A DNA stretch of 64,000 nt from a virus. This document shows, one piece after another, positions 1 to 64,000 of the stretch. Each line of letters begins with the position of its first letter. Position 1 is the first letter of the stretch. The notes below the pieces were generated by a model, which worked only from the letters and a program-made list of their open reading frames with translations, was not told where the DNA came from and did not search any database. Where the stretch lies: IMG/VR virus record IMGVR_UViG_3300013006_000024, positions 1 through 64,000 of that record; one strand, 5' to 3'. A program made the translations under genes and the position numbers.

Positions 1-780
1 AAGCATATTTTCTTTCTTTTCAGGAGAAATAGACTTTAAAATGGTCTTTAAATCTTTAATATCTTTTTGTTCTACTAAAACGCAAAAATCACTCCAGTTT
101 AAATATTTTTCAAACGGCAGCCAGGCTTTGTCATATATATAAACCGGTATTGAATTTAATTGTAGTATTTCATAGAGTCTAAAGCTTGAAGGACCATAAC
201 CACGCGGGCACAGTGAAAATTCTGATTTACTAGTAGTAGTTACAAAGTTATCGAACTTATCGCTTGAAACTGTAGATTCCCATTGACTAGTAACAAATTT
301 AAAATCATTATCTGAATTAAAATTATTAAAAATTTCATTTCGTATATGATGTGTAAAGCAGCCTACAAAAGAGCAAAAATATTCTTTATTATGTTCTGGT
401 ATTTGCTTTATTGGCGAACAAATTAAAGGTATGGGTATACCATTTTTATTACCTCCTGCTTCAAAGCTAAGAGTATTTTTTGGTAATATTTCTTTAACCG
501 CGTCGTCGTGCTGTGAAACACAAAAATACTTACCCTCAGGTAGTGCATTAATATATTCCTGTATAAGATGTTTGCTATCGTTTTGCGCTGTAAAGAATAC
601 GTTTTGATTGTAAACGGCAGTCCAGAAAATCGGTATTAAAGTAAAACCAGTTTTATCAAATCTATCTTTATTATTTAAATAAAAATTATAAAAATATTCT
701 TCTAAGTATAAGCCTTCGTGATAGGGCGGATATACAGGACCTTTGTTTTGAATCCTTAAATTGCTAAAATCATACTGCAT
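1..780 (-). CDS. Exostosin-like (GT47) glycosyltransferase, partial (runs off left edge)
   Basis: Not in ORF track. Manual translation from ATG at 780: MQYDFSNLRIQNKGPVYPPYHEG...SEFSLCPRGYGPSSFRLYEILQLNSIPVYI; the FxLCPRG...RLYE...IPV signature is typical of exostosin/GT47. Confidence 0.75.
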   Translation of the reverse strand, partial: MQYDFSNLRIQNKGPVYPPYHEGLYLEEYFYNFYLNNKDRFDKTGFTLIPIFWTAVYNQNVFFTAQNDSKHLIQEYINALPEGKYFCVSQHDDAVKEILPKNTLSFEAGGNKNGIPIPLICSPIKQIPEHNKEYFCSFVGCFTHHIRNEIFNNFNSDNDFKFVTSQWESTVSSDKFDNFVTTTSKSEFSLCPRGYGPSSFRLYEILQLNSIPVYIYDKAWLPFEKYLNWSDFCVLVEQKDIKDLKTILKSISPEKKENML

Positions 781-1441
781 AATTTTTAGTTATATAATTT
801 TCTCTAATAAGATTCATAAGCCTTATCTTATCTGCTGTACCTCTAACATAATTAGCATGGTGCATTAATATTTCTTTAGGCGGTAATATTATTGTCTTTC
901 CGTCCCACTCGTGTGTGTTGTTGTCCGTATTAGAGAATACATTTCCAATTGTAAAATATTTCTTTGTATTTAGCAGTGCATTTGTAGTTAGATAACTAAA
1001 ATTATTTAGTGCTGCTTGGTCATTTACCATGCCTCTAAAATGACTTCTTATAGATTGAAAAAGAATTTTTGTCTTTTCTGTTGCATTGCATGCGAAAAAA
1101 CCTGCGCATAAGCTGCCTCTATCCTCTTGACAAGCTAAATCATTCTTTTTTAAATATGCTCCTATATCATCTAAAAACGGATTAAAGAATTGAATATCAC
1201 AATCAGCAAAGACAAACCAACTACCCATGCATTCTTCAATAGCTTTGAGTATAACTAGTAATTTATAATCCATTGCTTCCAACCAACCTGGTTCCATAAA
1301 TGAACCGCTTTCTGTGGTTTGCTCATGGTTTAACGCTCTTACTGGTAATTCCTTTTTACTATATATATTTCTTAATGTCTTTAAGAAAAAGTCGTTATAT
1401 AGTTCTTCGTGTGTCTTACTGTAATGTGTATAGATCTTCAT
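770..1441 (-). CDS. Nucleotide-diphospho-sugar transferase (GT-A fold)
   Basis: FVFADCDIQF (DxD), LCAGFF, NDQAALN and HHAN motifs; overlaps neighbouring GT genes. Confidence 0.7.
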   Translation of the reverse strand: MKIYTHYSKTHEELYNDFFLKTLRNIYSKKELPVRALNHEQTTESGSFMEPGWLEAMDYKLLVILKAIEECMGSWFVFADCDIQFFNPFLDDIGAYLKKNDLACQEDRGSLCAGFFACNATEKTKILFQSIRSHFRGMVNDQAALNNFSYLTTNALLNTKKYFTIGNVFSNTDNNTHEWDGKTIILPPKEILMHHANYVRGTADKIRLMNLIRENYITKNYAV

Positions 1442-2190
1442 GGTTGTGTTTGCCTGTCAACTTTTGACCAATCAGGAGATATGTTCAAATATTTTGATAA
1501 TTTTTCAACAGCTTCAATACGCTGCGGTGCAAGTGAGTACCATAAGCTATCACTTATTTTATCATGATTATCGCTTAACATTCGGTCTGCAGTCTTATCT
1601 TTCTTTCTACCGCCATAGATCCAATGATTATGCTGAATATGAATATCCTTAATCCATTTTACTCTATTAAATGCGGCGAAGGTTTGATACATCCATTGAT
1701 CAGACCAATTAATTAAAAAATCTTCCTTAGTAAAATATCCAAGAACTTCATAATATTTTCTATGTATAAAGGCATTAACACAAATTTCATCACGCATTCT
1801 ATGACCATCATAACAATGCACTAATTTTATCTTATCTTTCGGTAAATCTGGCTCAGTAAACTCTTTGATAATCATCTCATCCCAATTGGGTGTCATAAAA
1901 ATCATATCATCACCAATATAACCAAATATTTCTGCCTTAGTATTATCTGCTAAAATATTCCATATTTTATTAATACCTATAAACTTACCGTTATTTTCTA
2001 TATCAACAATACGAACAAAAGGTATTGCATCAGCTATTTTATAGACTGTTTCTCTGGTAGGATCATCTTTATCAACACCAAAGACTAGCTCTACATTATT
2101 AATATCTTTTACAGAAGTTATAATTGAACTTATTAGTGTGAGCTTTAAATTTAATCTCTCACGACTCGGTACTAATAGACTTATTTTCAT
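1438..2190 (-). CDS. Glycosyltransferase family 2-like
   Basis: ISLLVPSRER start, GYIGDDMIF DxD-like motif, WSDQW. Confidence 0.7.
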   Translation of the reverse strand: MKISLLVPSRERLNLKLTLISSIITSVKDINNVELVFGVDKDDPTRETVYKIADAIPFVRIVDIENNGKFIGINKIWNILADNTKAEIFGYIGDDMIFMTPNWDEMIIKEFTEPDLPKDKIKLVHCYDGHRMRDEICVNAFIHRKYYEVLGYFTKEDFLINWSDQWMYQTFAAFNRVKWIKDIHIQHNHWIYGGRKKDKTADRMLSDNHDKISDSLWYSLAPQRIEAVEKLSKYLNISPDWSKVDRQTQP

Positions 2191-2989
2191 ATTTTTTCTT
2201 TATTTCCTTAAGTAGTTTAATTAATTTTTCTCTTGAAGTATCAGGTACAGCATTTTGCCATGCAGGTGAATAGCCATGTTTTTTCTCAAACAATTTAACG
2301 CCCATTTTAATATTATCCATCCAATCTTCTCTAGGTCTAATAGAACTGCTATTTTCTGAGCACTCTATTTCATCTAAATAATCGCAGCTATTAGCCAAGT
2401 CAGGAAAATTCCAGTAAGGGGTACAGAAACCAGCTTTATACATTCTATAGTCATGATCTACATGTTCAAAGGCATTAGTATAATCTTCATCTATTAACCC
2501 GACTTTTTCTAGAGCTTCTCTTGTATAATAACAAAAAGCTCCAACACTATTAGCGTTTATAGCCAGCTTTGTCTTTCCATAATCAATTACATATCTCGGC
2601 ATCGGGGTACCTTTTGATATATTGCCCCTATTTGCAGGCCCATGGTAACCAAAATTAAAATGCTGAATACCGGTAACACTTCTTAACTCTATATATTTGT
2701 TAAAAACTTCTGGATCCTTAATAATTATATCATCTTCTATTATAAAGATATGCTCACAACCGCTATCTAAAAGATATCTAAGCAATTTATTCTTTGATCT
2801 ACCAACACCTAGGTTCTTATCATTATAAAAATATGTAAAGTGTTTTTCTTTTTGAAGTTTATCAATATCTTCAAAATCCGCACCATCATTTACAACAGCT
2901 AGTAAATAATCATTAGGTATTGATCTAAAACATTTTAGAAAAAACTTAGGTCTATTGCATGTAACTATACCTATACCTATTTTATCCAT
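2159..2989 (-). CDS. Glycosyltransferase family 2
   Basis: IGIVTCNRP, VVNDG, NLGVGRSKN, IIEDD, VGLIDEDY..FEHVD. Confidence 0.8.
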   Translation of the reverse strand: MDKIGIGIVTCNRPKFFLKCFRSIPNDYLLAVVNDGADFEDIDKLQKEKHFTYFYNDKNLGVGRSKNKLLRYLLDSGCEHIFIIEDDIIIKDPEVFNKYIELRSVTGIQHFNFGYHGPANRGNISKGTPMPRYVIDYGKTKLAINANSVGAFCYYTREALEKVGLIDEDYTNAFEHVDHDYRMYKAGFCTPYWNFPDLANSCDYLDEIECSENSSSIRPREDWMDNIKMGVKLFEKKHGYSPAWQNAVPDTSREKLIKLLKEIKKKYENKSISTES

Positions 2990-3008
2990 ATTAATTTAAG
3001 TATTATAA

Positions 3009-3016
3009 TATAAATA
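3009..3016 (+). promoter_or_regulatory. T4-type late promoter TATAAATA
   Basis: Exact T4 late consensus; gp55 is encoded in the window. Confidence 0.7.
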
Positions 3017-3022
3017 ATAATA

Positions 3023-3760
3023 ATGGCAATTAATTCAACAAACAGTAATTACGTCAATATTAGTAATTTACCGCAAACACAAGAAGCAGTAAATACTGAT
3101 TTATTAATTTTACAAACTGAAAATGGTACTCAAACTATTACATTTGATAATTTCAATGTAGTAAAGACGGATGCTGTTGGAAATGCTACTATTATTGGTG
3201 GGGTTACCGGTACAGGAGCGCAGTTTAATACGCTTTCTGCTTTAAGTTATGTCTCATCCTCTCAATACTATGCAAATAGTATTCCCGGGTATACAGCATT
3301 AAATGGATTTTATAATAGGTTTACTCTTAATAGCGGCATTGTTACAAGCGCCACTTATGTTGGTCGTGCAGATGATGATTATAACTACCTAACTCAAACA
3401 TTCATACCCACTTTAACCGCTGAACAAAATACAATTTATACTAGAACTATTGATAAAGTTGGATTAGCATTAGCTAATCCTAATTCTGAAGGCGTTACTA
3501 TAACTATAGGAAGCTTTTTTACTGATTATCCATTTGTTGGCGCGGCAAATATTAAGCCATGGCATTTTACAATTGCATTAGACAATAAGCTATCTGGATG
3601 CCCGTATATACCACCTGGTTCGATAGCAAATAACGGTACCGGTGGATTAAGATTCGACGTTGTTTTCCCAGCACGTAATGTTCCGAGTATTAATGTTTAT
3701 GCGCGTGTCTTAATTACATATACCATAAATAACGGTACTTATAATTTCGGATCGCAATAA
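3023..3760 (+). CDS. Putative virion structural/fibre-associated protein
   Basis: TATAAATA 6 nt upstream; N-terminal VNISNLPQ...DLLILQTENGTQTIT resembles the ISxL(P) fibre-anchor motif; beta-rich T/N/G composition. Confidence 0.45.
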   Translation: MAINSTNSNYVNISNLPQTQEAVNTDLLILQTENGTQTITFDNFNVVKTDAVGNATIIGGVTGTGAQFNTLSALSYVSSSQYYANSIPGYTALNGFYNRFTLNSGIVTSATYVGRADDDYNYLTQTFIPTLTAEQNTIYTRTIDKVGLALANPNSEGVTITIGSFFTDYPFVGAANIKPWHFTIALDNKLSGCPYIPPGSIANNGTGGLRFDVVFPARNVPSINVYARVLITYTINNGTYNFGSQ

Positions 3761-3761
3761 T

Positions 3762-3974
3762 TTATTTTGCGTGAAATAATAAAGCTTTATTAATTCTGGC
3801 TAAAGCTTTACGAGGGTGGTTACCTTCATCAATAAGCCTTCTATATTCATTTCTAAAAGCTTTTACGAACTCTTCAGATAGCCTAAAATTTTTTGGATAA
3901 AATTCTCTTCTTATTGTTTTAATACTTTTAAAGCTTTCTAGAAGCTCATCATATTTCTCATTAAAATTAGCCAT
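3762..3974 (-). CDS. Small late protein with capsid-targeting-like N-terminus
   Basis: TAAATA 5 nt upstream; MANFNEKYDELLE-S. Confidence 0.5.
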   Translation of the reverse strand: MANFNEKYDELLESFKSIKTIRREFYPKNFRLSEEFVKAFRNEYRRLIDEGNHPRKALARINKALLFHAK

Positions 3975-3982
3975 GTAAATAT

Positions 3983-4720
3983 TTATTCACCAAGTATAAT
4001 TTTATTTTTAATCTTTTGCTCATATTTCTCATCGTAATGTGCACTTTTATTAGCTTTTAATATATCTTCCATACTCTTAATGTTATCACTATCTAATACG
4101 CTAGTCTGGTCTTCAATTAAACCACCTCCTTCGTTTAAATAAAGCTTAAGCATCTCAATACGCTCCTCAGGACTACCAAAGATTTCTATCATAGGAGGTC
4201 TATCATCACTAGCTAAGAACGGACAAACACCATGACGAGCTAAATTATGACTAATAATTTTAAAAATATTATCAATTTCTTTTATATAAACTTCATCAAC
4301 TTCTCTATTTTTCTTTTTCTCTATAGGTACAGGCGCTACTTTTGTAATAGGTAGGAAAAGAACTATGTCAATAGCTTTCATACTTTCCTGTACCAACGGT
4401 ATACATTCTTTTATAAAGTCTTTATCAATATCTGAAGATTGCTTATCTTCTGCCCATAGTGAATAGATAATATTATCTAGAGGGCATCTATCAAAAATTA
4501 TCTTATCACCCTTTTGCGTGTGCTGTATATCATCAATTAAACAATTTAAAATCTTCCACTGACCATCTTTATTAACATCCTTATTAAGTTTTAATTTTTC
4601 TTTTTTAATGAGGTCTCTATATGATTCGTTTGACCGTTTATATGATGGCCATTTCTTAAGAAAATCGTTTATAAGAGTTGTCTTACCTTGACAGGCGCTA
4701 CCTACAATTGCTATTCTCAT
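3983..4720 (-). CDS. P-loop nucleotide kinase-like protein (AAA_28/dNMP kinase type)
   Basis: MRIAIVGSACQGKTT Walker A; IIFDRCPLD motif typical of NMP kinases. Confidence 0.65.
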   Translation of the reverse strand: MRIAIVGSACQGKTTLINDFLKKWPSYKRSNESYRDLIKKEKLKLNKDVNKDGQWKILNCLIDDIQHTQKGDKIIFDRCPLDNIIYSLWAEDKQSSDIDKDFIKECIPLVQESMKAIDIVLFLPITKVAPVPIEKKKNREVDEVYIKEIDNIFKIISHNLARHGVCPFLASDDRPPMIEIFGSPEERIEMLKLYLNEGGGLIEDQTSVLDSDNIKSMEDILKANKSAHYDEKYEQKIKNKIILGE

Positions 4721-4881
4721 TGCTTTAGTTTATTTATAAAGCTGCCAACAATAATATACACCTTCTCCGTATCAAGACCTTTACCATCTGTAAGCTCGTT
4801 TACCCAATCTTTAACTGAAAGCTTACCATCGTCTTCTTTTTTTAGTACTTCAGGCCCGTCTATAAATTCTTTAAACTTCAT
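4717..4881 (-). CDS. Small hypothetical protein (54 aa)
   Basis: Manual: MKFKEFIDGPEVLKKEDDGK...; ATGA overlaps with both queE and the kinase. Confidence 0.5.
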   Translation of the reverse strand: MKFKEFIDGPEVLKKEDDGKLSVKDWVNELTDGKGLDTEKVYIIVGSFINKLKQ

Positions 4882-5621
4882 ACCTTTAGGGCTTTATCCC
4901 AGATAACCAATTGTAATCTTGGACTGAATTTAAGATTATGTTTCTTACATAATTCTGCTACCATAACTGATTTTTCTGTATGCTCTTGTCGACTGCCGCA
5001 ACAAGGCATAAGCCATATTCTATTATATGGAATTCGAATTTCCGGATTTTGCATATACTTCTCTATTATCTCATTTAAATCGCTTTCATTATTAATAACA
5101 AATTTAAATCCTGATCCATTGTCAACATGCCACTTAAGTACTTGAGGTTTGTAGCGCTTCTCTTCAGGATCACCGTTGTTAGTTAATTTAGGCGATACAG
5201 TAAATGTAGCAGAATATTCCTTTACCCATATATTATCCGGCATAATAGTACCGTTAGTTTCAAAGTCAATATTAGGACAAAATGCATAACGAGCAACAAA
5301 CGCTTCCATAAGCTTTAAAAGCTGCTTTTGCTGTATAAGTGGCTCTCCACCGGTTATTTTTAATATAGCTCCGTCTTTGAGATAGCAGTTATATCGGTTC
5401 TGAGACATATATTCAAAAATCTCATCAAACGTTAACTTATTTTTTACCGACCAACTAACAAAACTATCACAGCCATTTGGTGAATCTGCAGACGCAAATC
5501 CTTTACATGTTAAGTTACACATTGAAAGTCTCATAAACACTGAAGGCCGACCTACATACTCACCTTCACCCTCTAACGTATAAAAAAGCTTATCGTCGCT
5601 AAGAAAAATAGTATTATCCAT
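4878..5621 (-). CDS. queE: 7-carboxy-7-deazaguanine synthase (radical SAM)
   Basis: FYTLEGEG..GRPSVFMRLSMCNLTC...CD, ITGGEPL, ETNGT, VSPKL, FSPRLQ. Confidence 0.9.
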   Translation of the reverse strand: MDNTIFLSDDKLFYTLEGEGEYVGRPSVFMRLSMCNLTCKGFASADSPNGCDSFVSWSVKNKLTFDEIFEYMSQNRYNCYLKDGAILKITGGEPLIQQKQLLKLMEAFVARYAFCPNIDFETNGTIMPDNIWVKEYSATFTVSPKLTNNGDPEEKRYKPQVLKWHVDNGSGFKFVINNESDLNEIIEKYMQNPEIRIPYNRIWLMPCCGSRQEHTEKSVMVAELCKKHNLKFSPRLQLVIWDKALKV

Positions 5622-5698
5622 AATCTTATTATAAACTAATTATAATTAGTTTCAACTAGTACTAGTATATAAAGTCAAAAAAGAATAAATATTAATAG

Positions 5699-6442
5699 AT
5701 GTCTAAAAAGGATAGACAGCTTAAAAAAGCTGCTAAACAACAGGCGCGCGACGAAAACGGGATCCTTAGAAACGATATTTTTCTCAATTTTAAAGTTGAT
5801 CAAAAATTTCACTTCAACGATCATCATAAGACTTTTGTCGACAAAGCGTTTGATGAAAGCTCACATATTCTCTTTTGCGATGGCCCTGCGGGTTCATCTA
5901 AAACCTATTGCGCAACATATGTTGCTTTGACTATGTTAAAGGAAAAACGTATAGATGAGGTTATCTATATAAGAAGTATAGTTGAATCAGCAACTCGTAA
6001 GCTAGGAAGTCTTCCAGGTGAAGTGGATGAAAAGTTTAAACCGTGGAGTATTCCATTAGTCGAAAAGTGTGATGAATTAGTAGGTAAACAAATAACAAAT
6101 ATGTTATTTGAAAGTGAATATCTTAAATGTATACCGGTAAATTTCTTACGTGGTTCGACATTTCAAAATAGTGTTGTTATTGTTGACGAAGCGCAAAATT
6201 TAGAGCATAGTGAACTTGTAACCATTTTAACTAGATTTGGAAAAAATTGTAAGCTTTTTGTAATAGGAGATTCACTACAGTCTGATATTCAAAAATCTGG
6301 ATTTAAAAATATTATGACAGGATTTGATTCGGAAGAAAGCAGACATAACGGAATTCATGTTTGTCATTTTACAGAAGATGACATTACAAGAAGTAAATTA
6401 CTTAAATTTATAGTTAAAGTTATAGCGACGCTTAAGAAGTAA
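5699..6442 (+). CDS. phoH: PhoH-like ATPase
   Basis: GPAGSSKT, LGSLPG, FLRGSTF, DEAQN, TRFG, GDSLQSD. Confidence 0.92.
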   Translation: MSKKDRQLKKAAKQQARDENGILRNDIFLNFKVDQKFHFNDHHKTFVDKAFDESSHILFCDGPAGSSKTYCATYVALTMLKEKRIDEVIYIRSIVESATRKLGSLPGEVDEKFKPWSIPLVEKCDELVGKQITNMLFESEYLKCIPVNFLRGSTFQNSVVIVDEAQNLEHSELVTILTRFGKNCKLFVIGDSLQSDIQKSGFKNIMTGFDSEESRHNGIHVCHFTEDDITRSKLLKFIVKVIATLKK

Positions 6443-6443
6443 C

Positions 6444-7139
6444 TTAACGATTTATTCCCCACGATGTACCGCCATATAAATCTGACCAACCTGAAGTAAC
6501 CTTATTCTTTACCGGTGCTGGCTGTACACTTGATGAACCGGGTTTATTACTAATAGGTGGGGGGTTCTTAATAACCGACTCTAAATTAATACCTGTTGTT
6601 TCTGCAATATCTGCCATAAAATTCCTAATATGATTTTGCGGTGCACCTTGTGTCACAGTATTACCGGATTCAAAAGAATTTTGCACGTCAACTTTTATTG
6701 TATCGCTTGAAACTATTGCAGAGTTTTTATCATGCTCCCATACTTCAACCTTATCTACCCAACATCTATTGTTAGTAATGCTTCGAATATAATTGTCTGC
6801 TGTACCAAGACACCATTCCGCAGTTCTCTCTATACCTACACCATTCTCCATTATACGTAAATCGCAACCACCTGATGCATGTAATGATTTAAATCCATCT
6901 AATAATGGATCGTCAATTGCAATGCATAATGTATGATCAAATTGTTTCTCTAAAATATCCTTTAACCCCTTTAATCCACCGAAATCTACTACCCAATTCT
7001 TTTCATCTAATTCTGTACAACAAAACCAAAACTTAGCTTGTAAATTATAGCCGTGAATAAACTTGCAATGACTATCAGCCTTCCATTGTCTAAATGCACA
7101 ACTACCTAAATCAATAATCTTAGTACTTTCGTATTTCAT
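6444..7139 (-). CDS. queD: 6-carboxytetrahydropterin synthase with C-terminal extension
   Basis: CAFRQW..SHCKFIHGY, WVVDFGGLK, FDH, E..AEW, VEVWEHDKNSA. Confidence 0.88.
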   Translation of the reverse strand: MKYESTKIIDLGSCAFRQWKADSHCKFIHGYNLQAKFWFCCTELDEKNWVVDFGGLKGLKDILEKQFDHTLCIAIDDPLLDGFKSLHASGGCDLRIMENGVGIERTAEWCLGTADNYIRSITNNRCWVDKVEVWEHDKNSAIVSSDTIKVDVQNSFESGNTVTQGAPQNHIRNFMADIAETTGINLESVIKNPPPISNKPGSSSVQPAPVKNKVTSGWSDLYGGTSWGINR

Positions 7140-7199
7140 TATACCTGATCTTAATATACCTGTATTATTATAATCAAATATACCTAAAAAATCAACTGG

Positions 7200-7358
7200 T
7201 TATTTTACAGTTCCAGTAATATTTTTTTCTTTTAAGTAGTTTTCGGCCGCTTCTTTTTCTTTAAACGTTACCGGCTTACCGTTTTCACCTAATATAATAT
7301 TATTACTTTCATCTAACAAGTAATAGCCTGCTTTAGTAATTACAAAGCTTTTTGACAT
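7200..7358 (-). CDS. Small hypothetical protein (52 aa)
   Basis: Manual: MSKSFVITKAGYYLLDESNNIILGENGKPVTF...; TAATG overlap with upstream gene. Confidence 0.5.
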   Translation of the reverse strand: MSKSFVITKAGYYLLDESNNIILGENGKPVTFKEKEAAENYLKEKNITGTVK

Positions 7359-7558
7359 TATTTTTTAAATTTAAACAATTCCGTTAAAATATTATTAACA
7401 GCATCACCGAAACTCTCTTTATGTAGAAATTTCTTAATTTCTTTTTTAGGCATTTCTTTAGCAGCTTTCTTAGCAGCACCTGTAACACCTTTTTGACCCA
7501 TTTTAGCGCCCATAACGGCACCGAAGAATTTTTTTTGTTTTTCTGATTTTGATGGCAT
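7358..7558 (-). CDS. DUF3008-like small basic protein
   Basis: MPSKSEKQKKFFGAVMGAK..G..AKKAAKEMPKKEIKKF pattern; TAAATA upstream. Confidence 0.6.
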   Translation of the reverse strand: MPSKSEKQKKFFGAVMGAKMGQKGVTGAAKKAAKEMPKKEIKKFLHKESFGDAVNNILTELFKFKK

Positions 7559-7572
7559 AGTAATAATATTTA

Positions 7573-8175
7573 TTATTTTTGTTGTTGCGATCCAGGTAAT
7601 AATCGTGATTCGTCGTCCGAAAGTATATATTCCTTTTGTGATGCGTTAGGATTTTGACCTATGTAAGTATACCTCGTTAAGGTAGAGTCGTTTGTGATAG
7701 GGTTTCCAGTTTTATCAAAGTAAAATATATCTCTTACTTTGCCTTGTGATGTATTAGGGTTATCGTAAACCTTAATTGAGCCTATCTTAGGGTGATTATT
7801 AACTACAGCGTTATAAAGATTACCTCCCTTATATTTTTGAGGTTGATCTAATTTAGCTTCTACACCTTTTGGCATATTTTTAAATGCATTACCAAATATC
7901 CTGACCTTATCACCCGCTTTTAAAGGAGGTACATCACCACCTTGCTCGGGCTGTTGGTCTGTAGGTTTCTTATTTTTATCTTGTAACTTATCACCTAAAG
8001 CTTTTGCTGCACCTGTGATAGGAGATATATCCCCTTGCTGTACTACTTGATTAAGAGCTCCGATAGCTTTACCAGGCATATTATAAGCTTTTTGAGCCAT
8101 AGTAGCAGCGCTAGATATAGTCTTACCTAACCCGTTTAAAAACCCTTCAGATAGTTGATCAAATTTAGGCGTCAT
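7573..8175 (-). CDS. Hypothetical late protein, possible internal head protein
   Basis: MTPKFDQLSE-G N-terminus; coupled to the upstream late gene. Confidence 0.45.
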   Translation of the reverse strand: MTPKFDQLSEGFLNGLGKTISSAATMAQKAYNMPGKAIGALNQVVQQGDISPITGAAKALGDKLQDKNKKPTDQQPEQGGDVPPLKAGDKVRIFGNAFKNMPKGVEAKLDQPQKYKGGNLYNAVVNNHPKIGSIKVYDNPNTSQGKVRDIFYFDKTGNPITNDSTLTRYTYIGQNPNASQKEYILSDDESRLLPGSQQQK

Positions 8176-8599
8176 TAGTTATAAAATCTCTATACATATC
8201 AGCTAACCTTTCACCGGTAAAGCCTGATTGTTTTAAATACTGTTCAATATCATTAAGGCAACCTGAATTAAGAACCTGCTCTAAAGTAGGGCTATTTTCA
8301 GGCATACCATCTTTAATTAAATTTTTAATAGCAAAAGCTTTGAATTCTTCAAATACATCCATATCGTGTTGGGTAGCTAGCATTTCAATAAATTGTTCAG
8401 GTATGTCATGTACAGCCATATCTGGTGTAAGGACTAATATTTTTAATTTACCCATACATTCTTCTAGAACATAACCTTCATATCCATCTAAACCAGTCAA
8501 GTCAGCGCTGGCATTAACCAAGGCAGGATCCACTTTGATGCGAATGCGCTTCAAAGCTGTTTTTTTCAAACTCTCTTGTATTATTCGGTCGTAATGCAT
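8165..8599 (-). CDS. Hypothetical late protein
   Basis: TAAATA 5 nt upstream; MHYDRIIQE-S. Confidence 0.5.
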   Translation of the reverse strand: MHYDRIIQESLKKTALKRIRIKVDPALVNASADLTGLDGYEGYVLEECMGKLKILVLTPDMAVHDIPEQFIEMLATQHDMDVFEEFKAFAIKNLIKDGMPENSPTLEQVLNSGCLNDIEQYLKQSGFTGERLADMYRDFITNDA

Positions 8600-8607
8600 A
8601 ATATTAT

Positions 8608-9432
8608 TTATCCTATCAGATACCCCATTAACGTGGGGTAATCATAACCTTGTTCAGCTGCACCACCAAAATGGTAGTTTGAAGCCCACATGTCAATATA
8701 ATCACCCTGACTGCATTGTATTATGATGCTCCAACTGGTGCTCATGGGATGTGAATTACTGTTATGAACATAACACTGTCTTACATTATTTTTTCTTATT
8801 TCAAAAATACCGACACCAGAATTATTTTGACTATTCATATGCCCTGCTGTAAAATGATAATTACCGGCAATGGGTACATTGAATTGTTTATCTGTTAAAC
8901 TGTAGTGGCCACCCACATTTACTGGTGCGTAGTTAAAGGGAACCTTAATAAGTGTATTTCCTTGATTTCCGCCACCGCCTGTCATGCTAACTCTAAATAT
9001 GGGTTGATAGGGTATAGTTACATAACCTGCTGAACTTATTGTCATTTTTGCTGAATTGTTTGTTATGAATTGTGTGGCATGGGCTGTTCTTGAGCCAAAA
9101 TAAGATGCATTATCAAGTGTGCCGGCCACATCAGTTCTACCTGATGAAGAACCTTCAACACCACAATACAAGTTTGCGCCATTACCATTTAAATGCGAGT
9201 TTAACTGATGTTTTGTTACGGATGTGCTTTGAAATAAATTTGTTTCTTGAGGCGCCTGTATATGCAGTCTGGTAAAAGTTAATGGTGTAGTTGTTCCAAT
9301 TGCCACACACTCTGTATTCTGAAATAATGCACTTACCGGTACACCCAAGGTATTGGAACCTGTGCTGTAAGCAAGTAAATTATTACCAGCAGGTACACCT
9401 GGTGTCAATTGAGATATGGTTACGTCTGCCAT
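8608..9432 (-). CDS. Fibre/adhesin, MADxTIS family, C-terminal C1q-like domain
   Basis: MADVTISQL N-module; shaft repeat TNNSAKMTISSAG; C1q pattern VPF...NVGGHY...FNVPIAGNYHF...GDYI...GYLIG. Confidence 0.7.
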   Translation of the reverse strand: MADVTISQLTPGVPAGNNLLAYSTGSNTLGVPVSALFQNTECVAIGTTTPLTFTRLHIQAPQETNLFQSTSVTKHQLNSHLNGNGANLYCGVEGSSSGRTDVAGTLDNASYFGSRTAHATQFITNNSAKMTISSAGYVTIPYQPIFRVSMTGGGGNQGNTLIKVPFNYAPVNVGGHYSLTDKQFNVPIAGNYHFTAGHMNSQNNSGVGIFEIRKNNVRQCYVHNSNSHPMSTSWSIIIQCSQGDYIDMWASNYHFGGAAEQGYDYPTLMGYLIG

Positions 9433-9488
9433 AGATATACAATATTATTTATGTTGATCTTGTTATAACTTATAATATAATAGCTAAT

Positions 9489-10142
9489 ATGTCTAAAGTA
9501 AAACTCGCTTTCGCTAATCACAATCATCCTCATACTCAAGAAGAAAGAGAACAAATAATTGAAAGAGCATCTAAGGCTTATGAAGCTTATATGGATGCAT
9601 TAGGTTATGATTGGAGAAATGATCCAAACAGTGATAATACCCCACATCGCGTGGCTAAGGCTTTCGTAGAAGACTTCGCATGGGGCTGTTATAGCAAGCC
9701 ACCGAAGATTACAGCTTTTGATAATATTGATCAATATGATGGAATGGTTTGTCAGAATAATATTAAATTAACCTCGCTTTGTTCCCATCATCATGCACCT
9801 TTTACCGGGGTAGCTCATGTTGCTTATATTCCTTCTAAAGAAGGTAAAGTTATTGGTCTGAGTAAGCTTAATCGTATTGTAGATTGGTTTGCTCGCCGTC
9901 CACAAGTACAAGAAAATCTTACTATGCAAATTCATGCGCATATCGATTTAGTATGCGAAAAGAATAATGGTGTAGCAGTAATGATTGAAGCTAATCATAC
10001 TTGTTGCTCTAATCGTGGTATTAGACATGATTCAACGATGCGGACAGCTAGAATGTCTGGTGCGTTCTTAGATAATAATGATAATTCTCGAGCTGAGTTT
10101 TATAAGTTTGTTGAATTTGCGCAGAATAAAAAGTTAATTTAA
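9489..10142 (+). CDS. folE: GTP cyclohydrolase I
   Basis: TPHRVAK, SLCSHHHAPF.G.AHVAYIP, GLSKLNR, RPQVQE, HTC...RG. Confidence 0.95.
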   Translation: MSKVKLAFANHNHPHTQEEREQIIERASKAYEAYMDALGYDWRNDPNSDNTPHRVAKAFVEDFAWGCYSKPPKITAFDNIDQYDGMVCQNNIKLTSLCSHHHAPFTGVAHVAYIPSKEGKVIGLSKLNRIVDWFARRPQVQENLTMQIHAHIDLVCEKNNGVAVMIEANHTCCSNRGIRHDSTMRTARMSGAFLDNNDNSRAEFYKFVEFAQNKKLI

Positions 10143-10945
10143 AAATCGCCTCTGTAATAACCACCGCCGTTATAATATCTACAACACATCCATAATTCTT
10201 GTGCAAACGGTCTATGTTCGTAAGGTGTAGCTACCGAGCCTCTCTCTAACTGTACACCGGTAATTTCAATATAATCGTTTGCATTAGATGCTGTACCTTG
10301 TGTATCCCAGAAAAATCCAACTAACATTTCACCTATTCCTGCTCCTACAGTACCAGTTAATTTATAAAAAGTACCGGTTGTCGTTAATTCGCTAGAAGTA
10401 AAACTTTTAAAAATAGCATTTGTTTGACCCGTCCAATTGTTACCAGCTGCTAAATTACCTGCTTGATCTACCCCTGTACCAGTAGTAACAGAAGTCCAAA
10501 CATAAGTACCGGAGAAGCTAGAGCCTTTTCTAAGCCAAAAAGAGAGGGTTATCTCTTGATTTGCTAGATCAAAACAATCAGTAGATTCTATTTGATTCCA
10601 TAATCTGTACTGCTCAGTTAAAGTAGAGCCTGATGGTTTTCCCGCTCTAATACAATATGGACGGCCACCGAAACCAGTTTGCCGAGTAATAATATTTATC
10701 GGAGAATTATTTTGACTAAAAGCCCACCTATCAGCAGTATAAGTTGAAGTTCCATTACCTGCAATATTTGTAAAGGTTGTACCTCTTTGCCAAACTATAG
10801 GGGAGCCATTTATTAAGCGATTTCTCGTACCTAATAAACTATTTGTAGAAAGTTTTGTAGTTGTATTACCATCACTCAGAGGTAAAAAATTTTCCGCTGA
10901 TAGCACTAAATTAGTTGTTAGCTGCGATATTGTTGTATCAGCCAT
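10139..10945 (-). CDS. Fibre/adhesin, MADxTIS family, carbohydrate-binding-like beta-sandwich
   Basis: MADTTISQL; RNRLING...WQRG...ADRW...VQLERGSVATPYEHR...RYY, a common phage fibre domain. Confidence 0.7.
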   Translation of the reverse strand: MADTTISQLTTNLVLSAENFLPLSDGNTTTKLSTNSLLGTRNRLINGSPIVWQRGTTFTNIAGNGTSTYTADRWAFSQNNSPINIITRQTGFGGRPYCIRAGKPSGSTLTEQYRLWNQIESTDCFDLANQEITLSFWLRKGSSFSGTYVWTSVTTGTGVDQAGNLAAGNNWTGQTNAIFKSFTSSELTTTGTFYKLTGTVGAGIGEMLVGFFWDTQGTASNANDYIEITGVQLERGSVATPYEHRPFAQELWMCCRYYNGGGYYRGDF

Positions 10946-11585
10946 TGTTATCTACTTTCTTTTTCTTCTTAAAAACTATAAAAGGTCTTTTTGTTTGTGG
11001 GTTATATATCTTAAGAACATCTTTACCTTTAAATTTAGCTCCACCATGCTGGTTAACTATTAAAGTTTTTTGTTTGTTAGCAATATGACGGATAGCATTT
11101 TCACTAAAACTTGGTCTCATCCATTCTTTTGAAAGAGGATCTTTTTTATTAATAGCTATTACATTGTAACGAACTGATTCATTTACCTGTTTATTAACAT
11201 CAATCACTGCATTTAATTTCTTAAGAAAAGGTTCGCCTACTAAGATAGGATCTTCATTTTCAGAACGATCCGCTATGCTAAAAGGAACATCTTTATACTC
11301 TTTTCCGTTAATTTTAATATTGAGCTTTACTATAGGTCTATCTTCTTTAACCCCACTTCCAATATGTATCTTTATGTCACCCGCACGAGGTGCTTTCATT
11401 GGTTTACCATCTACAGTAGTGAAAGAAATGTTTTCACCGTCTTCAGAAATATCTACACCATGCAGAACATTATAGGCTTCATTACCACTATCAATTTTAG
11501 CCTTAAGCTTACCTAAGCCATTAATTTCGATTAATTCGTTTACACCAAACACTGGTTTGTTATAAAAATCTTTAAACGGTTCCAT
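10938..11585 (-). CDS. Retropepsin-like aspartic peptidase (RimK-associated 'Zn_protease' type)
   Basis: KAKIDSGN, EDRPIV, FSIADRS, ILVG..FL; start revised to ATG 11585 (MEPFKDFY), 5 nt after TAAATA. Confidence 0.7.
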   Translation of the reverse strand: MEPFKDFYNKPVFGVNELIEINGLGKLKAKIDSGNEAYNVLHGVDISEDGENISFTTVDGKPMKAPRAGDIKIHIGSGVKEDRPIVKLNIKINGKEYKDVPFSIADRSENEDPILVGEPFLKKLNAVIDVNKQVNESVRYNVIAINKKDPLSKEWMRPSFSENAIRHIANKQKTLIVNQHGGAKFKGKDVLKIYNPQTKRPFIVFKKKKKVDNNG

Positions 11586-11691
11586 AATATTATTTATTGA
11601 TTTATAAACTGTTTTCATGTAACACCATAGTATGATAAATCTATTTGGAAAAAGCACATTTATCTCTTAATTTAGAATAAATATATATAAC

Positions 11692-12288
11692 ATGTTTGCT
11701 AATGATTATAATAATCTTAATGATCTATATGATAAAAAGATCATAAAAGAAAACGTTGGTCTTGGGACTCTAGCTGACAATGAGACTGTATCGCCCACAC
11801 CGGCCAGAGTTAAGAAGATACAAATGCCTCCTAAAAGATCTTGTGGTAACAATGAAGAACAAGAGCATTATAGCAAGAGTGAGGATTGTGAAGGTTATGA
11901 TCCTGCATCTTACGACAGCAATGGTCAAATGGCAAAACAGCTTCTTTTTAGATGTGCAAAAATTTCTGCAATGCTCCATGATATATTAGCAGGTAAAGAT
12001 AATGTTGAAGCTTGGGTTTTAAGCAAGATTACTAATGCACACGATCAGCTAGAGTCTGTATTCGGTTATGAAGATTATGAAGCCGCTAAGAATCCAATGC
12101 ATGGTACATGTGATGATGCAGGTAATTTAGAAGAAAATAATGAAGAAGAACTTTTTTCTGCAATTGCTGCAGGTGGTGATAAATTATTGACTAATCTTAA
12201 AACAGCATTAAGAAGAGAATCGAGAGAAAATTTAGAAAAAGTTTTATTTGAAACAATTCTTATCCTAGAAGAAAAAAATAAGAAATAA
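11692..12288 (+). CDS. Hypothetical late protein (T4-like phage conserved helical motif)
   Basis: TAAATA 8 nt upstream; GQMAKQLL...VEAWVLSKITNA motif. Confidence 0.5.
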   Translation: MFANDYNNLNDLYDKKIIKENVGLGTLADNETVSPTPARVKKIQMPPKRSCGNNEEQEHYSKSEDCEGYDPASYDSNGQMAKQLLFRCAKISAMLHDILAGKDNVEAWVLSKITNAHDQLESVFGYEDYEAAKNPMHGTCDDAGNLEENNEEELFSAIAAGGDKLLTNLKTALRRESRENLEKVLFETILILEEKNKK

Positions 12289-12945
12289 TTATTTTAGTTT
12301 CGTATTGAAGAGATTGTAGATTTTAGGATCAAATTTACCTAGTATTTGAGCGATATATTCTTTTCTTTGTTGCTCATTAGCAGCTTTATACATATTTCTT
12401 AGCTCTGTAGCACTAGTTATATTCTTACCACCTATATTAAACTGGATAGTGCCAGGTGAGTATATGTAGCCGTGGCCGCCATCTTCTCTAAAAGGATACA
12501 TTTCATTTAAACTTCTAAAGGGCTGAAAGTATGTTGGCTTGCCTTTTTTGGTCATACCGAATGCAAATCTAGGATCTTCTTTCATATCCTTTTCACCTAC
12601 AACATAAACTACTTTAGCTACATTAGGATCATAGTCTTTTAAAATTTCTAAAGGCTTATAAGGTTGTTTAACGAGCTTAATTTCTTGCTCAGGAACACCT
12701 GCTGCTAACATAATCTGCTTTTTTTCATTAAAATTAAAAGGGTATCTGCTTGGATCTTTACCAGCATCTTTAGCAGGCATATCGGATGTAGCTATAAAAA
12801 AATCAGCACCTGGAAATTGCTTTTTAGCCATATCAAAAAACTTTTTATGACCAATATGAAAGGGTTGAAAGCGACCCGGGAAAATAACTATAAGGTTATT
12901 CTTCTGAGGCATTAAAATTTCATTTACTAAATCATCGAATTTCAT
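12289..12945 (-). CDS. HIGH-motif (cytidyltransferase-like) nucleotidyltransferase
   Basis: IVIFPGRFQPFHIGH, PFNFNEK, VVGEKD, SATELR. Confidence 0.8.
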   Translation of the reverse strand: MKFDDLVNEILMPQKNNLIVIFPGRFQPFHIGHKKFFDMAKKQFPGADFFIATSDMPAKDAGKDPSRYPFNFNEKKQIMLAAGVPEQEIKLVKQPYKPLEILKDYDPNVAKVVYVVGEKDMKEDPRFAFGMTKKGKPTYFQPFRSLNEMYPFREDGGHGYIYSPGTIQFNIGGKNITSATELRNMYKAANEQQRKEYIAQILGKFDPKIYNLFNTKLK

Positions 12946-14156
12946 ATAGGCATTCCTGGCGTTAATCTTCCTTGTAAAATATCCTTACTATAGGGCGGAG
13001 CAGTTTGATAGTTTGGGGTGTTATTAACCCTATCCATATTTGCTAACTGTCCTCTAATACCGTATTCTTCATTTTCACCTCTATTAGCAAATTTACCAGC
13101 TTCTTTTCCTGTAATAAAGCTCCCTGTTATTTTAACTGGGTTAGCTGATATAGTGTTATCCCTTACAACTATACCCTCCTGATCACCAATGCTACCAAGC
13201 TTTGAATTGGCAGCTTGCTTAATCTTGTCACCTAGCTTAATTGTAGCATAATAAAACAATGCACCATTAATAGCCTTTTCAATATCTTTCTTATTATTAC
13301 CAATATAGGTATGCATAGGTACACCATTAATTATATTCTTAAAATTCTCTAGACTCATAGCGCTAATAGATTTACCAGAAGCTAGTTTAATTTTATCAGC
13401 TCGAGGATTAACAGCCTTAGTTAACCATTCACTTAAAGGCTTGGTAACAATATTCTTTGTGTCGTAGTTAACTGTAAACTTTGAACTTAATACATCATTA
13501 AAATTTACATTACCCTGTTCAACAGTAAACTCGTGTTCCACATCAAAGCCAGACTTCTTAGCAATAGGATTAACTTTAAATATTAAAGATAATAATGCTT
13601 TTTTATCATATGGTATTTCGCGTGATGCTCTTCTCACACTACCACGTACCGGGCTCTTAACTTCTATAATCTCATTTAACCCGTGTATAGCTAAAAAGTT
13701 ATTAGCATAACCAATTACATTGGTTGCGCCTTTCACAAATTCCATATTAAAAAGTATTTTTGGATTATTCCACATTTTAAGTTTTTTAAGCTCCGGCTCT
13801 ATGCTGGGAATAGCAGTATTAAAAATATTGAGTACAGTCTTACCTGTTTCTATCATACCATGGCCTTCAGGAAAGCGAGATGTTAACTTAGCAATTGTTA
13901 CACCCTCTACATCTTCAGGTTTATTAGAACCTCTATCCATAGCAAACTCTTTATTACCTTCTGCATTGGTAATTAATTTAATGGAAGCATTTACACCGTC
14001 AATCTTAACAGAAGAAGGTTTTTTCTTAAGACTATTAACAAGCTTATTAAAAATATTAATTAGATCTTTCCCTGTACGTGCATTAGGTAGATCAAAAGGA
14101 TGTGCCATGTGACCGGCTACCCCGCCTTCTAATAAAAATTGTGCAAATGTTATCAT
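12942..14156 (-). CDS. Ligase-like covalent nucleotidyltransferase (DUF6267-like)
   Basis: GHMAHPFD; SVKIDG (motif I KxDG), NMEFV, EGIVVRD (IV), VKITG (V). Confidence 0.55.
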   Translation of the reverse strand: MITFAQFLLEGGVAGHMAHPFDLPNARTGKDLINIFNKLVNSLKKKPSSVKIDGVNASIKLITNAEGNKEFAMDRGSNKPEDVEGVTIAKLTSRFPEGHGMIETGKTVLNIFNTAIPSIEPELKKLKMWNNPKILFNMEFVKGATNVIGYANNFLAIHGLNEIIEVKSPVRGSVRRASREIPYDKKALLSLIFKVNPIAKKSGFDVEHEFTVEQGNVNFNDVLSSKFTVNYDTKNIVTKPLSEWLTKAVNPRADKIKLASGKSISAMSLENFKNIINGVPMHTYIGNNKKDIEKAINGALFYYATIKLGDKIKQAANSKLGSIGDQEGIVVRDNTISANPVKITGSFITGKEAGKFANRGENEEYGIRGQLANMDRVNNTPNYQTAPPYSKDILQGRLTPGMPI

Positions 14157-15643
14157 GGATTAACAGTCACCTGTACTGACGGGCCAAATTTATCTATTGA
14201 ATTACCAATAGACGCTTTGACTTGATTTAAAAAATTATATGCGCTTTCTATTTTTTCTCCAACCGAATTACCTGGAAATGTGAAAGTAACTAAATTTTTA
14301 GTTTTATTATTACCAAAAATAATATACTTAAATTCTTCTACATAATGATATAATACTAAATGTATTGCTGCTAAAAGTCTCAATCTAGTATCGCTAGAAG
14401 CTAAAATTGCATTTTTATTAGATTTTATTTTATTTAAAAGATATGTCTCTAGTTCAGTTTTTAAAGATTGACCTTTACCGGATTCTAATGAATAACTTCT
14501 GCAAGCTACTAAACCTTTTGCAAGTTGTTCATCAGTTAATGTTTGCCAGTTATTAAAAAATGCTTCGAATGCAGGCTTAAATGTACCTTTTATTTCACCA
14601 GCTTTTTTTCGCGTAAATTCTTCTATTTGTGATTTAACAGATGTTTTGAGCTGTGATTTCCACTTTGCAGTTGTAGAATCAGTAGGTATTACTTGATCTA
14701 TGGTTGATATTAATTGCTGTAATGTTTTATCATCGTTAAGTGCATTCTGAACTTGCTTTAAATAATTAATAATCTGTTCATCTTTTCCTCTTTTTGTTAT
14801 CCAGCTTTCAATTGCTTTGTAAGCCATTTCTTTTGCTCTATCTAGTATTTTTGCTGAAAGCTGCTGTGTGTTAGGCGAAGAAGCAAATATTTTAGATAAT
14901 TCTTCTGATGAAGAAACACCTGCATAGCCATCACCGCCAAGCCGGGCTTCTGAGGCCTTGTATTCAACTTCACCAATGCCATCAAAATATAAATCGCCTT
15001 TTTCTCCTTTAATTGCATCTGAAATTAAAGTTAAAGCTATTTCACCTTTCCCAACATAAACTTTAGCCTTAAAATCATAATTATAAATCTTATCCATTAC
15101 AGATATAGCGTCCTGAGGATTTACAAAGAGCTGTTTAAATTTATCCGGAATAAGATCATTGAAATTATAAGCAGCAACCGCACCATTTGAACCTAAACTT
15201 TTTCCAATTAAAACAGTACGAACAAGATTATCTTTATCTTTTTGTAAGCTAATTAGCTCATAGAACTTATCTGCATTTAAATTCGCTTCATCGAAATAAC
15301 TCTGTATTGACGTTAAAACTTGTTTCCATCTTGGATTAGCTTCATTCCAGCGATCTATTTCTAAAGCTTTCTGAATAAGTGAATCGACAGAAGCTTCACC
15401 CTCCGGTGTTTTTACTGATTTTTGTCTAGTAAGTGTGTTAATTAATTTATTAGCTAATTTATCACTAATTTCAAACTCATGCATCTGACCATGAGGGGGG
15501 TCCTGCTGTACTACAACATCTGCATTTTCTCGATAAATTAAAACTCTGGAGCGCGGAAGAATCGGTACAGGTTTAGAGAAGGATTCGTTTAAATAGATGT
15601 CTTTAAGAGACTTGTATGGTTTTTTAACCTTAGGCTTACGCAT
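14153..15643 (-). CDS. Putative PD-(D/E)xK nuclease-domain protein
   Basis: VGKGEIAL...KGDLYFDGIGEVEYKA restriction-endonuclease-like motif. Confidence 0.5.
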   Translation of the reverse strand: MRKPKVKKPYKSLKDIYLNESFSKPVPILPRSRVLIYRENADVVVQQDPPHGQMHEFEISDKLANKLINTLTRQKSVKTPEGEASVDSLIQKALEIDRWNEANPRWKQVLTSIQSYFDEANLNADKFYELISLQKDKDNLVRTVLIGKSLGSNGAVAAYNFNDLIPDKFKQLFVNPQDAISVMDKIYNYDFKAKVYVGKGEIALTLISDAIKGEKGDLYFDGIGEVEYKASEARLGGDGYAGVSSSEELSKIFASSPNTQQLSAKILDRAKEMAYKAIESWITKRGKDEQIINYLKQVQNALNDDKTLQQLISTIDQVIPTDSTTAKWKSQLKTSVKSQIEEFTRKKAGEIKGTFKPAFEAFFNNWQTLTDEQLAKGLVACRSYSLESGKGQSLKTELETYLLNKIKSNKNAILASSDTRLRLLAAIHLVLYHYVEEFKYIIFGNNKTKNLVTFTFPGNSVGEKIESAYNFLNQVKASIGNSIDKFGPSVQVTVNP

Positions 15644-15644
15644 A

Positions 15645-16100
15645 TCATTTTGTTTTAAGATTTGGATCGTCGCTATAACGCTGCATTATATTAAGAATCT
15701 CTTTATACTTTGCCATAAAATTATTTTCATTTATAGATTGTTCAAACTTTCTAAAATGAGGGTTAGTTAATTTAGTAGGATTATCTTCAAAATTTTCATT
15801 CTGTGCAATAGATTGCTGTAAAGCTTCTCTCACATCTGTAGCAGTCTCTCTATTAATAGGCTTTGTGAAAAGAGTATCAATTGAACCAGGAGGGATGTTC
15901 ATAACTAATGCTTTTGCAAGCATTCGAACAATATCTACATAACCTTCAGGCGGGAGAGCATCAGGCTCCTCCTTAACCTGAGACTGAGGTCTTGAGGGAT
16001 CGGGAATAGCAGATTGAGCTTCAGGCATTGCTGCATCTTCAGGCTGATCTTGCTCATTAAAGAGATTCATATACTTAGATATTTTGTCGTTAAAGCTCAT
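15645..16100 (-). CDS. Hypothetical late protein
   Basis: TAAATA at 16106-16111 (minus); MSFNDKISKYMNLFNE-Q. Confidence 0.5.
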   Translation of the reverse strand: MSFNDKISKYMNLFNEQDQPEDAAMPEAQSAIPDPSRPQSQVKEEPDALPPEGYVDIVRMLAKALVMNIPPGSIDTLFTKPINRETATDVREALQQSIAQNENFEDNPTKLTNPHFRKFEQSINENNFMAKYKEILNIMQRYSDDPNLKTK

Positions 16101-16108
16101 ATAGTTAT

Positions 16109-17248
16109 TTATTGTGGATACGTATAACTTATTATAATCTTACCATTAGAACCAGCAGCATTTACACCTTTACCACCTTGCCCAGCGCCTCCTCTATCCG
16201 AATCATTAGGATTACCGGGTAGCCCGGTGTTATTGTCAGGATTATCTCCAGCTACTGTGTTAATATTACTAGATAATCCACCTGTATACCCGGATCCACC
16301 GCCCCCACCACCACTAGCAGTCCGTATATAATAGCCATATCCGCCTCCACCCCCGTAGTACCCCCCTCCACCACCCCCACCTGGACCATAGCCACCAGAT
16401 GGCTGACCTTTTCCGCCCTGCAACTGAGCTCCAATATATAAAGCATCAGAAGTGTTTTGCCCTGCTGCTCCACCAGCAGATTGTGTACCTCTCTTACCGC
16501 CAGATGCACCCCAATAATTACCCTCACCACCTCCACCGCTATCTAATCCGGATGCACCACCGCCTGCTCCTCCCTTAAGACCTCCTGCTTCCCCAGCCCC
16601 GCCTCCACCGCCACCTGCAATTGCAATTGCATTTGCAAAAGTTTTACTTACCAGGAATATACCAGAATAACCACCACCTCCACCAGAGCCGTATGTTAAG
16701 TTGTAAGATGCATCACCAACACTACCTCCACCGTTGTAACCGCCTATGTGTGTACTAGAGGCTCCTCCTCCAACAGAAATAATATATACTTGACCTGATG
16801 TAACGGTTTTAGTACCGCTTGTATAGCCACCTCCACCTCCAGCTGTATTAGAGCCTACAGTCGAACCGCCTGCACCCCACATTTTAACAGATAATGAAGT
16901 AATACCTGCAGGCACTATAAAACTAACATCTAATCCAGTATAATCATATACTGTTGTTACAGTACCTGTTGACGATGTAGCTTGTGCTAATCCAAGCCAA
17001 TATCCATTATTGTATATTTCTAAAGTATTAAGAGAAGTATTAAACCTTAACATTCCGGAGCTCGGAGCACCCGGTCTTTGTGCAGTTGTACCAGCAGGAA
17101 TAGGTAGAGCGCCTCCAATATTACCGGTAGCAGTAATAATTCCGCTTACCGGTATACCAGATGTAACACCGTCAACAGAAATAGGTACTATAGCACCGGT
17201 ATTAGTTGTCAAAATTCTAGATAAACCGGAAATGGTAGTATCAGCCAT
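16109..17248 (-). CDS. Fibre/adhesin, MADxTIS family, glycine-rich tip domain
   Basis: MADTTISGL; PAGTTAQRP...GMLRFNT...EIYN; VPAGITSLSVKMWGAGG and poly-Gly tracts. Confidence 0.7.
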   Translation of the reverse strand: MADTTISGLSRILTTNTGAIVPISVDGVTSGIPVSGIITATGNIGGALPIPAGTTAQRPGAPSSGMLRFNTSLNTLEIYNNGYWLGLAQATSSTGTVTTVYDYTGLDVSFIVPAGITSLSVKMWGAGGSTVGSNTAGGGGGYTSGTKTVTSGQVYIISVGGGASSTHIGGYNGGGSVGDASYNLTYGSGGGGGYSGIFLVSKTFANAIAIAGGGGGGAGEAGGLKGGAGGGASGLDSGGGGEGNYWGASGGKRGTQSAGGAAGQNTSDALYIGAQLQGGKGQPSGGYGPGGGGGGGYYGGGGGYGYYIRTASGGGGGGSGYTGGLSSNINTVAGDNPDNNTGLPGNPNDSDRGGAGQGGKGVNAAGSNGKIIISYTYPQ

Positions 17249-17264
17249 CTAATTATTTATTAAT

Positions 17265-17828
17265 TTAACTAATGAGAAGTTGTTTAGTCTTAAGCTGATT
17301 AAAGTATTCTTTATTTAGAAAAATAAGATCATTCTTCTTAGTAAACGTTCTTACGCTAGCAAATGTATAGTTTTCTATATTAACACTATCTATATAACTT
17401 CTAATACTATTAATAACTTCAATACCTCTGCCGTCGTTAGAAGAAAGGAGGTGGGTAAGAAAATCAAACGATATATTAGTAATAAACATCTTTATAGGTA
17501 ATAATTTCTTTATTTTAGCTAAAACAATATTAAGAGTCTTAAGAACGTCCTCTTCTTTAAAATACTTAAAAATATGTAACTGTTCGAGTTGGGTATTATT
17601 AAAGTAAATAATAGTTTTTTCAGTACTAGGGTTATTCAAAAGCTCTTCACAAAGACTATGAATAATATGATGATAGAAAAACTTCTTAGCATGATTAGAT
17701 ATTTTCTCTTTTAAAAGATCAAACCTATGCAGATCGTTTATTAAATTAACTTCCATCTTTCTTGCGAAAATATAGTTAAAATTTAGCAGCTTAAAATTAT
17801 ATTGACTAAACTCAATTTTTTTGAGCAT
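17265..17828 (-). CDS. Hypothetical protein
   Basis: 187 aa ORF with TTGAGT-N16-CATAAT upstream; no confident motif. Confidence 0.45.
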   Translation of the reverse strand: MLKKIEFSQYNFKLLNFNYIFARKMEVNLINDLHRFDLLKEKISNHAKKFFYHHIIHSLCEELLNNPSTEKTIIYFNNTQLEQLHIFKYFKEEDVLKTLNIVLAKIKKLLPIKMFITNISFDFLTHLLSSNDGRGIEVINSIRSYIDSVNIENYTFASVRTFTKKNDLIFLNKEYFNQLKTKQLLIS

Positions 17829-17853
17829 ATCTTATTATGAATGAAAATATAAA

Positions 17854-18267
17854 CTACTCAAGAAATTTTTTAGGCGGTCTGCCGATTCTCACATTAATAA
17901 TACCATTATAATAATCTTCTCTCATTAAAACGTTTTTGTCGATTTGTTCGCTTATTTCGAAATATGCTAATTCCCATTTCGAGCCGCATGCCCGTAATAT
18001 CTTGAATATAAATTTATCTTTACCATATTTTTTAATATCTTCGTTTAAATCGGTCGATGAGCTAGTATACTCTTTCCAATCTGATTCTTTAATTTCAATT
18101 CTTTTATTCTTTTTTCCTTTTAAAGGCTTTCTCTTTAATTTTGACTTACACTGTTTTTTGCCAATATATTTCTTACCGGTAATAGTATTTGTAATTTCAT
18201 ATATAAAGCCAAACGTATTCTCGTCTATAATTACGTTTTCATTTAATATCCAATGACCTAGATCCAC
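17854..18267 (-). CDS. GIY-YIG family endonuclease
   Basis: FGFIYEITNTITGKKYIGKK...WKEYTSSS...YYN. Confidence 0.8.
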   Translation of the reverse strand: MDLGHWILNENVIIDENTFGFIYEITNTITGKKYIGKKQCKSKLKRKPLKGKKNKRIEIKESDWKEYTSSSTDLNEDIKKYGKDKFIFKILRACGSKWELAYFEISEQIDKNVLMREDYYNGIINVRIGRPPKKFLE

Positions 18268-18270
18268 GAG

Positions 18271-18522
18271 TTATTTAGAAAGCTTTAAGACTAATCCAGG
18301 TAATGGACGTCGCTGTACAAAAAATTTCTTCTTCTTTTTACCAGCACCTAATACTTTTGGAACCCTTGAATCATTTGGCGCGTAATTGTCTTTATGACCG
18401 GGAAATGCATTCCCAGTAGCTCCGGAATCAACCGTACCAAATACGCTTGTAGCTCCTCCTGCTACATTCATTTCACTTAATGTTTTATAAAAAGCCTGTT
18501 CAAATAAACCTATTGATTTCAT
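18271..18522 (-). CDS. Small hypothetical late protein
   Basis: TAAATA upstream; FYKTLSE-M N-terminus; basic C-terminus. Confidence 0.45.
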   Translation of the reverse strand: MKSIGLFEQAFYKTLSEMNVAGGATSVFGTVDSGATGNAFPGHKDNYAPNDSRVPKVLGAGKKKKKFFVQRRPLPGLVLKLSK

Positions 18523-18548
18523 ATAACTATATACTATTATTTAAGTTA

Positions 18549-18941
18549 ATGCTGCTAGAAGATTACATAAAAGAGCTAGAAAATGACTTAAAAATTGATG
18601 AGCTTATTTTAAAAGAATATCAATTAAAGTTACCGGGTATAAAGCATAAATGGGCTGGCCGATGCATTCGTCATAAGCTAGAGCTAGTAGCGATTCGTAA
18701 GAAGAGAGAAAAACTAAAGAAAGAAATTGTAGATAAAATACAGGAACAAAGTCCGGTAAAACTCGCAATACCTATGGTGGAACGCACAGCAGAGAAATGT
18801 TCTGAAATTACTGACATTGATAATACTATAAAAGAATTGGAACTGATAATAGAGTTGTTAGAAAAATCGGAAAAGACATTAAGCTCTACGTCTTATGATA
18901 TTAAGAATCTTGTTGATATTATTAAACTTGAAACAACGTAA
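18549..18941 (+). CDS. uvsY: Recombination mediator UvsY-like
   Basis: DLKIDEL.L....LKLP.IKHKW...DIKNLVDI; upstream of uvsW; start revised to ATG 18549 after TTGATT-N16-TATTAT. Confidence 0.7.
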   Translation: MLLEDYIKELENDLKIDELILKEYQLKLPGIKHKWAGRCIRHKLELVAIRKKREKLKKEIVDKIQEQSPVKLAIPMVERTAEKCSEITDIDNTIKELELIIELLEKSEKTLSSTSYDIKNLVDIIKLETT

Positions 18942-19810
18942 TGAAGGTTTTATTTATTGCAGACGGGCTTTGTGATTATCAAAGTGATACTATTTTTCAC
19001 GGCTTGTATGATCTGTTGGGTGCTGATTTTACTCATTCAAATGAGTATCATTTTATGTATAGAGAGCAGACTAATGTAACGGATCTAATTAATAGATGCT
19101 CTGGCCGCGGATTTACAATGTGGGGGCATCTACCGAAATATTATAATGATAATTCTGACCTCGAATCAAAGATTAAAAATAAATTATTTGATTATATAAT
19201 ATATGGTAGTATTAGACGTAATAAAAACTATCTAGAGCTAGTAAAGCAATATTATCCTAAAAATAAAATCTGTTTTATAGAAGGAGAAGACTGCACGGGT
19301 GTTTTTGATACTGATGGTATTATACTCTTTAAAAGGGAATTAGTTTTTGAACCTACAACGTTATTACGACCAATTTCCTTTGGTATACCACCAAAAAAAA
19401 TTGTTACTGATACTACTATTATTAATAAGACAAGGGATATAGCTGAATATATACCTAGCTCACCTGGTACAGGTTATATTTTTGAAAATGAAGACGCATA
19501 TTATAATAACTATAAAACAGCTAAATTCGGTATAACGAAGAAAAAATCTGGTTGGGATTGTATGAGGCACTATGAAATTTTGGCAAATTATTGTATACCT
19601 TTATTTGAAAATTTAGACGCGTGTCCTTCATGTACTATGGTAAATTTTCCTAAAGAGGATATTATTAATATTAATAGAAAGTTTATTAGTAATGATTTAT
19701 CTCATTTAGAGTATAATGATGTATTAAATAAACTATTTGAATATACTAAAATAAACCTCACGACAACTGCAATTACAAAATACGTATTAGATACGCTTAA
19801 AAATCTGTGA
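18941..19810 (+). CDS. Glycosyltransferase-like protein (GT-B type C-terminus)
   Basis: FIEGED, FKRE, AKFGIT.KKSGWDCMRHYEILANYCIP. Confidence 0.55.
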   Translation: MKVLFIADGLCDYQSDTIFHGLYDLLGADFTHSNEYHFMYREQTNVTDLINRCSGRGFTMWGHLPKYYNDNSDLESKIKNKLFDYIIYGSIRRNKNYLELVKQYYPKNKICFIEGEDCTGVFDTDGIILFKRELVFEPTTLLRPISFGIPPKKIVTDTTIINKTRDIAEYIPSSPGTGYIFENEDAYYNNYKTAKFGITKKKSGWDCMRHYEILANYCIPLFENLDACPSCTMVNFPKEDIININRKFISNDLSHLEYNDVLNKLFEYTKINLTTTAITKYVLDTLKNL

Positions 19811-21264
19811 TTCAATTTTTATACGATATTAAAAAATGTACGGCTATAATTTCTGGTGATAAGCTAGAAGAAATACGCGAAACGTTTTCTGTAAAGAACG
19901 ATGCAGCTTTTTTCGTTCGCAAGCGTTACGGAAGATTTTTACCACAACGTATATATGCTATAACACCAACAGGTAGATTTGAGCCCGGTCTTTATTTTGA
20001 GATAAGAAAATATTTAACTAACAACCAATATATTGGTGAAGTTACAACGGAGTCAGGATTAACAGAGTATATAATACCTGCAAGTAAATGGAAGTCTAAT
20101 CCACATTATAGTGAAAATATTGTGCCTCTTACTTTACCCTTAAGAGATTACCAGGAAGAGATAGTTAAGAAAGCATATACAATCGGTAGAGGTACAATTG
20201 TATTAGCAACCGCAGGCGGTAAAACACTTACAGCAGCTTCTCTTCTAACTAAACTATTTCTTTTATATGGATCAAAATTTAACTGCTTATATATTGTTCC
20301 TGATCTAGGTCTAGTACAGCAAACATTAGGTGATTTCAATTCATATAATGTACCATTTACAGTGCGTAAATGGACAGGAAGCTGTCCTTTAGAAGGAAGC
20401 GCAAACGTAACAGTAGCCAATCTAGGTATTTTACAAAGTAAAAATACAGATTTATCTTGGATAGAGGATATTGATTGTCTAATTGTTGACGAGGTTCATA
20501 AAATTAGAAAAGGCAATGAGGTTAATAAGATTATAAAGAAAATAAAAACACCCGTTAGATTTGGTTTTACGGGTACTATGCCTGAGAATTTAATAGATCA
20601 ATGGAACATTATAGGAAAGATAGGGCCAATAATTTATGAAAAGCATAGTCACGAATTACGATTAGAGAATTATGTTAGTAATGCACAGGTGCAGATTTTT
20701 AAATTATTATTTAAAGAAGATCCATTTAAAGATACGGTTATCTCTTCTGCTAATCTATATAGAGAAGAGCAGCGCTTTTTAATGCGCAGTCAGTTTAGAA
20801 ATAATGTTATTGGAAAAATATCATGTAAGCTGGCAAATAATACTCTGATTTTAATCGACTTTATTGAGCATGGCGAGACTCTCTATAAAACTATTAAAGA
20901 AATATGCCCAGATAAGCAAGTTTATTTTATTCGCGGCGAGGTTGAAGTAGCTGAAAGAGAGAAGATTAGAGCTTTAATGGAGAATAGAACCGATGTTATA
21001 GTTGTAGCGATTTCTAAGATATTTTCGACCGGTATTAATATTAAAAATTTACACTACATTATATTTGCATGCGGCGGCAAAGCTAAGATTAAAATTGTCC
21101 AATCTATAGGACGAGGCCTTCGCTTGCATAAGGATAAGGATAAGCTTATAATATTCGACATCGCCGATAACTTCAAGTATAGCTCTGCTCATATGGAGAA
21201 GCGAATAAACCTTTATGAAAAAGAAAAAATACAATACAGCATTAAAGAAATCCAAGAAGCCTAA
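19807..21264 (+). CDS. uvsW: UvsW-like SF2 DNA helicase
   Basis: LRDYQ, ATAGGKT, DEVH, GFTGT, QSIGRGLR. Confidence 0.9.
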   Translation: MIQFLYDIKKCTAIISGDKLEEIRETFSVKNDAAFFVRKRYGRFLPQRIYAITPTGRFEPGLYFEIRKYLTNNQYIGEVTTESGLTEYIIPASKWKSNPHYSENIVPLTLPLRDYQEEIVKKAYTIGRGTIVLATAGGKTLTAASLLTKLFLLYGSKFNCLYIVPDLGLVQQTLGDFNSYNVPFTVRKWTGSCPLEGSANVTVANLGILQSKNTDLSWIEDIDCLIVDEVHKIRKGNEVNKIIKKIKTPVRFGFTGTMPENLIDQWNIIGKIGPIIYEKHSHELRLENYVSNAQVQIFKLLFKEDPFKDTVISSANLYREEQRFLMRSQFRNNVIGKISCKLANNTLILIDFIEHGETLYKTIKEICPDKQVYFIRGEVEVAEREKIRALMENRTDVIVVAISKIFSTGINIKNLHYIIFACGGKAKIKIVQSIGRGLRLHKDKDKLIIFDIADNFKYSSAHMEKRINLYEKEKIQYSIKEIQEA

Positions 21265-21823
21265 AGCTGAGGAATCTGCTGATGCAGATCAGATAAAAAA
21301 TGATCCAGATCTTAAAAAGATTATGTCTAAAGGTGTTATGGCTACGCCAGAAGTTACGCCCACCGGTAAAAAACTTAAGCCAAAGGAAAAGGTTTATTAT
21401 GTTAACGGTAAAGAGTTTGAAGAAGAGATACGTGTATACTATAAATCAGGTGTTGTTTCTCAGAAACTCGGTGAAAGCATTACAAAGATTGCAAACGGGT
21501 TATCTTATGCACCCAATTTTATTAACTACTCCTATAAGGATGATATGATAGGCGATGCAATCGTAAAAATGTTTTCCGCATTACGTAATCAAAAGTTTAG
21601 ACTTGATACTGGGTTTAGCCCCTTCTCTTATTTTACAACAATTGCATTTCATGCTTTTATTAATCGGATTAAGAAAGAAAATAAGCATCATGCCGTACTA
21701 AATGAATATCGTGACAAAGTATATACGGATTTAATGCTAAGCCCAGATGGAAACGGGAATACATATAACATTTATGTAGAGCCAAGCGACGACGACAATT
21801 ATAATACAAGTAGTGAAAGCTGA
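21215..21823 (+). CDS. gp55: Late-transcription sigma factor (T4 gp55-like)
   Basis: YYVNGKEF, KIANGLS..PNFINYSYKDDMIGDA, PFSYFTTIAFHAFINRIKKE. Confidence 0.88.
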   Translation: MKKKKYNTALKKSKKPKAEESADADQIKNDPDLKKIMSKGVMATPEVTPTGKKLKPKEKVYYVNGKEFEEEIRVYYKSGVVSQKLGESITKIANGLSYAPNFINYSYKDDMIGDAIVKMFSALRNQKFRLDTGFSPFSYFTTIAFHAFINRIKKENKHHAVLNEYRDKVYTDLMLSPDGNGNTYNIYVEPSDDDNYNTSSES

Positions 21824-22886
21824 TAAAGAAATAACACTCAGCACAGATAAAGTTTGTTGTATTTCCGATATACATATTGGTGTACATCAGAATAGTCTTG
21901 TGTGGCACGAAACAGCTCTAAAGTGGGCTGAATGGCTTAAATCTGAATTACAGAAAAAGAAGATAAAAGATATTTTTATACTCGGTGATCTTTATCATTA
22001 TAGAGATGAAATTGCTGTAAATACAATCCATGTTGTTAATCAAATATTAAAACTTTGGGAAGATTTTAATATTGTTATTTTAGTAGGCAATCATGATTCT
22101 TATTATAAAGACAGAACTGATGTAAACTCATTATCTATTCTTAACGGGTGGAAGAATATTAAAGTTATTAGTGAGATACATCATTGTACAATTTTAGGTA
22201 AAAAGGTTTCGTTTGTTCCGTGGGGTGCAGATATATCTAAATTAGAAGAAAGTGATTTAATGCTTGGTCATTTAGAAATAGAAAGCTTTAAAATGCATAG
22301 CTATAAGCTATGTGATCATGGAATAAAATCTACCGATCTTTTATCTAAAGCTAAGCTTATTATGAGTGGTCACTTTCATCTACGCGATGAAAGAAAATAT
22401 AATGATAAAACTATTTTATATATTGGCAATCCTTTTGAAATGGATTTCGGTGATACCGGCGACACAAAAGGATATTATATTTTAGACTTTAATGATTTGA
22501 ATTATAAATTCTACGAAAATACTATTTCACCGAAACATAAAAAAATAGCTATTTCAGAGCTATCCAAGTTTGTAGCCCTTAGTGCAGCAGATATAAAAAA
22601 TAATATTCAAAATAATATTGTTAAAGTTTTAATTGATAAAAATATTCAAACCGATGATATTGACCTATTAATACAAAAGCTTTCAGCTCATCAACCATTT
22701 AATCTATCTGTTGATTATTCACTATATAATAACAGTGTCGTTGTCAATGACGATCAAGCGTGTGATATATCGGGAGTAGATATGAGTAAAGCTATCGAAG
22801 AGTTTATTGAGATACTTGATATAGAGAAAAAATCAGAAATATCCAAATATTGTGTTGAGCTTTACAAAAAGGCAGTTAATAAATGA
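21813..22886 (+). CDS. gp47: Recombination endonuclease subunit (Mre11/SbcD-like)
   Basis: SDIHIG, LGDLYH, VGNHD, GHFH metallophosphoesterase motifs. Confidence 0.9.
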   Translation: MKADKEITLSTDKVCCISDIHIGVHQNSLVWHETALKWAEWLKSELQKKKIKDIFILGDLYHYRDEIAVNTIHVVNQILKLWEDFNIVILVGNHDSYYKDRTDVNSLSILNGWKNIKVISEIHHCTILGKKVSFVPWGADISKLEESDLMLGHLEIESFKMHSYKLCDHGIKSTDLLSKAKLIMSGHFHLRDERKYNDKTILYIGNPFEMDFGDTGDTKGYYILDFNDLNYKFYENTISPKHKKIAISELSKFVALSAADIKNNIQNNIVKVLIDKNIQTDDIDLLIQKLSAHQPFNLSVDYSLYNNSVVVNDDQACDISGVDMSKAIEEFIEILDIEKKSEISKYCVELYKKAVNK

Positions 22887-24694
22887 AGAACGTTGTTTTT
22901 AAAAGCATTAGTATTAAGAATTTTTTATCGGTTGGTAATCAGCCTGTCAAGGTAGAGTTTAAACCCGGGCTTCATATTATTACAGGCGTTAATAGAGATA
23001 AGGAGGATCGTAGAAACGGTGTCGGTAAATCTACAATAGCTGATGCTATATATTTTGCTGTGTTTGGTGAAACACTGCGAGATCTTAAAAAAGAAAATAT
23101 TATTAATAATGTCAATCGTAAGGGCTGTGAAGTTGTTCTTGAATTAGCAATTAATAATATGGATAAAAAAGAAGATATACAGATTATTAGAACTATTGAG
23201 CCTTCGAAATGTTATCTTTATATTAACGGAGAGGATAAGACGAGAGATAGTATAACAAATACGACATCTTATATTGCTTCGAAGATCAGTAGCAACCCAG
23301 AAGTATTTCAAAACTGTGTTATTATGACCATAAACAACACCATACCGTTTATGGCAAAGAAGAAGCAAGAGAAGAGAAAGTTTATCGAAGATATTTTTAA
23401 TCTTAGTGTATTCGGTGATATGTTAGATATTCTTAAGACAGATATTAATGAAAAGAAAAAAGTATTTGATATAAGCGTTGCAAAGCATGATGAGATACAG
23501 AAAACAATTCTTACATATGAAAAGCAAAAAGAAGCTTCTTCTTTCGAGAGGTATAAGAAAAAGGAAAAATATCTCACGCGTCAAGAAAACAATACAAAGG
23601 AAATAAAAGAAATAAATGATAAGCTTACTAAGTTTGTTCTACCGGATGTTGAGCAAATTAAAAAAGATATAGCAGAGCAAGAAGCCAATACATTAAAGGT
23701 TGATAATAAGCTCAAGGATGTTCGACATACTATCTCAGAAAATACAACTCTTATTTCACAATGCAATAAGAAACTAACTTCTGTAGGTACGGATAAAGAG
23801 GTATGCCCGACGTGCTTGAGATCGATAGAAGAGACAGACAGGAATCATATTAAAAATGAAAAGAAGAAGATAAAAGTTGAGATTGAAAATTATGAAACTG
23901 ATATTGAGAAGTTAAAGGTTGAAGAAAAGCAGTACATAACATTACAGAATGCTCTAGATACTAGAATTCAAAAACTAAGAGAAAATGCATCTGAATATAA
24001 GCATAAAGTTAAAGAGAAACAGAATCTAGAAGAAAGGTTATCGCAGCTAGAGAAGTGGCAGATTGAACTACAACAAGATTTAAAAGATATCGATAACGAT
24101 TCGAATTCTTTTGATGCGCTTATTCAGGAGCAAAATAAAAGACTTACCGATATTAAGTCTGAAATAGATTCTATTAAGAAAGATTTAAATTTATTCGATG
24201 TAGTTAAGTTTGTTGTATCTGAAGAAGGTGTTAAGTCATATATCGTTAAGAAGATATTACAACTGTTCAATAGTAAGCTAGCATACTACTTGAAAAAGAT
24301 GGATGCTAATTGTATTTGTACGTTTAATGAGTATTTTGAAGAAGAGATTATAGACAATAAAGGTAAAAATTGTTCCTATTTTAACTTTAGCGGAGCCGAG
24401 CGTAAGAATATTGATTTAGCATGTCTTTTTACTTTTATGGATATTCGCCGTCTGCAGGGTGATGTTTCTTTTAATTTTAGTATATATGACGAACTTTTTG
24501 ATTCGAGTTTAGATGAGAGAGGTGTTGAGTTAGTTATTAGTATTCTTAAAGAAAGAGTGGAGAAGTATAAAGAATCAATTATGGTAATTAGTCATAGAAA
24601 AGAAAGTATAAAAGCTGCAACAGGTGATATTATTTTCCTAGAAAAGAATAATGGTATAACAAAACGAGTTGATTACAAAGAGTATACCATTTAA
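22883..24694 (+). CDS. gp46: Recombination ATPase subunit (Rad50/SbcC-like)
   Basis: KNFLSVGN, NGVGKST, CPTC zinc hook, FSGAE, DELFDSSLD. Confidence 0.92.
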   Translation: MKNVVFKSISIKNFLSVGNQPVKVEFKPGLHIITGVNRDKEDRRNGVGKSTIADAIYFAVFGETLRDLKKENIINNVNRKGCEVVLELAINNMDKKEDIQIIRTIEPSKCYLYINGEDKTRDSITNTTSYIASKISSNPEVFQNCVIMTINNTIPFMAKKKQEKRKFIEDIFNLSVFGDMLDILKTDINEKKKVFDISVAKHDEIQKTILTYEKQKEASSFERYKKKEKYLTRQENNTKEIKEINDKLTKFVLPDVEQIKKDIAEQEANTLKVDNKLKDVRHTISENTTLISQCNKKLTSVGTDKEVCPTCLRSIEETDRNHIKNEKKKIKVEIENYETDIEKLKVEEKQYITLQNALDTRIQKLRENASEYKHKVKEKQNLEERLSQLEKWQIELQQDLKDIDNDSNSFDALIQEQNKRLTDIKSEIDSIKKDLNLFDVVKFVVSEEGVKSYIVKKILQLFNSKLAYYLKKMDANCICTFNEYFEEEIIDNKGKNCSYFNFSGAERKNIDLACLFTFMDIRRLQGDVSFNFSIYDELFDSSLDERGVELVISILKERVEKYKESIMVISHRKESIKAATGDIIFLEKNNGITKRVDYKEYTI

Positions 24695-24697
24695 TAT

Positions 24698-25906
24698 ATG
24701 AATATGTTTCCAAGCCCGTTTGTATCGCCTTTTGCTTCTCCTTTTCCCCAAGCTATGCCTAATATGCCAAAGCAAAAAGAGGCACCACGTCCACCAGAAT
24801 TGGATTTACCAAGAGCTCTAAATTACTATGCTGACTATAGTGGTTGCGGATTTTGGAGAATGATTTGGCCAGAGCATGTACTTAACGCGCATCAAAAATT
24901 TATAGTACATGGTAGTACAGTAATGTGTTTTGATCCTAATTATTATCGGGGAATTAAAGCTGTGCGTATTCAAAGACAAGCTACACCACATCAATTACGA
25001 TTTGTTAAATTTTTAAAAGAAGTCAGCAAGCAAGCTGGGTTTAAATTGATATATGAAATTGACGATCTTGTTTTTATTGAAGATATCCCGGAGTATAATA
25101 AATTTAAACCTGCATTCGCTGATCCAGAGATTAGAAAAACAGCACAAGAAATTATGAGCATGTGTGATGAAATAACAGTTACTTGTGACTTTATGAAATC
25201 ATATTATGCTGAAAAGACAGGTCACAAAAATATTACAGTAATACCTAATTTCCCTCCTAAGTTTTGGATGGGCAACTATTATAATGAGAGAAAAATTTCT
25301 GATAACTATGATGAATTTGAAAAGAGACCTCGTATATTGTATGCTGGATCAGGAGCGCATTTTGATGTTGAAAATAGAGTTGGATTTGATGATGATTTTG
25401 CGCATGTAATTGATACTATTATTAAGACACGTCACAAGTATAGGTGGGTATTTTTAGGTGCCTTTCCTATACCCCTACAACAGTATGTAGCCAACGGTGA
25501 TCTCGAATTTCATCCCTGGCAACAACTCTATAGCTACCCGGAGAAAATTTATAATTTGAGAGTTAATATGATGGTTGCACCATTACAGAACAACACATTT
25601 AACAAAGCAAAAAGCGATTTAAAGTATATTGAAGCATGCTGCTATGGCATACCGATTGCATGCCAAAATCTCATTACATATAAAGATGCTCCCATTAAGT
25701 TCCAAACCGGAGAAGAGATGATCGGCTGTATTGAGGATACATTGAGTAAAAAGGGTAAATATATGAATAGCTGCGCAAAGTTTAGAAAAGTTGCAGAAGG
25801 TAGATGGCTTGAAAATGAAGACAATGTTAACTGCTATACCGAACTTTATGGCCTCCCGTATGGCGATCCCAAGAGAGTACTGCTAAATAAAATTAACGGA
25901 ATATAA
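24698..25906 (+). CDS. GT-B glycosyltransferase
   Basis: SGCGFWRM, YEIDDLV, VIPN, APLQNNTFNKAKSDLKYIEA. Confidence 0.7.
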   Translation: MNMFPSPFVSPFASPFPQAMPNMPKQKEAPRPPELDLPRALNYYADYSGCGFWRMIWPEHVLNAHQKFIVHGSTVMCFDPNYYRGIKAVRIQRQATPHQLRFVKFLKEVSKQAGFKLIYEIDDLVFIEDIPEYNKFKPAFADPEIRKTAQEIMSMCDEITVTCDFMKSYYAEKTGHKNITVIPNFPPKFWMGNYYNERKISDNYDEFEKRPRILYAGSGAHFDVENRVGFDDDFAHVIDTIIKTRHKYRWVFLGAFPIPLQQYVANGDLEFHPWQQLYSYPEKIYNLRVNMMVAPLQNNTFNKAKSDLKYIEACCYGIPIACQNLITYKDAPIKFQTGEEMIGCIEDTLSKKGKYMNSCAKFRKVAEGRWLENEDNVNCYTELYGLPYGDPKRVLLNKINGI

Positions 25907-25967
25907 TAAATCGTCCGCATATAAAAGTTTAACTTTTATTTTTGTGAATTGATATTATAATAGTATT

Positions 25968-28550
25968 GTGTATAGGAATGTAGCATACTTACCTAGAGAG
26001 CAGCTAATGAGGCTCTTTACATGGGATCAGAACGGCAAACGTATAGCCGTCGATACTACCTTTGAGCCATATATTTATTTAGAAACAAATAATAAACCGG
26101 ATAGTACAAGTATATTCAATACAAAGCTTAAGAAGAAAAAATTTCGTAATCAAGCCGAGAGATCTCGATATCTTAAAGATAATAAAATAACTCGCATATT
26201 TGAAAATTTAAATATTCAGCAACAATTTTTAATTGATAGTTTTTGGGAGCTTAATGAACGACAGGAATTTACTAATCAGCAGATAAGAGTGTTGTTTATC
26301 GATATTGAGACATATAGCCCAGATGAGTTTCCAAAGCCTGAAGATCCCCAGCATCCTATTAATGTTATAACAGTATACGATACTTTAAGAAGACAATTTA
26401 TAACATGGGGATTAAAACCATATCATAAGAAAAACGAAAACGGTATATACATTTATTGTAAGAGCGAGAAAGAGTTATTATCTAAATTTATAAATTTCTT
26501 TACTTCTGACTACCCGGATATTCTTTCGGGATGGAATAGCGAATTCTTCGATGTACCTTATATTATTAACCGTATTACAAGACTATTAGGTGAAGAAGAA
26601 ACAAAAAGATTATCACCAGTAGGGTATATAAGACCGATTGTTTTTAAAGGCAGGTTTGGTAGAGAGCAAGTGCATTGGCATATTGAGGGCGTTTCCTGTG
26701 TTGACTATCTTGATATCTATAAACGATTTTGCCCGGTACTTAGAGAGTCATATAAGCTAGATGCTATTGGCGAAACAGAGCTCGGTGAAAATAAGATTGA
26801 TTACGGGGATACAAATCTCGCAAGTCTAGCAGATGATAATTGGGAATTATTTATTGACTACAACATACAAGACGTAAATCTGCTTATTAAACTAGAGGAA
26901 AAATTACAATACTTAAAATTACTTAGAATGATAGCATATGCAGGCTTAACTACTTTTGAGGGTGCTCTAGGGTCTTTATCTGTTATTACCGGTCTATGTG
27001 CTGTAAGAGCTAGGATGCGTCAACAACGAATTCCTACTTTTAATAGAGAAGTTACAAACACAGAACAAAACGCTGGCGCTTACGTTGGCGATCCGCAGAG
27101 AGGATTTCAAGAAAATATTGTATCGTTTGACGCTAATAGCCTATATCCAAATGTAATGATCACATTAAATCTTTCACCAGAAACGAAAGTAGGTGTAATA
27201 ACAGAGAAGACTGATAAAGAGATTACCATACAGCATGTAAATGGTCAGACGTTTAATTTATCACATCAGCATTTTGTTGAATTTGTTAAGAAAGAAAAGA
27301 TAGCAATATCTAAGGCTAAGGTACTCTTTACGCAAAAAGAAAAAGGTATTATTCCAGAAACGGTAGATCATTTTTATAAAAAGCGAGTTGAAATCAAACG
27401 AGAGCTTAAGCTTGCTAAGAAACGTTTACTAGATATACAGAAAGATACCGATGAATATGCAAAACTATCTATTCAGATTGAAAATCTAAATATTACCCAG
27501 CATACTATCAAGATTTTAATTAATACAATTTACGGCTACTTTGGTAACAAGCATAGCCCGCTAGGTGACGACGAACTAGCAGAGTCAATTACATTAACTG
27601 GTCAAGCAGTTATTAAGGAATCGAATAGATTGCTAGAAGAATATATTAAGGAAAAGACCGGTCTTACAGATGAAGAATTAAAGACTAGCTCACCTATTAT
27701 TTACAACGATACAGATAGTTCCTATATATCCATCAGGCATATTGTTAATAAGACAGGTCTTAAAATGCTTAATAGTAAAGGTAAGATAACCCCGGAATAT
27801 TATAAAGTTGTACAAGATATTGAAGACCATTTAAATGAAAAAATAATTGAATGGGGTAAATCCGCTCTTGGTTCGATAGATTGCAGGCTAAACTTTAAAA
27901 GAGAGGCAATTGCAGATGCAGGATTATTTTTACAGAAAAAGCGATATGTATTACACGTATTAGACGAAGAAGGTATTCCTTGTGATAAATTTAAATATAC
28001 TGGCGTAGAGGTTGTAAGGACTACGATGCCTGCTCCTATTAAACCTTACGTTAAGAAAATTATTGAGACCATGCTTCTTACGAAAGATCTAGCGCAAACT
28101 AATAAGCTTTTTAATGAGACGTATGATATTTTTAAGAACTTGCCTATTGAAGATATAGCGTTTGTAATGGGTATTAAAGGGTATGAAAAGTACGCAGCGC
28201 AATGTGACGGATTTAAAACTGCCAAGCATATGCCTATCCATGTTAAAGCTGCATATTTTTATAACATGTTATTGGATCGGTTTAATACGGGTAAGAAGTA
28301 TGAAAAAATATCATCTGGTGATAAAGTTAGATATTTTTACGCTAAACAGCCAAACAGATTTGGCATTACTACAATAGGGTACAAGTATTCATATCCAAAG
28401 GAATTTGCCGATAACTTTCTTATTGACCATGAATTAATGTTTGAAAAGATTATTTTTTCTGTAATTGAAAGATTCTATGAAGCTGTAAATTGGAAGCTTC
28501 AATCGCCTGGTACACAGGTACAAACAAATTTATTTGAATTACTGCAGTAG
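25968..28550 (+). CDS. gp43: Family B DNA polymerase
   Basis: DIET, GWNSEFFD, YNIQD (exonuclease); SFDANSLYP, KILINTIYG, YNDTDS, KKRY. Confidence 0.95.
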   Translation: MYRNVAYLPREQLMRLFTWDQNGKRIAVDTTFEPYIYLETNNKPDSTSIFNTKLKKKKFRNQAERSRYLKDNKITRIFENLNIQQQFLIDSFWELNERQEFTNQQIRVLFIDIETYSPDEFPKPEDPQHPINVITVYDTLRRQFITWGLKPYHKKNENGIYIYCKSEKELLSKFINFFTSDYPDILSGWNSEFFDVPYIINRITRLLGEEETKRLSPVGYIRPIVFKGRFGREQVHWHIEGVSCVDYLDIYKRFCPVLRESYKLDAIGETELGENKIDYGDTNLASLADDNWELFIDYNIQDVNLLIKLEEKLQYLKLLRMIAYAGLTTFEGALGSLSVITGLCAVRARMRQQRIPTFNREVTNTEQNAGAYVGDPQRGFQENIVSFDANSLYPNVMITLNLSPETKVGVITEKTDKEITIQHVNGQTFNLSHQHFVEFVKKEKIAISKAKVLFTQKEKGIIPETVDHFYKKRVEIKRELKLAKKRLLDIQKDTDEYAKLSIQIENLNITQHTIKILINTIYGYFGNKHSPLGDDELAESITLTGQAVIKESNRLLEEYIKEKTGLTDEELKTSSPIIYNDTDSSYISIRHIVNKTGLKMLNSKGKITPEYYKVVQDIEDHLNEKIIEWGKSALGSIDCRLNFKREAIADAGLFLQKKRYVLHVLDEEGIPCDKFKYTGVEVVRTTMPAPIKPYVKKIIETMLLTKDLAQTNKLFNETYDIFKNLPIEDIAFVMGIKGYEKYAAQCDGFKTAKHMPIHVKAAYFYNMLLDRFNTGKKYEKISSGDKVRYFYAKQPNRFGITTIGYKYSYPKEFADNFLIDHELMFEKIIFSVIERFYEAVNWKLQSPGTQVQTNLFELLQ

Positions 28551-28587
28551 TTGATTTTAATAAAGTTAATAATAAAATAAACTAATT

Positions 28588-28944
28588 ATGAGCGACAAAC
28601 AACTAGTTACCTTTATTGACCATATTGGTCGTACAATTCTTGCAACTCTAGAGAGTTCTGACAAAACAACAATTACAGTAAGAAATCCTGCTATTATACA
28701 TGTGCAGCCCACACAGCAGGGGCAACTCAATGTGCAGACAATTCCTCTATATTTTAGAGAATTTGTTGGCCCTAAGAGTAAGGAAGCTGGTACTACTTGG
28801 AAATTTAATCTAGCAAGTATTGTAATGGGAGAAGATATTGACAATGATGCTAGATTGGTAGATCAGTATCATAAGCTATTTGCAGCGCCTACTGTTTCTT
28901 CTGCAGGCCAAGACGAAAAAACAATTAAGTTGTTTGACGAGTAA
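28588..28944 (+). CDS. Hypothetical protein
   Basis: 118 aa ORF with its own TTGATT-N16-TAAAAT promoter. Confidence 0.55.
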   Translation: MSDKQLVTFIDHIGRTILATLESSDKTTITVRNPAIIHVQPTQQGQLNVQTIPLYFREFVGPKSKEAGTTWKFNLASIVMGEDIDNDARLVDQYHKLFAAPTVSSAGQDEKTIKLFDE

Positions 28945-28952
28945 TTTATTAC

Positions 28953-28980
28953 TTGTTTTTAAACTTACTTCATATATACT
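28953..28980 (+). promoter_or_regulatory. Sigma70-like promoter TTGTTT-N16-TATACT (uvsX)
   Basis: 6 nt before ATG; same geometry at many replication genes. Confidence 0.65.
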
Positions 28981-28986
28981 AAAACT

Positions 28987-30105
28987 ATGAGTAAAGATCT
29001 TAATAAAATATTCGCGTCGCTAGACAAGCTTAATAGCGAGGCATCGATGTTAAATGAAAATGCACTTAGTAAAGTTGATGAGTGGTTTGATACTGGATGT
29101 TACGCTCTTAACGCTATTCTCGGCGGTAGTTGTCGTAGTGGTGGCGTACCTAAGGGAAGAATAACCGGTTTCTCTGGACCTAGTCAGACAGGTAAGACAT
29201 TTATTGTAAATAAGATTCTTGCTACTGCGCAGAAGAAAGGTCTTACTCCTGTTATATTTGATACCGAGATCGCTATTGATGAGAATAGTACAAAGGGAGT
29301 CGGATTAGACCCGGAAGGCACAAAATATGTACCTGTTGATACCATTGATCAGTGCCGTAATCAGATTAGTGCTTTTCTTGATAGCGTAATCGAAAATAAC
29401 GCGAGAGGTAAGTTTATTATTAGTATTGATAGTTTGGGTAACTTAGCCTCACAAAAAGAGCTTGATGACGTAGCTAAAGATAAATCTGCATCAGATATGG
29501 GTCTTCGCGCAAAGTCTTTAAAGAGTATGTTCCGAACGTTAACCTTTAAAGCTGCTAAGGCTGGTGTTACGATTCTATTTACAAACCATACTTACGAAGA
29601 CCCTGCTTCGATGTTTCCAAGTCTTGTAAAAAATCAGGCTGGAGGCTCAGGCCCGGTGTATATGGCTAGTATTCTAGTACAGCTTGCTAAGCGTCATGAG
29701 AAGGAAGGTGAAGGTGATTCCATGGATGCAGATGATAAGAAGCTTGCAGAAGCCAATAAGTACAGTGGTACAACACTTCGTGCGCTAACTGTTAAGAATC
29801 GCTTTCTCCCACCGTTTTTAGAGACAGAAATGTACCTTTCCTTTAAGACTGGTCTTAACAAGTATAGCGGGTTGCTTGGTATGGCGACTGCAAGAGGTAT
29901 CATTGAACAAAATGGTGCAACATATACTGTTGGTATTACTAGCGGTAAGTATAAAAAAGGTGATAAACTAGGTTATGCAAAGACTTTTGCAAAAGACCCC
30001 GCTTTCTACGAGGAGTTTATTATTCCAGAACTCGACAAGCGCTTAACAGAGGAATACAAATACAACGTTAATGAAGCGCCAAGCGAAGAAGAGCCCATCG
30101 CGTAA
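28987..30105 (+). CDS. uvsX: RecA-like recombinase
   Basis: DTGCYALNAIL, GPSQTGKT, FDTE, IDSLGNL, DMGLRAK, TNHTY. Confidence 0.92.
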   Translation: MSKDLNKIFASLDKLNSEASMLNENALSKVDEWFDTGCYALNAILGGSCRSGGVPKGRITGFSGPSQTGKTFIVNKILATAQKKGLTPVIFDTEIAIDENSTKGVGLDPEGTKYVPVDTIDQCRNQISAFLDSVIENNARGKFIISIDSLGNLASQKELDDVAKDKSASDMGLRAKSLKSMFRTLTFKAAKAGVTILFTNHTYEDPASMFPSLVKNQAGGSGPVYMASILVQLAKRHEKEGEGDSMDADDKKLAEANKYSGTTLRALTVKNRFLPPFLETEMYLSFKTGLNKYSGLLGMATARGIIEQNGATYTVGITSGKYKKGDKLGYAKTFAKDPAFYEEFIIPELDKRLTEEYKYNVNEAPSEEEPIA

Positions 30106-30814
30106 AGCAGTTGTTCCTATTTCCGGTGGAATGGACAGTACAGTACTGTTACATTTAGCTGCGAGCCAGTATGATGAGATTATAGCAATTAGCTATAATT
30201 ACGGTCAGAAGCACAAGGACAAAGAGCTCAATTGTGCTGCTCTGCAGGTTGAATCAATCAAAGTACCAGTTGAGTATAAATGGATAGATTTACCGTTTTT
30301 CAAGAGTATTTGTGAGGTCTCTTCACTTCTTAATACTAAAATTGCTGTAGCTAAGGCTAAAGATGTGATGGGAGATCCACAGACGGTGAACTATGTTCCG
30401 TATAGGAACCTAATGCTTCTTAGTATATCACTAGCAATAGCGGAGAACGCTGGGGCTAGCACTGTTTTTCATGGTGCTGCACAAGCCGATAGCGTTGCAG
30501 GGTTCTGGGATGGCAGCGAAGAATTTCTGGAGCAAATCAATAAAGTATCAGCTTTGAACCGTAGAAATAAAATTATAGTACAAGCACCGTTAATCGACAA
30601 ATCTAAGGAAGAAATCATAAAACTCGGTATTAAGCTTGGTGTAGATTTTAGTAAGACTTGGACTTGTTATGAAGGAGAAGAGCAAGCTTGCGGTGAATGT
30701 ACTGCGTGCTCTTTGCGAATAAAAGGCTTTATAGATGCGAGGTATATAGACCCGTTAAACTACAAGATATCGTTGCCTTGGGAAAAATACAATTGTAAAC
30801 AGATTAGTATTTAA
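30071..30814 (+). CDS. queC: 7-cyano-7-deazaguanine synthase
   Basis: SGGMDST, YGQKH, YVPYRN, TWTCY, CGECTAC..R. Confidence 0.93.
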   Translation: MKRQAKKSPSRKAVVPISGGMDSTVLLHLAASQYDEIIAISYNYGQKHKDKELNCAALQVESIKVPVEYKWIDLPFFKSICEVSSLLNTKIAVAKAKDVMGDPQTVNYVPYRNLMLLSISLAIAENAGASTVFHGAAQADSVAGFWDGSEEFLEQINKVSALNRRNKIIVQAPLIDKSKEEIIKLGIKLGVDFSKTWTCYEGEEQACGECTACSLRIKGFIDARYIDPLNYKISLPWEKYNCKQISI

Positions 30815-31667
30815 TTACAGGCAGCATCGCTAGATTTCTAGGCCTTATTGCACCGCCACCCCAACTGCCGTCATTAATCCAATCACCACCATTAGCAACA
30901 TTACCTGGACCAGCTGTACTGATAGTCCCGGCATAATCTGATTTAGCTGCTGTATCCAACCCAATAAGAGTCCTCCCATCTGACGGGCTTGATCCTGCAG
31001 CAATACTGTGTACATAGTTCTCTGAGCTTGGAGTGTTAAAAGCCATAACAGTAGATTTTTGATAGCTGCCAAATGCTCTATCTGTATCTACACCTCTACT
31101 GTTATCCCAACCTCTTAAAAACTCTCCTCTCAAGTCAGGCAGTTTACCAGCTACACCGTATGTGGTACCTAATAATGTAAATAGCGCGCTAAAATTATAA
31201 GTTATCCCCTGTACAACACCGTTTCCATTTGGAACAGTATCACCATTGCAAACCAAATAACCTGAAGGTGTTGTAGATGTTGCCATGTAAAAAACTGCTC
31301 CTACTGGTACTGCTACAGGAACATTTTTCAGTGTCAAACCTCCAGTAATATTAATATTTCCTGCCGTATCAATGCGCATACGTTCAGTGTTATTTGTTAC
31401 TAAAGAAAGAGGATGGTTAGTATATGAACCAAATCTATTTTCCAAGCTAGTAGTATTTGCTTGAATGTAAACGGATTGCGAATTGAGCGATATATTTGTA
31501 CTTGCCCATATTGTAGGGTTTGACGAGTTGACTAAATAAAAAGAACTACTGCCTTGAAACAAGGCACTTACAGGCGTTGCAAGTGTGTCGCTCCCTGTGC
31601 TGTATGGCAGCAAATGCCCCGGAGAGGGGTTAGCGCGCGCTAAATCAGATATTGTTGTATCAGCCAT
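30804..31667 (-). CDS. Fibre/adhesin, MADxTIS family, tail-collar domain
   Basis: MADTTISDL; TNNTERMRIDTAG; VPVGAV...PSGYLVCNG...LPDLRGEFLRGWD...RPRNLA...IKY. Confidence 0.78.
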   Translation of the reverse strand: MADTTISDLARANPSPGHLLPYSTGSDTLATPVSALFQGSSSFYLVNSSNPTIWASTNISLNSQSVYIQANTTSLENRFGSYTNHPLSLVTNNTERMRIDTAGNINITGGLTLKNVPVAVPVGAVFYMATSTTPSGYLVCNGDTVPNGNGVVQGITYNFSALFTLLGTTYGVAGKLPDLRGEFLRGWDNSRGVDTDRAFGSYQKSTVMAFNTPSSENYVHSIAAGSSPSDGRTLIGLDTAAKSDYAGTISTAGPGNVANGGDWINDGSWGGGAIRPRNLAMLPVIKY

Positions 31668-31685
31668 ATGTTATATCCATGTGTA

Positions 31686-32402
31686 CTAAATTTCTACTAC
31701 CATGCAACTGGATGCAGTTCCTAGTTTTATTAAGGATTTTGAGTTTGCAGTTATAAGCTCATCAATTTCTTTCTTAATTCCATCCACTAGTATGGTCCCA
31801 TCAATAGGAATCACATAACTGCTTGTTTGTATTTGTTCATCTTTAAAAATCATTTTGGCATTATAATCCCTTGCAATATCCTCTGGGCAGAATGCCACCC
31901 ATTTGATCTCATCTGTGGAGATTAAAAATTTGCGCGTTGTTGTAAATAAGCTTTTTACATTATAAAAACCATCCTTTTCAAATATTGTGCCTGTAGTTTG
32001 CTCTACACCTCTACCATCAATCATAAACAAGTAATGAGAGGTATATCGGGACTCAACTCTATATGCATTTGTGAACTCTGGCCCCTTCACAATACCTCTG
32101 CACACAGAGAATGGCTTAAAATTTTGCACTTCATTCATTTTCAATAGAGTTTCGGTAGGTGAATATTTGCTTCCCTTCAATATTACCTCATCTATGATAT
32201 GATCATATGCATCACTGCTGTTGAATTCTGAATTGACAACAGCTTTATCCTTGTGTTCAATCAACCCACGCCCCTCTTTGCATGTAACTGTGCTCACCCC
32301 GTTGAGGAGAAATTTATTTAAATTTAAAAAATATATTTTATTATTAATTTCAACATAGTTATCATCAAAGCTAATTTTAAAATATGTATTGTTGTATTGC
32401 AT
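31686..32402 (-). CDS. Hypothetical protein between fibre genes (possible fibre partner/chaperone)
   Basis: Own TAAATA; sandwiched between two MADxTIS genes. Confidence 0.4.
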   Translation of the reverse strand: MQYNNTYFKISFDDNYVEINNKIYFLNLNKFLLNGVSTVTCKEGRGLIEHKDKAVVNSEFNSSDAYDHIIDEVILKGSKYSPTETLLKMNEVQNFKPFSVCRGIVKGPEFTNAYRVESRYTSHYLFMIDGRGVEQTTGTIFEKDGFYNVKSLFTTTRKFLISTDEIKWVAFCPEDIARDYNAKMIFKDEQIQTSSYVIPIDGTILVDGIKKEIDELITANSKSLIKLGTASSCMVVEI

Positions 32403-32413
32403 ATTAATAATAT

Positions 32414-32914
32414 TTATGATATTTTAATTATATAATGCAGGCTGATGTAAGGGGGGAGTGTAGCCACCGTAACCGGGTGAGTGTGTGATCCTCCATAGCT
32501 TGCAATTCCGGTTAAGTATGTTGCACAGGCTGGCTGATTTTTTCCACCGCATGCCGCACCTGGCGCGTATGTACTTGATCTAAAAGAGCTTTGTTGTGTG
32601 GAGTTTAAAGATGTTGCCCCCACAGTTCCTGTTACAGAAGCTTGCCCTCCAGTTGTATTGAGAGGATAAGTACTTCCTGCACCCACAGCAAATCGATCGC
32701 GCAAATCTGGCCTGCCTGCTTGCCCATCACACAATGCCCAACCTGAGGGTATGCTAGCTCCATTGTAATTAGACCACATGACTATAGTGCCAACGGGCAC
32801 TCCCCCGATGTCTGATATGGACACCCTTCCAGTTGTTGTTCCATCTGACACAGGAACAGACAAGCTCCCACTGGGGGTCATTGGACTAAGCGCAGAGATG
32901 GTTGTATCAGCCAT
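32414..32914 (-). CDS. Short fibre, MADxTIS family, collar-like domain
   Basis: MADTTISAL; VPVGTIVMW...IPSGWALCDG...PDLRDRF.VGAG...LPPYISLHYIIK. Confidence 0.75.
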   Translation of the reverse strand: MADTTISALSPMTPSGSLSVPVSDGTTTGRVSISDIGGVPVGTIVMWSNYNGASIPSGWALCDGQAGRPDLRDRFAVGAGSTYPLNTTGGQASVTGTVGATSLNSTQQSSFRSSTYAPGAACGGKNQPACATYLTGIASYGGSHTHPVTVATLPPYISLHYIIKIS

Positions 32915-32918
32915 ATTA

Positions 32919-32999
32919 TTAAGTTATAGTTATAGGTAATATAGCGCCTGTATTAGTAGTTAGCGCGCGCGCTAAATCAGTAATTGTTGTATCGGCCAT
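32919..32999 (-). pseudogene. 26-codon remnant of a MADxTIS-family gene
   Basis: Manual translation MADTTITDLARALTTNTGAILPITIT-stop; not in ORF track. Confidence 0.75.
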
Positions 33000-33001
33000 T
33001 T

Positions 33002-33910
33002 TTAATCTCCATAGCTAAACCCACCTGAGTCATAACCACGGCGACCTGGCAGTGCACCCATTCCACGCAATTCACTGGTCGGTAAATCATCTTCTGGATA
33101 TTCTTCAACAGTTTCTACTTCACCGGTACCTTCACCTTCTTTTTTCTCCGAAGCGGGGGTATAGCTGCTTTTAAATTTTAATGAATCAATAAAGTCTTGA
33201 ACAACTTCTTTATCATTAGCCATTTTTTGATCATACGCACGCGTTATAGCCTCAATTACTTCATTTTTAAGTTCAGGTGAATCATAAATGTCGCCTTTCT
33301 CGATAGTAATTTCATCAGGAAGCTCAACAAATATTGGCATCCATTCTTTAATAAAACGTGCATTTGGATTTTTTACAAAACTATTTGCTTTTGGTACTTC
33401 AGGTTGTGCAGGAGATGTACCAGGAGTACCAGGTGCTATAACAGCTTTACCCTTTACTCCTGCATCAACTGCTTGCTTGACTTGATGGGGGCTAGCAGCT
33501 GTACCGCCTTCTGCATCTACTCTTACTACATTTAAAAGATTGTCAACGATGCGCGCAGTATATTTAGCCTCCGTACCACCAAGCTTAAGCTCGTTTTTAA
33601 TTAAATTCTCTAATTCAGTTCTAAATTTCATCTTAGAACCCGGGTAAAACAAATCATATTCTTTACCGTCAACAACATGCTTTGCAGGTTTAAAAAGTTT
33701 AGTCTTTATAGCAGCCAGCAAACGATTAGCAACATCAGCCATAGGTTTACCTTCTTTTGCCGCTACTTTGCCGATTCCATATCCCTTGCCAGGTGCTGAT
33801 TCGAAGTCACCAGAATACCCTATATCACCCATTCCATATATGGGAGCTTCAGAAATAACAGGTTTTTTAACTAAATACGCTTCAAATATGAGTTTACAGT
33901 CCTTATTCAT
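33002..33910 (-). CDS. Hypothetical late protein, possible internal head protein
   Basis: TAAATA 7 nt upstream; MNKDCKLIFEAYL...ISE-A. Confidence 0.5.
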   Translation of the reverse strand: MNKDCKLIFEAYLVKKPVISEAPIYGMGDIGYSGDFESAPGKGYGIGKVAAKEGKPMADVANRLLAAIKTKLFKPAKHVVDGKEYDLFYPGSKMKFRTELENLIKNELKLGGTEAKYTARIVDNLLNVVRVDAEGGTAASPHQVKQAVDAGVKGKAVIAPGTPGTSPAQPEVPKANSFVKNPNARFIKEWMPIFVELPDEITIEKGDIYDSPELKNEVIEAITRAYDQKMANDKEVVQDFIDSLKFKSSYTPASEKKEGEGTGEVETVEEYPEDDLPTSELRGMGALPGRRGYDSGGFSYGD

Positions 33911-33943
33911 CTTGAAATATTTATTCTATTTAATATAATAATT

Positions 33944-33950
33944 AGGAGGT
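33944..33950 (+). promoter_or_regulatory. Shine-Dalgarno AGGAGGT
   Basis: Perfect SD, 8 nt before ATT-TGC-GGA. Confidence 0.8.
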
Positions 33951-33958
33951 ATAATACT

Positions 33959-34648
33959 ATTTGCGGAATATTTGGAGCTAAAGAATTTACAAACTATGTA
34001 AATCTCTATAAGAGTAATAAGAAAAGAGGCACCTTTTCATATGGCGGACTACTGATCGGTAATAAGATACATGCTATTCTAAAGTCACCTGGTACTGCAA
34101 CTCTTTCTAAAAAGCTAGTTATTGAGTATGGCAAGAAAAGAAGGAACATTACAGATTTTAATTATTTCTTAGGTCATACGCAAGCGCCAACATCATCACA
34201 AAGAGCATTCTCACCTACAACGTCACATCCTTTTCAATATAAAGATTGGCTTATAGCACATAATGGTGTTCTAACAAACCATAAGGAGCTTAAGCTATTA
34301 ATTAGCAATAAAAAAAGCTATAACGTTGTCGATTCGTCAATTATCGCACCATTATTAGATATGCATCTCAAGAAGCATGGTGATGAGATTCTAGCTATTA
34401 TTAAAACTCTTTCACTTTTAAAAGGAACATTCGGTCTTTGGATCTATAATCAAAAATCAGGCCACGTATATATAGCTAGATCTGGTAGTACACTTTATGC
34501 GGATTTTTTAAATAATGAATTTTCTTCTTTACCAAATCCAGATAATGAGTTTGTAGAAGTTGAGGAGGGTTTATTGTACCTCTTAACAAAAGAAGGTATA
34601 ACTAGTGTAGGTAAGTTCACAACAAACTCACCGTTTTTTAATCCATGA
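33959..34648 (+). CDS. Class II (Ntn) glutamine amidotransferase with ATT start codon
   Basis: Open frame extends 134 codons upstream of the track's ATG 34361: (ATT)CGIFG...KRG...GHTQAPT...HPF...AHNG...VDS; AGGAGGT 8 nt upstream. Confidence 0.85.
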   Translation: MCGIFGAKEFTNYVNLYKSNKKRGTFSYGGLLIGNKIHAILKSPGTATLSKKLVIEYGKKRRNITDFNYFLGHTQAPTSSQRAFSPTTSHPFQYKDWLIAHNGVLTNHKELKLLISNKKSYNVVDSSIIAPLLDMHLKKHGDEILAIIKTLSLLKGTFGLWIYNQKSGHVYIARSGSTLYADFLNNEFSSLPNPDNEFVEVEEGLLYLLTKEGITSVGKFTTNSPFFNP

Positions 34649-35322
34649 ACAATATTGCTTTTTATTTTGCTACTAGAAGCTCGGATGCTAAACAAACTTC
34701 AGCATATAAGTCACTTATTCGATTGAAAGATAAAATAGATATCTTATTTGATGCTGATAATAAAGAAGGATTAAGCAAAAAATATAATGAAATTTTAAAT
34801 GAATATAGAAACGATTATAAATTTATCGTTTTTGTTCATGATGATGTTTATGTTGACGATCTTGCAGTAAATGAAAAGCTAGAGAAAGCTCATCAAGATT
34901 TTGATATAGTCGGGCTTGCCGGTGGCGTTAATCCGAAGATCCAGAAATTAGCTTTATGGCATTTAATGTGTGGTGGGTTTAATGGAAATAATTTGAGGGG
35001 CGCGGTAGCCCATCCTTGTAATGATCATGGACAGATATTTATGACGTCGTTTGGACCTACCCCTGCAAGAGTAGCTATACTTGATGGGCTATTCATGAGT
35101 ATTAACACAAAAAGAACCAAACAGGTCGACTGGAAGTTTAATGAAAATTATACCTTTCATCATTATGATATAGCTAGTAGCTTAGACGCAAATGTTAAGA
35201 AACTAAAATTAGGGGTAGCACCTATATGGGTCGTACACAAATCGCCCGGACTTTTAAATACGAATGATGAAATATTTGTATCGAGCCAAGATAAGTTTTT
35301 AAAAGAATACAGTGGTTATTGA
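34645..35322 (+). CDS. GT-A glycosyltransferase-like protein
   Basis: GLSKKYN, FVHDDV, IVGLAG, ILDGLFM, FHHYDI; ATGA overlap with the amidotransferase. Confidence 0.7.
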   Translation: MNNIAFYFATRSSDAKQTSAYKSLIRLKDKIDILFDADNKEGLSKKYNEILNEYRNDYKFIVFVHDDVYVDDLAVNEKLEKAHQDFDIVGLAGGVNPKIQKLALWHLMCGGFNGNNLRGAVAHPCNDHGQIFMTSFGPTPARVAILDGLFMSINTKRTKQVDWKFNENYTFHHYDIASSLDANVKKLKLGVAPIWVVHKSPGLLNTNDEIFVSSQDKFLKEYSGY

Positions 35323-35346
35323 TTACTATAAAGTCTAGTATATCAT
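35319..35346 (+). promoter_or_regulatory. Sigma70-like promoter TTGATT-N16-TATCAT (gp41)
   Basis: 6 nt before ATG. Confidence 0.65.
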
Positions 35347-35352
35347 AGAGTA

Positions 35353-36681
35353 ATGGCTAAGCTAGATTTAGATTATTTTGAAGTTATTATAGCTTACAAA
35401 TCTCTTACAGACGAATCATATTTAGCTTCTATCGTCGATTACATTAAACCTTTGTATTTTAAAAACAAAGACATAAAAGTTGTTTTTGAAATTATTAGAG
35501 AGTTTTATGAAAAAAGAGCGACATGCCCTACTCTAACAGAAATTAAATCTTATTTAACTACCGATGAACTTAAAAGTTCTTTTAAGAATGCCGTTAATCT
35601 TTTTAATAATATTGAAAAGAATTTTAATGTCGATGAACTTACTGCTAATACCGAAATTTTTATTAAGGAAAAATCAGTCTACCATACAATGATGGATGTG
35701 GTGGATGATATTAATAAAAACAGCGTAGATACATCTAAAATATTAGATAAGTTTGAAAAAGCATGCAATATCTCGCTTACTACTGATATTGGGTTAGATC
35801 TGTTTAATGATGTTAGTAAAGTAATTGATAATCTCCATTCTAATGAAAAATATATTCCCTCTAAGTGGAAATGGTTAGACGATAAAATCGGCGGTGGGTT
35901 TTTAGAGGAAGGTAAAGCCCTTTATTTGTTTGCCGGTGAAACTAATATTGGTAAGAGTATATTTCTAGGTAATATTGCGGTAAACATCGCTGAACAAGGA
36001 AAAACAGTATTATTGGTTTCTCTTGAAATGCCAGAAATTATTTACGCTAAACGCCTTTGCTCTAGTGTATCAAAGATTCCCCTTGGACAGCTTAAAATTG
36101 AATCCGAGACCCTTAAGACTCAGTTAGACGAATATTGTATCGAGCACCCTAATTCAAAAATTATTATTAAAGAATTTCCGCCCGCAACTATAACTGCAAA
36201 TCATCTCAAAGCATTTACAAAAAAACTAATTCAAAAGGGAATTAAGATTGATGCGATAGTTCTTGATTATGTTAATTTGCTTAACTCTACCTACGGTGAT
36301 AGTAGTTATGAGAGAATTAAGATATGTACTGAGCAGCTAAGAGCTATTTCTTATCACTTTAATTGCCCTATTATATCTGCAACTCAGCTTAATAGAGAAG
36401 GCTATGATATATCTGATCCCGGCTTAAAGACTATATCCGAAAGTATTGGACTTGCTATGACCGGTGACGTTATTTTAAGTATTTGGCAAGAAGATACAGA
36501 TAAAGAGCTAGGTGTTATAAAGATGGGCTTTATGAAAAATAGATTCGGTCCAAATTTCGGTCATTGTGCAATGCGTATAGACTATTCTACATTAACTATT
36601 ACCGAAGACGAACATATAAATGATACGGAGGCGAGCACATCTTCTATTAGTACTTTGTCTAAATTAGCAATAGATAATTGA
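35353..36681 (+). CDS. gp41: Replicative DnaB-like helicase
   Basis: AGETNIGKS, VSLEM, LDYVNLL, SATQLNR, SESIGL, KNRFG. Confidence 0.92.
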   Translation: MAKLDLDYFEVIIAYKSLTDESYLASIVDYIKPLYFKNKDIKVVFEIIREFYEKRATCPTLTEIKSYLTTDELKSSFKNAVNLFNNIEKNFNVDELTANTEIFIKEKSVYHTMMDVVDDINKNSVDTSKILDKFEKACNISLTTDIGLDLFNDVSKVIDNLHSNEKYIPSKWKWLDDKIGGGFLEEGKALYLFAGETNIGKSIFLGNIAVNIAEQGKTVLLVSLEMPEIIYAKRLCSSVSKIPLGQLKIESETLKTQLDEYCIEHPNSKIIIKEFPPATITANHLKAFTKKLIQKGIKIDAIVLDYVNLLNSTYGDSSYERIKICTEQLRAISYHFNCPIISATQLNREGYDISDPGLKTISESIGLAMTGDVILSIWQEDTDKELGVIKMGFMKNRFGPNFGHCAMRIDYSTLTITEDEHINDTEASTSSISTLSKLAIDN

Positions 36682-36686
36682 TTTTT

Positions 36687-36694
36687 TATAAATA
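36687..36694 (+). promoter_or_regulatory. Late promoter TATAAATA upstream of the bS21 operon
   Basis: Exact consensus in the intergenic gap after gp41. Confidence 0.6.
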
Positions 36695-36706
36695 ATTAAT
36701 AATTAG

Positions 36707-37003
36707 TTGTCTACAGTGAAAGGCTACGATCCCTCAGAACAAATAACTGAGTTCGAACAAAACCATACGTTTTTGTCGTTCTGCTCTTTAATAACATTAA
36801 TGCATACAAAAAAGTTGAATTTAGCGAATGTGTTCATATTATTATTAAAGAGTAAGGAAATAAGGGAGCTATTTAAAATGCATTGTGAACTTAAAAACGA
36901 TTTTTCAGCAGTAAAATTTTTCTTGCAATTCGACTCAGGATTGTATAAAAGTAAGTACATTATGAAGTTTTTAAATTCCTGCAAAAAGAGTTTATTTTTA
37001 TGA
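36707..37003 (+). CDS. Hypothetical protein
   Basis: Follows TATAAATA at 36687-36694; ATGA overlap with the bS21 gene; start codon uncertain. Confidence 0.5.
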   Translation: MSTVKGYDPSEQITEFEQNHTFLSFCSLITLMHTKKLNLANVFILLLKSKEIRELFKMHCELKNDFSAVKFFLQFDSGLYKSKYIMKFLNSCKKSLFL

Positions 37004-37209
37004 GACCAGTAAATGTTGAAGTTAAGTTGGATAAGAAGAAGTGCACCGATAAAGCATATTTTGATAAAATGTGGAATAAATTTAGTAGAGAATATATGAA
37101 CTCTGGTATTGTTGAAGAATTGAGATTGAAGAGGTGTTATTACAAGCCAAGTATGTTACGCAAGATAAAGAAGCAGATAGTTAGAAACAAGTGGAAGCAT
37201 TTGCGTTGA
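37000..37209 (+). CDS. rpsU: Phage-encoded ribosomal protein bS21-like
   Basis: 69 aa basic; FDKMWNKFSRE...SGIVEELRLKRCYYKPSMLRK matches the bS21 pattern F.R....GI..E.R....Y.KPS..R. Confidence 0.75.
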   Translation: MRPVNVEVKLDKKKCTDKAYFDKMWNKFSREYMNSGIVEELRLKRCYYKPSMLRKIKKQIVRNKWKHLR

Positions 37210-37847
37210 TCACCGAGTTCGATAAATTAATTTACAATACATTTTTAAGGGTTTCGCGATCGAAAAACAAATTACCTTTTAAATTGCGTAAAAATTTTGA
37301 TAAACTTAATAACGAAACATTTGTATCAATTAAAAAGGTTAGTAATTTTTTAAAAAGATTTCCGCATATTAAGATTGAAGAGTATTTTAAAGCGCCGTAT
37401 TCTATATACTCTGACGAAGAATATTTTCCTTTAGATTATTATCACACTCTTAAGGCTACTAAAGCATATACATTGTTTAATAAGAAGCAAGAAAATTTAG
37501 ATCCAGATTCTGATGAACAATTAATCGGTATAAAAGAATCTATTTTGTTTATTAAGAATTTTTGTATAGCTAAAAATCTCTCTCCTGCAAATTACATTAA
37601 TCATAGAACAAATAATGAATATTCTTTTATTCTTCATCTAAAAGAACATAAAGTGAACATATATACGCTTTTAGGGTATTCCAATTTTGAGAAAACTATA
37701 AAACAAAGAGATGCCGAGGTAGTCAAATTTATTATAGGCGAGAATCTTTATAATAACATTTCTGTATATAGAACAAAATTATATAATTCTCAAAAAGCTT
37801 CTAAATTAGTTGAACTCGGTCTCAAAAAAATTTTAAATAATGCTTGA
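37191..37847 (+). CDS. Hypothetical protein, possibly gp59-like helicase loader
   Basis: About 215 aa, basic, immediately upstream of gp32 as gp59 is in T4; no motif proof. Confidence 0.35.
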   Translation: MEAFALITEFDKLIYNTFLRVSRSKNKLPFKLRKNFDKLNNETFVSIKKVSNFLKRFPHIKIEEYFKAPYSIYSDEEYFPLDYYHTLKATKAYTLFNKKQENLDPDSDEQLIGIKESILFIKNFCIAKNLSPANYINHRTNNEYSFILHLKEHKVNIYTLLGYSNFEKTIKQRDAEVVKFIIGENLYNNISVYRTKLYNSQKASKLVELGLKKILNNA

Positions 37848-37880
37848 TTTAAAATTATAAGCTATTATCATAATAATAAT

Positions 37881-38720
37881 ATGAGTACATTTACCGCATC
37901 GATGTTTGAGAGCATTAAAGGCGCTCTTACTAAAAATAACGAAACCGCTTCTTCTAAAATTAAGGATTATTTGCGCTGTGAGGTAGGAAATACCTATACA
38001 GTCCGACTTCTTCCTAATGTAAAAGACCCATCGAAGACATTTTTCCATTATTATTCTTATGGGTGGAATAGCCTTACGACTGGTCAACTAGTCACAGCTA
38101 TTAGCCCGACTACTTGGAATCAACGCGATCCTATTGCCGAGGAACGCTATCGTGTATTACGCAACGGTACTGAAAAAGAAAAAGAGAAAGCACTTGCTAT
38201 TAAGCGCCGTGAAAATTGGCTTGTAAGTGTATATGTTATTAACGATCCGGTTAATGCCGACAATAACGGGAAGATTAAGCTTCTGCGCTTTGGTCGTCAG
38301 CTTCATAAAATTGTTATGGACGCTATTGAGGGCGAAGAAGCCGCTGAGCTTGGCCCGCGTATTTTCGATCTTTCACCTAAGGGCTGTAATCTTAGAATTA
38401 AGGTTGAGAAGCAGGGTGATTATCCTACATATGTTTCTTCGAAGTTCTCTACTCCTAAGGAAATCGAAGGTCTGGAAGAAGATGACTTTAAGAAGATCTA
38501 CAATAATGCCTTTGATCTTGAGTCATATGTATCTGTCAAGAGTTACGATGAACTCAAGACTATACTTGATGAGCATTATCATGGTACTAAAGACGTTGAT
38601 GATACTGCTGATGCACCGGTGCAAGTCACAACAAGCGCACCAACACCTGTTGCTAAAAAAGCTACAGTAAAAGTCGCTGAAAGCGATGAATCAATAGATA
38701 ACCTTTTAAAAGATCTATAA
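37881..38720 (+). CDS. gp32: Single-stranded DNA-binding protein
   Basis: VRLLP, DPI, VYVINDP...NNGK, IFDL...GCNL.IK, Y..SKF, acidic tail ending IDNLLKDL. Confidence 0.88.
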   Translation: MSTFTASMFESIKGALTKNNETASSKIKDYLRCEVGNTYTVRLLPNVKDPSKTFFHYYSYGWNSLTTGQLVTAISPTTWNQRDPIAEERYRVLRNGTEKEKEKALAIKRRENWLVSVYVINDPVNADNNGKIKLLRFGRQLHKIVMDAIEGEEAAELGPRIFDLSPKGCNLRIKVEKQGDYPTYVSSKFSTPKEIEGLEEDDFKKIYNNAFDLESYVSVKSYDELKTILDEHYHGTKDVDDTADAPVQVTTSAPTPVAKKATVKVAESDESIDNLLKDL

Positions 38721-38724
38721 TAAC

Positions 38725-39102
38725 ATGGATGCTTTCAGAGAAGATCTTTCTCCAGAAGAAATTAAGATGGCTACCATAGCTTTTATGGGCCAACATCTAA
38801 CAGGTGATCTTAAGATGCTTCAGAGTAATATGGTCTCACAGAACCCTACTTGCCTTGGTAATTCATTAAATCCGCTACAGGTGATTAATACTATACCGAC
38901 TGCACAACAGCCTAACCCAGTGCATACAACCGTTAATGCGGGTATTAATATTCCACGCCCGCAACCTCAACAGAATTATGTACAGGTAACAGAGCATCGA
39001 AATAGTATCCAGGAAAAAGCTACCGATAATTTAATTTTAAAAGAAATAGCTAATACATTAAAGAGAATAGAAGAGAAGCTGGATAAGATAAAAATATCTT
39101 GA
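38725..39102 (+). CDS. Hypothetical protein
   Basis: 125 aa, Q/P-rich middle. Confidence 0.5.
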   Translation: MDAFREDLSPEEIKMATIAFMGQHLTGDLKMLQSNMVSQNPTCLGNSLNPLQVINTIPTAQQPNPVHTTVNAGINIPRPQPQQNYVQVTEHRNSIQEKATDNLILKEIANTLKRIEEKLDKIKIS

Positions 39103-39134
39103 ATAACAAGATATATATGCTATTATAAAGATTA

Positions 39135-39866
39135 ATGAATCTTAAAATAGCTAATAAAGATATTTTTTTAAATAACTTTTTAACACCGTTAAGTAAGGTA
39201 ACGGATAGTGCAGTAATAAATGTTAGTAAGGGTAAGTTGAGCTCGCTTATTTCTACGAGCGATAATACAATTATTGTTGGTGTTAATTTTACAGACAGTA
39301 GTATTGATGCTGTTAAATGTCTCAATATACCCGATGTAAAGAAATTTGTTAGAGTTATTTCTTGTATTGAGCATGATACATTTGAGCTAGATATTTCATC
39401 GAACTTTATTGGGTATTCGTCTGATAGCGTTAGGTTTAAGTACCATCTATACGATGATAATATTATTACTACACCTAAGCTAAACATGGAAAAGATTAAA
39501 ACTCTTGAATTTGATGGCTCCTTTACGTTGCCTTATACATCAGTTATTAGCCTCATAAAAGGCAGTTCTATAAGTACGGAGACAAATAAGATTTATATAT
39601 CTGTTAAAGATACTACAGTTTTCGGTGAACTAACGGATAAAACGAGAAGCAACATAGATTCGTATGGTATAAAGATTGCTGAAGATTATAAGGGCACTCA
39701 ATTTGCCTTACCTTTACCGTTGAACTTTGAAATATTTAGAATAATTTCTTCTATGAGATTCAAAGAATTACAATCCCAAATAATAACAAAATTAGGAGTA
39801 ATGACATTAGATCTTAAACTTGAAAATTCTGACTTTAAGTTTGTTATCTCTGCATTAGCAAATTAA
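39135..39866 (+). CDS. gp45: Sliding clamp (gp45/PCNA-like)
   Basis: 243 aa, LNIPDVKKF motif, two-domain beta/alpha pattern, replication context. Confidence 0.65.
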   Translation: MNLKIANKDIFLNNFLTPLSKVTDSAVINVSKGKLSSLISTSDNTIIVGVNFTDSSIDAVKCLNIPDVKKFVRVISCIEHDTFELDISSNFIGYSSDSVRFKYHLYDDNIITTPKLNMEKIKTLEFDGSFTLPYTSVISLIKGSSISTETNKIYISVKDTTVFGELTDKTRSNIDSYGIKIAEDYKGTQFALPLPLNFEIFRIISSMRFKELQSQIITKLGVMTLDLKLENSDFKFVISALAN

Positions 39867-40237
39867 TGTATAAAACAAGTAAAAATAAATTAAGAACGCC
39901 AAGTTACTTTATTAAAAGGCTTAGGGACAATAGATTTATTGTAATTAAGATTTTTTCTGTTTATTCCAAAGGTGACCCGCGGCAATGGACTATAATGGTT
40001 AATCCTAGCGAGGCATCTGTTATGATTACTTGCTACCTTAATAAGGATAATATGGACGAAATTCTATTTGAATTCAATGATGGGGGCCGTAAGATTCTTA
40101 AGAATTTCTTTATTAAAACCGATAGTATTGAAGTTATTATTGATTATCTTATTAAAAACGGTGTTTCTAACAATGCTGATTACCCAGGAAGAGAAAGATA
40201 CTTGTCAAAAAGATTAAATACTTATGATGAAAAATAA
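39866..40237 (+). CDS. Hypothetical protein
   Basis: TAATG-coupled ORF. Confidence 0.5.
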   Translation: MYKTSKNKLRTPSYFIKRLRDNRFIVIKIFSVYSKGDPRQWTIMVNPSEASVMITCYLNKDNMDEILFEFNDGGRKILKNFFIKTDSIEVIIDYLIKNGVSNNADYPGRERYLSKRLNTYDEK

Positions 40238-40556
40238 GAACTCATCTAAAGGTAATGACGGTAAAAATACACCCTTTAATCCTAATGAAAATAAAGAGGT
40301 AAAAGAGCTTACTCATAAAGCATTAGTTTCTTTCTTGAGAGATCAAATTAAAGAAAAGTCTGACAATAAAACGGATTTAGACGTATTAACTAGTCAGGTT
40401 TTAGAATTTTTAAATAGCTTTATTTTAATCGGCTACAATTTTAATGGTGAGCCTATTTCTATTATTTCTGCTCATAACCAACAAGAAGCCGATTCTCTTG
40501 GAACACTAATTAATAAGTTTATTTTTAATAACGCTAAAGATACTTTTGGAGATTAA
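40224..40556 (+). CDS. Hypothetical protein
   Basis: TAAATA just upstream; 110 aa. Confidence 0.5.
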   Translation: MMKNKNSSKGNDGKNTPFNPNENKEVKELTHKALVSFLRDQIKEKSDNKTDLDVLTSQVLEFLNSFILIGYNFNGEPISIISAHNQQEADSLGTLINKFIFNNAKDTFGD

Positions 40557-40582
40557 TAAAAGTTATATTAAAATAATAATAC

Positions 40583-41419
40583 ATGAGAGTATTATTGCTT
40601 GGTAAAGGATTCATTGGTACTAAATTAGGTCAATTTTTACAGACAGCTGATGTTGACGTTTTTCATATTAGTCAGCAAGAAATAGATTATACAAATAGTA
40701 AAACGTTATCACGTATGTTTCGTGATTATAATTTTACACATGTAGTTAATTGCTGTGGGTATACCGGTACTCCTAATGTTGATGGTTGTGAAAAAAATAA
40801 AGAAACCTGTTGGAATCTAAACGTTACTGTGCCAAATGAAATTGATAAAATTGCAGATAGACATAATAAAAAAATTATTCATATTTCAAGTGGGTGTATA
40901 TATACAGGCTACGAAAAAGAGTTTCTAGAAACAGATCAACCCAATTTTGGTCTTTATAATCCGCAATCTAGTTTTTACAGTAAATCAAAACATGCTTTTG
41001 AAACAGTTATTGATACTAAACAATCAGCTATTCTTAGAATTCGTATGCCTGTAACGTCAGTTAAAGAGGATAAAAATTATCTATACAAACTCTTTAAGTA
41101 TGATAATTTAATTAGCTATAAGAATAGCATTACATGCATTGACGATCTTAATCGCTTAGTCAAGCATTTATTAGATAATTTTATCCCAGGTATCTTTAAC
41201 GCTGTTAATACAAAGCCTATAACTGCAAAAGAAGTAGTAGACATATTTAAAAAATATAATAAAGTTAATCCTAATTGGAATTTTGTTGAAATGGACGATC
41301 TAGATATAGTAGCTAACCGATCTAATTGTATTCTCAGTACTCAAAAATTACAGCAGCATGGGCTAGAATTTTCCGATACCTTTGAAACAGTTGAAAAATA
41401 TATACAGGAATTATGTTAA
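40583..41419 (+). CDS. RmlD-like NDP-sugar reductase/epimerase (extended SDR)
   Basis: LLGKGFIG, NCCGYTGTPNVDGCE, HISSGCIY, YSKSK, LRIRMP. Confidence 0.8.
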   Translation: MRVLLLGKGFIGTKLGQFLQTADVDVFHISQQEIDYTNSKTLSRMFRDYNFTHVVNCCGYTGTPNVDGCEKNKETCWNLNVTVPNEIDKIADRHNKKIIHISSGCIYTGYEKEFLETDQPNFGLYNPQSSFYSKSKHAFETVIDTKQSAILRIRMPVTSVKEDKNYLYKLFKYDNLISYKNSITCIDDLNRLVKHLLDNFIPGIFNAVNTKPITAKEVVDIFKKYNKVNPNWNFVEMDDLDIVANRSNCILSTQKLQQHGLEFSDTFETVEKYIQELC

Positions 41420-41700
41420 CTGAAATATTTAAACACCCAAAAAAGAGATACGTTTATGCAATTACAGGCGGTGCATTTTTAGGCGAACTCTTTGTATACA
41501 TGGAAAAGAAGAATGATGATTTTGTATTTTTGTCTTTACCTGATATGAAAATAAGAGAGGTACCATGCGATAAATTTGATTTTGGGTTAACACAAAAAAT
41601 AGTAGATATAGTTGAAAAGCTGCCAGCAAATGTTTACGACGTCTGCAGAATACAATATAATAAAAATAACACTTTAAATACGGAAGTAGCTATTAAATAA
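41413..41700 (+). CDS. Hypothetical protein
   Basis: Coupled ORF. Confidence 0.5.
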   Translation: MLTEIFKHPKKRYVYAITGGAFLGELFVYMEKKNDDFVFLSLPDMKIREVPCDKFDFGLTQKIVDIVEKLPANVYDVCRIQYNKNNTLNTEVAIK

Positions 41701-41704
41701 CTAT

Positions 41705-41893
41705 ATGGACCTAATTAACCCCATACCTATTGTTTCACCTATTAGTGGTGAGCCTGTTAGACCTCGTCTACGTACTTACATTCGTGAAGGTAATGAAATT
41801 GTTGAAGCAGAATATATTGATCCGGCTAGTGGTACCTTTATTAGAAAAGGTATAGTTTCTGTTAAACCTATACCTAAACAAAATAAGGCTTAA
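41705..41893 (+). CDS. Small hypothetical late protein
   Basis: TAAATA 5 nt upstream. Confidence 0.5.
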   Translation: MDLINPIPIVSPISGEPVRPRLRTYIREGNEIVEAEYIDPASGTFIRKGIVSVKPIPKQNKA

Positions 41894-41928
41894 CTTGTTT
41901 TTGATAGTATATAACTTATACTATACGT

Positions 41929-42963
41929 GTGTTAATACCTAGAGAGTATATACTTCAGAAGTTTTATCAATTTGCTGGTTATCCGCAATATAAAAAGCAT
42001 AGTAATACGTATATTGCAGGGTGTCCGATTTGTAGAGAAGGCCGATCTTGGGGTAAGAAAAGACGATGTATTTATATTGTTGAAGACAATGCTGTTTGTT
42101 GTCATAATTGCGGTTGGTATAGCGATGCTATAAAATGGATTCAAGAAGTCTCCGGTCAGTCGTTTAATGAAATTTTGAATGAATCGAGAGAGTTTGATAT
42201 TTTACCTTTAGATGTATTAAGCGATAAAACCGAGCCAATAATACGTAAGCCTGTCGAAGATTTGCCTAAAGATTCAATTAATTTATTTGATAGTAAGCAG
42301 GTCGAATTCTATAGCGATAATCAGGTAGTACAAGACGCCTTAAGCTTAGTTAAACGAAGAAGAATAGATAGAGCTATTAATAGACCGGAGACGTTATGGC
42401 TATCACTAAATGACCATACCCATAAGAACCGAGTTGTCATTCCGTTTTATAATGAAAATAATAATATTATTTTCTATCAATCTCGTGCTTTATATGACCG
42501 TGATTTAAGACTTTATCCAAAATATCTAAGTAAAATAAATGGTGAAAAGTCACTATACAATATTAATAAAATTACATCCGATATTGATTATATTTTTATA
42601 TTCGAAGGACCAATCGATTCTTTTTTTATTAAAAATGGAACAGCTGTTGCAGGCATTCAGGAGAATAGTAATGCTATGTTTTCTAAGCTACAAGAGATGC
42701 AGTTAAACACGTTCAAGTTTCATAAGAAAATTTGGGTATTAGATAATCAATGGGTTGATAACGCTAGTCGTAATAAAACAAATAAGCTTATAGAAAACGG
42801 TGAATGCGTTTTTATCTGGCCTGAGAATTTGAGTAAGAAATATAAAGATATGAACGATCTTTGTATTGATCAGGAGAAGGATAGCTTAGATGTAGATTTT
42901 ATAGTAAGCAATTCGTTTACGGATATGAAAGCTAAACTACTAATGAGCGTTATCGGTCGTTAG
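41929..42963 (+). CDS. gp61: DNA primase
   Basis: CPIC...CHNC zinc finger, RVVIPFY, YQSR, FEGPIDS TOPRIM, KDMND. Confidence 0.9.
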   Translation: MLIPREYILQKFYQFAGYPQYKKHSNTYIAGCPICREGRSWGKKRRCIYIVEDNAVCCHNCGWYSDAIKWIQEVSGQSFNEILNESREFDILPLDVLSDKTEPIIRKPVEDLPKDSINLFDSKQVEFYSDNQVVQDALSLVKRRRIDRAINRPETLWLSLNDHTHKNRVVIPFYNENNNIIFYQSRALYDRDLRLYPKYLSKINGEKSLYNINKITSDIDYIFIFEGPIDSFFIKNGTAVAGIQENSNAMFSKLQEMQLNTFKFHKKIWVLDNQWVDNASRNKTNKLIENGECVFIWPENLSKKYKDMNDLCIDQEKDSLDVDFIVSNSFTDMKAKLLMSVIGR

Positions 42964-43366
42964 ACGAAATAAGATACCCCTTAAGCGATTCGCTCAAAGA
43001 ACTCAATTCAGCTGCAAGTCTTGCAATCTTCTTTTTCTCACTTCTAGCAATATCCTCAAAAATTGAATCGCAAGGAGCGGAGTGTAGTTGTACTTGCATT
43101 GAAGATGCATCTGTACCATTTAGGAAACCAATAAACGTATCGATTTGGGCAATCCAATCTTTTAGTTTCTGTGCCTGATCAATTTTAGTTCTATCTAAAA
43201 GCTTCTCTCTACCAGGTTGCTGCACATCAAAATCTTCAGGCTTTGCAGTAGTTAACGACTGTGCCATTGCTTCTTTATCTGTTTGCGGGGTAGAATCTTG
43301 ATTAACAGGTGCTGGAGCTTGATCAGCTTCTAGAATGGTGTCAAATATACGTTCGAAAGATATCAT
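42950..43366 (-). CDS. Hypothetical late protein with capsid-targeting-like N-terminus
   Basis: TAAATA 6 nt upstream; MISFERIFDTILE-A. Confidence 0.55.
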   Translation of the reverse strand: MISFERIFDTILEADQAPAPVNQDSTPQTDKEAMAQSLTTAKPEDFDVQQPGREKLLDRTKIDQAQKLKDWIAQIDTFIGFLNGTDASSMQVQLHSAPCDSIFEDIARSEKKKIARLAAELSSLSESLKGYLISSNDR

Positions 43367-43400
43367 ATTAATTATTTATTACAAGAGAATAAATAATTTA

Positions 43401-43784
43401 GTGAAAAAGACGGTTTTGTTTGAAGACTTTACTAACTACTATAATAAATGGGTTTCCGGTATAGCTTCCAGAGAGCTTGGCTCTCAACGTGTTACTTTAA
43501 AGGATCTATTTGATAAGAGTGTGACAGACCAGCTACCTGGTTCAGCAAAAGCTGAAAAGGTACTGCCTTTCCCTTTGCCTAGTGTTGTTGAGCAAGTAGG
43601 TGAGCTATATTTAAACGCGACAAACACAAGAGCACTATTTAACGATTCATTAAAGAACCCTATTATTAATAAAAACGAGAGTGCATTTGAGACAGTAAAA
43701 CAAGTAGTAGCTAAGCTTGACAATATAATAGAAGAAATTAATCATATATTTAAAATCACTGATACACCGGTTGCAAAAAAATAA
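43401..43784 (+). CDS. Hypothetical late protein
   Basis: Start revised to GTG 43401, 5 nt after TAAATA (43390-43395). Confidence 0.5.
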   Translation: MKKTVLFEDFTNYYNKWVSGIASRELGSQRVTLKDLFDKSVTDQLPGSAKAEKVLPFPLPSVVEQVGELYLNATNTRALFNDSLKNPIINKNESAFETVKQVVAKLDNIIEEINHIFKITDTPVAKK

Positions 43785-43798
43785 ACTAATACTATAAT
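43771..43798 (+). promoter_or_regulatory. Sigma70-like promoter TTGCAA-N16-TATAAT
   Basis: 6 nt before ATG 43805. Confidence 0.65.
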
Positions 43799-43804
43799 AG
43801 TTAA

Positions 43805-44233
43805 ATGCTTACAAAAGTTAGCTTTCAGCTTTTTTCTCTTACAATAGTATCTCTCCTTTTTGGATATTGGACTACCACTATAGGTGTTAATATAATTGTC
43901 GGAACGTTAACTGGTGCAGTTATTCAATTCTTAGGGTTTAACGCCTTTTCAACTGTTTTTAATTCTATTGTATTATTGAAAAATAAAAAACTTGAAAACG
44001 AAAGACTTCAAGAGTTTTCTTATCAAGGTCTTGAATTAGAATGTCCTTGCTATAAAAAAGAAAGAGAACTAGTTCCAGTTAGATTTAATACACCTAACTA
44101 TTATAGATGTAAAGCTTGTAACAAACAGCTTAGTGTTATAGTTACTGCGGAATCCGCTGTGGTTACCGAACCTATTTTAAATACAGATTTATCCAGTCTT
44201 GACACCAGTATTATAGAAAAAGCTATACAATGA
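43805..44233 (+). CDS. Membrane protein with zinc-ribbon-like motif
   Basis: Two hydrophobic N-terminal segments; CPC...CKAC. Confidence 0.5.
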   Translation: MLTKVSFQLFSLTIVSLLFGYWTTTIGVNIIVGTLTGAVIQFLGFNAFSTVFNSIVLLKNKKLENERLQEFSYQGLELECPCYKKERELVPVRFNTPNYYRCKACNKQLSVIVTAESAVVTEPILNTDLSSLDTSIIEKAIQ

Positions 44234-44688
44234 ATATACCCGACAGTATAGCTAAGTTAACTACTGAAGTATCAAATGATCATTTTAATACTAAACCAGT
44301 TGATCCTATTTTAAATTTAAACGATGTTGTTTTGCTTGTTAAAAAATCTCTAAATTTAAAGCAACTTAATAATTTTGAGCAAGGTTTAAATTTTTATAAA
44401 ACCAATGTTACATCCGATAAATCAGTATCACAAAATATGATGGGTCTAGTTTCGGACATTATAATAACTGCTCTCAAAGATAGTGACATCAATGAAGAAT
44501 ATAAAATAAATCTAGGACTCAGTATTAAAAATTCATTTACGGGTATTAATGAGATTTTAGAATCCGTATTTAAGAATTTAAACATGCTGAATAAAAATAA
44601 TAATTTACTTGACGTCAAAGATTTTACCTTGATAATACTAGGATATGCAATCGGACTCCTTAAAAAAATCGATAACAATAGAAGCTAA
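44230..44688 (+). CDS. Hypothetical protein
   Basis: Coupled ORF. Confidence 0.45.
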   Translation: MNIPDSIAKLTTEVSNDHFNTKPVDPILNLNDVVLLVKKSLNLKQLNNFEQGLNFYKTNVTSDKSVSQNMMGLVSDIIITALKDSDINEEYKINLGLSIKNSFTGINEILESVFKNLNMLNKNNNLLDVKDFTLIILGYAIGLLKKIDNNRS

Positions 44689-44953
44689 AAACGGAAATCA
44701 TAAACTCAAGGTGAGTGAATATGCCCGTTGGTTTTGTCTTATTGAAGCTTTGGACATTATAAGTCGAAAAGCTCAACAATTCAAAGTTGACCTGCAAAAC
44801 AAAGATGCTGACTGGGTAAAACCTCTAGCATTTCAAAAATATATAGATGAAAGATATGAATCTATGGTCGACGAGGTTCTTATGAATGAATCGACCGATA
44901 CAACACCGGTAGTACCAAAATGCATTACATCATTGGAACCAGCTTTAAAGTAA
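44645..44953 (+). CDS. Hypothetical protein
   Basis: Overlapping ORF in operon. Confidence 0.45.
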   Translation: MQSDSLKKSITIEAKNGNHKLKVSEYARWFCLIEALDIISRKAQQFKVDLQNKDADWVKPLAFQKYIDERYESMVDEVLMNESTDTTPVVPKCITSLEPALK

Positions 44954-45198
44954 GTCAAGCTGGACGCACTCTTTTAAGAGATAAGCGTTTTGCTGTAGGA
45001 GGGGTTTACTCTCTCATCCACATTACACCGCGTAATGGGAAATACGTTTACTACTTTATGGATTTAAGTAGAAATAAACTAGATATAGAATTTAATTCTT
45101 GCAGAGAGGCAGACTCTTTGTTAGCCAAATTAAAAAACGAGAGAATTCCAAACTACGAAGAGCAAAAAGAAGATATTATTGATACCATTGCGGATTAG
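44920..45198 (+). CDS. Hypothetical protein
   Basis: Overlapping ORF in operon. Confidence 0.45.
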   Translation: MHYIIGTSFKVSQAGRTLLRDKRFAVGGVYSLIHITPRNGKYVYYFMDLSRNKLDIEFNSCREADSLLAKLKNERIPNYEEQKEDIIDTIAD

Positions 45199-45920
45199 TA
45201 ATAACCGCCGTATACATCAGAGTAATCTGTCTTACTGTAGTCAAAAACCTTCTTTGACTCAATATCCATACTATCCGTGTACGGTTTATTAGCCCCGGAA
45301 GCATAAGGGGTTTTAGTATCGTCAAATAATTGATCATTCTGAGCTTCCGGTATAACACCTGGTTCGAAAGAATATTCAAAGCGCTTAGCTTTAATTAACC
45401 ACACATAATGTCCCATAAGAGTGTTGATTTGGGCAATATCTTGGTCTAATCTTTGTGTTATTTCGTATATATTACCGTTTCTACCCCCGGGTCTATCACT
45501 ACCATACTCTACTAGTTGGAATAGGTCACCGGATTTAGGTTCTGCACCATAGCCAAACGTTTCATAGAACGCGCTTATGTGGATAAAAGCTGTTACCTCA
45601 TCATCTGATACTAAACCAAATTTACTTAGCATTAATGCATTTTCATTAAGATTAATAGCCATTATAATATTTTGAGGCGGCGAAAAAGCTTGGGTTGGCT
45701 GTTCACCGTATAGCATATCTGCACTTAAAGTGGTCGTGTTATTAACAATATAGCCTACTTGCTGGCCATACAGATTAATTTGTTCTCTCCAATAGTTAGA
45801 GTATGTATTTCTTTCGCAATTATTATTTTGCTTATTAGTATATCTAAAGCAGGGATTATCCTCAAAGAAAAACGGATATACCTTAGGTTGTGGACTACCG
45901 GTATAATACGCTACGCTCAT
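45195..45920 (-). CDS. gp14: Neck protein (T4 gp14-like)
   Basis: EQINLYGQ.V.YI, LYGE, LSKFGL...DE, EPKSGDL, YEIT, FEYS. Confidence 0.7.
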   Translation of the reverse strand: MSVAYYTGSPQPKVYPFFFEDNPCFRYTNKQNNNCERNTYSNYWREQINLYGQQVGYIVNNTTTLSADMLYGEQPTQAFSPPQNIIMAINLNENALMLSKFGLVSDDEVTAFIHISAFYETFGYGAEPKSGDLFQLVEYGSDRPGGRNGNIYEITQRLDQDIAQINTLMGHYVWLIKAKRFEYSFEPGVIPEAQNDQLFDDTKTPYASGANKPYTDSMDIESKKVFDYSKTDYSDVYGGYY

Positions 45921-46237
45921 TTTTCTAATACCGGTTTTTGTAATATAGGATCTAATTTAATAGTCACGCCTGTATTACCTAGTTTCTTAGGCTTAACGGG
46001 ATCATACTTAAAATGGAATTCACCTTCAATTTGTGCGACTTCTCGAGTATTTAAAGTATATTTACCTGATGGTTTCCTTAATAAGCTTTGTACTTTTTGA
46101 TTATTATGCTTTGTTCTATGCATGTGAGGTACTGTGCGACCTGGATTCTTAGGATGTGAAGATGGGTCGCGTACAACAGGATGCATATGTCGTTTATCTG
46201 TACCTATTTTACCGGAATAAAAATCTCTAAACGTCAT
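45917..46237 (-). CDS. Hypothetical late protein
   Basis: TAAATA 5 nt upstream; MTFRDFY. Confidence 0.5.
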   Translation of the reverse strand: MTFRDFYSGKIGTDKRHMHPVVRDPSSHPKNPGRTVPHMHRTKHNNQKVQSLLRKPSGKYTLNTREVAQIEGEFHFKYDPVKPKKLGNTGVTIKLDPILQKPVLEK

Positions 46238-46251
46238 ATAGTTATTTAAGC

Positions 46252-46289
46252 AAAAAAAAGGGCCTAATTTGACTTAGGCCCTTTTTTTT
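46252..46289. terminator. Intrinsic terminator (bidirectional form)
   Basis: A8-GGGCCTAA-tttgac-TTAGGCCC-T8 hairpin just downstream of the 46306..47199 gene. Confidence 0.88.
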
Positions 46290-46305
46290 ACTATTTTTTG
46301 ATTGC

Positions 46306-47199
46306 TTATTTTAGACCAGCTAGATAAGCACCGACCTTAGAGGTCTTAGAATTCACTACGTTAGCCTTACCCTTGGGGGATGTGGGGGCGCCACCTTTTA
46401 TGCCACCACCAACAAGAGCATGGCCCTTTTCACCATCATTACCAACTTTGTCAGTTACCTTGGAATCACCAGGGCCACTCGACTTTAAACTATTTGTTAC
46501 ATCGCCAACCTTGTTATCTTTCTTTTGAAGAGATTGGCCAGCAGAAGTAGGAAGCTCTTTCATTTCAGTGCCTTCTTTAGCAACACCTTCATTATCTTCA
46601 TCTTCTTCTGTCTTCTCTTTTTCTTCGTTAGCTTCATCGGCGCCACCAGCGTCGAGTTCACCAATTTCATCGGAACCTTCATCAGAAGACTCATCAGAAT
46701 TTTCTTCACCTAATGCGGCATGCATAACATCACAAAGCTTTTGAGCGACATCACGAGGCAATGTGAAGGTTACATCACCTTCCTCACCAGCACCTTCCTC
46801 ACCAGCAGGAAGACCGAGAGCCTCTGCATCGCTAGCCTCGACATCCTCAGGCCGGCCGGACATTACGTCCTCGTATAATTTATCAAAAATAGATTTGCTC
46901 ATAAAATTATTTATTGTTTGTACCTCTGTTTTTTCAAGATTTTGTGAGAATTTTTTTGGAGTATAAAAATTATCGTTTTTGGCAGTCTCGGGATCAATTA
47001 AATCTTTCTTAAAACCATCAGCATTTTCCGGGCCAGAATTCTTGGGAGTGAAGGCTTTAGGATCTGCTTTAGCTTCTACTGGCTTCTTATCTGTAGCTAG
47101 TTTAAATGTGCCTTTAGGGGGAAATACGGCCTTCTTTTCTTCAATTATATTGTTTTCATAGAAGGCACCCAATTCTACTAGCGATCTTGCTTGATTCAT
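46306..47199 (-). CDS. Acidic low-complexity late protein, possible prohead core/internal protein
   Basis: Own TAAATA and strong terminator; E/D/G-rich; repeated (I/L)xE sites. Confidence 0.45.
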   Translation of the reverse strand: MNQARSLVELGAFYENNIIEEKKAVFPPKGTFKLATDKKPVEAKADPKAFTPKNSGPENADGFKKDLIDPETAKNDNFYTPKKFSQNLEKTEVQTINNFMSKSIFDKLYEDVMSGRPEDVEASDAEALGLPAGEEGAGEEGDVTFTLPRDVAQKLCDVMHAALGEENSDESSDEGSDEIGELDAGGADEANEEKEKTEEDEDNEGVAKEGTEMKELPTSAGQSLQKKDNKVGDVTNSLKSSGPGDSKVTDKVGNDGEKGHALVGGGIKGGAPTSPKGKANVVNSKTSKVGAYLAGLK

Positions 47200-47210
47200 A
47201 TTAAGTATTT

Positions 47211-48929
47211 ATGTTATATATGCCTAAAAAACAAGAAAGTAAATTTTATTTAGGTAATCAAAACTTACCCACATCAGATGCGGTGTTTGATTATGAAGCA
47301 CATCCTGAGTGGGTAGAAGATATAGCAAAATCAAGAAAGAACATTTTATACTTTGCAGAAAATTTCTTTTATATAACAAATCTCGATGAAGGTAAGATGA
47401 AGATAAGACTTCATTCTTATCAAAAAAGAATTTTAAGAAGTTTGAGAGATAACAGATTTGTTTGCTTACTAGCATCTAGACAGGTGGGAAAAACGACCTT
47501 AATGACAATATATGCATTATGGATTGCATGCTTTTTTGAAGATCAACGTATTCTTATTGTAGCGAATAAAGAGCAGACTGCGATTAACATTTTTAAGAGA
47601 GTTCGTTTAGCTTATGAAAAGCTACCGAACTACCTTAAACCAGGAACTGTAGAATATGGTAAAACATCTATGTCGTTAGGAAATGGATCTAGTATTGGTA
47701 TTTCAACTACTAGTAGTGATGCAGGGCGAGGTGATAGCTGTAATGTTCTCATTTTGGACGAGTTGGCATTTATTGATAACCATCTTGTTGAGCAATTTTG
47801 GAGTTCGGTATACCCAATTATATCATCTTCTAAGAAATCTAAAATATTTGTTGCTTCAACGCCAAACGGTACTGGAAATCTTTTTCATGAGCTCTATAGC
47901 GGTGCATTCGAAAAGAAAAATGACTGGCATGCAGAAAAGGTTGACTGGTGGGAGTTCCCGGGGCGTGATGAGGTGTGGAAAGAAAAGACAATTAAAACTT
48001 TAGGAAGTAGAGAAGTTTTTGATCAAGAATTTGGAAATGTATTCTTGCAAGCTGGTGAAAGTGCCTTGGATGAAAAACTTTTTGAAGAAATGAAAACCGA
48101 GTGCACTGAACCTAAATTTGTATTTGAAGAAGGAAAATATCTTTTATGGGATGAACCCAATAAAGATCATATTTACGTTGCGGGTGTTGACATAAGTGAA
48201 GGAGTTGGTGAAGCAGCAAGCGTAATTCAAATATTTGACTTAACCGACTTAAGAGAGATAAAACAGGTGGCTACTTACCATGATAGACTAATTAGCCCTT
48301 ATAATTTTACTTCCAAAGTTTACGAAATCTTGCAGCACTGGGGATCACCATTAGCAATGATAGAAAGAAATAATTGCGGGGCGCAAGTAGTTGATCAATT
48401 AAAAAACACTCATGCGTATGAAAATATTGTTTCGTATGGAACTAAAGTCGGCCCTGTATCTTTTAATAAGATTGGTGTGCAAGCACATACTAATACCAAA
48501 TACAAGGGTGTAGTTAATATGCGCTATTGGATGAATGAAGTACGTGCATTAAAAATTAGGGACTTTAAAACTTTAAACGAACTTAAAGGTTTTGTAAGAT
48601 ACCCAAACGGTACATGGGCTGCAAAGCAAGGATCAGATAGTTGGGATGACCGAGTAATGTCGTTATTATGGGGGTTAATGATCCTTGAAACAGATCTTTG
48701 TGAAAAGTATTTTGAAGTTGTAGAATATGATAAAAATAAAAAACCCCTTAAAATTAAATCGTTAGATTACGGTATAAAATACTTCATTAATCCTACATCT
48801 ATGTATAGTAACGAAAAAATGGGTATAGATGGTGTACCGCCTTTGCCAATTGTTATATCGCAGGACGGTAATCAGGATCATAATGAAATAGCTGACCTTG
48901 AGTCACAAGGTTACCGCCGTTTAATATAA
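47211..48929 (+). CDS. gp17: Terminase large subunit
   Basis: YQK, SRQVGKT, LDELAF, STPNG, FDQEFG, GVDISEG, DDRVMS; start may be 47220. Confidence 0.95.
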   Translation: MLYMPKKQESKFYLGNQNLPTSDAVFDYEAHPEWVEDIAKSRKNILYFAENFFYITNLDEGKMKIRLHSYQKRILRSLRDNRFVCLLASRQVGKTTLMTIYALWIACFFEDQRILIVANKEQTAINIFKRVRLAYEKLPNYLKPGTVEYGKTSMSLGNGSSIGISTTSSDAGRGDSCNVLILDELAFIDNHLVEQFWSSVYPIISSSKKSKIFVASTPNGTGNLFHELYSGAFEKKNDWHAEKVDWWEFPGRDEVWKEKTIKTLGSREVFDQEFGNVFLQAGESALDEKLFEEMKTECTEPKFVFEEGKYLLWDEPNKDHIYVAGVDISEGVGEAASVIQIFDLTDLREIKQVATYHDRLISPYNFTSKVYEILQHWGSPLAMIERNNCGAQVVDQLKNTHAYENIVSYGTKVGPVSFNKIGVQAHTNTKYKGVVNMRYWMNEVRALKIRDFKTLNELKGFVRYPNGTWAAKQGSDSWDDRVMSLLWGLMILETDLCEKYFEVVEYDKNKKPLKIKSLDYGIKYFINPTSMYSNEKMGIDGVPPLPIVISQDGNQDHNEIADLESQGYRRLI

Positions 48930-48932
48930 ATA
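48925..48932 (+). promoter_or_regulatory. Late promoter TATAAATA overlapping the terminase stop codon
   Basis: 5 nt before ATG 48938. Confidence 0.7.
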
Positions 48933-48937
48933 ATTAA

Positions 48938-49591
48938 ATGGCAAACCTAGTAACATATACTCAAAGCCCTTTTAATAAAGCGCGTAAAGATAAATTTTTA
49001 TTTGTTTTAAATTTACCCGCTTGCTTAAAAGATATTTCTCGTAAATTTGAACGCGATAATAATACCGTAATTCCCGATGCTCTACAATTTTCTGTTTTCG
49101 GTGCCACAATTCCCGAAGTATCCGTACCTGCAGTTAATATTAGATACTCCGGTCAAACATTAGCTAATTCAGGATATTCTAGAGATCCCTACCCACCCGT
49201 AACAGTTAATTTTACCATTGATAACAGGTTTAACAATTATTGGATTATATACAAATGGTTAGATCTTTTAAATAATGCAAGACTTAGTATATTTGATGCT
49301 GATAATCTCATAGATAACGATATTAAGAATTCATTAAATAAGCAAGTAGCTATAGTAAATAAAACTAACTCTTCAGGTGCCGATTTTCTTAAGTTTAGAG
49401 CTAATTTCTCTTTATTTGCATTAGACGAATATGACAAAAGAATTATTGAATTTATTTATAAAGATGCGTTTCCAACAGCAGTCGGATCGATCAATTTTAA
49501 CAATAGAGATGCAACAGAAATTGAAACTTCTTTCACTTTTGAATATTCACAGCTGGAAGTATCTCTAGTTGAACAGATAGATAATTTATAA
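48938..49591 (+). CDS. Tail-tube-fold protein (gp3-like tail completion)
   Basis: IP.VSV, VNFTIDNRFNNYW.IYKW, DAFPT.VG.I.F, TFEY. Confidence 0.6.
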   Translation: MANLVTYTQSPFNKARKDKFLFVLNLPACLKDISRKFERDNNTVIPDALQFSVFGATIPEVSVPAVNIRYSGQTLANSGYSRDPYPPVTVNFTIDNRFNNYWIIYKWLDLLNNARLSIFDADNLIDNDIKNSLNKQVAIVNKTNSSGADFLKFRANFSLFALDEYDKRIIEFIYKDAFPTAVGSINFNNRDATEIETSFTFEYSQLEVSLVEQIDNL

Positions 49592-49631
49592 AAACTGAAA
49601 AGTTTTATCCGAAAAAACATAAATATTTTAT

Positions 49632-51932
49632 ATGGCACGCACAATTCAAAGTCCCGGTGTACAAATTCAAGAGGTAGATCTTTCGTTATCAAATGTCGGA
49701 ACCCCTTCTACCACAGTATTTATTCCAGGTTTCTCTAACAAAGGACCGTCGTCTGAACCGGTCTCCGTATCCTCATTATCTGAATTTGAGCAAATATTTG
49801 GCACACCTACTAATGGTGCAGAGAGATATTTTTATCATTCCGTAAAGGCTGTACTACAATCTCCTGCAAATGTTTTAGTATACAGATTACCGTACGGAGC
49901 GGGTGCTGGTGTTGATACAAGCGATGAGTATAGCGCACTAGTATACCCTGTCCTAACATATTGCCCTTCTACACAATATACATCAAGCGACTTAACCAAA
50001 ACAGATTCAAGATATTTCTTCGGCACTCCAACGCATTTAAAACTTACACAAGCTGAATATATAGGTATTCTACAAGGAGATGCATTTGCTTGGGCTACTA
50101 ATACTGAAAATAGAGTAAACTTTCCTAACGTTGCATCGCTTAGCGGTGCAGGGCTAATCATTCTTAATAAGAATCAATCAACAATTAATTCTAAATTTGA
50201 AGGAACATATGTTGGTATTATCGATAACACCAATTTAAATCCCGCTACACCTTTTAACGGTGTAAACTCAGTTTATACGATTAATAGTGAAACAATATCT
50301 GTTTACGGTAATGATAATTTTGTACAAGTACCCTCTACAAGACTTAACTTTACCTTAAGTGCTGAATCTACAGGTTTACAAGGCTCTGTTTCTGAAGTAT
50401 TAGAGAATATACCTTCTTTTGATATTTCATCGCATCAATTTGATGATACTGTTTCAATCGGCGTATTTAAACTCCGTCAATCAGTATTTTCACCCGATAC
50501 AATTGCCTTAGATTACGTTTTACAGGAAAGTTATACAGGGTCGTTTGATTCAAACAGACAAATTAATAGTGAGAATGGTGGACCCGCAATTAGTTTTTCG
50601 ATTGAGCAATCAAATGCAGGCTCGCTTAATACAACGATTATAGTTAATCCCTTTATCGCTAATAAAAACGATACAACATGGCTAGATCTTTCTGGTATAC
50701 CGTCAAAGAAAGTTCGCTTCCTTACCGATGCATTAGCTACTCCTTTAGATGGCGAAACCGCAAATGAGTATACCGCCCGTGTAGGTGCGCCTGAGATAAG
50801 CGTTGAAGTGATGCTATCACTTCTTGGTAGTACTGCAGCCCTTTATGCGTTAGGTGATTACGATAATCAAGATTTAGCTACAAAGATTATCGGCAACTTG
50901 CCTCTTAAGCTTACTACCGCCACAGAGAGATTGAATAACGTCGATTTATATCCAATTACTGTAACTGTTGAAGCTGGATTAGGTACAATTTATGCCAATT
51001 CATTTAATCCTTCTACATTTACATATTTTGATGAAACTGCACCGTTTGAAGAACTAGTAGAATCGTTAAAGGTACAAAATCCTTCTTCTCTACCAGTAGG
51101 TATAACGCGCTATAACGCTGCTGTACAGCCGTTATTGAACTTAGCTGAAGGCAGAAAAGATCATATTTTAATATTAGACGCTCTATCGAATATATTTGTA
51201 CAAGGTGCAAACGTTAAGACGTTAGATCTTCGCGGAAAGAGCTTCTCGGATGATATCTATTGGCCATTAAAAAATCAATTTACTGCATATAATACAAGTT
51301 ATGCATGTACATTTGCCAATTGTGCACAAGTTAGTGATGCTGCAACCGATCAGCAGGTCTGGGTTCCATTCTCCGGGTTTGCTGCAGCTGCTATGGCAAA
51401 GACAGATAATAATTATCAGCCTTGGTATGCACCTGCAGGATTCTCCCGCGGTGTTATTATTGGTGTAAATGATGTCGGTATTTACCCCAAGCAGAAGCAG
51501 CGCGATCAGCTTTATAAGATCAATATTAATCCAATTGCGTTCTTCCCGTCTGAAGGCTTTGTAATCTTCGGACAAAAGACCCTGCAGAAGAAGCCAAGCG
51601 CATTCGATAGAATTAATGTTCGTAGGCTATTTCTTAATCTCGAGACAGCAACACGCGATACATTAAAATATTTCGTATTCGAGCCAAATACACTCTTTAC
51701 ACGTACACAGGTTATTAATACAATCAGCCCATTGTTTGAGAATGCTAAAAACACTCAAGGTATATATGATTATCTAATAATATGCGATGAGCGTAATAAT
51801 ACACCTGCTATAATAGATGATAATACTTTAGTAATTGACATTTATATTAAACCTGTAAGAACAGCAGAGTATATACTTTGTAATTTCTACGCTACTAGAA
51901 CCGGAACAAACTTCCAGGAGATAGTATCATAA
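49632..51932 (+). CDS. gp18: Tail sheath protein
   Basis: SPGVQIQEVD, KGP, PWYAPAGFSRG, RDQLY...INPI, FGQKT, DRINVRRLF, FEPN. Confidence 0.95.
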   Translation: MARTIQSPGVQIQEVDLSLSNVGTPSTTVFIPGFSNKGPSSEPVSVSSLSEFEQIFGTPTNGAERYFYHSVKAVLQSPANVLVYRLPYGAGAGVDTSDEYSALVYPVLTYCPSTQYTSSDLTKTDSRYFFGTPTHLKLTQAEYIGILQGDAFAWATNTENRVNFPNVASLSGAGLIILNKNQSTINSKFEGTYVGIIDNTNLNPATPFNGVNSVYTINSETISVYGNDNFVQVPSTRLNFTLSAESTGLQGSVSEVLENIPSFDISSHQFDDTVSIGVFKLRQSVFSPDTIALDYVLQESYTGSFDSNRQINSENGGPAISFSIEQSNAGSLNTTIIVNPFIANKNDTTWLDLSGIPSKKVRFLTDALATPLDGETANEYTARVGAPEISVEVMLSLLGSTAALYALGDYDNQDLATKIIGNLPLKLTTATERLNNVDLYPITVTVEAGLGTIYANSFNPSTFTYFDETAPFEELVESLKVQNPSSLPVGITRYNAAVQPLLNLAEGRKDHILILDALSNIFVQGANVKTLDLRGKSFSDDIYWPLKNQFTAYNTSYACTFANCAQVSDAATDQQVWVPFSGFAAAAMAKTDNNYQPWYAPAGFSRGVIIGVNDVGIYPKQKQRDQLYKININPIAFFPSEGFVIFGQKTLQKKPSAFDRINVRRLFLNLETATRDTLKYFVFEPNTLFTRTQVINTISPLFENAKNTQGIYDYLIICDERNNTPAIIDDNTLVIDIYIKPVRTAEYILCNFYATRTGTNFQEIVS

Positions 51933-51957
51933 ATGATCGAGGTTAATAAATAATTTT

Positions 51958-52506
51958 ATGGCTGACGTAAATCAATTAATTACAGACTTTTACAGAGTAG
52001 CGACGACACGTGAGTTTGCACGTGATTTTAACTTCCGTGTATTATCCATTAATACTGGCGGTGCAAGTACGGTATCTTTTGATGAGAATGATTTAGTATA
52101 TGTTAAAACAGCTACATTACCTGCTCGTTCTATTACCAACGTGCCGGTGCCTTACATGGGGTTAAATTTTAATTTACCCGGCAATGCTACATATCCTAAT
52201 AGTGATAGCTATGAATTAACATTTTATGCGGATGCACAGTCTCAAATCCGCCAGAAGTTTGAACAGTGGTCAACGGATATTTTTAATGATGCTAATTCGA
52301 CAGGTAATTATTTCGCCCCTAAGCAGACAGCTATTATTGATTTAGTACAACTAGATAATGCATTAAACAGCGTTGGTCAATATCAATTAGTTGGCGTTTC
52401 AGTAAGAAACGTTGGACCCCTTCAGTATAATATTGCTACCGGTACTGGTGAGACGATTGAATTTACTGCTACTGTTTCTTATCACTACTGGAGAAAACTT
52501 AGCTAA
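51958..52506 (+). CDS. gp19: Tail tube protein
   Basis: Follows sheath; TATLPAR, VPYMG, FEQW, QLD, IEFTAT..YHYW. Confidence 0.82.
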   Translation: MADVNQLITDFYRVATTREFARDFNFRVLSINTGGASTVSFDENDLVYVKTATLPARSITNVPVPYMGLNFNLPGNATYPNSDSYELTFYADAQSQIRQKFEQWSTDIFNDANSTGNYFAPKQTAIIDLVQLDNALNSVGQYQLVGVSVRNVGPLQYNIATGTGETIEFTATVSYHYWRKLS

Positions 52507-52532
52507 TTCGTTAGTTAGATCTAAATAATTAG

Positions 52533-53441
52533 GTGAACAATCCGTTTACCAGTGCTTTAAATTCGTTAGGTCAAAATTTTACAGATTTGGGTAGAGGTAC
52601 TAACGCCTCTTTTGCTCCTCAAGCAATTAATCTTTTCGGGTTCAATATCCCGGGCGTACCTATAATAAGTCCAAGAGATTATTTCTTGGTACAAATGGAA
52701 TCATGGTTTACTTCGATTCCCAATTCGACACAGTGGATTATAGTTATAGATAATTATCCCCCTGCATTAAGAAGCAGTATTATTCAAGGATTAGAAAGAA
52801 CTGACGGTAGTAAAAAAGGGTTTGATATTGATACAGCTAGATCTATTTTAAATAGCTTTCCTTTACAAAAAATTGTAGGTTGTTTGTTCGCGCATTCAAT
52901 TGTTATACCCACCGAACAATATTCAGTAAGCACAGTATCAATTAATAATAATAGAGGTTTTTTACCTGGTGTTTTAGGTGGTCCGAGAATTACCGAAGCT
53001 CCGGAATTAGTAATTGAGTTTAGAGAAACAAATACATCGTTTGTCGACTTCGTACTCAGACCTTGGGTGATAGTGGGGTCGCATTACGGGATGACCGCCC
53101 GCCCGGGTGATACTCAAGGTAATAAAGATCCTAAAAATATGAAAGTAAATATGACTTTATTAGAGTATACAAGAACATATCAAGGTATATCTATGATACC
53201 TAGAAAAGTGTTTAATTTTTACAATTGTATGCCATATCAAGTTTCAGAGCAATCCTTAGATTATTCAGATGAAAAGCTAACTACATATAGTACAAGATGG
53301 ACGTATTCAAATTATACGGTTGAAAACAATCTTTACTTGCCTATTGCTGATCTTGTTAATAGAATATCTAATGGATCTATACCTCGAATTACTAGCTTCC
53401 AGAACGGACTCGGGAATATAAATCCTTTAGGATTTTTATAA
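52533..53441 (+). CDS. Tube-fold baseplate/tail-tube initiator (gp54-like)
   Basis: IEFRETN, RPW, FYNCMP...LDY pattern; position after tube. Confidence 0.5.
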   Translation: MNNPFTSALNSLGQNFTDLGRGTNASFAPQAINLFGFNIPGVPIISPRDYFLVQMESWFTSIPNSTQWIIVIDNYPPALRSSIIQGLERTDGSKKGFDIDTARSILNSFPLQKIVGCLFAHSIVIPTEQYSVSTVSINNNRGFLPGVLGGPRITEAPELVIEFRETNTSFVDFVLRPWVIVGSHYGMTARPGDTQGNKDPKNMKVNMTLLEYTRTYQGISMIPRKVFNFYNCMPYQVSEQSLDYSDEKLTTYSTRWTYSNYTVENNLYLPIADLVNRISNGSIPRITSFQNGLGNINPLGFL

Positions 53442-54298
53442 TGGCATTTTATTTAAATTTCGAAACACCTACTTTAAAAACACCTCTTAAGATAAAAGAA
53501 TTATCTTTTAAGCAATTTAGAGAGCTTAACAAATATATTTTATCTAATAATAATGAATTTATTGAAAGCTGTTTAAATACAATTATTTTTGATAATCTAG
53601 AAAACAAAACACAATTCCATCGACTATCAAATTTTGATAAATTTTGCTGCATGCTTTTGCTAAGAAGTGTATGTGTATCTCCTGATTTAGAAGTTTTTCA
53701 GAAGAAGCAAAACGTAAAAATATCTGTATCAGATTTTTTAAATAGTTGCTTAAACTTCAATAAAGAATTTACAAAGACAATTACACAACCAGATATAGAG
53801 ATCACACTTGAACTACCTCATAATTTTATTATACAAAACTTCTTAGAATTACCTCATCTTGTTATTAAGAAAGTTAAGATTCAAGACTCTTCATACAACT
53901 TTAATGAATTAGAAGAAACAATAAAAAATGATATTATTGAGACATTACCTGGTAGTATTATTTTTGAAATTAAAACGTTTTTTGAAGAAACAGTTGAAAA
54001 ATTTAAAGCTTTAGAATTTAAAATACCTAGCTTTGAAGAGGTAATAGTACTAAACCCATTTGATGGTACTTTACTTGAGCTACTAAAGCTTATCTTTAGA
54101 GCTAATTTGTCTAATATATATGAAATGCAGTATATCCTTGTCAGTAAACTATATTACACGCCTGAATATTTAGATGAAAATACCTTTACAGAGAATCTCC
54201 TTATAATACGGCTATTTGAAGACGAAATTAAGCGTCAAGAAGATCAGCATAAAAAGTCAAAATCCCCTTCTATACCGATTAACCCTGGAAAACCATAA
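53441..54298 (+). CDS. Baseplate hub assembly protein (gp26/gp51-like)
   Basis: IKELSFKQ, L..FD...LLLRS motif; C-terminal YTPEYLD. Confidence 0.45.
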   Translation: MAFYLNFETPTLKTPLKIKELSFKQFRELNKYILSNNNEFIESCLNTIIFDNLENKTQFHRLSNFDKFCCMLLLRSVCVSPDLEVFQKKQNVKISVSDFLNSCLNFNKEFTKTITQPDIEITLELPHNFIIQNFLELPHLVIKKVKIQDSSYNFNELEETIKNDIIETLPGSIIFEIKTFFEETVEKFKALEFKIPSFEEVIVLNPFDGTLLELLKLIFRANLSNIYEMQYILVSKLYYTPEYLDENTFTENLLIIRLFEDEIKRQEDQHKKSKSPSIPINPGKP

Positions 54299-54317
54299 CT
54301 TTAGGATAAATTATTAA

Positions 54318-55091
54318 ATGAGCAGCAATTCAGTAGTTGACAAAATTAAGCAAATAGCTATTATTAATAAAGTTAATACGTATGCACGTTCAGTCAATGC
54401 AGACGTTTCATTCTTACCCTTAACTATTAAGCAGCAAAAAAATATTATAAAGACTGCATTAGATGTAGTTCTTTCTCCTATTACTTTTTCTCTTACTACT
54501 ACAGAAATTATTAAGGAAAATATTCAAACAAAGACTAACCTTTCAATAATAGATAAGCCTCTAATTCTCTTAGCGTTAAGGGCTAATTCTTTAGGAACCT
54601 CTTATGTTATAGACGGTGCACAAAAAGAAGTTGTAGATTTATCTGAATGCTTAAAGAGACGCGAAGCAATAAATATAGCTGATCTTGCAGAAACCTTAAC
54701 GTTTGATAATTTGGAAATTACAACCAAGGTTCCTTCTTTAGAAGAAGATTACCGTGTTAATTTAGATTGTAAGAGAGTATTAGAAAGTCGTAAGAGTAAT
54801 GATAATGATAAAATAAAAGATCTTATAGGCGAAGTTTATGTTTATGAAATTATTAAGTTTATCGATAATATTAAGGTCACTGTTGATAGTAAAACCGATG
54901 AGATAAAATTTAATATCTTATCTATTAATCAAAAAGTTGAGACTGTAGAAAGCCTTCCTATGGCAGTTACAACGAAATTAATACAGAGTATTGCCAATAT
55001 TAGAAAAGTAGAAACTGATTCTTTAAAATTAATGGTTGGCGATAAAGAAGTTACTATTAATTTAGACACCTCATTTTTTACAAAAGAATAA
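54318..55091 (+). CDS. Baseplate hub assembly protein (gp26-like)
   Basis: FLPLTIKQQK, ILLALRANSLG, KVPSL; precedes tape measure. Confidence 0.55.
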   Translation: MSSNSVVDKIKQIAIINKVNTYARSVNADVSFLPLTIKQQKNIIKTALDVVLSPITFSLTTTEIIKENIQTKTNLSIIDKPLILLALRANSLGTSYVIDGAQKEVVDLSECLKRREAINIADLAETLTFDNLEITTKVPSLEEDYRVNLDCKRVLESRKSNDNDKIKDLIGEVYVYEIIKFIDNIKVTVDSKTDEIKFNILSINQKVETVESLPMAVTTKLIQSIANIRKVETDSLKLMVGDKEVTINLDTSFFTKE

Positions 55092-55129
55092 TGCAATTTT
55101 GACTATTCATTCATAAGTATTAATAGCTT

Positions 55130-57166
55130 ATGGATCCTCAGCAATTTCAGCTATTTTTAGATCAACTAACTAAAATAAGTTCAAGGCTTGATTCTATCTA
55201 TAGCACGATGCCTGAACCTGATGATAAAAAAGGTAAAGATAAAGACAAGATAGATAGATTACAGCCCCGCGAAAAGGAAAGAATAAAAGAAATAGCTAAA
55301 ATTTATTCTAAAGAGTTTGATAAAAACTTTACGAGACTTACTAAAAAACAAGAAGAGTTAAATGATAAAAATGAAAAACTTTTTCAAAAAAATGGTATTA
55401 AAGTTAAGCTAGAATCTGTTTCCAGAGATGTTTTAAGAAGTCTTAAAAAAATATTTTCTGAAAGCACTGCAAGGTCTTTATCAATGCAAACAGCACCCGG
55501 TGGAGGCAAAGGCGGCGGTATAGCAGGTGCAGCTGGAAACTTTTTAGGTAATTTAATTGGAGGTGCTGGGCCTTGGGGAGCTATAATTGCTGCTATAGCT
55601 GCCGTCGGAGGTGTAGCTATTATATATCTGCTTTTACAAAATCTTGATAAGCTTTCTACATTTTTAAAAGACGCATTACCTGCTATAGGAGATTTCTTTG
55701 TTAAAGTTTTACCCCCTGCTATTGAAAGTGCAGGTAAAGCTATGTCTACTGTTATAATACCTTTAATACAAACAGTTGTTGAGAATGTTGTAAAATTAGC
55801 TGAAATCATTTTATCTCATATCCCTCCTGTTTTAAAAGCAATCGGAGATATATTACTTCCTATTATTAGTGATGTAAAAGAATTTTTTGAATTTATAATA
55901 GCTAATATACCTTCTATAGTAGAGTCGTTTTTTGGTGGTATAGCTAATCTTACAGAAGTAATTTTAAAAAATTTACCCCCTATAATGCCCTACATAACTG
56001 AGTTAGCCAGTTACATTAAAGAAATATATTTGTCTTTAATTGATAAAATTCCTGTAATTTTAAATACGTTTAAAGATGTATTTTTACCTACTTTATCAGC
56101 TGTTAAAGATGTAATTTTAGCACTAATACCACCATTAAAAGACATTCTTTCTGAAACTATTAATGGTATTACTACTATAGCACCTTATGTAAAAACAATC
56201 TTAGTATCAGCATTCGAAAATTTAAGAAAAATTATTAATACCTTAGTTGTTAGTCTTGAGCCGTTTGTAACATTAATAGGTCAAACTCTACTAGAAGCAT
56301 TTAAAGCTATTACAGTTTTTGTAGATCAATTTTTTGATTCGTTTAAAACTCTAGTAAATTTTATTAAAGATGTAGCATTACAATCGATTAGTACTGTTGA
56401 AAAAATATTTACTAAATTTAGTGATACGTTTAAATGGATTATCACACAAGATCCAGCTCATATTACAGCAGTAGCTGCAGCAGTAGTTGCGCTAGGTGCC
56501 GCAGTTGCAACCTTTGGATTAGCTGATGCTAGCGGTACACTTATATCTGCAGCAGGGTCTTTCTTCAAGAAAGGCAAAACACCTTTAGATGCTATTATAG
56601 ATCTTGCTGATAAAAGCGATAAACTAATAATAGCGTCAAATAACATAGGAATTTTATCTAGTACATTAGCTGAATTTACAAAACAAACTTACGGTGATGA
56701 ATTTGTAGATCAAATGGCTAAAGTAGGTAAAGGTATAGAGCAAATAACTAATGTAAAGAATTTAGATAAATTACAAAATCTTAAATATGTCAATGATCTA
56801 AAAAACGTAGAATTACCTGCTAAATCAGTTGAAATAGCAGCACAGCAAAAAACAGATGTAAGCTTTAAGGAAGGTAGCGATATATTCGAGGACCTCTATT
56901 CATCAACAACTACTTTAAACGATAGTATTACCGAACTAACAGCATCGTTAGATAATATTAAGAATAGAATAGAGGACTCAATTAAGGTACAGCAACAACA
57001 AGCTAAACTCACAGATAATAGCTTAGGAACTCTAAAAGAGATTCGAGATAAAGAACAATCGAGTAACAACGTTGTTGTTAATAATAGCTCAAGTCAAATG
57101 GTTCTAACTCAAAAACAATCATCAAATTTTGATTTTAGAAGAGGACTTGTAGCTGTCAATTATTAA
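55130..57166 (+). CDS. Tape measure protein
   Basis: Long amphipathic helical repeats, Gly/Ala hydrophobic segments, NNVVVNN near C-terminus. Confidence 0.7.
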   Translation: MDPQQFQLFLDQLTKISSRLDSIYSTMPEPDDKKGKDKDKIDRLQPREKERIKEIAKIYSKEFDKNFTRLTKKQEELNDKNEKLFQKNGIKVKLESVSRDVLRSLKKIFSESTARSLSMQTAPGGGKGGGIAGAAGNFLGNLIGGAGPWGAIIAAIAAVGGVAIIYLLLQNLDKLSTFLKDALPAIGDFFVKVLPPAIESAGKAMSTVIIPLIQTVVENVVKLAEIILSHIPPVLKAIGDILLPIISDVKEFFEFIIANIPSIVESFFGGIANLTEVILKNLPPIMPYITELASYIKEIYLSLIDKIPVILNTFKDVFLPTLSAVKDVILALIPPLKDILSETINGITTIAPYVKTILVSAFENLRKIINTLVVSLEPFVTLIGQTLLEAFKAITVFVDQFFDSFKTLVNFIKDVALQSISTVEKIFTKFSDTFKWIITQDPAHITAVAAAVVALGAAVATFGLADASGTLISAAGSFFKKGKTPLDAIIDLADKSDKLIIASNNIGILSSTLAEFTKQTYGDEFVDQMAKVGKGIEQITNVKNLDKLQNLKYVNDLKNVELPAKSVEIAAQQKTDVSFKEGSDIFEDLYSSTTTLNDSITELTASLDNIKNRIEDSIKVQQQQAKLTDNSLGTLKEIRDKEQSSNNVVVNNSSSQMVLTQKQSSNFDFRRGLVAVNY

Positions 57167-57177
57167 TAAGTACTATT

Positions 57178-58485
57178 ATGAATCATGTATTTTCTATTTC
57201 AAGAAGTCGTACGGTAGATGCATCTAATTTAAGCGATGCTGAGGTTAGCCCGCCTTTATTAGTTGCCCCAAATATTGCACAGACTGGCACCGGTTTAGCT
57301 ACATCTAACACTTCACAGGTAGGTACCACCGTTGATGTCGTTTCAGACTTTTACTGGACGTACTCAAAATTAAAAGAATCTAGACAAGAAGTACCTAAAA
57401 TCATCCTAACCGAAAGACGCTTAAAATCTAATGCACTTATCTCACAGTTAAAATATTCTTTTGGTGTTACCAAAGATGCAGTTACCGCTGCTATTAATAA
57501 GTTACCCGATAATGTTAAAAACGACTTAAATGATTTTTTTAAAAATATAGAAACAAATACCGGAGTGGTGCAAAACACAACTAATTTTGTAAACAAATTT
57601 GACTTCTTACAAGATAATAATGATATCTATGATAACAACCCATATTTAAGACCTTACAGAAACCTGTATATTACTGAACCCACAGGATGGCAGTTTGTAT
57701 TACCATACTTTGAAAATTTTTCCGGTGCTCAAGCTAATGCATTTTCTGATGATGCTCCTAACCCGTTTTTAGGTATACTTAAAAAAGCATCTGAGGGTCT
57801 CTCTGATTTAGCTTCAACTGCTTCTATCTTAACGGGCCCTGCTTCTATAAGCTTTGTCGAAAAATCTAAGTTTTATAGCTATAACACAGAAGGTGAAGAT
57901 ATTACATTTACATTTCCTTTAATTAATACAGGTTCGGTTACATTTGATGATGTAATTAGAAACTGGGAATTGCTTTTCTTATTACTCTACAATAATAAGC
58001 CTGCTAGAAGAAATACCGCTTTAATTGACCCGCCAAACATTTATCAAGTAGAAATACCAGGCGTTAAATTTTTGCCTTTTTGTTATATGTCTAGTATTGC
58101 TATAGAATTTCAAGGCTCGAGAAGAGAACTAACTTTTGATCTTTCTTATTTAGATAATTTAAATGTTGAATCAGCTACTCCTATTTTCGGAGGCGGTGTA
58201 GGAAACGCGGTAGGAGGTGCTATTAGAAATTTCTTTAATAATAAAGCGTCACAAACAATAGGATTCTTTAATCAACCAATTAGAAAGAAAATAACTACTA
58301 TTATACCCGATGCATATCTTATAAAAATTACTGTAAAAAGCTTATTAGCTGATTCTAAGAATTTTATGTATTCTATAATAAACAATCAACCCGTGGTTAC
58401 TACTAGTGTTTCCGATGCTGCAGCTTTAGAAACAGTAACTCAAGCAGCCGAGCAAATACTAGTTAATAGGAGTCTAGGAAGATAA
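57178..58485 (+). CDS. Baseplate tail-tube cap (gp48-like)
   Basis: FTFPL...DPP.IY...FCYMSSI.IEF; position between tape measure and gp53-like gene. Confidence 0.5.
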   Translation: MNHVFSISRSRTVDASNLSDAEVSPPLLVAPNIAQTGTGLATSNTSQVGTTVDVVSDFYWTYSKLKESRQEVPKIILTERRLKSNALISQLKYSFGVTKDAVTAAINKLPDNVKNDLNDFFKNIETNTGVVQNTTNFVNKFDFLQDNNDIYDNNPYLRPYRNLYITEPTGWQFVLPYFENFSGAQANAFSDDAPNPFLGILKKASEGLSDLASTASILTGPASISFVEKSKFYSYNTEGEDITFTFPLINTGSVTFDDVIRNWELLFLLLYNNKPARRNTALIDPPNIYQVEIPGVKFLPFCYMSSIAIEFQGSRRELTFDLSYLDNLNVESATPIFGGGVGNAVGGAIRNFFNNKASQTIGFFNQPIRKKITTIIPDAYLIKITVKSLLADSKNFMYSIINNQPVVTTSVSDAAALETVTQAAEQILVNRSLGR

Positions 58486-58486
58486 T

Positions 58487-58855
58487 ATGGAAGGCCTTGG
58501 AACATATCAAAATAAATTATCAGATCTTCCTGTTTTAAAAAACTTAAGATACGAGAATATATTTAAAGTATATACAACAGATAAAAGTCAATATTATTAT
58601 AATTTACTACAATCAATTTTCTTACCGGAAAAGTTAAATCCGGATTTAATATATTATCAGTCTTTAAATACAAAAACACCTTGGACAGTAGTAAGTTTTA
58701 ATGCTTACAAAACTATTGAATTGTGGTGGCTGATATGTCTAACTAACCAAATATATAACCCTGTTAAATTTCCTGATAGAGGGGCAGTTTTAAAGATTAT
58801 TAAGCCGCAATACGTACCTAATATCTTGAGCGAAATAAAACAAGCATTAAAATAA
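58487..58855 (+). CDS. Baseplate wedge protein (gp53-like, LysM-like)
   Basis: VSFNAYKTIELWWLICLTNQIYNP...G.VLKI. Confidence 0.7.
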   Translation: MEGLGTYQNKLSDLPVLKNLRYENIFKVYTTDKSQYYYNLLQSIFLPEKLNPDLIYYQSLNTKTPWTVVSFNAYKTIELWWLICLTNQIYNPVKFPDRGAVLKIIKPQYVPNILSEIKQALK

Positions 58856-58858
58856 TAT

Positions 58859-60418
58859 ATGGCTGATTCTATAGCTTACGATGAAAATTTTAATAATATT
58901 ATCAACGGTAATAATTACCGCTTTAATATTGGCTTAGTTACTGCAGACGGTAGATATCAAGAGCTAAAAATAGCATCAATAAATTCTCTTGTTATTGAAG
59001 ACCTATTTACCGACTTCTATCACAAAGGATACATTATTATAAACAACAGATTTGATGGCGTAGAAAGATTAGCTGATGTAAAGAATAAAGAAAGACTTAC
59101 AGTAACATCTAATTTTATAGCCGATAAAGGGTTTATCTTTAGAGGCGATTCTAGAGACTTTTTAATCGTAGATATTATGCCTAAACTTGATGATACGCAA
59201 TTTAGTTTTAATGACGATAGCAAAGCTAATACTTCTTTTAGAATGCTTTTTACCTTTTCAATATATAATACAGAAGAAATTGCCGGAGAATTACCTGGTG
59301 AAAAATTCAAAAAACTTTATTTTTGGGATATATATCATGACGTTTTAAAGAATAAAAATTCATATTTTTCAACTTCAAATTATTTAAAAGATAAACCCGG
59401 TATTAATAATTTATCTAATACTGATAGAGGTATACCTACAGGTACTGCAATAAAACACTTTTTACAAGAATTTTTTAATAAAGATGACGGTTTATCTATT
59501 TCTATTAATGAAAATGAATTTGATCCCGGAAGCACTTCCGTGTTCTTTTCTGCACCTGCGCGCTTTAAAGGGATTGATTGCCTTACTTATCTTTTGAATA
59601 GACATGTTTCCGATGCAAATAATAATTTTGACCAAGGGTTTTTAAGGAAAAGTAGAAGCGATTCATCTTTCTCACTTCAAAGCTTAGGAACCTACTTTAA
59701 AAAAGCATTGACAGAGAATAGCCCTTCTATTGGTCAGTATTTTTTAGAGACGTTTAAACTTGGCGAATACTCGGATAAAAATAATGAGTTCATTATAGAA
59801 AGCGTATCATTTACTCCTCCAAATTCCTTGTACTTAGGAAAATACGGAACTATTAGCAATTTTGTATATGACCCTATGCCTGGTGAATATACCCAACAAG
59901 ATTTGGTTACCACATTGGTTCATAGCTATAATAATGATGAGAAATCTTTTAATATAGATCAAGACCGTAATACAATAATGTCTGCACTTTCTGTTTACGG
60001 AAAAAACTATGTAGAACCATTTAATAAATTATGTCCAGATGAAAATGCACATATTAATTTTTACCCCGGTGAGTATAGATTGCAGCAAAAAAATGTTAAG
60101 AACGTTCTTTCTGTAGTTGAAGCTAATTCAGATCAAAGACTAGCTGCAGGAAGAAATAGAGCTATTTTTAATAATGTGTTTCTTAATAATACAGTGTTAT
60201 TTAAAGTGCCTGGGTCGACCCATCGTCAGGCAGGTAGGTTTATAGGTATTAATAGAGAAGGCGCAACCGCTTATAGCGATTTTGATAGTAAAATTTTAGG
60301 TGTATATTTTGTTTTAGAAGTTAAACACTTATTTGAAGGCAATGATTATTTTACTGAACTAAGATGCGTTAAGACATATAGTTATGATAATCTGTTCTTA
60401 AATACAAAGAGTAGATAA
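58859..60418 (+). CDS. Baseplate hub protein (gp27-like)
   Basis: IEDLF...KGYI N-terminus; VPG...RQAGRFI...GVYFVLEVKHLF...TELRCVK C-terminus. Confidence 0.55.
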   Translation: MADSIAYDENFNNIINGNNYRFNIGLVTADGRYQELKIASINSLVIEDLFTDFYHKGYIIINNRFDGVERLADVKNKERLTVTSNFIADKGFIFRGDSRDFLIVDIMPKLDDTQFSFNDDSKANTSFRMLFTFSIYNTEEIAGELPGEKFKKLYFWDIYHDVLKNKNSYFSTSNYLKDKPGINNLSNTDRGIPTGTAIKHFLQEFFNKDDGLSISINENEFDPGSTSVFFSAPARFKGIDCLTYLLNRHVSDANNNFDQGFLRKSRSDSSFSLQSLGTYFKKALTENSPSIGQYFLETFKLGEYSDKNNEFIIESVSFTPPNSLYLGKYGTISNFVYDPMPGEYTQQDLVTTLVHSYNNDEKSFNIDQDRNTIMSALSVYGKNYVEPFNKLCPDENAHINFYPGEYRLQQKNVKNVLSVVEANSDQRLAAGRNRAIFNNVFLNNTVLFKVPGSTHRQAGRFIGINREGATAYSDFDSKILGVYFVLEVKHLFEGNDYFTELRCVKTYSYDNLFLNTKSR

Positions 60419-60419
60419 T

Positions 60420-62471
60420 ATGGTTAAAACAGCGACAAAAACACTTTATCCGGAATTAGTAGATTCTAATATCGCTAATTCTGTAGAGTTTGTAAAAAAA
60501 TACTCTAATTTTTTACCTAGAATTGGAAGTATAACTTATACTAATCCTAATCAGCCTGTCGATTCTGTAGTACCACAAGCTTTACCAGGTGTAAACGAGG
60601 ACGGTACTTATCAAATGGATGTTAGAGTTACTGGCTACTCGCCAGATGAACCGACTTCAGACCCTGATACACGAGCCGGACTCGCTTCACAGACAAACAC
60701 CTACGGAAAACTACGTCAAGGCTATAGTGTTGCTGTTGACCCCAAAGTTATACCTTATGGTAGCCGTATATCTATACCTGGGTTGGGTGATAATTTTGTA
60801 GCTATGGATACAGGTGGTGCTGTAAAGAGTCGTCAGGCCAGTAAAAAAACAGGTGGTCAGCCTGTAATAGATGTTTACTTTGATTCATACAGTCAGCAGC
60901 TGCAGTTTGAAAGAACAAATAAACCCGTTTTAGCGGCAAAAATTTATCCACCAGATGGTACAGCTATTCAAAGCGTAGCGCAAACAGATAAAACAGAGCA
61001 ACAACAAACTGAGACTGTTGGCGATTTAACACCTCAATTAGAGACTTCTATTAACTACTGGAATGCTAAAAAAAGCGGAGATCCTATAACAGCGTTAGTT
61101 AGCTTTTTTGAATTATTAGATAGCACTACTTTAAAAGAATTTAATAATGATTTTGTATTTTTTTGGTATAAGAAACTCAACTCTACAATTGATGTAGTAA
61201 AATCGCAGTTAAATTTAGCAGATGATTCGTTACTAAACGCTCCTAGCGATAGCATAGGGCTGTTAGTTAATGTTAAAAATAAGTTTGATGATAGTGTATC
61301 ACCTATTACTGATGTTATACTATCGTATGGCCCGCCTAATATAGTGCCTGTATCTTTAAAAAACAAGATAAGCTCTGTTACAAGTAGTGTTGTAAGTGAG
61401 ATGTCTACAAAAAATAGTATTTTAATGAAAGGAAATCTTCTCAATATAGTAAAAACTAGCGACCCTACAAGCATTATTACGGATACAACGCAGTCACATG
61501 GACTTAATCTAATGACTGATTATAATTTTTACCAAACGTTTTATAAAAATATAGAGTCTCTAATTAATGAATTGTTCGCAGAGTTTAGTAACACTAAAGA
61601 TTACATCACGTTCTTTAGCAATATTAATGATAAAATAGGATATAATTGCAGAAACTACACAAATAATAATTTACAGCAAATAACAGACGTAACTTTTGAT
61701 ATGTACATAGAGGAAGCCAATCAAACCTTAGATTTACTAAAAAATAAAATAAAAGATTCAATGAGTAATATGACTATTAAAAATACTCTATCCATAAACC
61801 AGACTCTCTTAAGTAAACCTACATTAACTACAAAGGATATTAATGACAAATTTACTTACAAGCAGAGATCATTCAATGTTATACCTATCTCAAGAGCATC
61901 ATCTGCACTTACTAACACACGAGGAGCTATTCAGAACCTTCAAATACCTAACGCTAACTTATCTAGACTTAATATAGTTGCGCAAAAGACAGGGATTACA
62001 GAAATACCCTCCGCTTCACAATATTTAGGCGATGTAAATAATCTAACTAGCTCTATCACTAACCTAGACGCTATTAAGCAAGTAGCTAATTTAAATATGC
62101 CATTGTCTCTACCTTCAGTTGACGCAGGTTCATTCCCTGAACTAGCAGCAATTGCTACTAATACTAGCTTTAATAATTCTGATCCCCAAGCTATACTAGC
62201 AAGAGCCGAGGCAATTAAAAATACTTTATGCGATTTCAGGTTACCAGTTGTGGGTGAGATAGATTTTAATGCATTAGCTAATGCAGATATTGATTTTGAC
62301 CCGGAATCGCTTGCTAAAAGACTAGAAGCAATACTACCCAAGATAACATTACCCAAGACAGATGATTTTAAGAAGATGTTTATTAAGTTAAAACCTACCT
62401 TTAATCAAATATGGAAAGATTTTTATGCTAAATACTTTGAATGCAAAAATAATAATAATAATTTAGCTTGA
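60420..62471 (+). CDS. Baseplate-associated protein with 3D (MltA-like) cell-wall-hydrolase domain
   Basis: VTGYS...VAVDPKVIPYGSRI.IPG....AMDTGGAVK...IDVYF. Confidence 0.75.
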   Translation: MVKTATKTLYPELVDSNIANSVEFVKKYSNFLPRIGSITYTNPNQPVDSVVPQALPGVNEDGTYQMDVRVTGYSPDEPTSDPDTRAGLASQTNTYGKLRQGYSVAVDPKVIPYGSRISIPGLGDNFVAMDTGGAVKSRQASKKTGGQPVIDVYFDSYSQQLQFERTNKPVLAAKIYPPDGTAIQSVAQTDKTEQQQTETVGDLTPQLETSINYWNAKKSGDPITALVSFFELLDSTTLKEFNNDFVFFWYKKLNSTIDVVKSQLNLADDSLLNAPSDSIGLLVNVKNKFDDSVSPITDVILSYGPPNIVPVSLKNKISSVTSSVVSEMSTKNSILMKGNLLNIVKTSDPTSIITDTTQSHGLNLMTDYNFYQTFYKNIESLINELFAEFSNTKDYITFFSNINDKIGYNCRNYTNNNLQQITDVTFDMYIEEANQTLDLLKNKIKDSMSNMTIKNTLSINQTLLSKPTLTTKDINDKFTYKQRSFNVIPISRASSALTNTRGAIQNLQIPNANLSRLNIVAQKTGITEIPSASQYLGDVNNLTSSITNLDAIKQVANLNMPLSLPSVDAGSFPELAAIATNTSFNNSDPQAILARAEAIKNTLCDFRLPVVGEIDFNALANADIDFDPESLAKRLEAILPKITLPKTDDFKKMFIKLKPTFNQIWKDFYAKYFECKNNNNNLA

Positions 62472-62927
62472 TGGTTCTATATCTATTATTTTTGCATTAG
62501 TGTTTGCTGTGTCTATAAGCATTTTAAAGACTTGCTCTCGTGTAGCTAATAATTTATTATTATTATCAGCCTCTTTTAATTCCTTTTTAGTAGCTATATC
62601 CATTTCCTTAGCTTTAATAACAGTTTCATTTCTTTTATCCGTTACAATAATCTTATTAAGTGTCTCAATAGCAGCGGAAGTTGCAGCAATTAAATCAGCA
62701 AGTGACCCTACATCCTTACTTTCGGGTGCAGATGATATATAATCTTTAACGTTAGACACCACATCCAGGCTTTCCTCTACTAACTTACCTGCCTTTTCGA
62801 CGACAAACCGTTCCATATCCTCTTTCTTAAGTGGGTTTGATTCCTTTTTAGCTATTTCTGCCTTTTTATTAGCATCATTTAACTGCTCTAATAGATCGCC
62901 TACCATTTCGTTAAGTTCTTCACTCAT
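62463..62927 (-). CDS. Probable terminase small subunit (gp16-like)
   Basis: 154 aa helical hairpin ending NNNKLLATREQVFKML; TAAATA 5 nt upstream. Confidence 0.45.
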   Translation of the reverse strand: MSEELNEMVGDLLEQLNDANKKAEIAKKESNPLKKEDMERFVVEKAGKLVEESLDVVSNVKDYISSAPESKDVGSLADLIAATSAAIETLNKIIVTDKRNETVIKAKEMDIATKKELKEADNNNKLLATREQVFKMLIDTANTNAKIIDIEPSS

Positions 62928-62978
62928 AATATTATTTATCTACTATTGATTTTTATAAACATGTATTATAATAGATGT

Positions 62979-63446
62979 ATGTATAATGTAACTAAAGATG
63001 CAGATCCAAATATACAGTTTCTACCTGTACTAAAATTTGAAAAAACACATGAGCTAGCTAAATTACCGACTAAAAATCATGAATCCGACACAGGATATGA
63101 TGTTTATTCAGTCGAAGACACGGTAATACCAGCAAAAAGCAATGCAGTTGTTGGGGTCGGTCTAAAATTCGCTTCAATACCCGAAGGATACTGGGTAAAA
63201 GTCGAATCCAGAAGCGGTTTAGGGTTTAAACATAGCATTTTAGCACATCCCGGTATTATTGATTGTGGGTATAGAGGCGATGCAGGTGTAAAGTTATATA
63301 ATCTTTCTGATAAAGATTACGAAGTCAAAGCTGGTGATAGAATTGCTCAGTTTGTCGTATATCTTAACTTTTCTATGCCAGTTGAATGGGGTAAATGTGA
63401 GAATAGTGAGAGGGGTGAGAAGGGATTTGGCTCTTCAGGTAAATAA
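62979..63446 (+). CDS. dut: dUTPase (trimeric)
   Basis: DTGYD, SRSGL, GIIDCGYRG, GDRIAQ, RGEKGFGSSG; start revised to ATG 62979. Confidence 0.93.
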   Translation: MYNVTKDADPNIQFLPVLKFEKTHELAKLPTKNHESDTGYDVYSVEDTVIPAKSNAVVGVGLKFASIPEGYWVKVESRSGLGFKHSILAHPGIIDCGYRGDAGVKLYNLSDKDYEVKAGDRIAQFVVYLNFSMPVEWGKCENSERGEKGFGSSGK

Positions 63447-64000
63447 TGAGTATTGATTTCAGTAACCTATGGGTCGAAAAGTATAGGCCTAGCGCTTTAT
63501 CTGATTTCACTATATCAGATAAAAATAAAACCGTTATAGAGTCGTATAAATCGCAGAAAGAAATACCTAACCTACTTTTTATTGGTACCCCTGGTATAGG
63601 TAAGACGACATTAGCTAAGATTCTTGTTAATGAGGTACTAGAGTGTCAGTACCTCTATATTAATGCAAGCGATGAAAACGGAATTGACACAATTAGAACA
63701 AAAGTTACAAGTTTTGCGCAGACAAAAAGCATAGATGGTAAAATAAAGGTTATTATTTTAGATGAAACAGACGGTCTTTCTATTGATGCTCAGCGTGCTC
63801 TTAGAAATACTATGGAAGAGTTTGCTAAGATTACTCGTTTTATCCTAACTGCTAACTATAAGCATAGAGTTATAACAGCATTGCAAAGTAGATGTCAAGG
63901 ATTTGACCTTACACTTAGCTTAGATGGCGTTGTAAAGAGATGTGTACATATTCTTAAGGCGGAAAAAGTTAATATACCTACAGAAGAAAAGCAGAAATTA
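63446..64000 (+). CDS. gp44: Clamp loader AAA+ subunit, partial (runs off right edge)
   Basis: Manual: LWVEKYRP, GTPGIGKTT, NASDENGID, LDETD, AQRALR, QSRC. Confidence 0.92.
   Translation, partial: MSIDFSNLWVEKYRPSALSDFTISDKNKTVIESYKSQKEIPNLLFIGTPGIGKTTLAKILVNEVLECQYLYINASDENGIDTIRTKVTSFAQTKSIDGKIKVIILDETDGLSIDAQRALRNTMEEFAKITRFILTANYKHRVITALQSRCQGFDLTLSLDGVVKRCVHILKAEKVNIPTEEKQKL

Follow-up and report, generated by a model that had tools for sequence, protein, structure and literature searches.

What stands most in the way of predicting and engineering the host range of phages is host recognition, and the question raised by this locus is what one short N-terminal sequence, shared by several otherwise dissimilar fibre-like proteins, does for the virus that encodes them. 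The window analysed here is a stretch of 64,000 nucleotides belonging to a viral contig of 105 kb, in which a first-pass annotation had described five intact genes and one remnant, all on the minus strand, that begin MAD(T/V)TI(S/T)xL and then diverge into different tip domains. Translation bore out all six coordinates and the common start: MADVTISQL opens the gene at 8608-9432, MADTTISQL that at 10139-10945, MADTTISGL that at 16109-17248, MADTTISDL that at 30804-31667 and MADTTISAL that at 32414-32914, while the stub at 32919-32999 starts MADTTITDL and reaches a stop after 26 codons. A loose regular expression applied to all six frames of the window returned the same six MAD starts and no others. 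The profile search that the annotation had proposed, here with the first 45 residues against the entire 105-kb contig translated in six frames, likewise recovered all six, at E-values from 6e-13 to 2e-23, the next match lying at E 0.21.

The five tips are as had been noted, namely a gC1q domain, a CBM-like sandwich, a glycine-rich domain and two collar-type tips, on the strength of Pfam, PHROGs and fold or PDB matches. The 274-aa product of 8608-9432 consists of the N-terminal module (N-module), a shaft motif and a tip that belongs to the gC1q domains both by sequence (C1q, PF00386, 31.5 bits against a cut-off of 23.7) and by its jelly-roll fold (Foldseek E 8e-9, TM 0.81 to the C1q heads 6z6v and 1pk6); its orthologue in G003, a relative 95% identical overall, is ~97% identical. 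In the 268-aa product of 10139-10945, which matches the tail fibre family phrog_4492 (E 2e-35), the N-module is followed by a beta-sandwich that fold search places with CBM4/16/22; the start of this gene overlaps the end of the gene upstream (10938-11657) by 8 nt. The gC1q and CBM-like folds are both confident in the models. The gene at 16109-17248 (379 aa) encodes the N-module, a GTTAQRP...LRFN segment and a glycine-rich domain (ALK_LTK_GRD), and that at 30804-31667 (287 aa) the N-module, a shaft and a collar tip resembling that of short tail fibres, assigned through Pfam (Collar, PF07484, 40.6 bits, cut-off 24), PHROGs and the PDB (phiTE short tail fibre 9cuy, E 3e-5). At 32414-32914 (166 aa) the N-module is fused directly to a collar-type tail-fibre tip; here the Collar score is only 20.2 bits (cut-off 24), the call being backed by phrog_1800 (E 5e-15) and the solved tail fibres 9qgo and 9nxk. 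The same protein also matches the tip protein C24 (6ov6), and six tandem paralogues of it are found in G004. The shaft motif FGS.T.H.....TNN...M.I..AG, reported for two members, is indeed present in 8608-9432 and 30804-31667. Further afield, Pfam tips among 141 family representatives include C1q (22), the Peptidase_S74 chaperone (4) and BclA_C (3), together with Gly_rich_2, CBM_4_9, Laminin_G_3, F5_F8_type_C and Collar. Sequence and model matches identify these tips as adhesin or fibre folds, which are trimeric in known structures, and most of the MAD proteins are probably trimeric as well.

The N-module comprises residues 1-40 in 335 representatives of clusters formed at 50% identity (82 of these at E<=1e-10), which range from 39 to 532 aa with most MAD proteins being short (135-390 aa); all 335 clusters come from uncultured phages. 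Positions M1, A2, D3, T5, I6, S7 and L9 are nearly invariant and conservation spans all 40 residues, with residues 10-40 forming subtypes that largely travel with the body downstream. At the invariant positions synonymous codons are free to vary (43 distinct copies), so that the constraint acts on the protein. This bears directly on whether the shared start might instead be a nucleic-acid constraint, that is a recombination handle or a leaderless-mRNA initiation signal, or else a leader for targeting to the capsid. The internal proteins of T4 have a common short N-terminal targeting sequence of the latter kind and are encoded at a polymorphic locus. Many start codons have the motif ATAAATA ~5-6 nt ahead of them and transcripts may therefore be leaderless, which would suit a nucleic-acid role, as would the crossovers that fall in the first 26-74 nt. 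However, residues that stay fixed while their codons vary largely refute such a role, and other late genes whose promoter is spaced in this way begin with unrelated sequences. As for a leader, those of the T4 internal proteins consist of ~10 residues and a prohead-protease site, whereas here 40 residues are conserved and the module shows neither a conserved Glu nor any other conserved position of the acidic or cleavage type, and the tips are extracellular adhesin folds rather than internal proteins. We consider both of these explanations highly improbable.

Deposited phage genomes, species genomes, the PDB, Pfam and full-text papers yielded nothing that closely matches the module. With tblastn no significant match emerged among 50,697 phage genomes on deposit, the PDB sequence search yielded chance-level matches only, and residues 1-45 as an ESM Atlas query brought up unnamed viral clusters only, below 0.9; no relative emerged when 185,579 species genomes were scanned, so that prophages give no clue to the host. 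The N-terminus of a minor tail protein of Shewanella phage S0112 gave a non-significant match of 13 residues by tblastn, which we regard as a lead and not as a member of the family. The module is modelled in neither Pfam nor PHROGs and the family, being confined to uncultured phages, is currently absent from annotation resources. In AF2 monomer models the N-module is unstructured (pLDDT 35-43), as would be expected if it takes up its fold upon binding or oligomerisation; these models bear out the tips but carry no information on how the module folds.

The MAD genes lie outside the tail block, as the annotation had stated, occupying 8.6-33 kb among folE (9489-10142) and queC (30071-30814), both confirmed, and replication genes; the tail block (TerL, sheath, tube, tape measure) starts at 47.2 kb, and wedge proteins are encoded at 65529-75728. 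ATAAATA is found 5-8 nt before the ATG of the sheath, tube and large structural genes, and also upstream of the MAD gene 16109-17248, orf238 and orf302. On the minus strand, a TAAATA resembling late promoters (9446-9451) precedes the ATG of 8608-9432 by 13 nt, and an extra MAD gene in G003 sits behind the same upstream region, a putative promoter. For 16109-17248, an ATAAATA 5 nt before the ATG (17254-17260) marks the upstream cassette boundary, and a TAAATA that overlaps the stop codon and lies 5 nt before the next ATG (16106-16111) marks the downstream one, cassette boundaries taking the form ATAAATA-N5-ATG, the stop codon lying inside the following motif. The motif suggests that the MAD genes are expressed late, in which case the three of the five in the window that have no ATAAATA of their own would need read-through from upstream genes. 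Stem-loops flanking the MAD genes were not found, nor were sigma-70-like or terminator-like sites, which are also not enriched.

Comparison with relatives exposes the evolutionary mechanism directly, as nucleotide-level breakpoints between 95%-identical genomes. G003 is collinear save at seven places, and four of these seven breaks are MAD genes, which make up ~9% of the compared region (binomial estimate ~0.002). Breakpoints map to the start of the gene (the ATG or its first 26 nt), to the point past nt 74 of the module, or to the stop codon. The stub matches the first 73-74 nt of the G003 gene at 16642-17811 with one mismatch, and divergence begins where a three-gene cassette starts, with 32414-32914 first, orf238 in the middle and 30804-31667 last. 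The middle gene (31686-32402, minus strand) has no MAD module, has a TAAATA 8 nt upstream, and showed no family match and no relative among the collected sequences. From the alignment, this cassette replaced a glycine-rich MAD gene of which the stub is the surviving 5' end. A reading of the stub as a chimera was rejected, since it corresponds to the 5' 73-74 nt of a gene still present at the same site in the 95%-identical relative.

Gain and loss are seen at other sites too. Between orf187 and orf151, where 16109-17248 lies here and where the promoter element is duplicated on both sides, about half of 25 relatives are empty and seven hold one of two MAD types, while the site between orf302 and queC has at least seven different contents among the relatives in which both flanks are visible. 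Copy number ranges from 0 to at least 15 MAD genes per contig, tandem arrays included, and in relatives the arrays are placed among small non-structural genes. In G005, MAD genes flank the genes adjoining terminase, and in G003 one lies directly after TerL. Orthologues fixed one-to-one, with no swapping of tips, would have spoken against a modular family; the opposite was found, namely gain, loss, whole-gene replacement and one domain swap, and the view of one N-terminal module with interchangeable adhesin-type tips is supported. The more specific proposal, that tips are exchanged behind a constant module, stands in part. The queC-adjoining orthologues of G000 (30804-31667) and G001 provide one clean swap, in which the module is common (24-26/30 nt identical per comparison window) and the bodies are unrelated after codon 40. 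Since module subtypes largely travel with bodies, however, most exchange has been of whole genes at promoter-marked sites.

We think it probable, with moderate confidence, that the MAD proteins are docked through their N-module as short fibres (adhesins) on the virion of an uncultured T4-like myovirus that branches deeply, and that they are expressed late and mostly trimeric. Each is built from the 40-residue N-module, an optional shaft and a receptor-binding tip. Almost no variation is seen in the first nine residues of the module, which most likely serves as a docking peptide and probably folds only on binding a common attachment site on the particle. The module being common to all paralogues, any newcomer gene equipped with it could be mounted with the rest of the virion unchanged. 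The genes behave as cassettes that are inserted, deleted or replaced by recombination, which takes place at the late-promoter element ATAAATA-N5-ATG, inside the first ~25 codons or where the module ends. The outcome is a set of host-recognition genes that changes quickly and numbers from 0 to at least 15 per contig. Such a family resembles a natural plug-and-play system with rules of unusual simplicity, in which one short N-terminal tag serves dozens of unrelated tips, insertion sites are set by a promoter of ~15 nt, and a two-piece version with adaptor and cap exists. Should its docking site be identified, the tag might become a general handle for foreign binding domains on a T4-like particle, and the range in copy number lets repertoire size be compared with host breadth in nature.

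The weakest step in this scheme is the docking site, which we would place, following the example of short tail fibres, at the periphery of the baseplate. Short tail fibres of the T4 gp12 type are homologous to the collar tips of 30804-31667 and 32414-32914 and to part of the shaft, and that of phiTE (PDB 9cuy) is a trimer whose N-terminal ~90 residues fasten it to a wedge protein (PMC11972413). The MAD collar proteins differ in their length (166-287 aa, compared to 527-554 aa for short tail fibres) and in an unrelated N-terminus that also bears non-collar tips. The same molecules might alternatively occupy a site of higher copy number away from the baseplate, such as the neck or collar whiskers (T4 fibritin), the sheath, or capsid hexamers or vertices (phi29 head fibres), and serve chiefly for reversible first contact or as decoration. 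At least 15 MAD genes per contig with one shared module suit many equivalent sites and are hard to fit to the six-fold sites of a baseplate, which favours a higher-copy site or competition for sockets. The shortness of most MAD proteins, the match of 32414-32914 to C24, the genes near terminase in G005 and after TerL in G003, and the recombined collar fibre inferred to be a receptor-binding protein in T4-like Schizotequatroviruses (PMC12028318) can also be counted for such a site. However, gene position says little because the cassettes sit at many promoter sites, and both the collar tips and the shaft are closest to baseplate short tail fibres, so that we hold a site away from the baseplate to be rather unlikely, though a serious contender.

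The search for a docking partner used sequence methods and covered the structural genes of the contig, which represents about half of the genome, with head and neck genes missing; no T4gp10-like or gp9-like docking domain was found there by Pfam, PHROGs or PDB sequence search. The protein encoded at 3023-3760, which the annotation had put forward for co-folding with the module, was rejected as a homologue of it at an hhalign probability of 0.15%. In G007, a complete MAD-free genome, no comparable family with a shared N-terminus was found, and its comparison for a missing socket gene gave too many differing genes to single out a candidate. As the residue 10-40 subtypes correlate with the body, there may be more than one socket, or the module may act inside the fibre itself. 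In the latter case the module would be an assembly element, either a trimerisation nucleus or a tag for a fibre chaperone, and the fibre would be attached by other means or the proteins released instead of mounted. Subtypes that travel with the body, disorder of the module as a monomer, and the lack of a socket found on the contig by sequence search are all compatible with this. But folding of known trimeric fibres is driven from the C-terminal end, as by C1q heads and S74 chaperone domains, both of which occur in the MAD family. Moreover, short adaptors in relatives consist essentially of the module, a linker and a C-terminal docking motif with no fibre body, and first residues that are near-invariant across unrelated bodies point to one external partner. 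An assembly role is in our view improbable.

Docking at a common virion site remains the reading we prefer. If that site is single and multi-copy and the module a universal plug, it is possible, and we suggest tentatively, that the particles of each burst carry different stochastic mixtures of tips, drawn from a large and rapidly changing pool of adhesins that reaches 15 or more per genome and includes the split adaptor-plus-cap versions. The phage would thereby hedge its bets on host range in a combinatorial manner, by exchanging cassettes at late promoters instead of using DGRs, invertases or branched scaffolds.

The MAD family is a variant of the known principle of N-terminal anchors and docking peptides. 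Anchor, adapter and branched systems of receptor-binding proteins (RBPs) have been described in the K1-5/SP6, G7C, CBA120 and Klebsiella KP32/KP34/Menlow/PhiK64-1 groups (Latka et al. 2019, PMC6872550), where a conserved N-terminal 7-29 aa (up to ~70) on otherwise unrelated RBPs fastens them to a shared site and tips are exchanged horizontally; KpV767 retains a 69-aa remnant that keeps only the docking peptide (PMC6872550), comparable to the MAD stub and short adaptors. As in those systems, a conserved N-terminus is combined here with divergent receptor-binding C-termini within one phage group. However, anchor-branch RBPs are encoded by 2-11 genes of the structural module and use different peptides for each branch point, with T4gp10-like docking (PMC6872550), whereas one MAD module serves as many as 15 or more paralogues, the MAD genes are scattered or arrayed outside the tail block with no interruption of synteny of the anchor-branch kind, sequence search of the contig revealed no T4gp10-like domain, and the module has no relative by sequence in the PDB or Pfam.

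The mode of exchange recalls the PeSL cassettes, which in T4-type phages shuffle genes of the hyperplastic regions (Arbiol 2010, PMC2839356; Comeau 2014, PMC4122927) and for which circular excision products have been reported, in that T4-like genomes of close relatives differ by single-gene insertion, deletion or replacement between short repeated regulatory motifs. PeSLs, however, combine early promoters that are sigma-70-like, plus terminators of the stem-loop kind, with mostly ORFan cargo, whereas the MAD cassettes have the late-type ATAAATA-N5-ATG and conserved 5' coding repeats and carry a single structural family, and hence are not PeSLs.

In some relatives the fibre appears to come in two pieces, a short MAD adaptor and a tip protein of its own, of the Gp38-like, LRR or BNR kind. 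All short MAD proteins (61-96 aa, five distinct sequences), an example being that encoded at 7891-8112 of L034, end GDI[WY]YQ[VY], and in all four cases seen in context the next ORF begins within 9-22 nt and encodes three N-terminal W-repeats followed by a Gp38-adhesin, BspA-LRR or BNR tip. As in the gp37-gp38 tip of the T2/S16 type (PMC12032242), a Gp38-domain gene lies directly after that of the presumed carrier piece of the fibre, an arrangement met in the relatives only, such pairs being absent from the window. Unlike gp37, the carrier is a short MAD adaptor and not a long fibre, and the three-W-repeat domain at the N-terminus of the cap also precedes LRR and BNR tips. In G002, the 294-aa ORF that follows a 76-aa MAD adaptor matches PF05268 at 43.1 bits (cut-off 25), and an ORF in L034 gives a weak Gp38 match.

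Five fibre genes on the minus strand (8608-9432, 10139-10945, 16109-17248, 30804-31667 and 32414-32914) and one stub (32919-32999) lie at the coordinates reported in the first-pass annotation, and all six begin, as it stated, with MAD(T/V)TI(S/T)xL; we refer to them as MAD genes and to their first 40 residues as the module. A loose regular expression applied in six frames recovered the same six sequences only, as did the profile search that the annotation had suggested, run with the first 45 residues against the whole contig (E 6e-13 to 2e-23, next match E 0.21). The shaft motif described as common to 8608-9432 and 30804-31667 is present in both. The C-terminal tips include a gC1q domain in 8608-9432 (Pfam 31.5 bits; model TM 0.81 against C1q heads) and, in 10139-10945, a beta-sandwich nearest to CBM4/16/22 modules and the CBA120 TSP4 domain, with a further match to tail-fibre PHROG 4492. 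In 16109-17248 a GTTAQRP...LRFN segment precedes a glycine-rich domain (ALK_LTK_GRD), 30804-31667 ends in a Collar domain and is matched over residues 90-236 by the solved phiTE short tail fibre, and 32414-32914 has a collar-type tail-fibre tip joined directly to the module. The N-terminal ~43 residues are unstructured in both AF2 monomer models (pLDDT 35-43).

A search of 1.84 billion representative proteins with the 40-residue profile found the module in 335 clusters at E<=1e-3 and 82 at E<=1e-10, whose members are unnamed or annotated "hypothetical protein". It occupies residues 1-40 in proteins of 39-532 aa, save for three offset matches (two N-terminal, one internal in a 1624-aa protein). 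M1, A2, D3, T5, I6, S7 and L9 are near-invariant, and among 43 distinct gene copies all synonymous codons are used freely at the invariant residues (GCC/GCT/GCA, ACA/ACC/ACG/ACT, ATA/ATT/ATC and five Leu codons). What is constrained is therefore the protein and not the DNA or RNA. C1q heads, BclA heads and S74 chaperone domains are parts of trimeric fibres. Most of 141 family representatives have no Pfam match, the remainder including C1q (22), Gly_rich_2 (5), Peptidase_S74 (4), BclA_C (3) and one each of Laminin_G_3, CBM_4_9, F5_F8_type_C and Collar. The shaft is optional, at 0 to ~120 residues. Subtypes in module residues 10-40 go together with the fibre body, and more than one docking variant may therefore exist. 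The module is present in ~28 IMG/VR contigs and is absent from Pfam models, PHROG models, the PDB and 185,579 species genomes; 50,697 deposited phage genomes gave a single, non-significant match, and the searchable full-text literature contains none of its motif strings.

The 95%-identical relative G003 (62.8 kb) aligns collinearly to the window in seven blocks, at 88-98% identity per block (mostly 93-98%). Four of the seven collinearity breaks are MAD genes, which cover ~9% of the region (binomial estimate ~0.002). The other three differences do not involve MAD genes: a 289-aa gene (18941-19810, plus strand) is missing from G003, which has 371 nt extra in place of 11655-11664, and the interval just upstream of the DNA polymerase gene is 159 nt in G003 versus 9 nt here. 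Between orf302 (33002-33910) and queC, G003 has a single glycine-rich MAD gene of 389 aa, and the window has the stub followed by collar166 (32414-32914), orf238 (31686-32402) and collar287 (30804-31667). Apart from one mismatch, the stub equals the initial 73-74 nt of the G003 gene, and homology returns at the stop codon of the last gene. A glycine-rich gene is also found at this site in G001 and in locus L028. The arrangement in the window is therefore a recent replacement and the stub its scar. A chimeric origin of the stub was considered and rejected; it matches the 5' end of the G003 glycine-rich gene.

Of 19 relatives compared, those with both flanks visible have an orf302-queC site that is empty or carries a C1q MAD gene of 179 aa, a glycine-rich one of 389-431 aa, a short MAD gene with a separate tip gene, or a non-MAD gene. 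In G001 a second, 250-aa MAD gene comes after the glycine-rich one. Two loci (L036:7777-8391 and L037:8309-8923) carry a 204-aa non-MAD ORF, whose C-terminus may resemble UDP-galactopyranose mutase; the site therefore takes other cargo as well. The queC-adjacent genes of our genome and G001 are alike in the module (24-26 identical nt in each 30-nt segment, approximately the genome average) and unrelated past codon 40. This pair is a domain-level tip swap at an orthologous position, the exchange behind a constant N-terminus that the first-pass annotation proposed to look for in related genomes.

At a second site, between orf187 and orf151, our genome has the glycine-rich gene 16109-17248, G003 an unrelated 305-aa MAD gene, and G001 nothing. 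A MAD gene (glycine-rich, ~380 aa, or of a ~300-aa type) is present in 7 of 25 relatives with both flanks visible, and in at least 13 of the 25 orf151 follows directly. The occupied site has ATAAATA-N5-ATG on both sides, with the MAD stop codon inside the second copy, and the empty site has one copy. Between the folE-side promoter and its orthologue of 8608-9432, G003 carries an additional MAD gene, with the crossover at the ATG or in the first 26 nt. A further glycine-rich MAD gene of G003 comes immediately after TerL and lies under the same TATAAATAATTAAATG with which our genome drives the tube-like gene.

Copy number ranges widely among relatives: MAD genes number at least 15 in G005 (139.6 kb), where eight form a tandem run; G004 has nine in tandem, six being collar-type paralogues of ~180 aa; G006 has one; and G007, which is complete (221 kb) and collinear with our genome at 25-65% protein identity, has neither a MAD gene nor a comparable family.

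The module also occurs in two-gene fibres. In five distinct MAD proteins, all short at 61-96 aa, the C-terminus is GDI[WY]YQ[VY], which is never seen in fused form. The four seen in genomic context belong to gene pairs (L030:7903-9192, L033:7916-9238, L034:7891-9052 and L021 (G002):4038-5165). In each pair the second ORF lies within 9-22 nt of the adaptor gene, has three G-x-W-(K/R) repeats at its N-terminus, and carries as its tip a Gp38 adhesin domain (43 bits), a BspA-type LRR (LRR_5; E 5e-53) or a weak, sub-threshold BNR repeat match. The existence of these split pairs shows that the module acts as an autonomous part. We infer that a trimeric adaptor would be capped by a monomeric adhesin, in the manner of the two-part tip of T2-type gp37-gp38 (PMC12032242). 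G002 has a second Gp38-like ORF with the W repeats (6064-6933), with no adaptor ahead of it.

The window covers the initial 64 kb of a 105,162 bp IMG/VR virus record (estimated completeness 49%, G+C 34%), and a DNA-level search of deposited phages found no close relative. Its DNA polymerase shares ~30% identity with the enzymes of T4-like phages, Pelagibacter phage HTVC008M among them, and the contig encodes UvsX-, gp46/47- and gp41-like replication proteins, TerL, sheath, tube, tape measure, a gp6-like wedge protein and a 1535-aa tail fibre; the phage is therefore a deep-branching T4-like myovirus of ~200 kb. The MAD genes have 37-49% G+C compared to 34% genome-wide (orf238, within the cassette, 34%), which may reflect either Gly/Ala/Thr-rich composition or foreign origin. 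The T4 late promoter sequence is TATAAATA. ATAAATA lies 5-8 nt ahead of the start codon in the sheath gene, the tube gene and several large structural genes, likewise precedes 16109-17248, orf238 and orf302, and lies 13 nt upstream of 8608-9432; we therefore infer late expression of the MAD genes. TAAATA or ATAAATA also marks the cassette boundaries. Across the whole contig, 34 of the 117 called genes have it within 16 nt of the start codon, most often at a distance of 5-8 nt ahead (e.g. 49632, 51958, 48938, 16100, 17248). With the motif so near start codons, including those of sheath and tube, late transcripts may be leaderless or nearly so.

On the best-supported reading, MAD proteins would be late virion fibres with the module as a common docking peptide, and recombination would bring in new members, with the promoter element, the conserved first codons and the end of the module serving as its three handles. 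The docking-peptide principle is already known: secondary receptor-binding proteins are attached to T4gp10-like domains through conserved N-terminal anchors and through docking peptides of 7-29 residues, and truncated remnants have been described in such systems (PMC6872550). The MAD family differs from these in that one plug is common to so many paralogues, in that its genes are scattered or in arrays outside the structural block, and in having an adaptor-plus-cap version. Promoter-bounded shuffling is also known for PeSLs (PMC2839356), although the MAD boundaries consist of late-type motifs and have no stem-loops. Sequence searches of the tail and baseplate genes present on the contig turned up no recognisable gp10-like hub. 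Homology to short tail fibres favours a putative attachment at the baseplate, and the copy numbers favour a high-copy site (neck, sheath or head).

Some other N-termini deserve mention. The 245-aa protein at 3023-3760 (plus strand), which is driven by a late promoter in the glycosyltransferase region and has an orthologue in G003, has a superficially fibre-like N-terminus (..NISNLPQTQEAVNTDLLILQTENGTQTITF) with no detectable relation to the module. In Shewanella phage S0112 (L089:3001-3432; MK675901.1 50419-50850) a 143-aa "minor tail protein" directly after a 761-aa tail assembly structural protein starts MADVKITQLDPGV; it matches the module over 13 residues only (9.9 bits, tblastn E 8). Such a match may be accidental; alternatively, residues 1-9 could represent an older motif of tail accessory proteins. 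Finally, a second N-terminal motif, M-x-(K/N)-D-x-(K/H)-L-I-(F/Y)-E-A-Y, is shared at the start of proteins that are otherwise unrelated, both in this phage and in relatives. They include orf302 (33002-33910, minus strand), which borders the variable MAD site, L075:4333-4671 (minus strand) and G007 ORFs at 47075, 47517 and 192368. This motif may be another targeting or assembly tag.

Follow-up and report, generated by a model that had tools for sequence, protein, structure and literature searches.

Covariation of an apparent ATT start codon with a Shine-Dalgarno sequence in a phage gene for a predicted class II amidotransferase-like protein

Among the closest described parallels to the gene considered here are Escherichia coli infC, which encodes IF3, and pcnB, in which, as in the phage gene, an AUU start codon lies behind a ribosome-binding site and is conserved across relatives. 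Start codons without a 3′ G are discriminated against by IF3 (PMC4611024), and the AUU mRNA was the most IF3-sensitive among the start codons tested, a property that underlies infC autoregulation (PMC5499595). The likeness is one of sequence and has its limits; the phage product would be a metabolic enzyme rather than IF3, leaving no obvious autoregulatory loop, and the AUU/Shine-Dalgarno (SD) state alternates in evolution with an apparently leaderless AUG. Leaderless mRNAs such as that of lambda cI require a 5′-terminal AUG (PMC4611024) and are antagonised by IF3 (PMC4611024; PMC5622118). ATG-type homologues of the phage gene resemble these mRNAs in the closeness of their -10 or TAAATA boxes, whereas the gene described here has left that mode, its leader being ∼12 nt longer and equipped with an SD, and its start codon not being AUG.

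A relationship between start codon and SD strength was described on a genomic scale by Belinky, Rogozin and Koonin (2017; PMC5622118), as a weak genome-wide trend seen for GUG and UUG only, with coupled switches unresolved and AUG-to-AUU replacement in one of 61,358 starts. Weaker start codons accompany stronger or more conserved SDs in that study and in the phage family alike, but in the latter the coupling is all-or-none within a single gene family and involves six to seven switches. A further parallel is rpsU of Flavobacterium johnsoniae, which has one isolated extended SD in an otherwise SD-less genome, with involvement of bS21 (PMC9976891; PMC13000453). The rpsU SD serves autoregulation through anti-SD sequestration in Bacteroidia, whereas the phage gene has a classical sigma-70 promoter and bS21 is found with both of its start types.

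The window analysed is a 64,000-nt stretch of DNA from a lake phage (positions 1 to 64,000 of IMG/VR record IMGVR_UViG_3300013006_000024), and genome-wide counts refer to the 105-kb record. On the plus strand, ATT at 33959–33961 is followed directly by TGC GGA ATA TTT GGA, and 134 open codons, counted from the ATT, precede the first canonical start in that frame (ATG 34361), exactly as the preliminary description of the locus had read it. The frame is open back to 33875, 28 codons upstream of the ATT, and contains no ATG, GTG or TTG before 34361. Read from the ATT, the coding sequence (33959–34648) comprises 229 codons and a TGA stop; a genome-wide ORF check of the record found it to be the sole long open frame without a canonical start, and a 95-aa ORF is all that gene callers report at this locus.

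The sequence AGGAGGT (33944–33950, plus strand) ends 8 nt before the ATT and qualifies as an SD by having at least 5 nt of anti-SD complementarity within the 4–9 nt before the start given by the spacing rule in PMC4611024, the universal anti-SD core having been used, from which the 3′ end of the host 16S rRNA may differ. The base at position -1 (33958) is a T, able to pair with the initiator tRNA at its A37. Further upstream lie a -35-like hexamer, TTGAAA (33912–33917), and a predicted -10 hexamer, TATAAT (33934–33939), separated by a 16-nt spacer; this pair is the best sigma-70-type match in 33000–37300 (11 of 12 positions), and TTGAA(A/T) is kept in most related loci. Both the SD and the promoter had been pointed out in the preliminary description. 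Transcription would be expected to start at ∼33945–33947, placing the mRNA 5′ end at or inside the SD; a start inside the SD could cut it to GAGGU. An out-of-frame TTG (33961–33963) overlaps ATT-TGC and could compete for initiation. The initiation region showed no significant RNA structure (z = +0.63), and an Rfam search of 33000–38000 returned no match. The sequence T-ATT-TG was also weighed as part of a Bacteroidetes -7 box (TAnnTTTG) and rejected on account of its misfitting register. Contigs from RNA libraries cover 33300–33762 and 35035–35185 only, that is, regions outside the start. Logan contigs from two further studies span the ATT site, and none of the differences listed for them, which leave out 47 more, falls there; an additional strain variant seen in the contig comparison reads ...gacatATTTGCGGC.

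The 48-nt intergenic region is shared with a divergent minus-strand gene (33002–33910; 302 aa, no family match), which has a late-type TAAATA box (33923–33918, minus strand) 7 nt before its ATG; the TTGAAA hexamer overlaps this 7-nt spacer. Downstream, a plus-strand gene for a GT-A-like glycosyltransferase (34645–35322; Glyco_tranf_2_5, with an invariant HDD motif) begins with an ATG that overlaps the amidotransferase stop codon (ATGA). Nearly every locus, whether of the ATT or the ATG type, retains this overlap as ATGA, GTGA or TTGA, which points to translational coupling of the two genes and suggests that the glycosyltransferase may be a partner of the amidotransferase-like protein. A 69-aa phage homologue of bS21 is encoded on the plus strand at 37000–37209, 2.4 kb downstream of the amidotransferase-like gene, with an ATG start and no SD.

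The encoded protein was recognized as class II (Ntn) glutamine-amidotransferase-like by several comparisons, bearing out the earlier suggestion of a hidden enzyme of this class in the sense of an amidotransferase-like protein. It matches Pfam GATase_6 (1.7e-7) and, in a PDB profile search, the GlmS glutaminase domain (1xff; E 1.4e-11). An AlphaFold2 model of all 229 residues (pLDDT 92.6, pTM 0.91) folds as one Ntn domain with the alpha-beta-beta-alpha sandwich of Ntn hydrolases, and the best Foldseek match is again 1xff (TM 0.72), followed by PurF and EgtC at ∼0.7, with a probability of 1.00 for all. The Cys codon (TGC, 33962–33964) immediately after the ATT is invariant as Cys2 in 69 homologues, the majority of which start MCGIFG; this Cys would be catalytic and, once the initiator Met had been removed, the first residue of the mature enzyme. 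Strand 1 of the model begins at residue 3. In the profile alignment to 1xff, the family-invariant H-N-G and V-D-S-S align to VHNG and E-T-D-T-E of GlmS, such that HNG and D-S-S pair with N98-G99 and D123, i.e., with the oxyanion Asn-Gly and the Asp responsible for binding the alpha-amino group of the substrate. The phage protein thus shares its N-terminal Cys and Ntn fold, as well as the oxyanion HNG and the D-S/T-E/S Asp, with GlmS, PurF and EgtC, but at 229 aa it lacks a fused synthase domain and lies far below the NCBIfam equivalog cut-offs for orthology to any of the three (glmS 43 bits against 418, purF 25 against 350, EgtC 23 against 219).

An invariant Gln in the family motif GHTQAPTS appears, on our own reading of the motif outside the HMM alignment to 1xff, to occupy the position of GlmS Arg73. 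The GlmS counterpart is H-T-R-W-A-T, in which Arg73 binds the glutamine carboxylate, and with the apparent substitution by Gln the substrate of the phage protein may be other than free glutamine. Given that the single 229-aa domain has no acceptor (synthase) domain fused to it, and that the glycosyltransferase is a candidate partner, the protein is best filed as GATase-like, or as an Ntn amidohydrolase, and not as a complete amidotransferase; on sequence and model evidence it appears to be a stand-alone and phage-specific representative of the class. Family members were seen only in viral contigs, and two peptide patterns of the family were found in none of the 185,579 GTDB species genomes scanned, a result that fits a virus-only family and is no proof of absence. 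Database proteins of the close clade are all called either N-terminally truncated (196–216 aa) or run-on, because gene callers disallow ATT, while more distant homologues begin MCGIFG; the family is consequently misdescribed in the databases, its close-clade entries being without the catalytic Cys.

The start region was compared across 75 distinct related viral loci, the ATT type coming from many independent lake metagenomes. ATT was found as the start codon in 43 loci and ATG in 32. All 43 ATT loci have a strong SD, and conversely ATT is invariant in the 43 loci that bear one; ATT without an SD does not occur among the 75, nor does ATG behind a well-spaced SD. Among the 32 ATG loci, 29 have no SD, one has a weak SD and two have a distal SD-like element at 12–13 nt. 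The GAGG core lies 8–12 nt from the ATT in each of the 40 ATT loci measured, and position -1 is T in all 40 counted, as it is in three loci added later, compared with T in seven and A in 20 of 30 ATG loci. The two types also differ in the distance from -10 box to start, which is 18–20 nt in the ATT type and mostly 6–9 nt in the ATG type, where a -10-like hexamer precedes the ATG by 6–9 nt in 24 of 30 loci. The close -10 box and missing SD make the ATG-type homologues look leaderless or nearly so. Five differently built leaders can be distinguished among the ATT loci, all of which match the anti-SD core; type ii leaders are without a TATAAT box, and the conserved promoter among the relatives is TTGAAT-N16/17-TATAAT. 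In-frame stops are found 1–6 codons upstream of the ATT in many relatives (e.g., L004, L038, L006, and L016), with no canonical start between, and in two loci (L055 and L070) an ATG in the same frame stands 12 codons ahead of it. ATT together with the SD is retained throughout the 28-member sister clade and in several further lineages, so that a pattern in which all homologues used ATG and the SD was unconserved did not emerge, and the earlier contention that the ATT is not a sequencing error is upheld by its presence in every SD-bearing homologue.

Seven start-codon changes were placed on a careful IQ-TREE gene tree, at least six of them forced by supported branches, and a single origin was recovered in 0% of bootstrap trees; the gene tree thus needs six to seven switches. 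The SD changes along with the start codon in six of six independent pairs (p = 0.031), and U(-1) changes in the same way in 5.4 of the six on average and never in the opposite way; with only six independent pairs, p cannot drop below 0.03. This analysis, with five more loci, supersedes an earlier quick tree that gave only four independent pairs (p 0.125–0.25). The SD, U(-1) and start codon all lie within 15 nt, close enough that a single recombination event may have transferred the entire 5′ cassette in some of the switches counted here as independent; an identical AACAGGAGAGGAGGGTAACGCT leader occurs at three places in the tree. Codons 2–134 have a dN/dS of 0.10 within the ATT clade, with a dS of 1.75 that denotes saturated synonymous sites. 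Within this clade the start is never ATC, ATA or ATG, whereas Ile4 alternates between ATA and ATT and neighbouring codons vary synonymously. The invariance of the ATT at saturated dS, combined with its covariation with the SD, indicates that it is a genuine, selected start codon.

The SD stands out against the rest of the phage genome. Across the 105-kb record, 86 of 102 ORF starts show no SD match of at least 4 nt and GGAGG is present at none of the 102, although AGGAGG is not itself rare (28 copies compared with 21 ± 4 in shuffles); the AGGAGGT at 33944 is the only intergenic GGAGG located 4–11 nt before a long open frame, and the earlier characterization of it as the only strong SD thus holds. 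In most genes of the phage a -10 or late TAAATA box precedes the ATG by 5–9 nt, matching leaderless or near-leaderless initiation. TAAATA itself lies 5–6 nt before 18 starts, and beyond this box the genome's starts are not enriched for A at -3, -6, -12 or -13 in the manner of Bacteroidia. The general lack of SDs seems to be due to (near-)leaderless transcripts.

With regard to the host, the conserved TTGAAT-N16/17-TATAAT promoter of the relatives differs from the TTTG / TAnnTTTG type of Bacteroidia and argues against a host in the Bacteroidota. The DNA polymerase is ∼30% identical to those of pelagiphages, cyanophages and Sinorhizobium T4-like phages, the pelagiphages and cyanophages being the nearest cultured relatives. 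The nearest record is Phage C48C1. The phage bS21 had no match in the phage collection searched and, in a protein atlas, fell with viral bS21 clusters only. The window was found to contain no tRNA genes, and the rest of the record has five (Tyr, Arg, a 94-nt ‘Ile-UAU’, Leu, and Thr); a phage initiator tRNA reading AUU was rejected, since none of the five has initiator features.

Taken as a whole, it is very probable that ATT 33959 is the real and maintained start of a phage Ntn enzyme and that weak codon and strong SD operate as a matched pair. In this mechanism, the sigma-70-type early promoter would give rise to a short-leader mRNA with its 5′ end at or inside AGGAGGT, and the 30S subunit would be recruited by SD/anti-SD pairing at ideal spacing. 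The fMet-tRNA would then read AUU despite the third-position mismatch, helped by pairing of the invariant U(-1) with A37 of that tRNA (PMC10018350). Removal of Met would expose the Cys as residue 1. Sister phages would express the same gene from a leaderless or nearly leaderless mRNA with an obligate 5′ AUG and no SD, lineages having swapped between the two designs six to seven times. Neither unmatched combination, an SD-less AUU or an AUG with a well-spaced SD before it, is encountered, which suggests that selection fixes how much amidotransferase is made, probably at a modest level; it may also keep the gene in an initiation class that IF3 antagonises, and control would pass on to the glycosyltransferase gene through the ATGA overlap.

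The preliminary description held that initiation must occur at the ATT because class II enzymes need Cys at position 2. Propeptides are known in class II amidotransferases, B. subtilis PurF having one, and a Cys at position 2 is for this reason not decisive in itself; what forces the start to the ATT is the in-frame stops closely upstream in relatives, so that the conclusion stands on other grounds than those first given. An upstream start at some other codon, with autocatalytic propeptide removal exposing the Cys and the ATT being a plain Ile codon, could draw on the 28 open codons in the window and on the upstream in-frame ATG of L055 and L070, but the open stretch in the window contains no canonical start, L004, L038, L006, L016 and others have in-frame stops just ahead of the ATT, and the region is a divergent promoter that is not conserved as codons. 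Moreover, a plain Ile codon would have drifted to ATA or ATC at a dS of ∼1.7, where the ATT is invariant, and this reading is accordingly very improbable. The idea that the ATT is an error for ATG, or belongs to a dead 5′ remnant behind which nothing but the 95-aa ORF starting at ATG 34361 is translated, accords with what gene callers report here and with the truncated proteins called in relatives; it is effectively refuted by the conservation of the ATT, which recurs in contigs from other studies as well as in 43 independent assemblies, and is further opposed by the low dN/dS across codons 2–134, by a confident full-length model comprising one Ntn domain, and by the fact that the 95-aa C-terminal piece would lack most of the fold along with the catalytic Cys.

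It could also be proposed that AGGAGG, instead of binding ribosomes, acts as a signal close to the promoter or in the initially transcribed stretch, or binds a protein, with AUU initiation driven otherwise. The expected transcription start in or adjoining AGGAGG and the ability of the rest of the genome to manage without SDs would agree with this, yet the universal anti-SD core is matched in all five differently built leaders, the element keeps its 8–12 nt spacing to the start and not a fixed distance to the -10 box, which type ii leaders do not even possess, and it appears only beside the weak start codon. The proposal is very improbable on this evidence.

Whether the matched pair also acts as a regulatory switch is a separate matter. 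The preliminary description had proposed that translation of the enzyme is gated by IF3 level or by anti-SD availability, and of these IF3 gating is plausible; selection appears to preserve the pairing of a weak start with a strong SD, seeing that an SD with a well-spaced ATG is never encountered, which fits IF3 sensitivity and fits simple setting of expression level equally well. The link to the anti-SD and phage bS21 drew no comparative support, because ATG relatives without an SD (L086, L067, L041, L095, L025, and L116) also carry phage bS21. In its full form, the switch would have the AUU/SD pair serve as a sensor, turning on the amidotransferase and glycosyltransferase only under relaxed IF3 proofreading or with a free anti-SD (on ribosomes without bS21 or with the phage version) and so constituting a timing module in infection. 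Such a switch would be consistent with AUU being the start codon most repressed by IF3, with leaderless AUG and SD-AUU both being IF3-antagonised classes while the IF3-insensitive combination of well-spaced SD and AUG is absent from the 75 loci, with the phage-encoded bS21 downstream, and with the preferential reading of Flavobacterium rpsU, the single strong-SD gene, by bS21-free ribosomes (PMC9976891). On the other hand, simple expression-level matching yields the same AUU/SD pattern, bS21 does not track start type (many of the contigs being fragments), the non-Bacteroidota type of promoter makes anti-SD sequestration in the host doubtful, and the phage bS21 gene is itself without an SD, leaving the switch a tentative proposal. 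A more speculative suggestion, which we consider rather unlikely, is that the lineage runs nearly all of its genes on leaderless AUG, antagonised by IF3 and favoured by IF2, that this dependence is itself selected for, and that each gain of an SD leader was accompanied by a change to AUU, so that the amidotransferase-glycosyltransferase module stayed sensitive to IF3 and did not escape as SD-AUG. Were this true, initiation in the infected cell would be remodelled, effective IF3 being low and phage bS21 perhaps taking part, and the ATT/SD gene, its mRNA beginning directly with the SD, would be a built-in reporter of this regime.

The alternation of one gene six to seven times between two full initiation designs, with mixed states not seen among the loci, amounts to a natural experiment. 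Start codon and SD compensate for each other in an all-or-none manner, and the change extends to the -1 base, the pairing partner of A37 in the initiator tRNA. The family bears on whether an SD can function when an mRNA begins with it and on why the enzyme and its coupled glycosyltransferase must stay at a set level, and it supplies pairs of initiation regions with which to ask whether IF3 and phage bS21 shape phage expression.

Translation of the amidotransferase begins at an ATT codon (33959, +; followed by TGC GGA ATA TTT GGA) in a frame that had been described as open for 134 more codons upstream of the ORF at 34361-34648 (+) and that does extend back to 33875, with no ATG, GTG or TTG between 33875 and 34361. 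AUU start codons are known from infC and pcnB. The Shine-Dalgarno (SD) sequence AGGAGGT (33944-33950, +) is separated from the ATT by an 8-nt spacer and T occupies position -1 (33958, +). Upstream, a -35-like TTGAAA (33912-33917, +) and a -10 TATAAT (33934-33939, +) are spaced by 16 nt, as the preliminary description had it, and match 11 of 12 positions, the top sigma-70-type match within 33000-37300. The intergenic region totals 48 nt and is common to a divergent gene (33002-33910, -) with a TAAATA box 7 nt upstream of its ATG. Since only 4-5 nt lie between the -10 box and the SD, the 5′ end of the mRNA is predicted to fall at or inside the SD, an unusual arrangement; the initiation region is unstructured. 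ATT-TGC also yields an out-of-frame TTG (33961-33963, +) opening a six-codon ORF that ends at TAA 33979-33981, and this could be a competing decoy for initiation because TTG outranks ATT as a start codon and sits 10 nt from the SD. A second perfect TATAAT within the SD-to-ATT spacer (33950-33955, +) is probably due to chance, since among clade members it is confined to the window and the near-identical locus L002.

Read from 33959, the protein comprises 229 residues and matches the Pfam families GATase_6 (1.7e-7) and GATase_7. A family profile searched against the PDB detected the glutaminase domain of Escherichia coli GlmS (1xff, 1.4e-11) with the HNG and Asp motifs aligned, and an AlphaFold2 model based on 69 homologues (pLDDT 92.6, pTM 0.91) has as its top structural matches the GlmS glutaminase domain (TM 0.72), PurF and EgtC. 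Together with a Cys2 that is invariant among homologues, these matches uphold the earlier assignment to class II amidotransferases with Cys directly after the start. The protein scores far beneath the GlmS, PurF and EgtC equivalog cut-offs, no acceptor domain was found in the 229 residues, and an invariant Gln presumably takes the position of GlmS Arg73. It is filed here as a putative stand-alone class II GATase-like Ntn enzyme. The relatives detected were all in viral contigs, and a scan of GTDB species genomes yielded none. The stop codon of the amidotransferase gene and the start codon of the gene that follows overlap (ATGA, 34645-34648, +); this second gene encodes a GT-A-like protein (Glyco_tranf_2_5) with an invariant HDD motif, and this coupling is kept across nearly all relatives; in three loci (L011, L014 and L019) the glycosyltransferase start within the overlap is GTG or TTG (GTGA or TTGA) rather than ATGA. 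An RmlD-like dTDP-4-dehydrorhamnose reductase homologue (40583-41419, +) lies amid the replication genes and, with the GATase-like/glycosyltransferase pair, points to nucleotide-sugar chemistry expressed alongside the replisome.

The gene is mis-annotated in databases, where the closest proteins (>60% identity) are all 196-216 aa long, having been truncated by gene callers to an internal Met, Val or Leu codon; a run-on version reads ...ITICGIFG, and homologues of <60% identity start MCGIFG. Start signals were compared at the DNA level across 75 distinct viral loci, 43 of which use ATT, each with a strong SD (AGGAGG, GGGAGG, GAGGAGG or GGAGG). In the 40 ATT loci that were measured the SD lies 8-12 nt upstream and T is found at -1, as it is in three loci added later. 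The remaining 32 loci use ATG: 29 have no SD, with a -10 box mostly 6-9 nt upstream of the ATG, one has a weak SD (AAGGAA), and two (L103 and L116) have a distal SD-like element (GGAGGAG or GAGGAG, 12-13 nt upstream); of the 30 ATG-type loci first counted, 20 have A and 7 have T at -1. Neither an ATT locus without an SD nor a well-spaced SD upstream of ATG was encountered among the 75. The SD-bearing leaders do not represent one frozen sequence, as at least five different builds occur. The elements at L103:74 and L116:1501 sit on a leader built like that of the ATT type, and these two loci may be intermediates between the start designs.

Codons 2-134 in the 28-member ATT clade of the window have a dN/dS of 0.10 (dS ∼1.75), indicating that this previously hidden stretch is coding. 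Synonymous sites in this clade are saturated, yet the first codon is ATT throughout, never ATC, ATA or ATG; Ile4 varies between ATA and ATT. Among the differences listed for contigs from two other lake studies that span the site, the start is unchanged, and a further variant contig likewise reads ATT-TGC. An upstream start with a propeptide was ruled out by in-frame stops 1-6 codons upstream of the ATT in many loci, with no canonical start between. Two ATT-type loci (L055 and L070) do have an in-frame ATG 12 codons (36 nt) upstream, from which a PurF-like propeptide of 12 residues would result, but this ATG is not conserved, as their closest siblings (L077 and L085) have ATA there. The earlier observation holds: ATT is the genuine start codon of this phage enzyme and is under selection.

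On a gene tree of the 75 proteins (careful IQ-TREE search, first residue excluded) seven start-codon changes are needed, at least six of them forced by supported branches, and no bootstrap tree gave a start type a single origin. The SD accompanies ATT in all six independent pairs differing in start codon (sign test p=0.031), while T(-1) follows the same direction in 5.4 of the six on average and the opposite direction in none. Because SD, T(-1) and start codon all fall within 15 nt, some switches may reflect recombination of the whole 5′ cassette, and one leader type is found at three tree positions. Recombination does not weaken the argument from the missing mixed state, since a single T-to-G change, which must have arisen many times given a dS of ∼1.7, converts SD-ATT to SD-ATG, yet the product is never seen.

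The source IMG/VR record (105 kb, ∼49% complete) belongs to a distant T4-like myovirus, as judged from its family-B DNA polymerase, sheath, terminase, gp32, UvsX-like RecA and DnaB, and run metadata place it in lake water. The remark that other starts lack a comparable SD holds across this record, in which 86 of 102 ORF starts lack any SD match of ≥4 nt and none is preceded by GGAGG. AGGAGG occurs 28 times where 21 ± 4 copies would be expected, and so is not a rare word, but no copy other than that at 33944 combines an intergenic location with correct spacing upstream of a long open frame. In the window, TAAATA, which resembles the T4 late promoter core, precedes 18 ORF starts by 5 nt (13 starts) or 6 nt (5 starts), including 3023, 5699, 8599(-), 11692, 16100(-), 17248(-), 32402(-), 48938, 49632, 51958, 52533 and 62927(-), and several early or replication genes have a sigma-70-like -10 box 6-9 nt upstream (DnaB, 35353; gp32, 37881; 39135; 43805). 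From this spacing of 5-9 nt most transcripts look leaderless or nearly so, which is the likely reason for the absence of SDs. The longest-ORF start of DNA polymerase (25968, +) is GTG with TATAAT 6 nt upstream, unexpected if transcripts are leaderless, and the true start may differ. Beyond the window, a five-tRNA cluster (G000:C1:91301-92132 and 103660-103732 of the whole record) comprises Tyr-GTA, Arg-TCT, Leu-TAA, Thr-TGT and a fifth tRNA of 94 nt, called Ile (anticodon TAT) by ARAGORN, which is odd in combining a class II shape, with its long variable arm, and a UAU anticodon.

Leaderless mRNAs require a 5′ AUG and are IF2-dependent; IF3 antagonises them and also discriminates against start codons lacking a 3′ G, and optimal SD spacing is 4-9 nt (PMC4611024; also PMC5622118). 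AUU mRNA is the most IF3-sensitive among the start codons tested, the basis of infC autoregulation (PMC5499595), and A37 of the initiator tRNA pairs with U at -1 (PMC10018350). Gating of the amidotransferase by IF3, as had been proposed, is an attractive possibility in that both designs in the family are IF3-antagonised and the IF3-insensitive design is absent, although matching of expression level explains this pattern equally. Gating through bS21 and anti-SD availability is the weaker proposal. Anti-SD sequestration has been documented in Bacteroidota (PMC7797042; PMC9976891), but the conserved TTGAAT/TATAAT promoter argues against such a host. The phage does encode a divergent bS21 (37000-37209, +; 69 aa, Pfam 28 bits; ATG start, no SD) between DnaB and gp32; however, homologues of it occur in 8/8 contigs tested from the clade of the window as well as in five relatives with ATG and no SD, and the most complete ATG-type contig (G014, 193 kb) encodes, at a different position, a bS21 of more canonical type (61 bits). 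Between DnaB and bS21, a 318-nt stretch (36682-36999) has no convincing ORF, a TTG ORF at 36707-37003 looking non-coding, and no Rfam match.

The data best fit a model in which weak AUU and strong SD/U(-1) form a matched pair. AUU, as a poor start codon that would be non-functional at a 5′ end, would therefore depend on a leader that supplies both a strong SD and U(-1), and a strong SD, once present, would place selection on keeping the start codon weak; output would thereby be held at a set level and passed to the ATGA-coupled glycosyltransferase. Compensation between start codon and SD has already been described in general and is shared by this family. What is new is the all-or-none and repeatedly switched choice, in a single gene family, between leaderless AUG and SD + U(-1) + AUU, the occurrence of the SD/AUU design in a phage otherwise without SDs, and an SD that probably lies at the extreme 5′ end of its mRNA.
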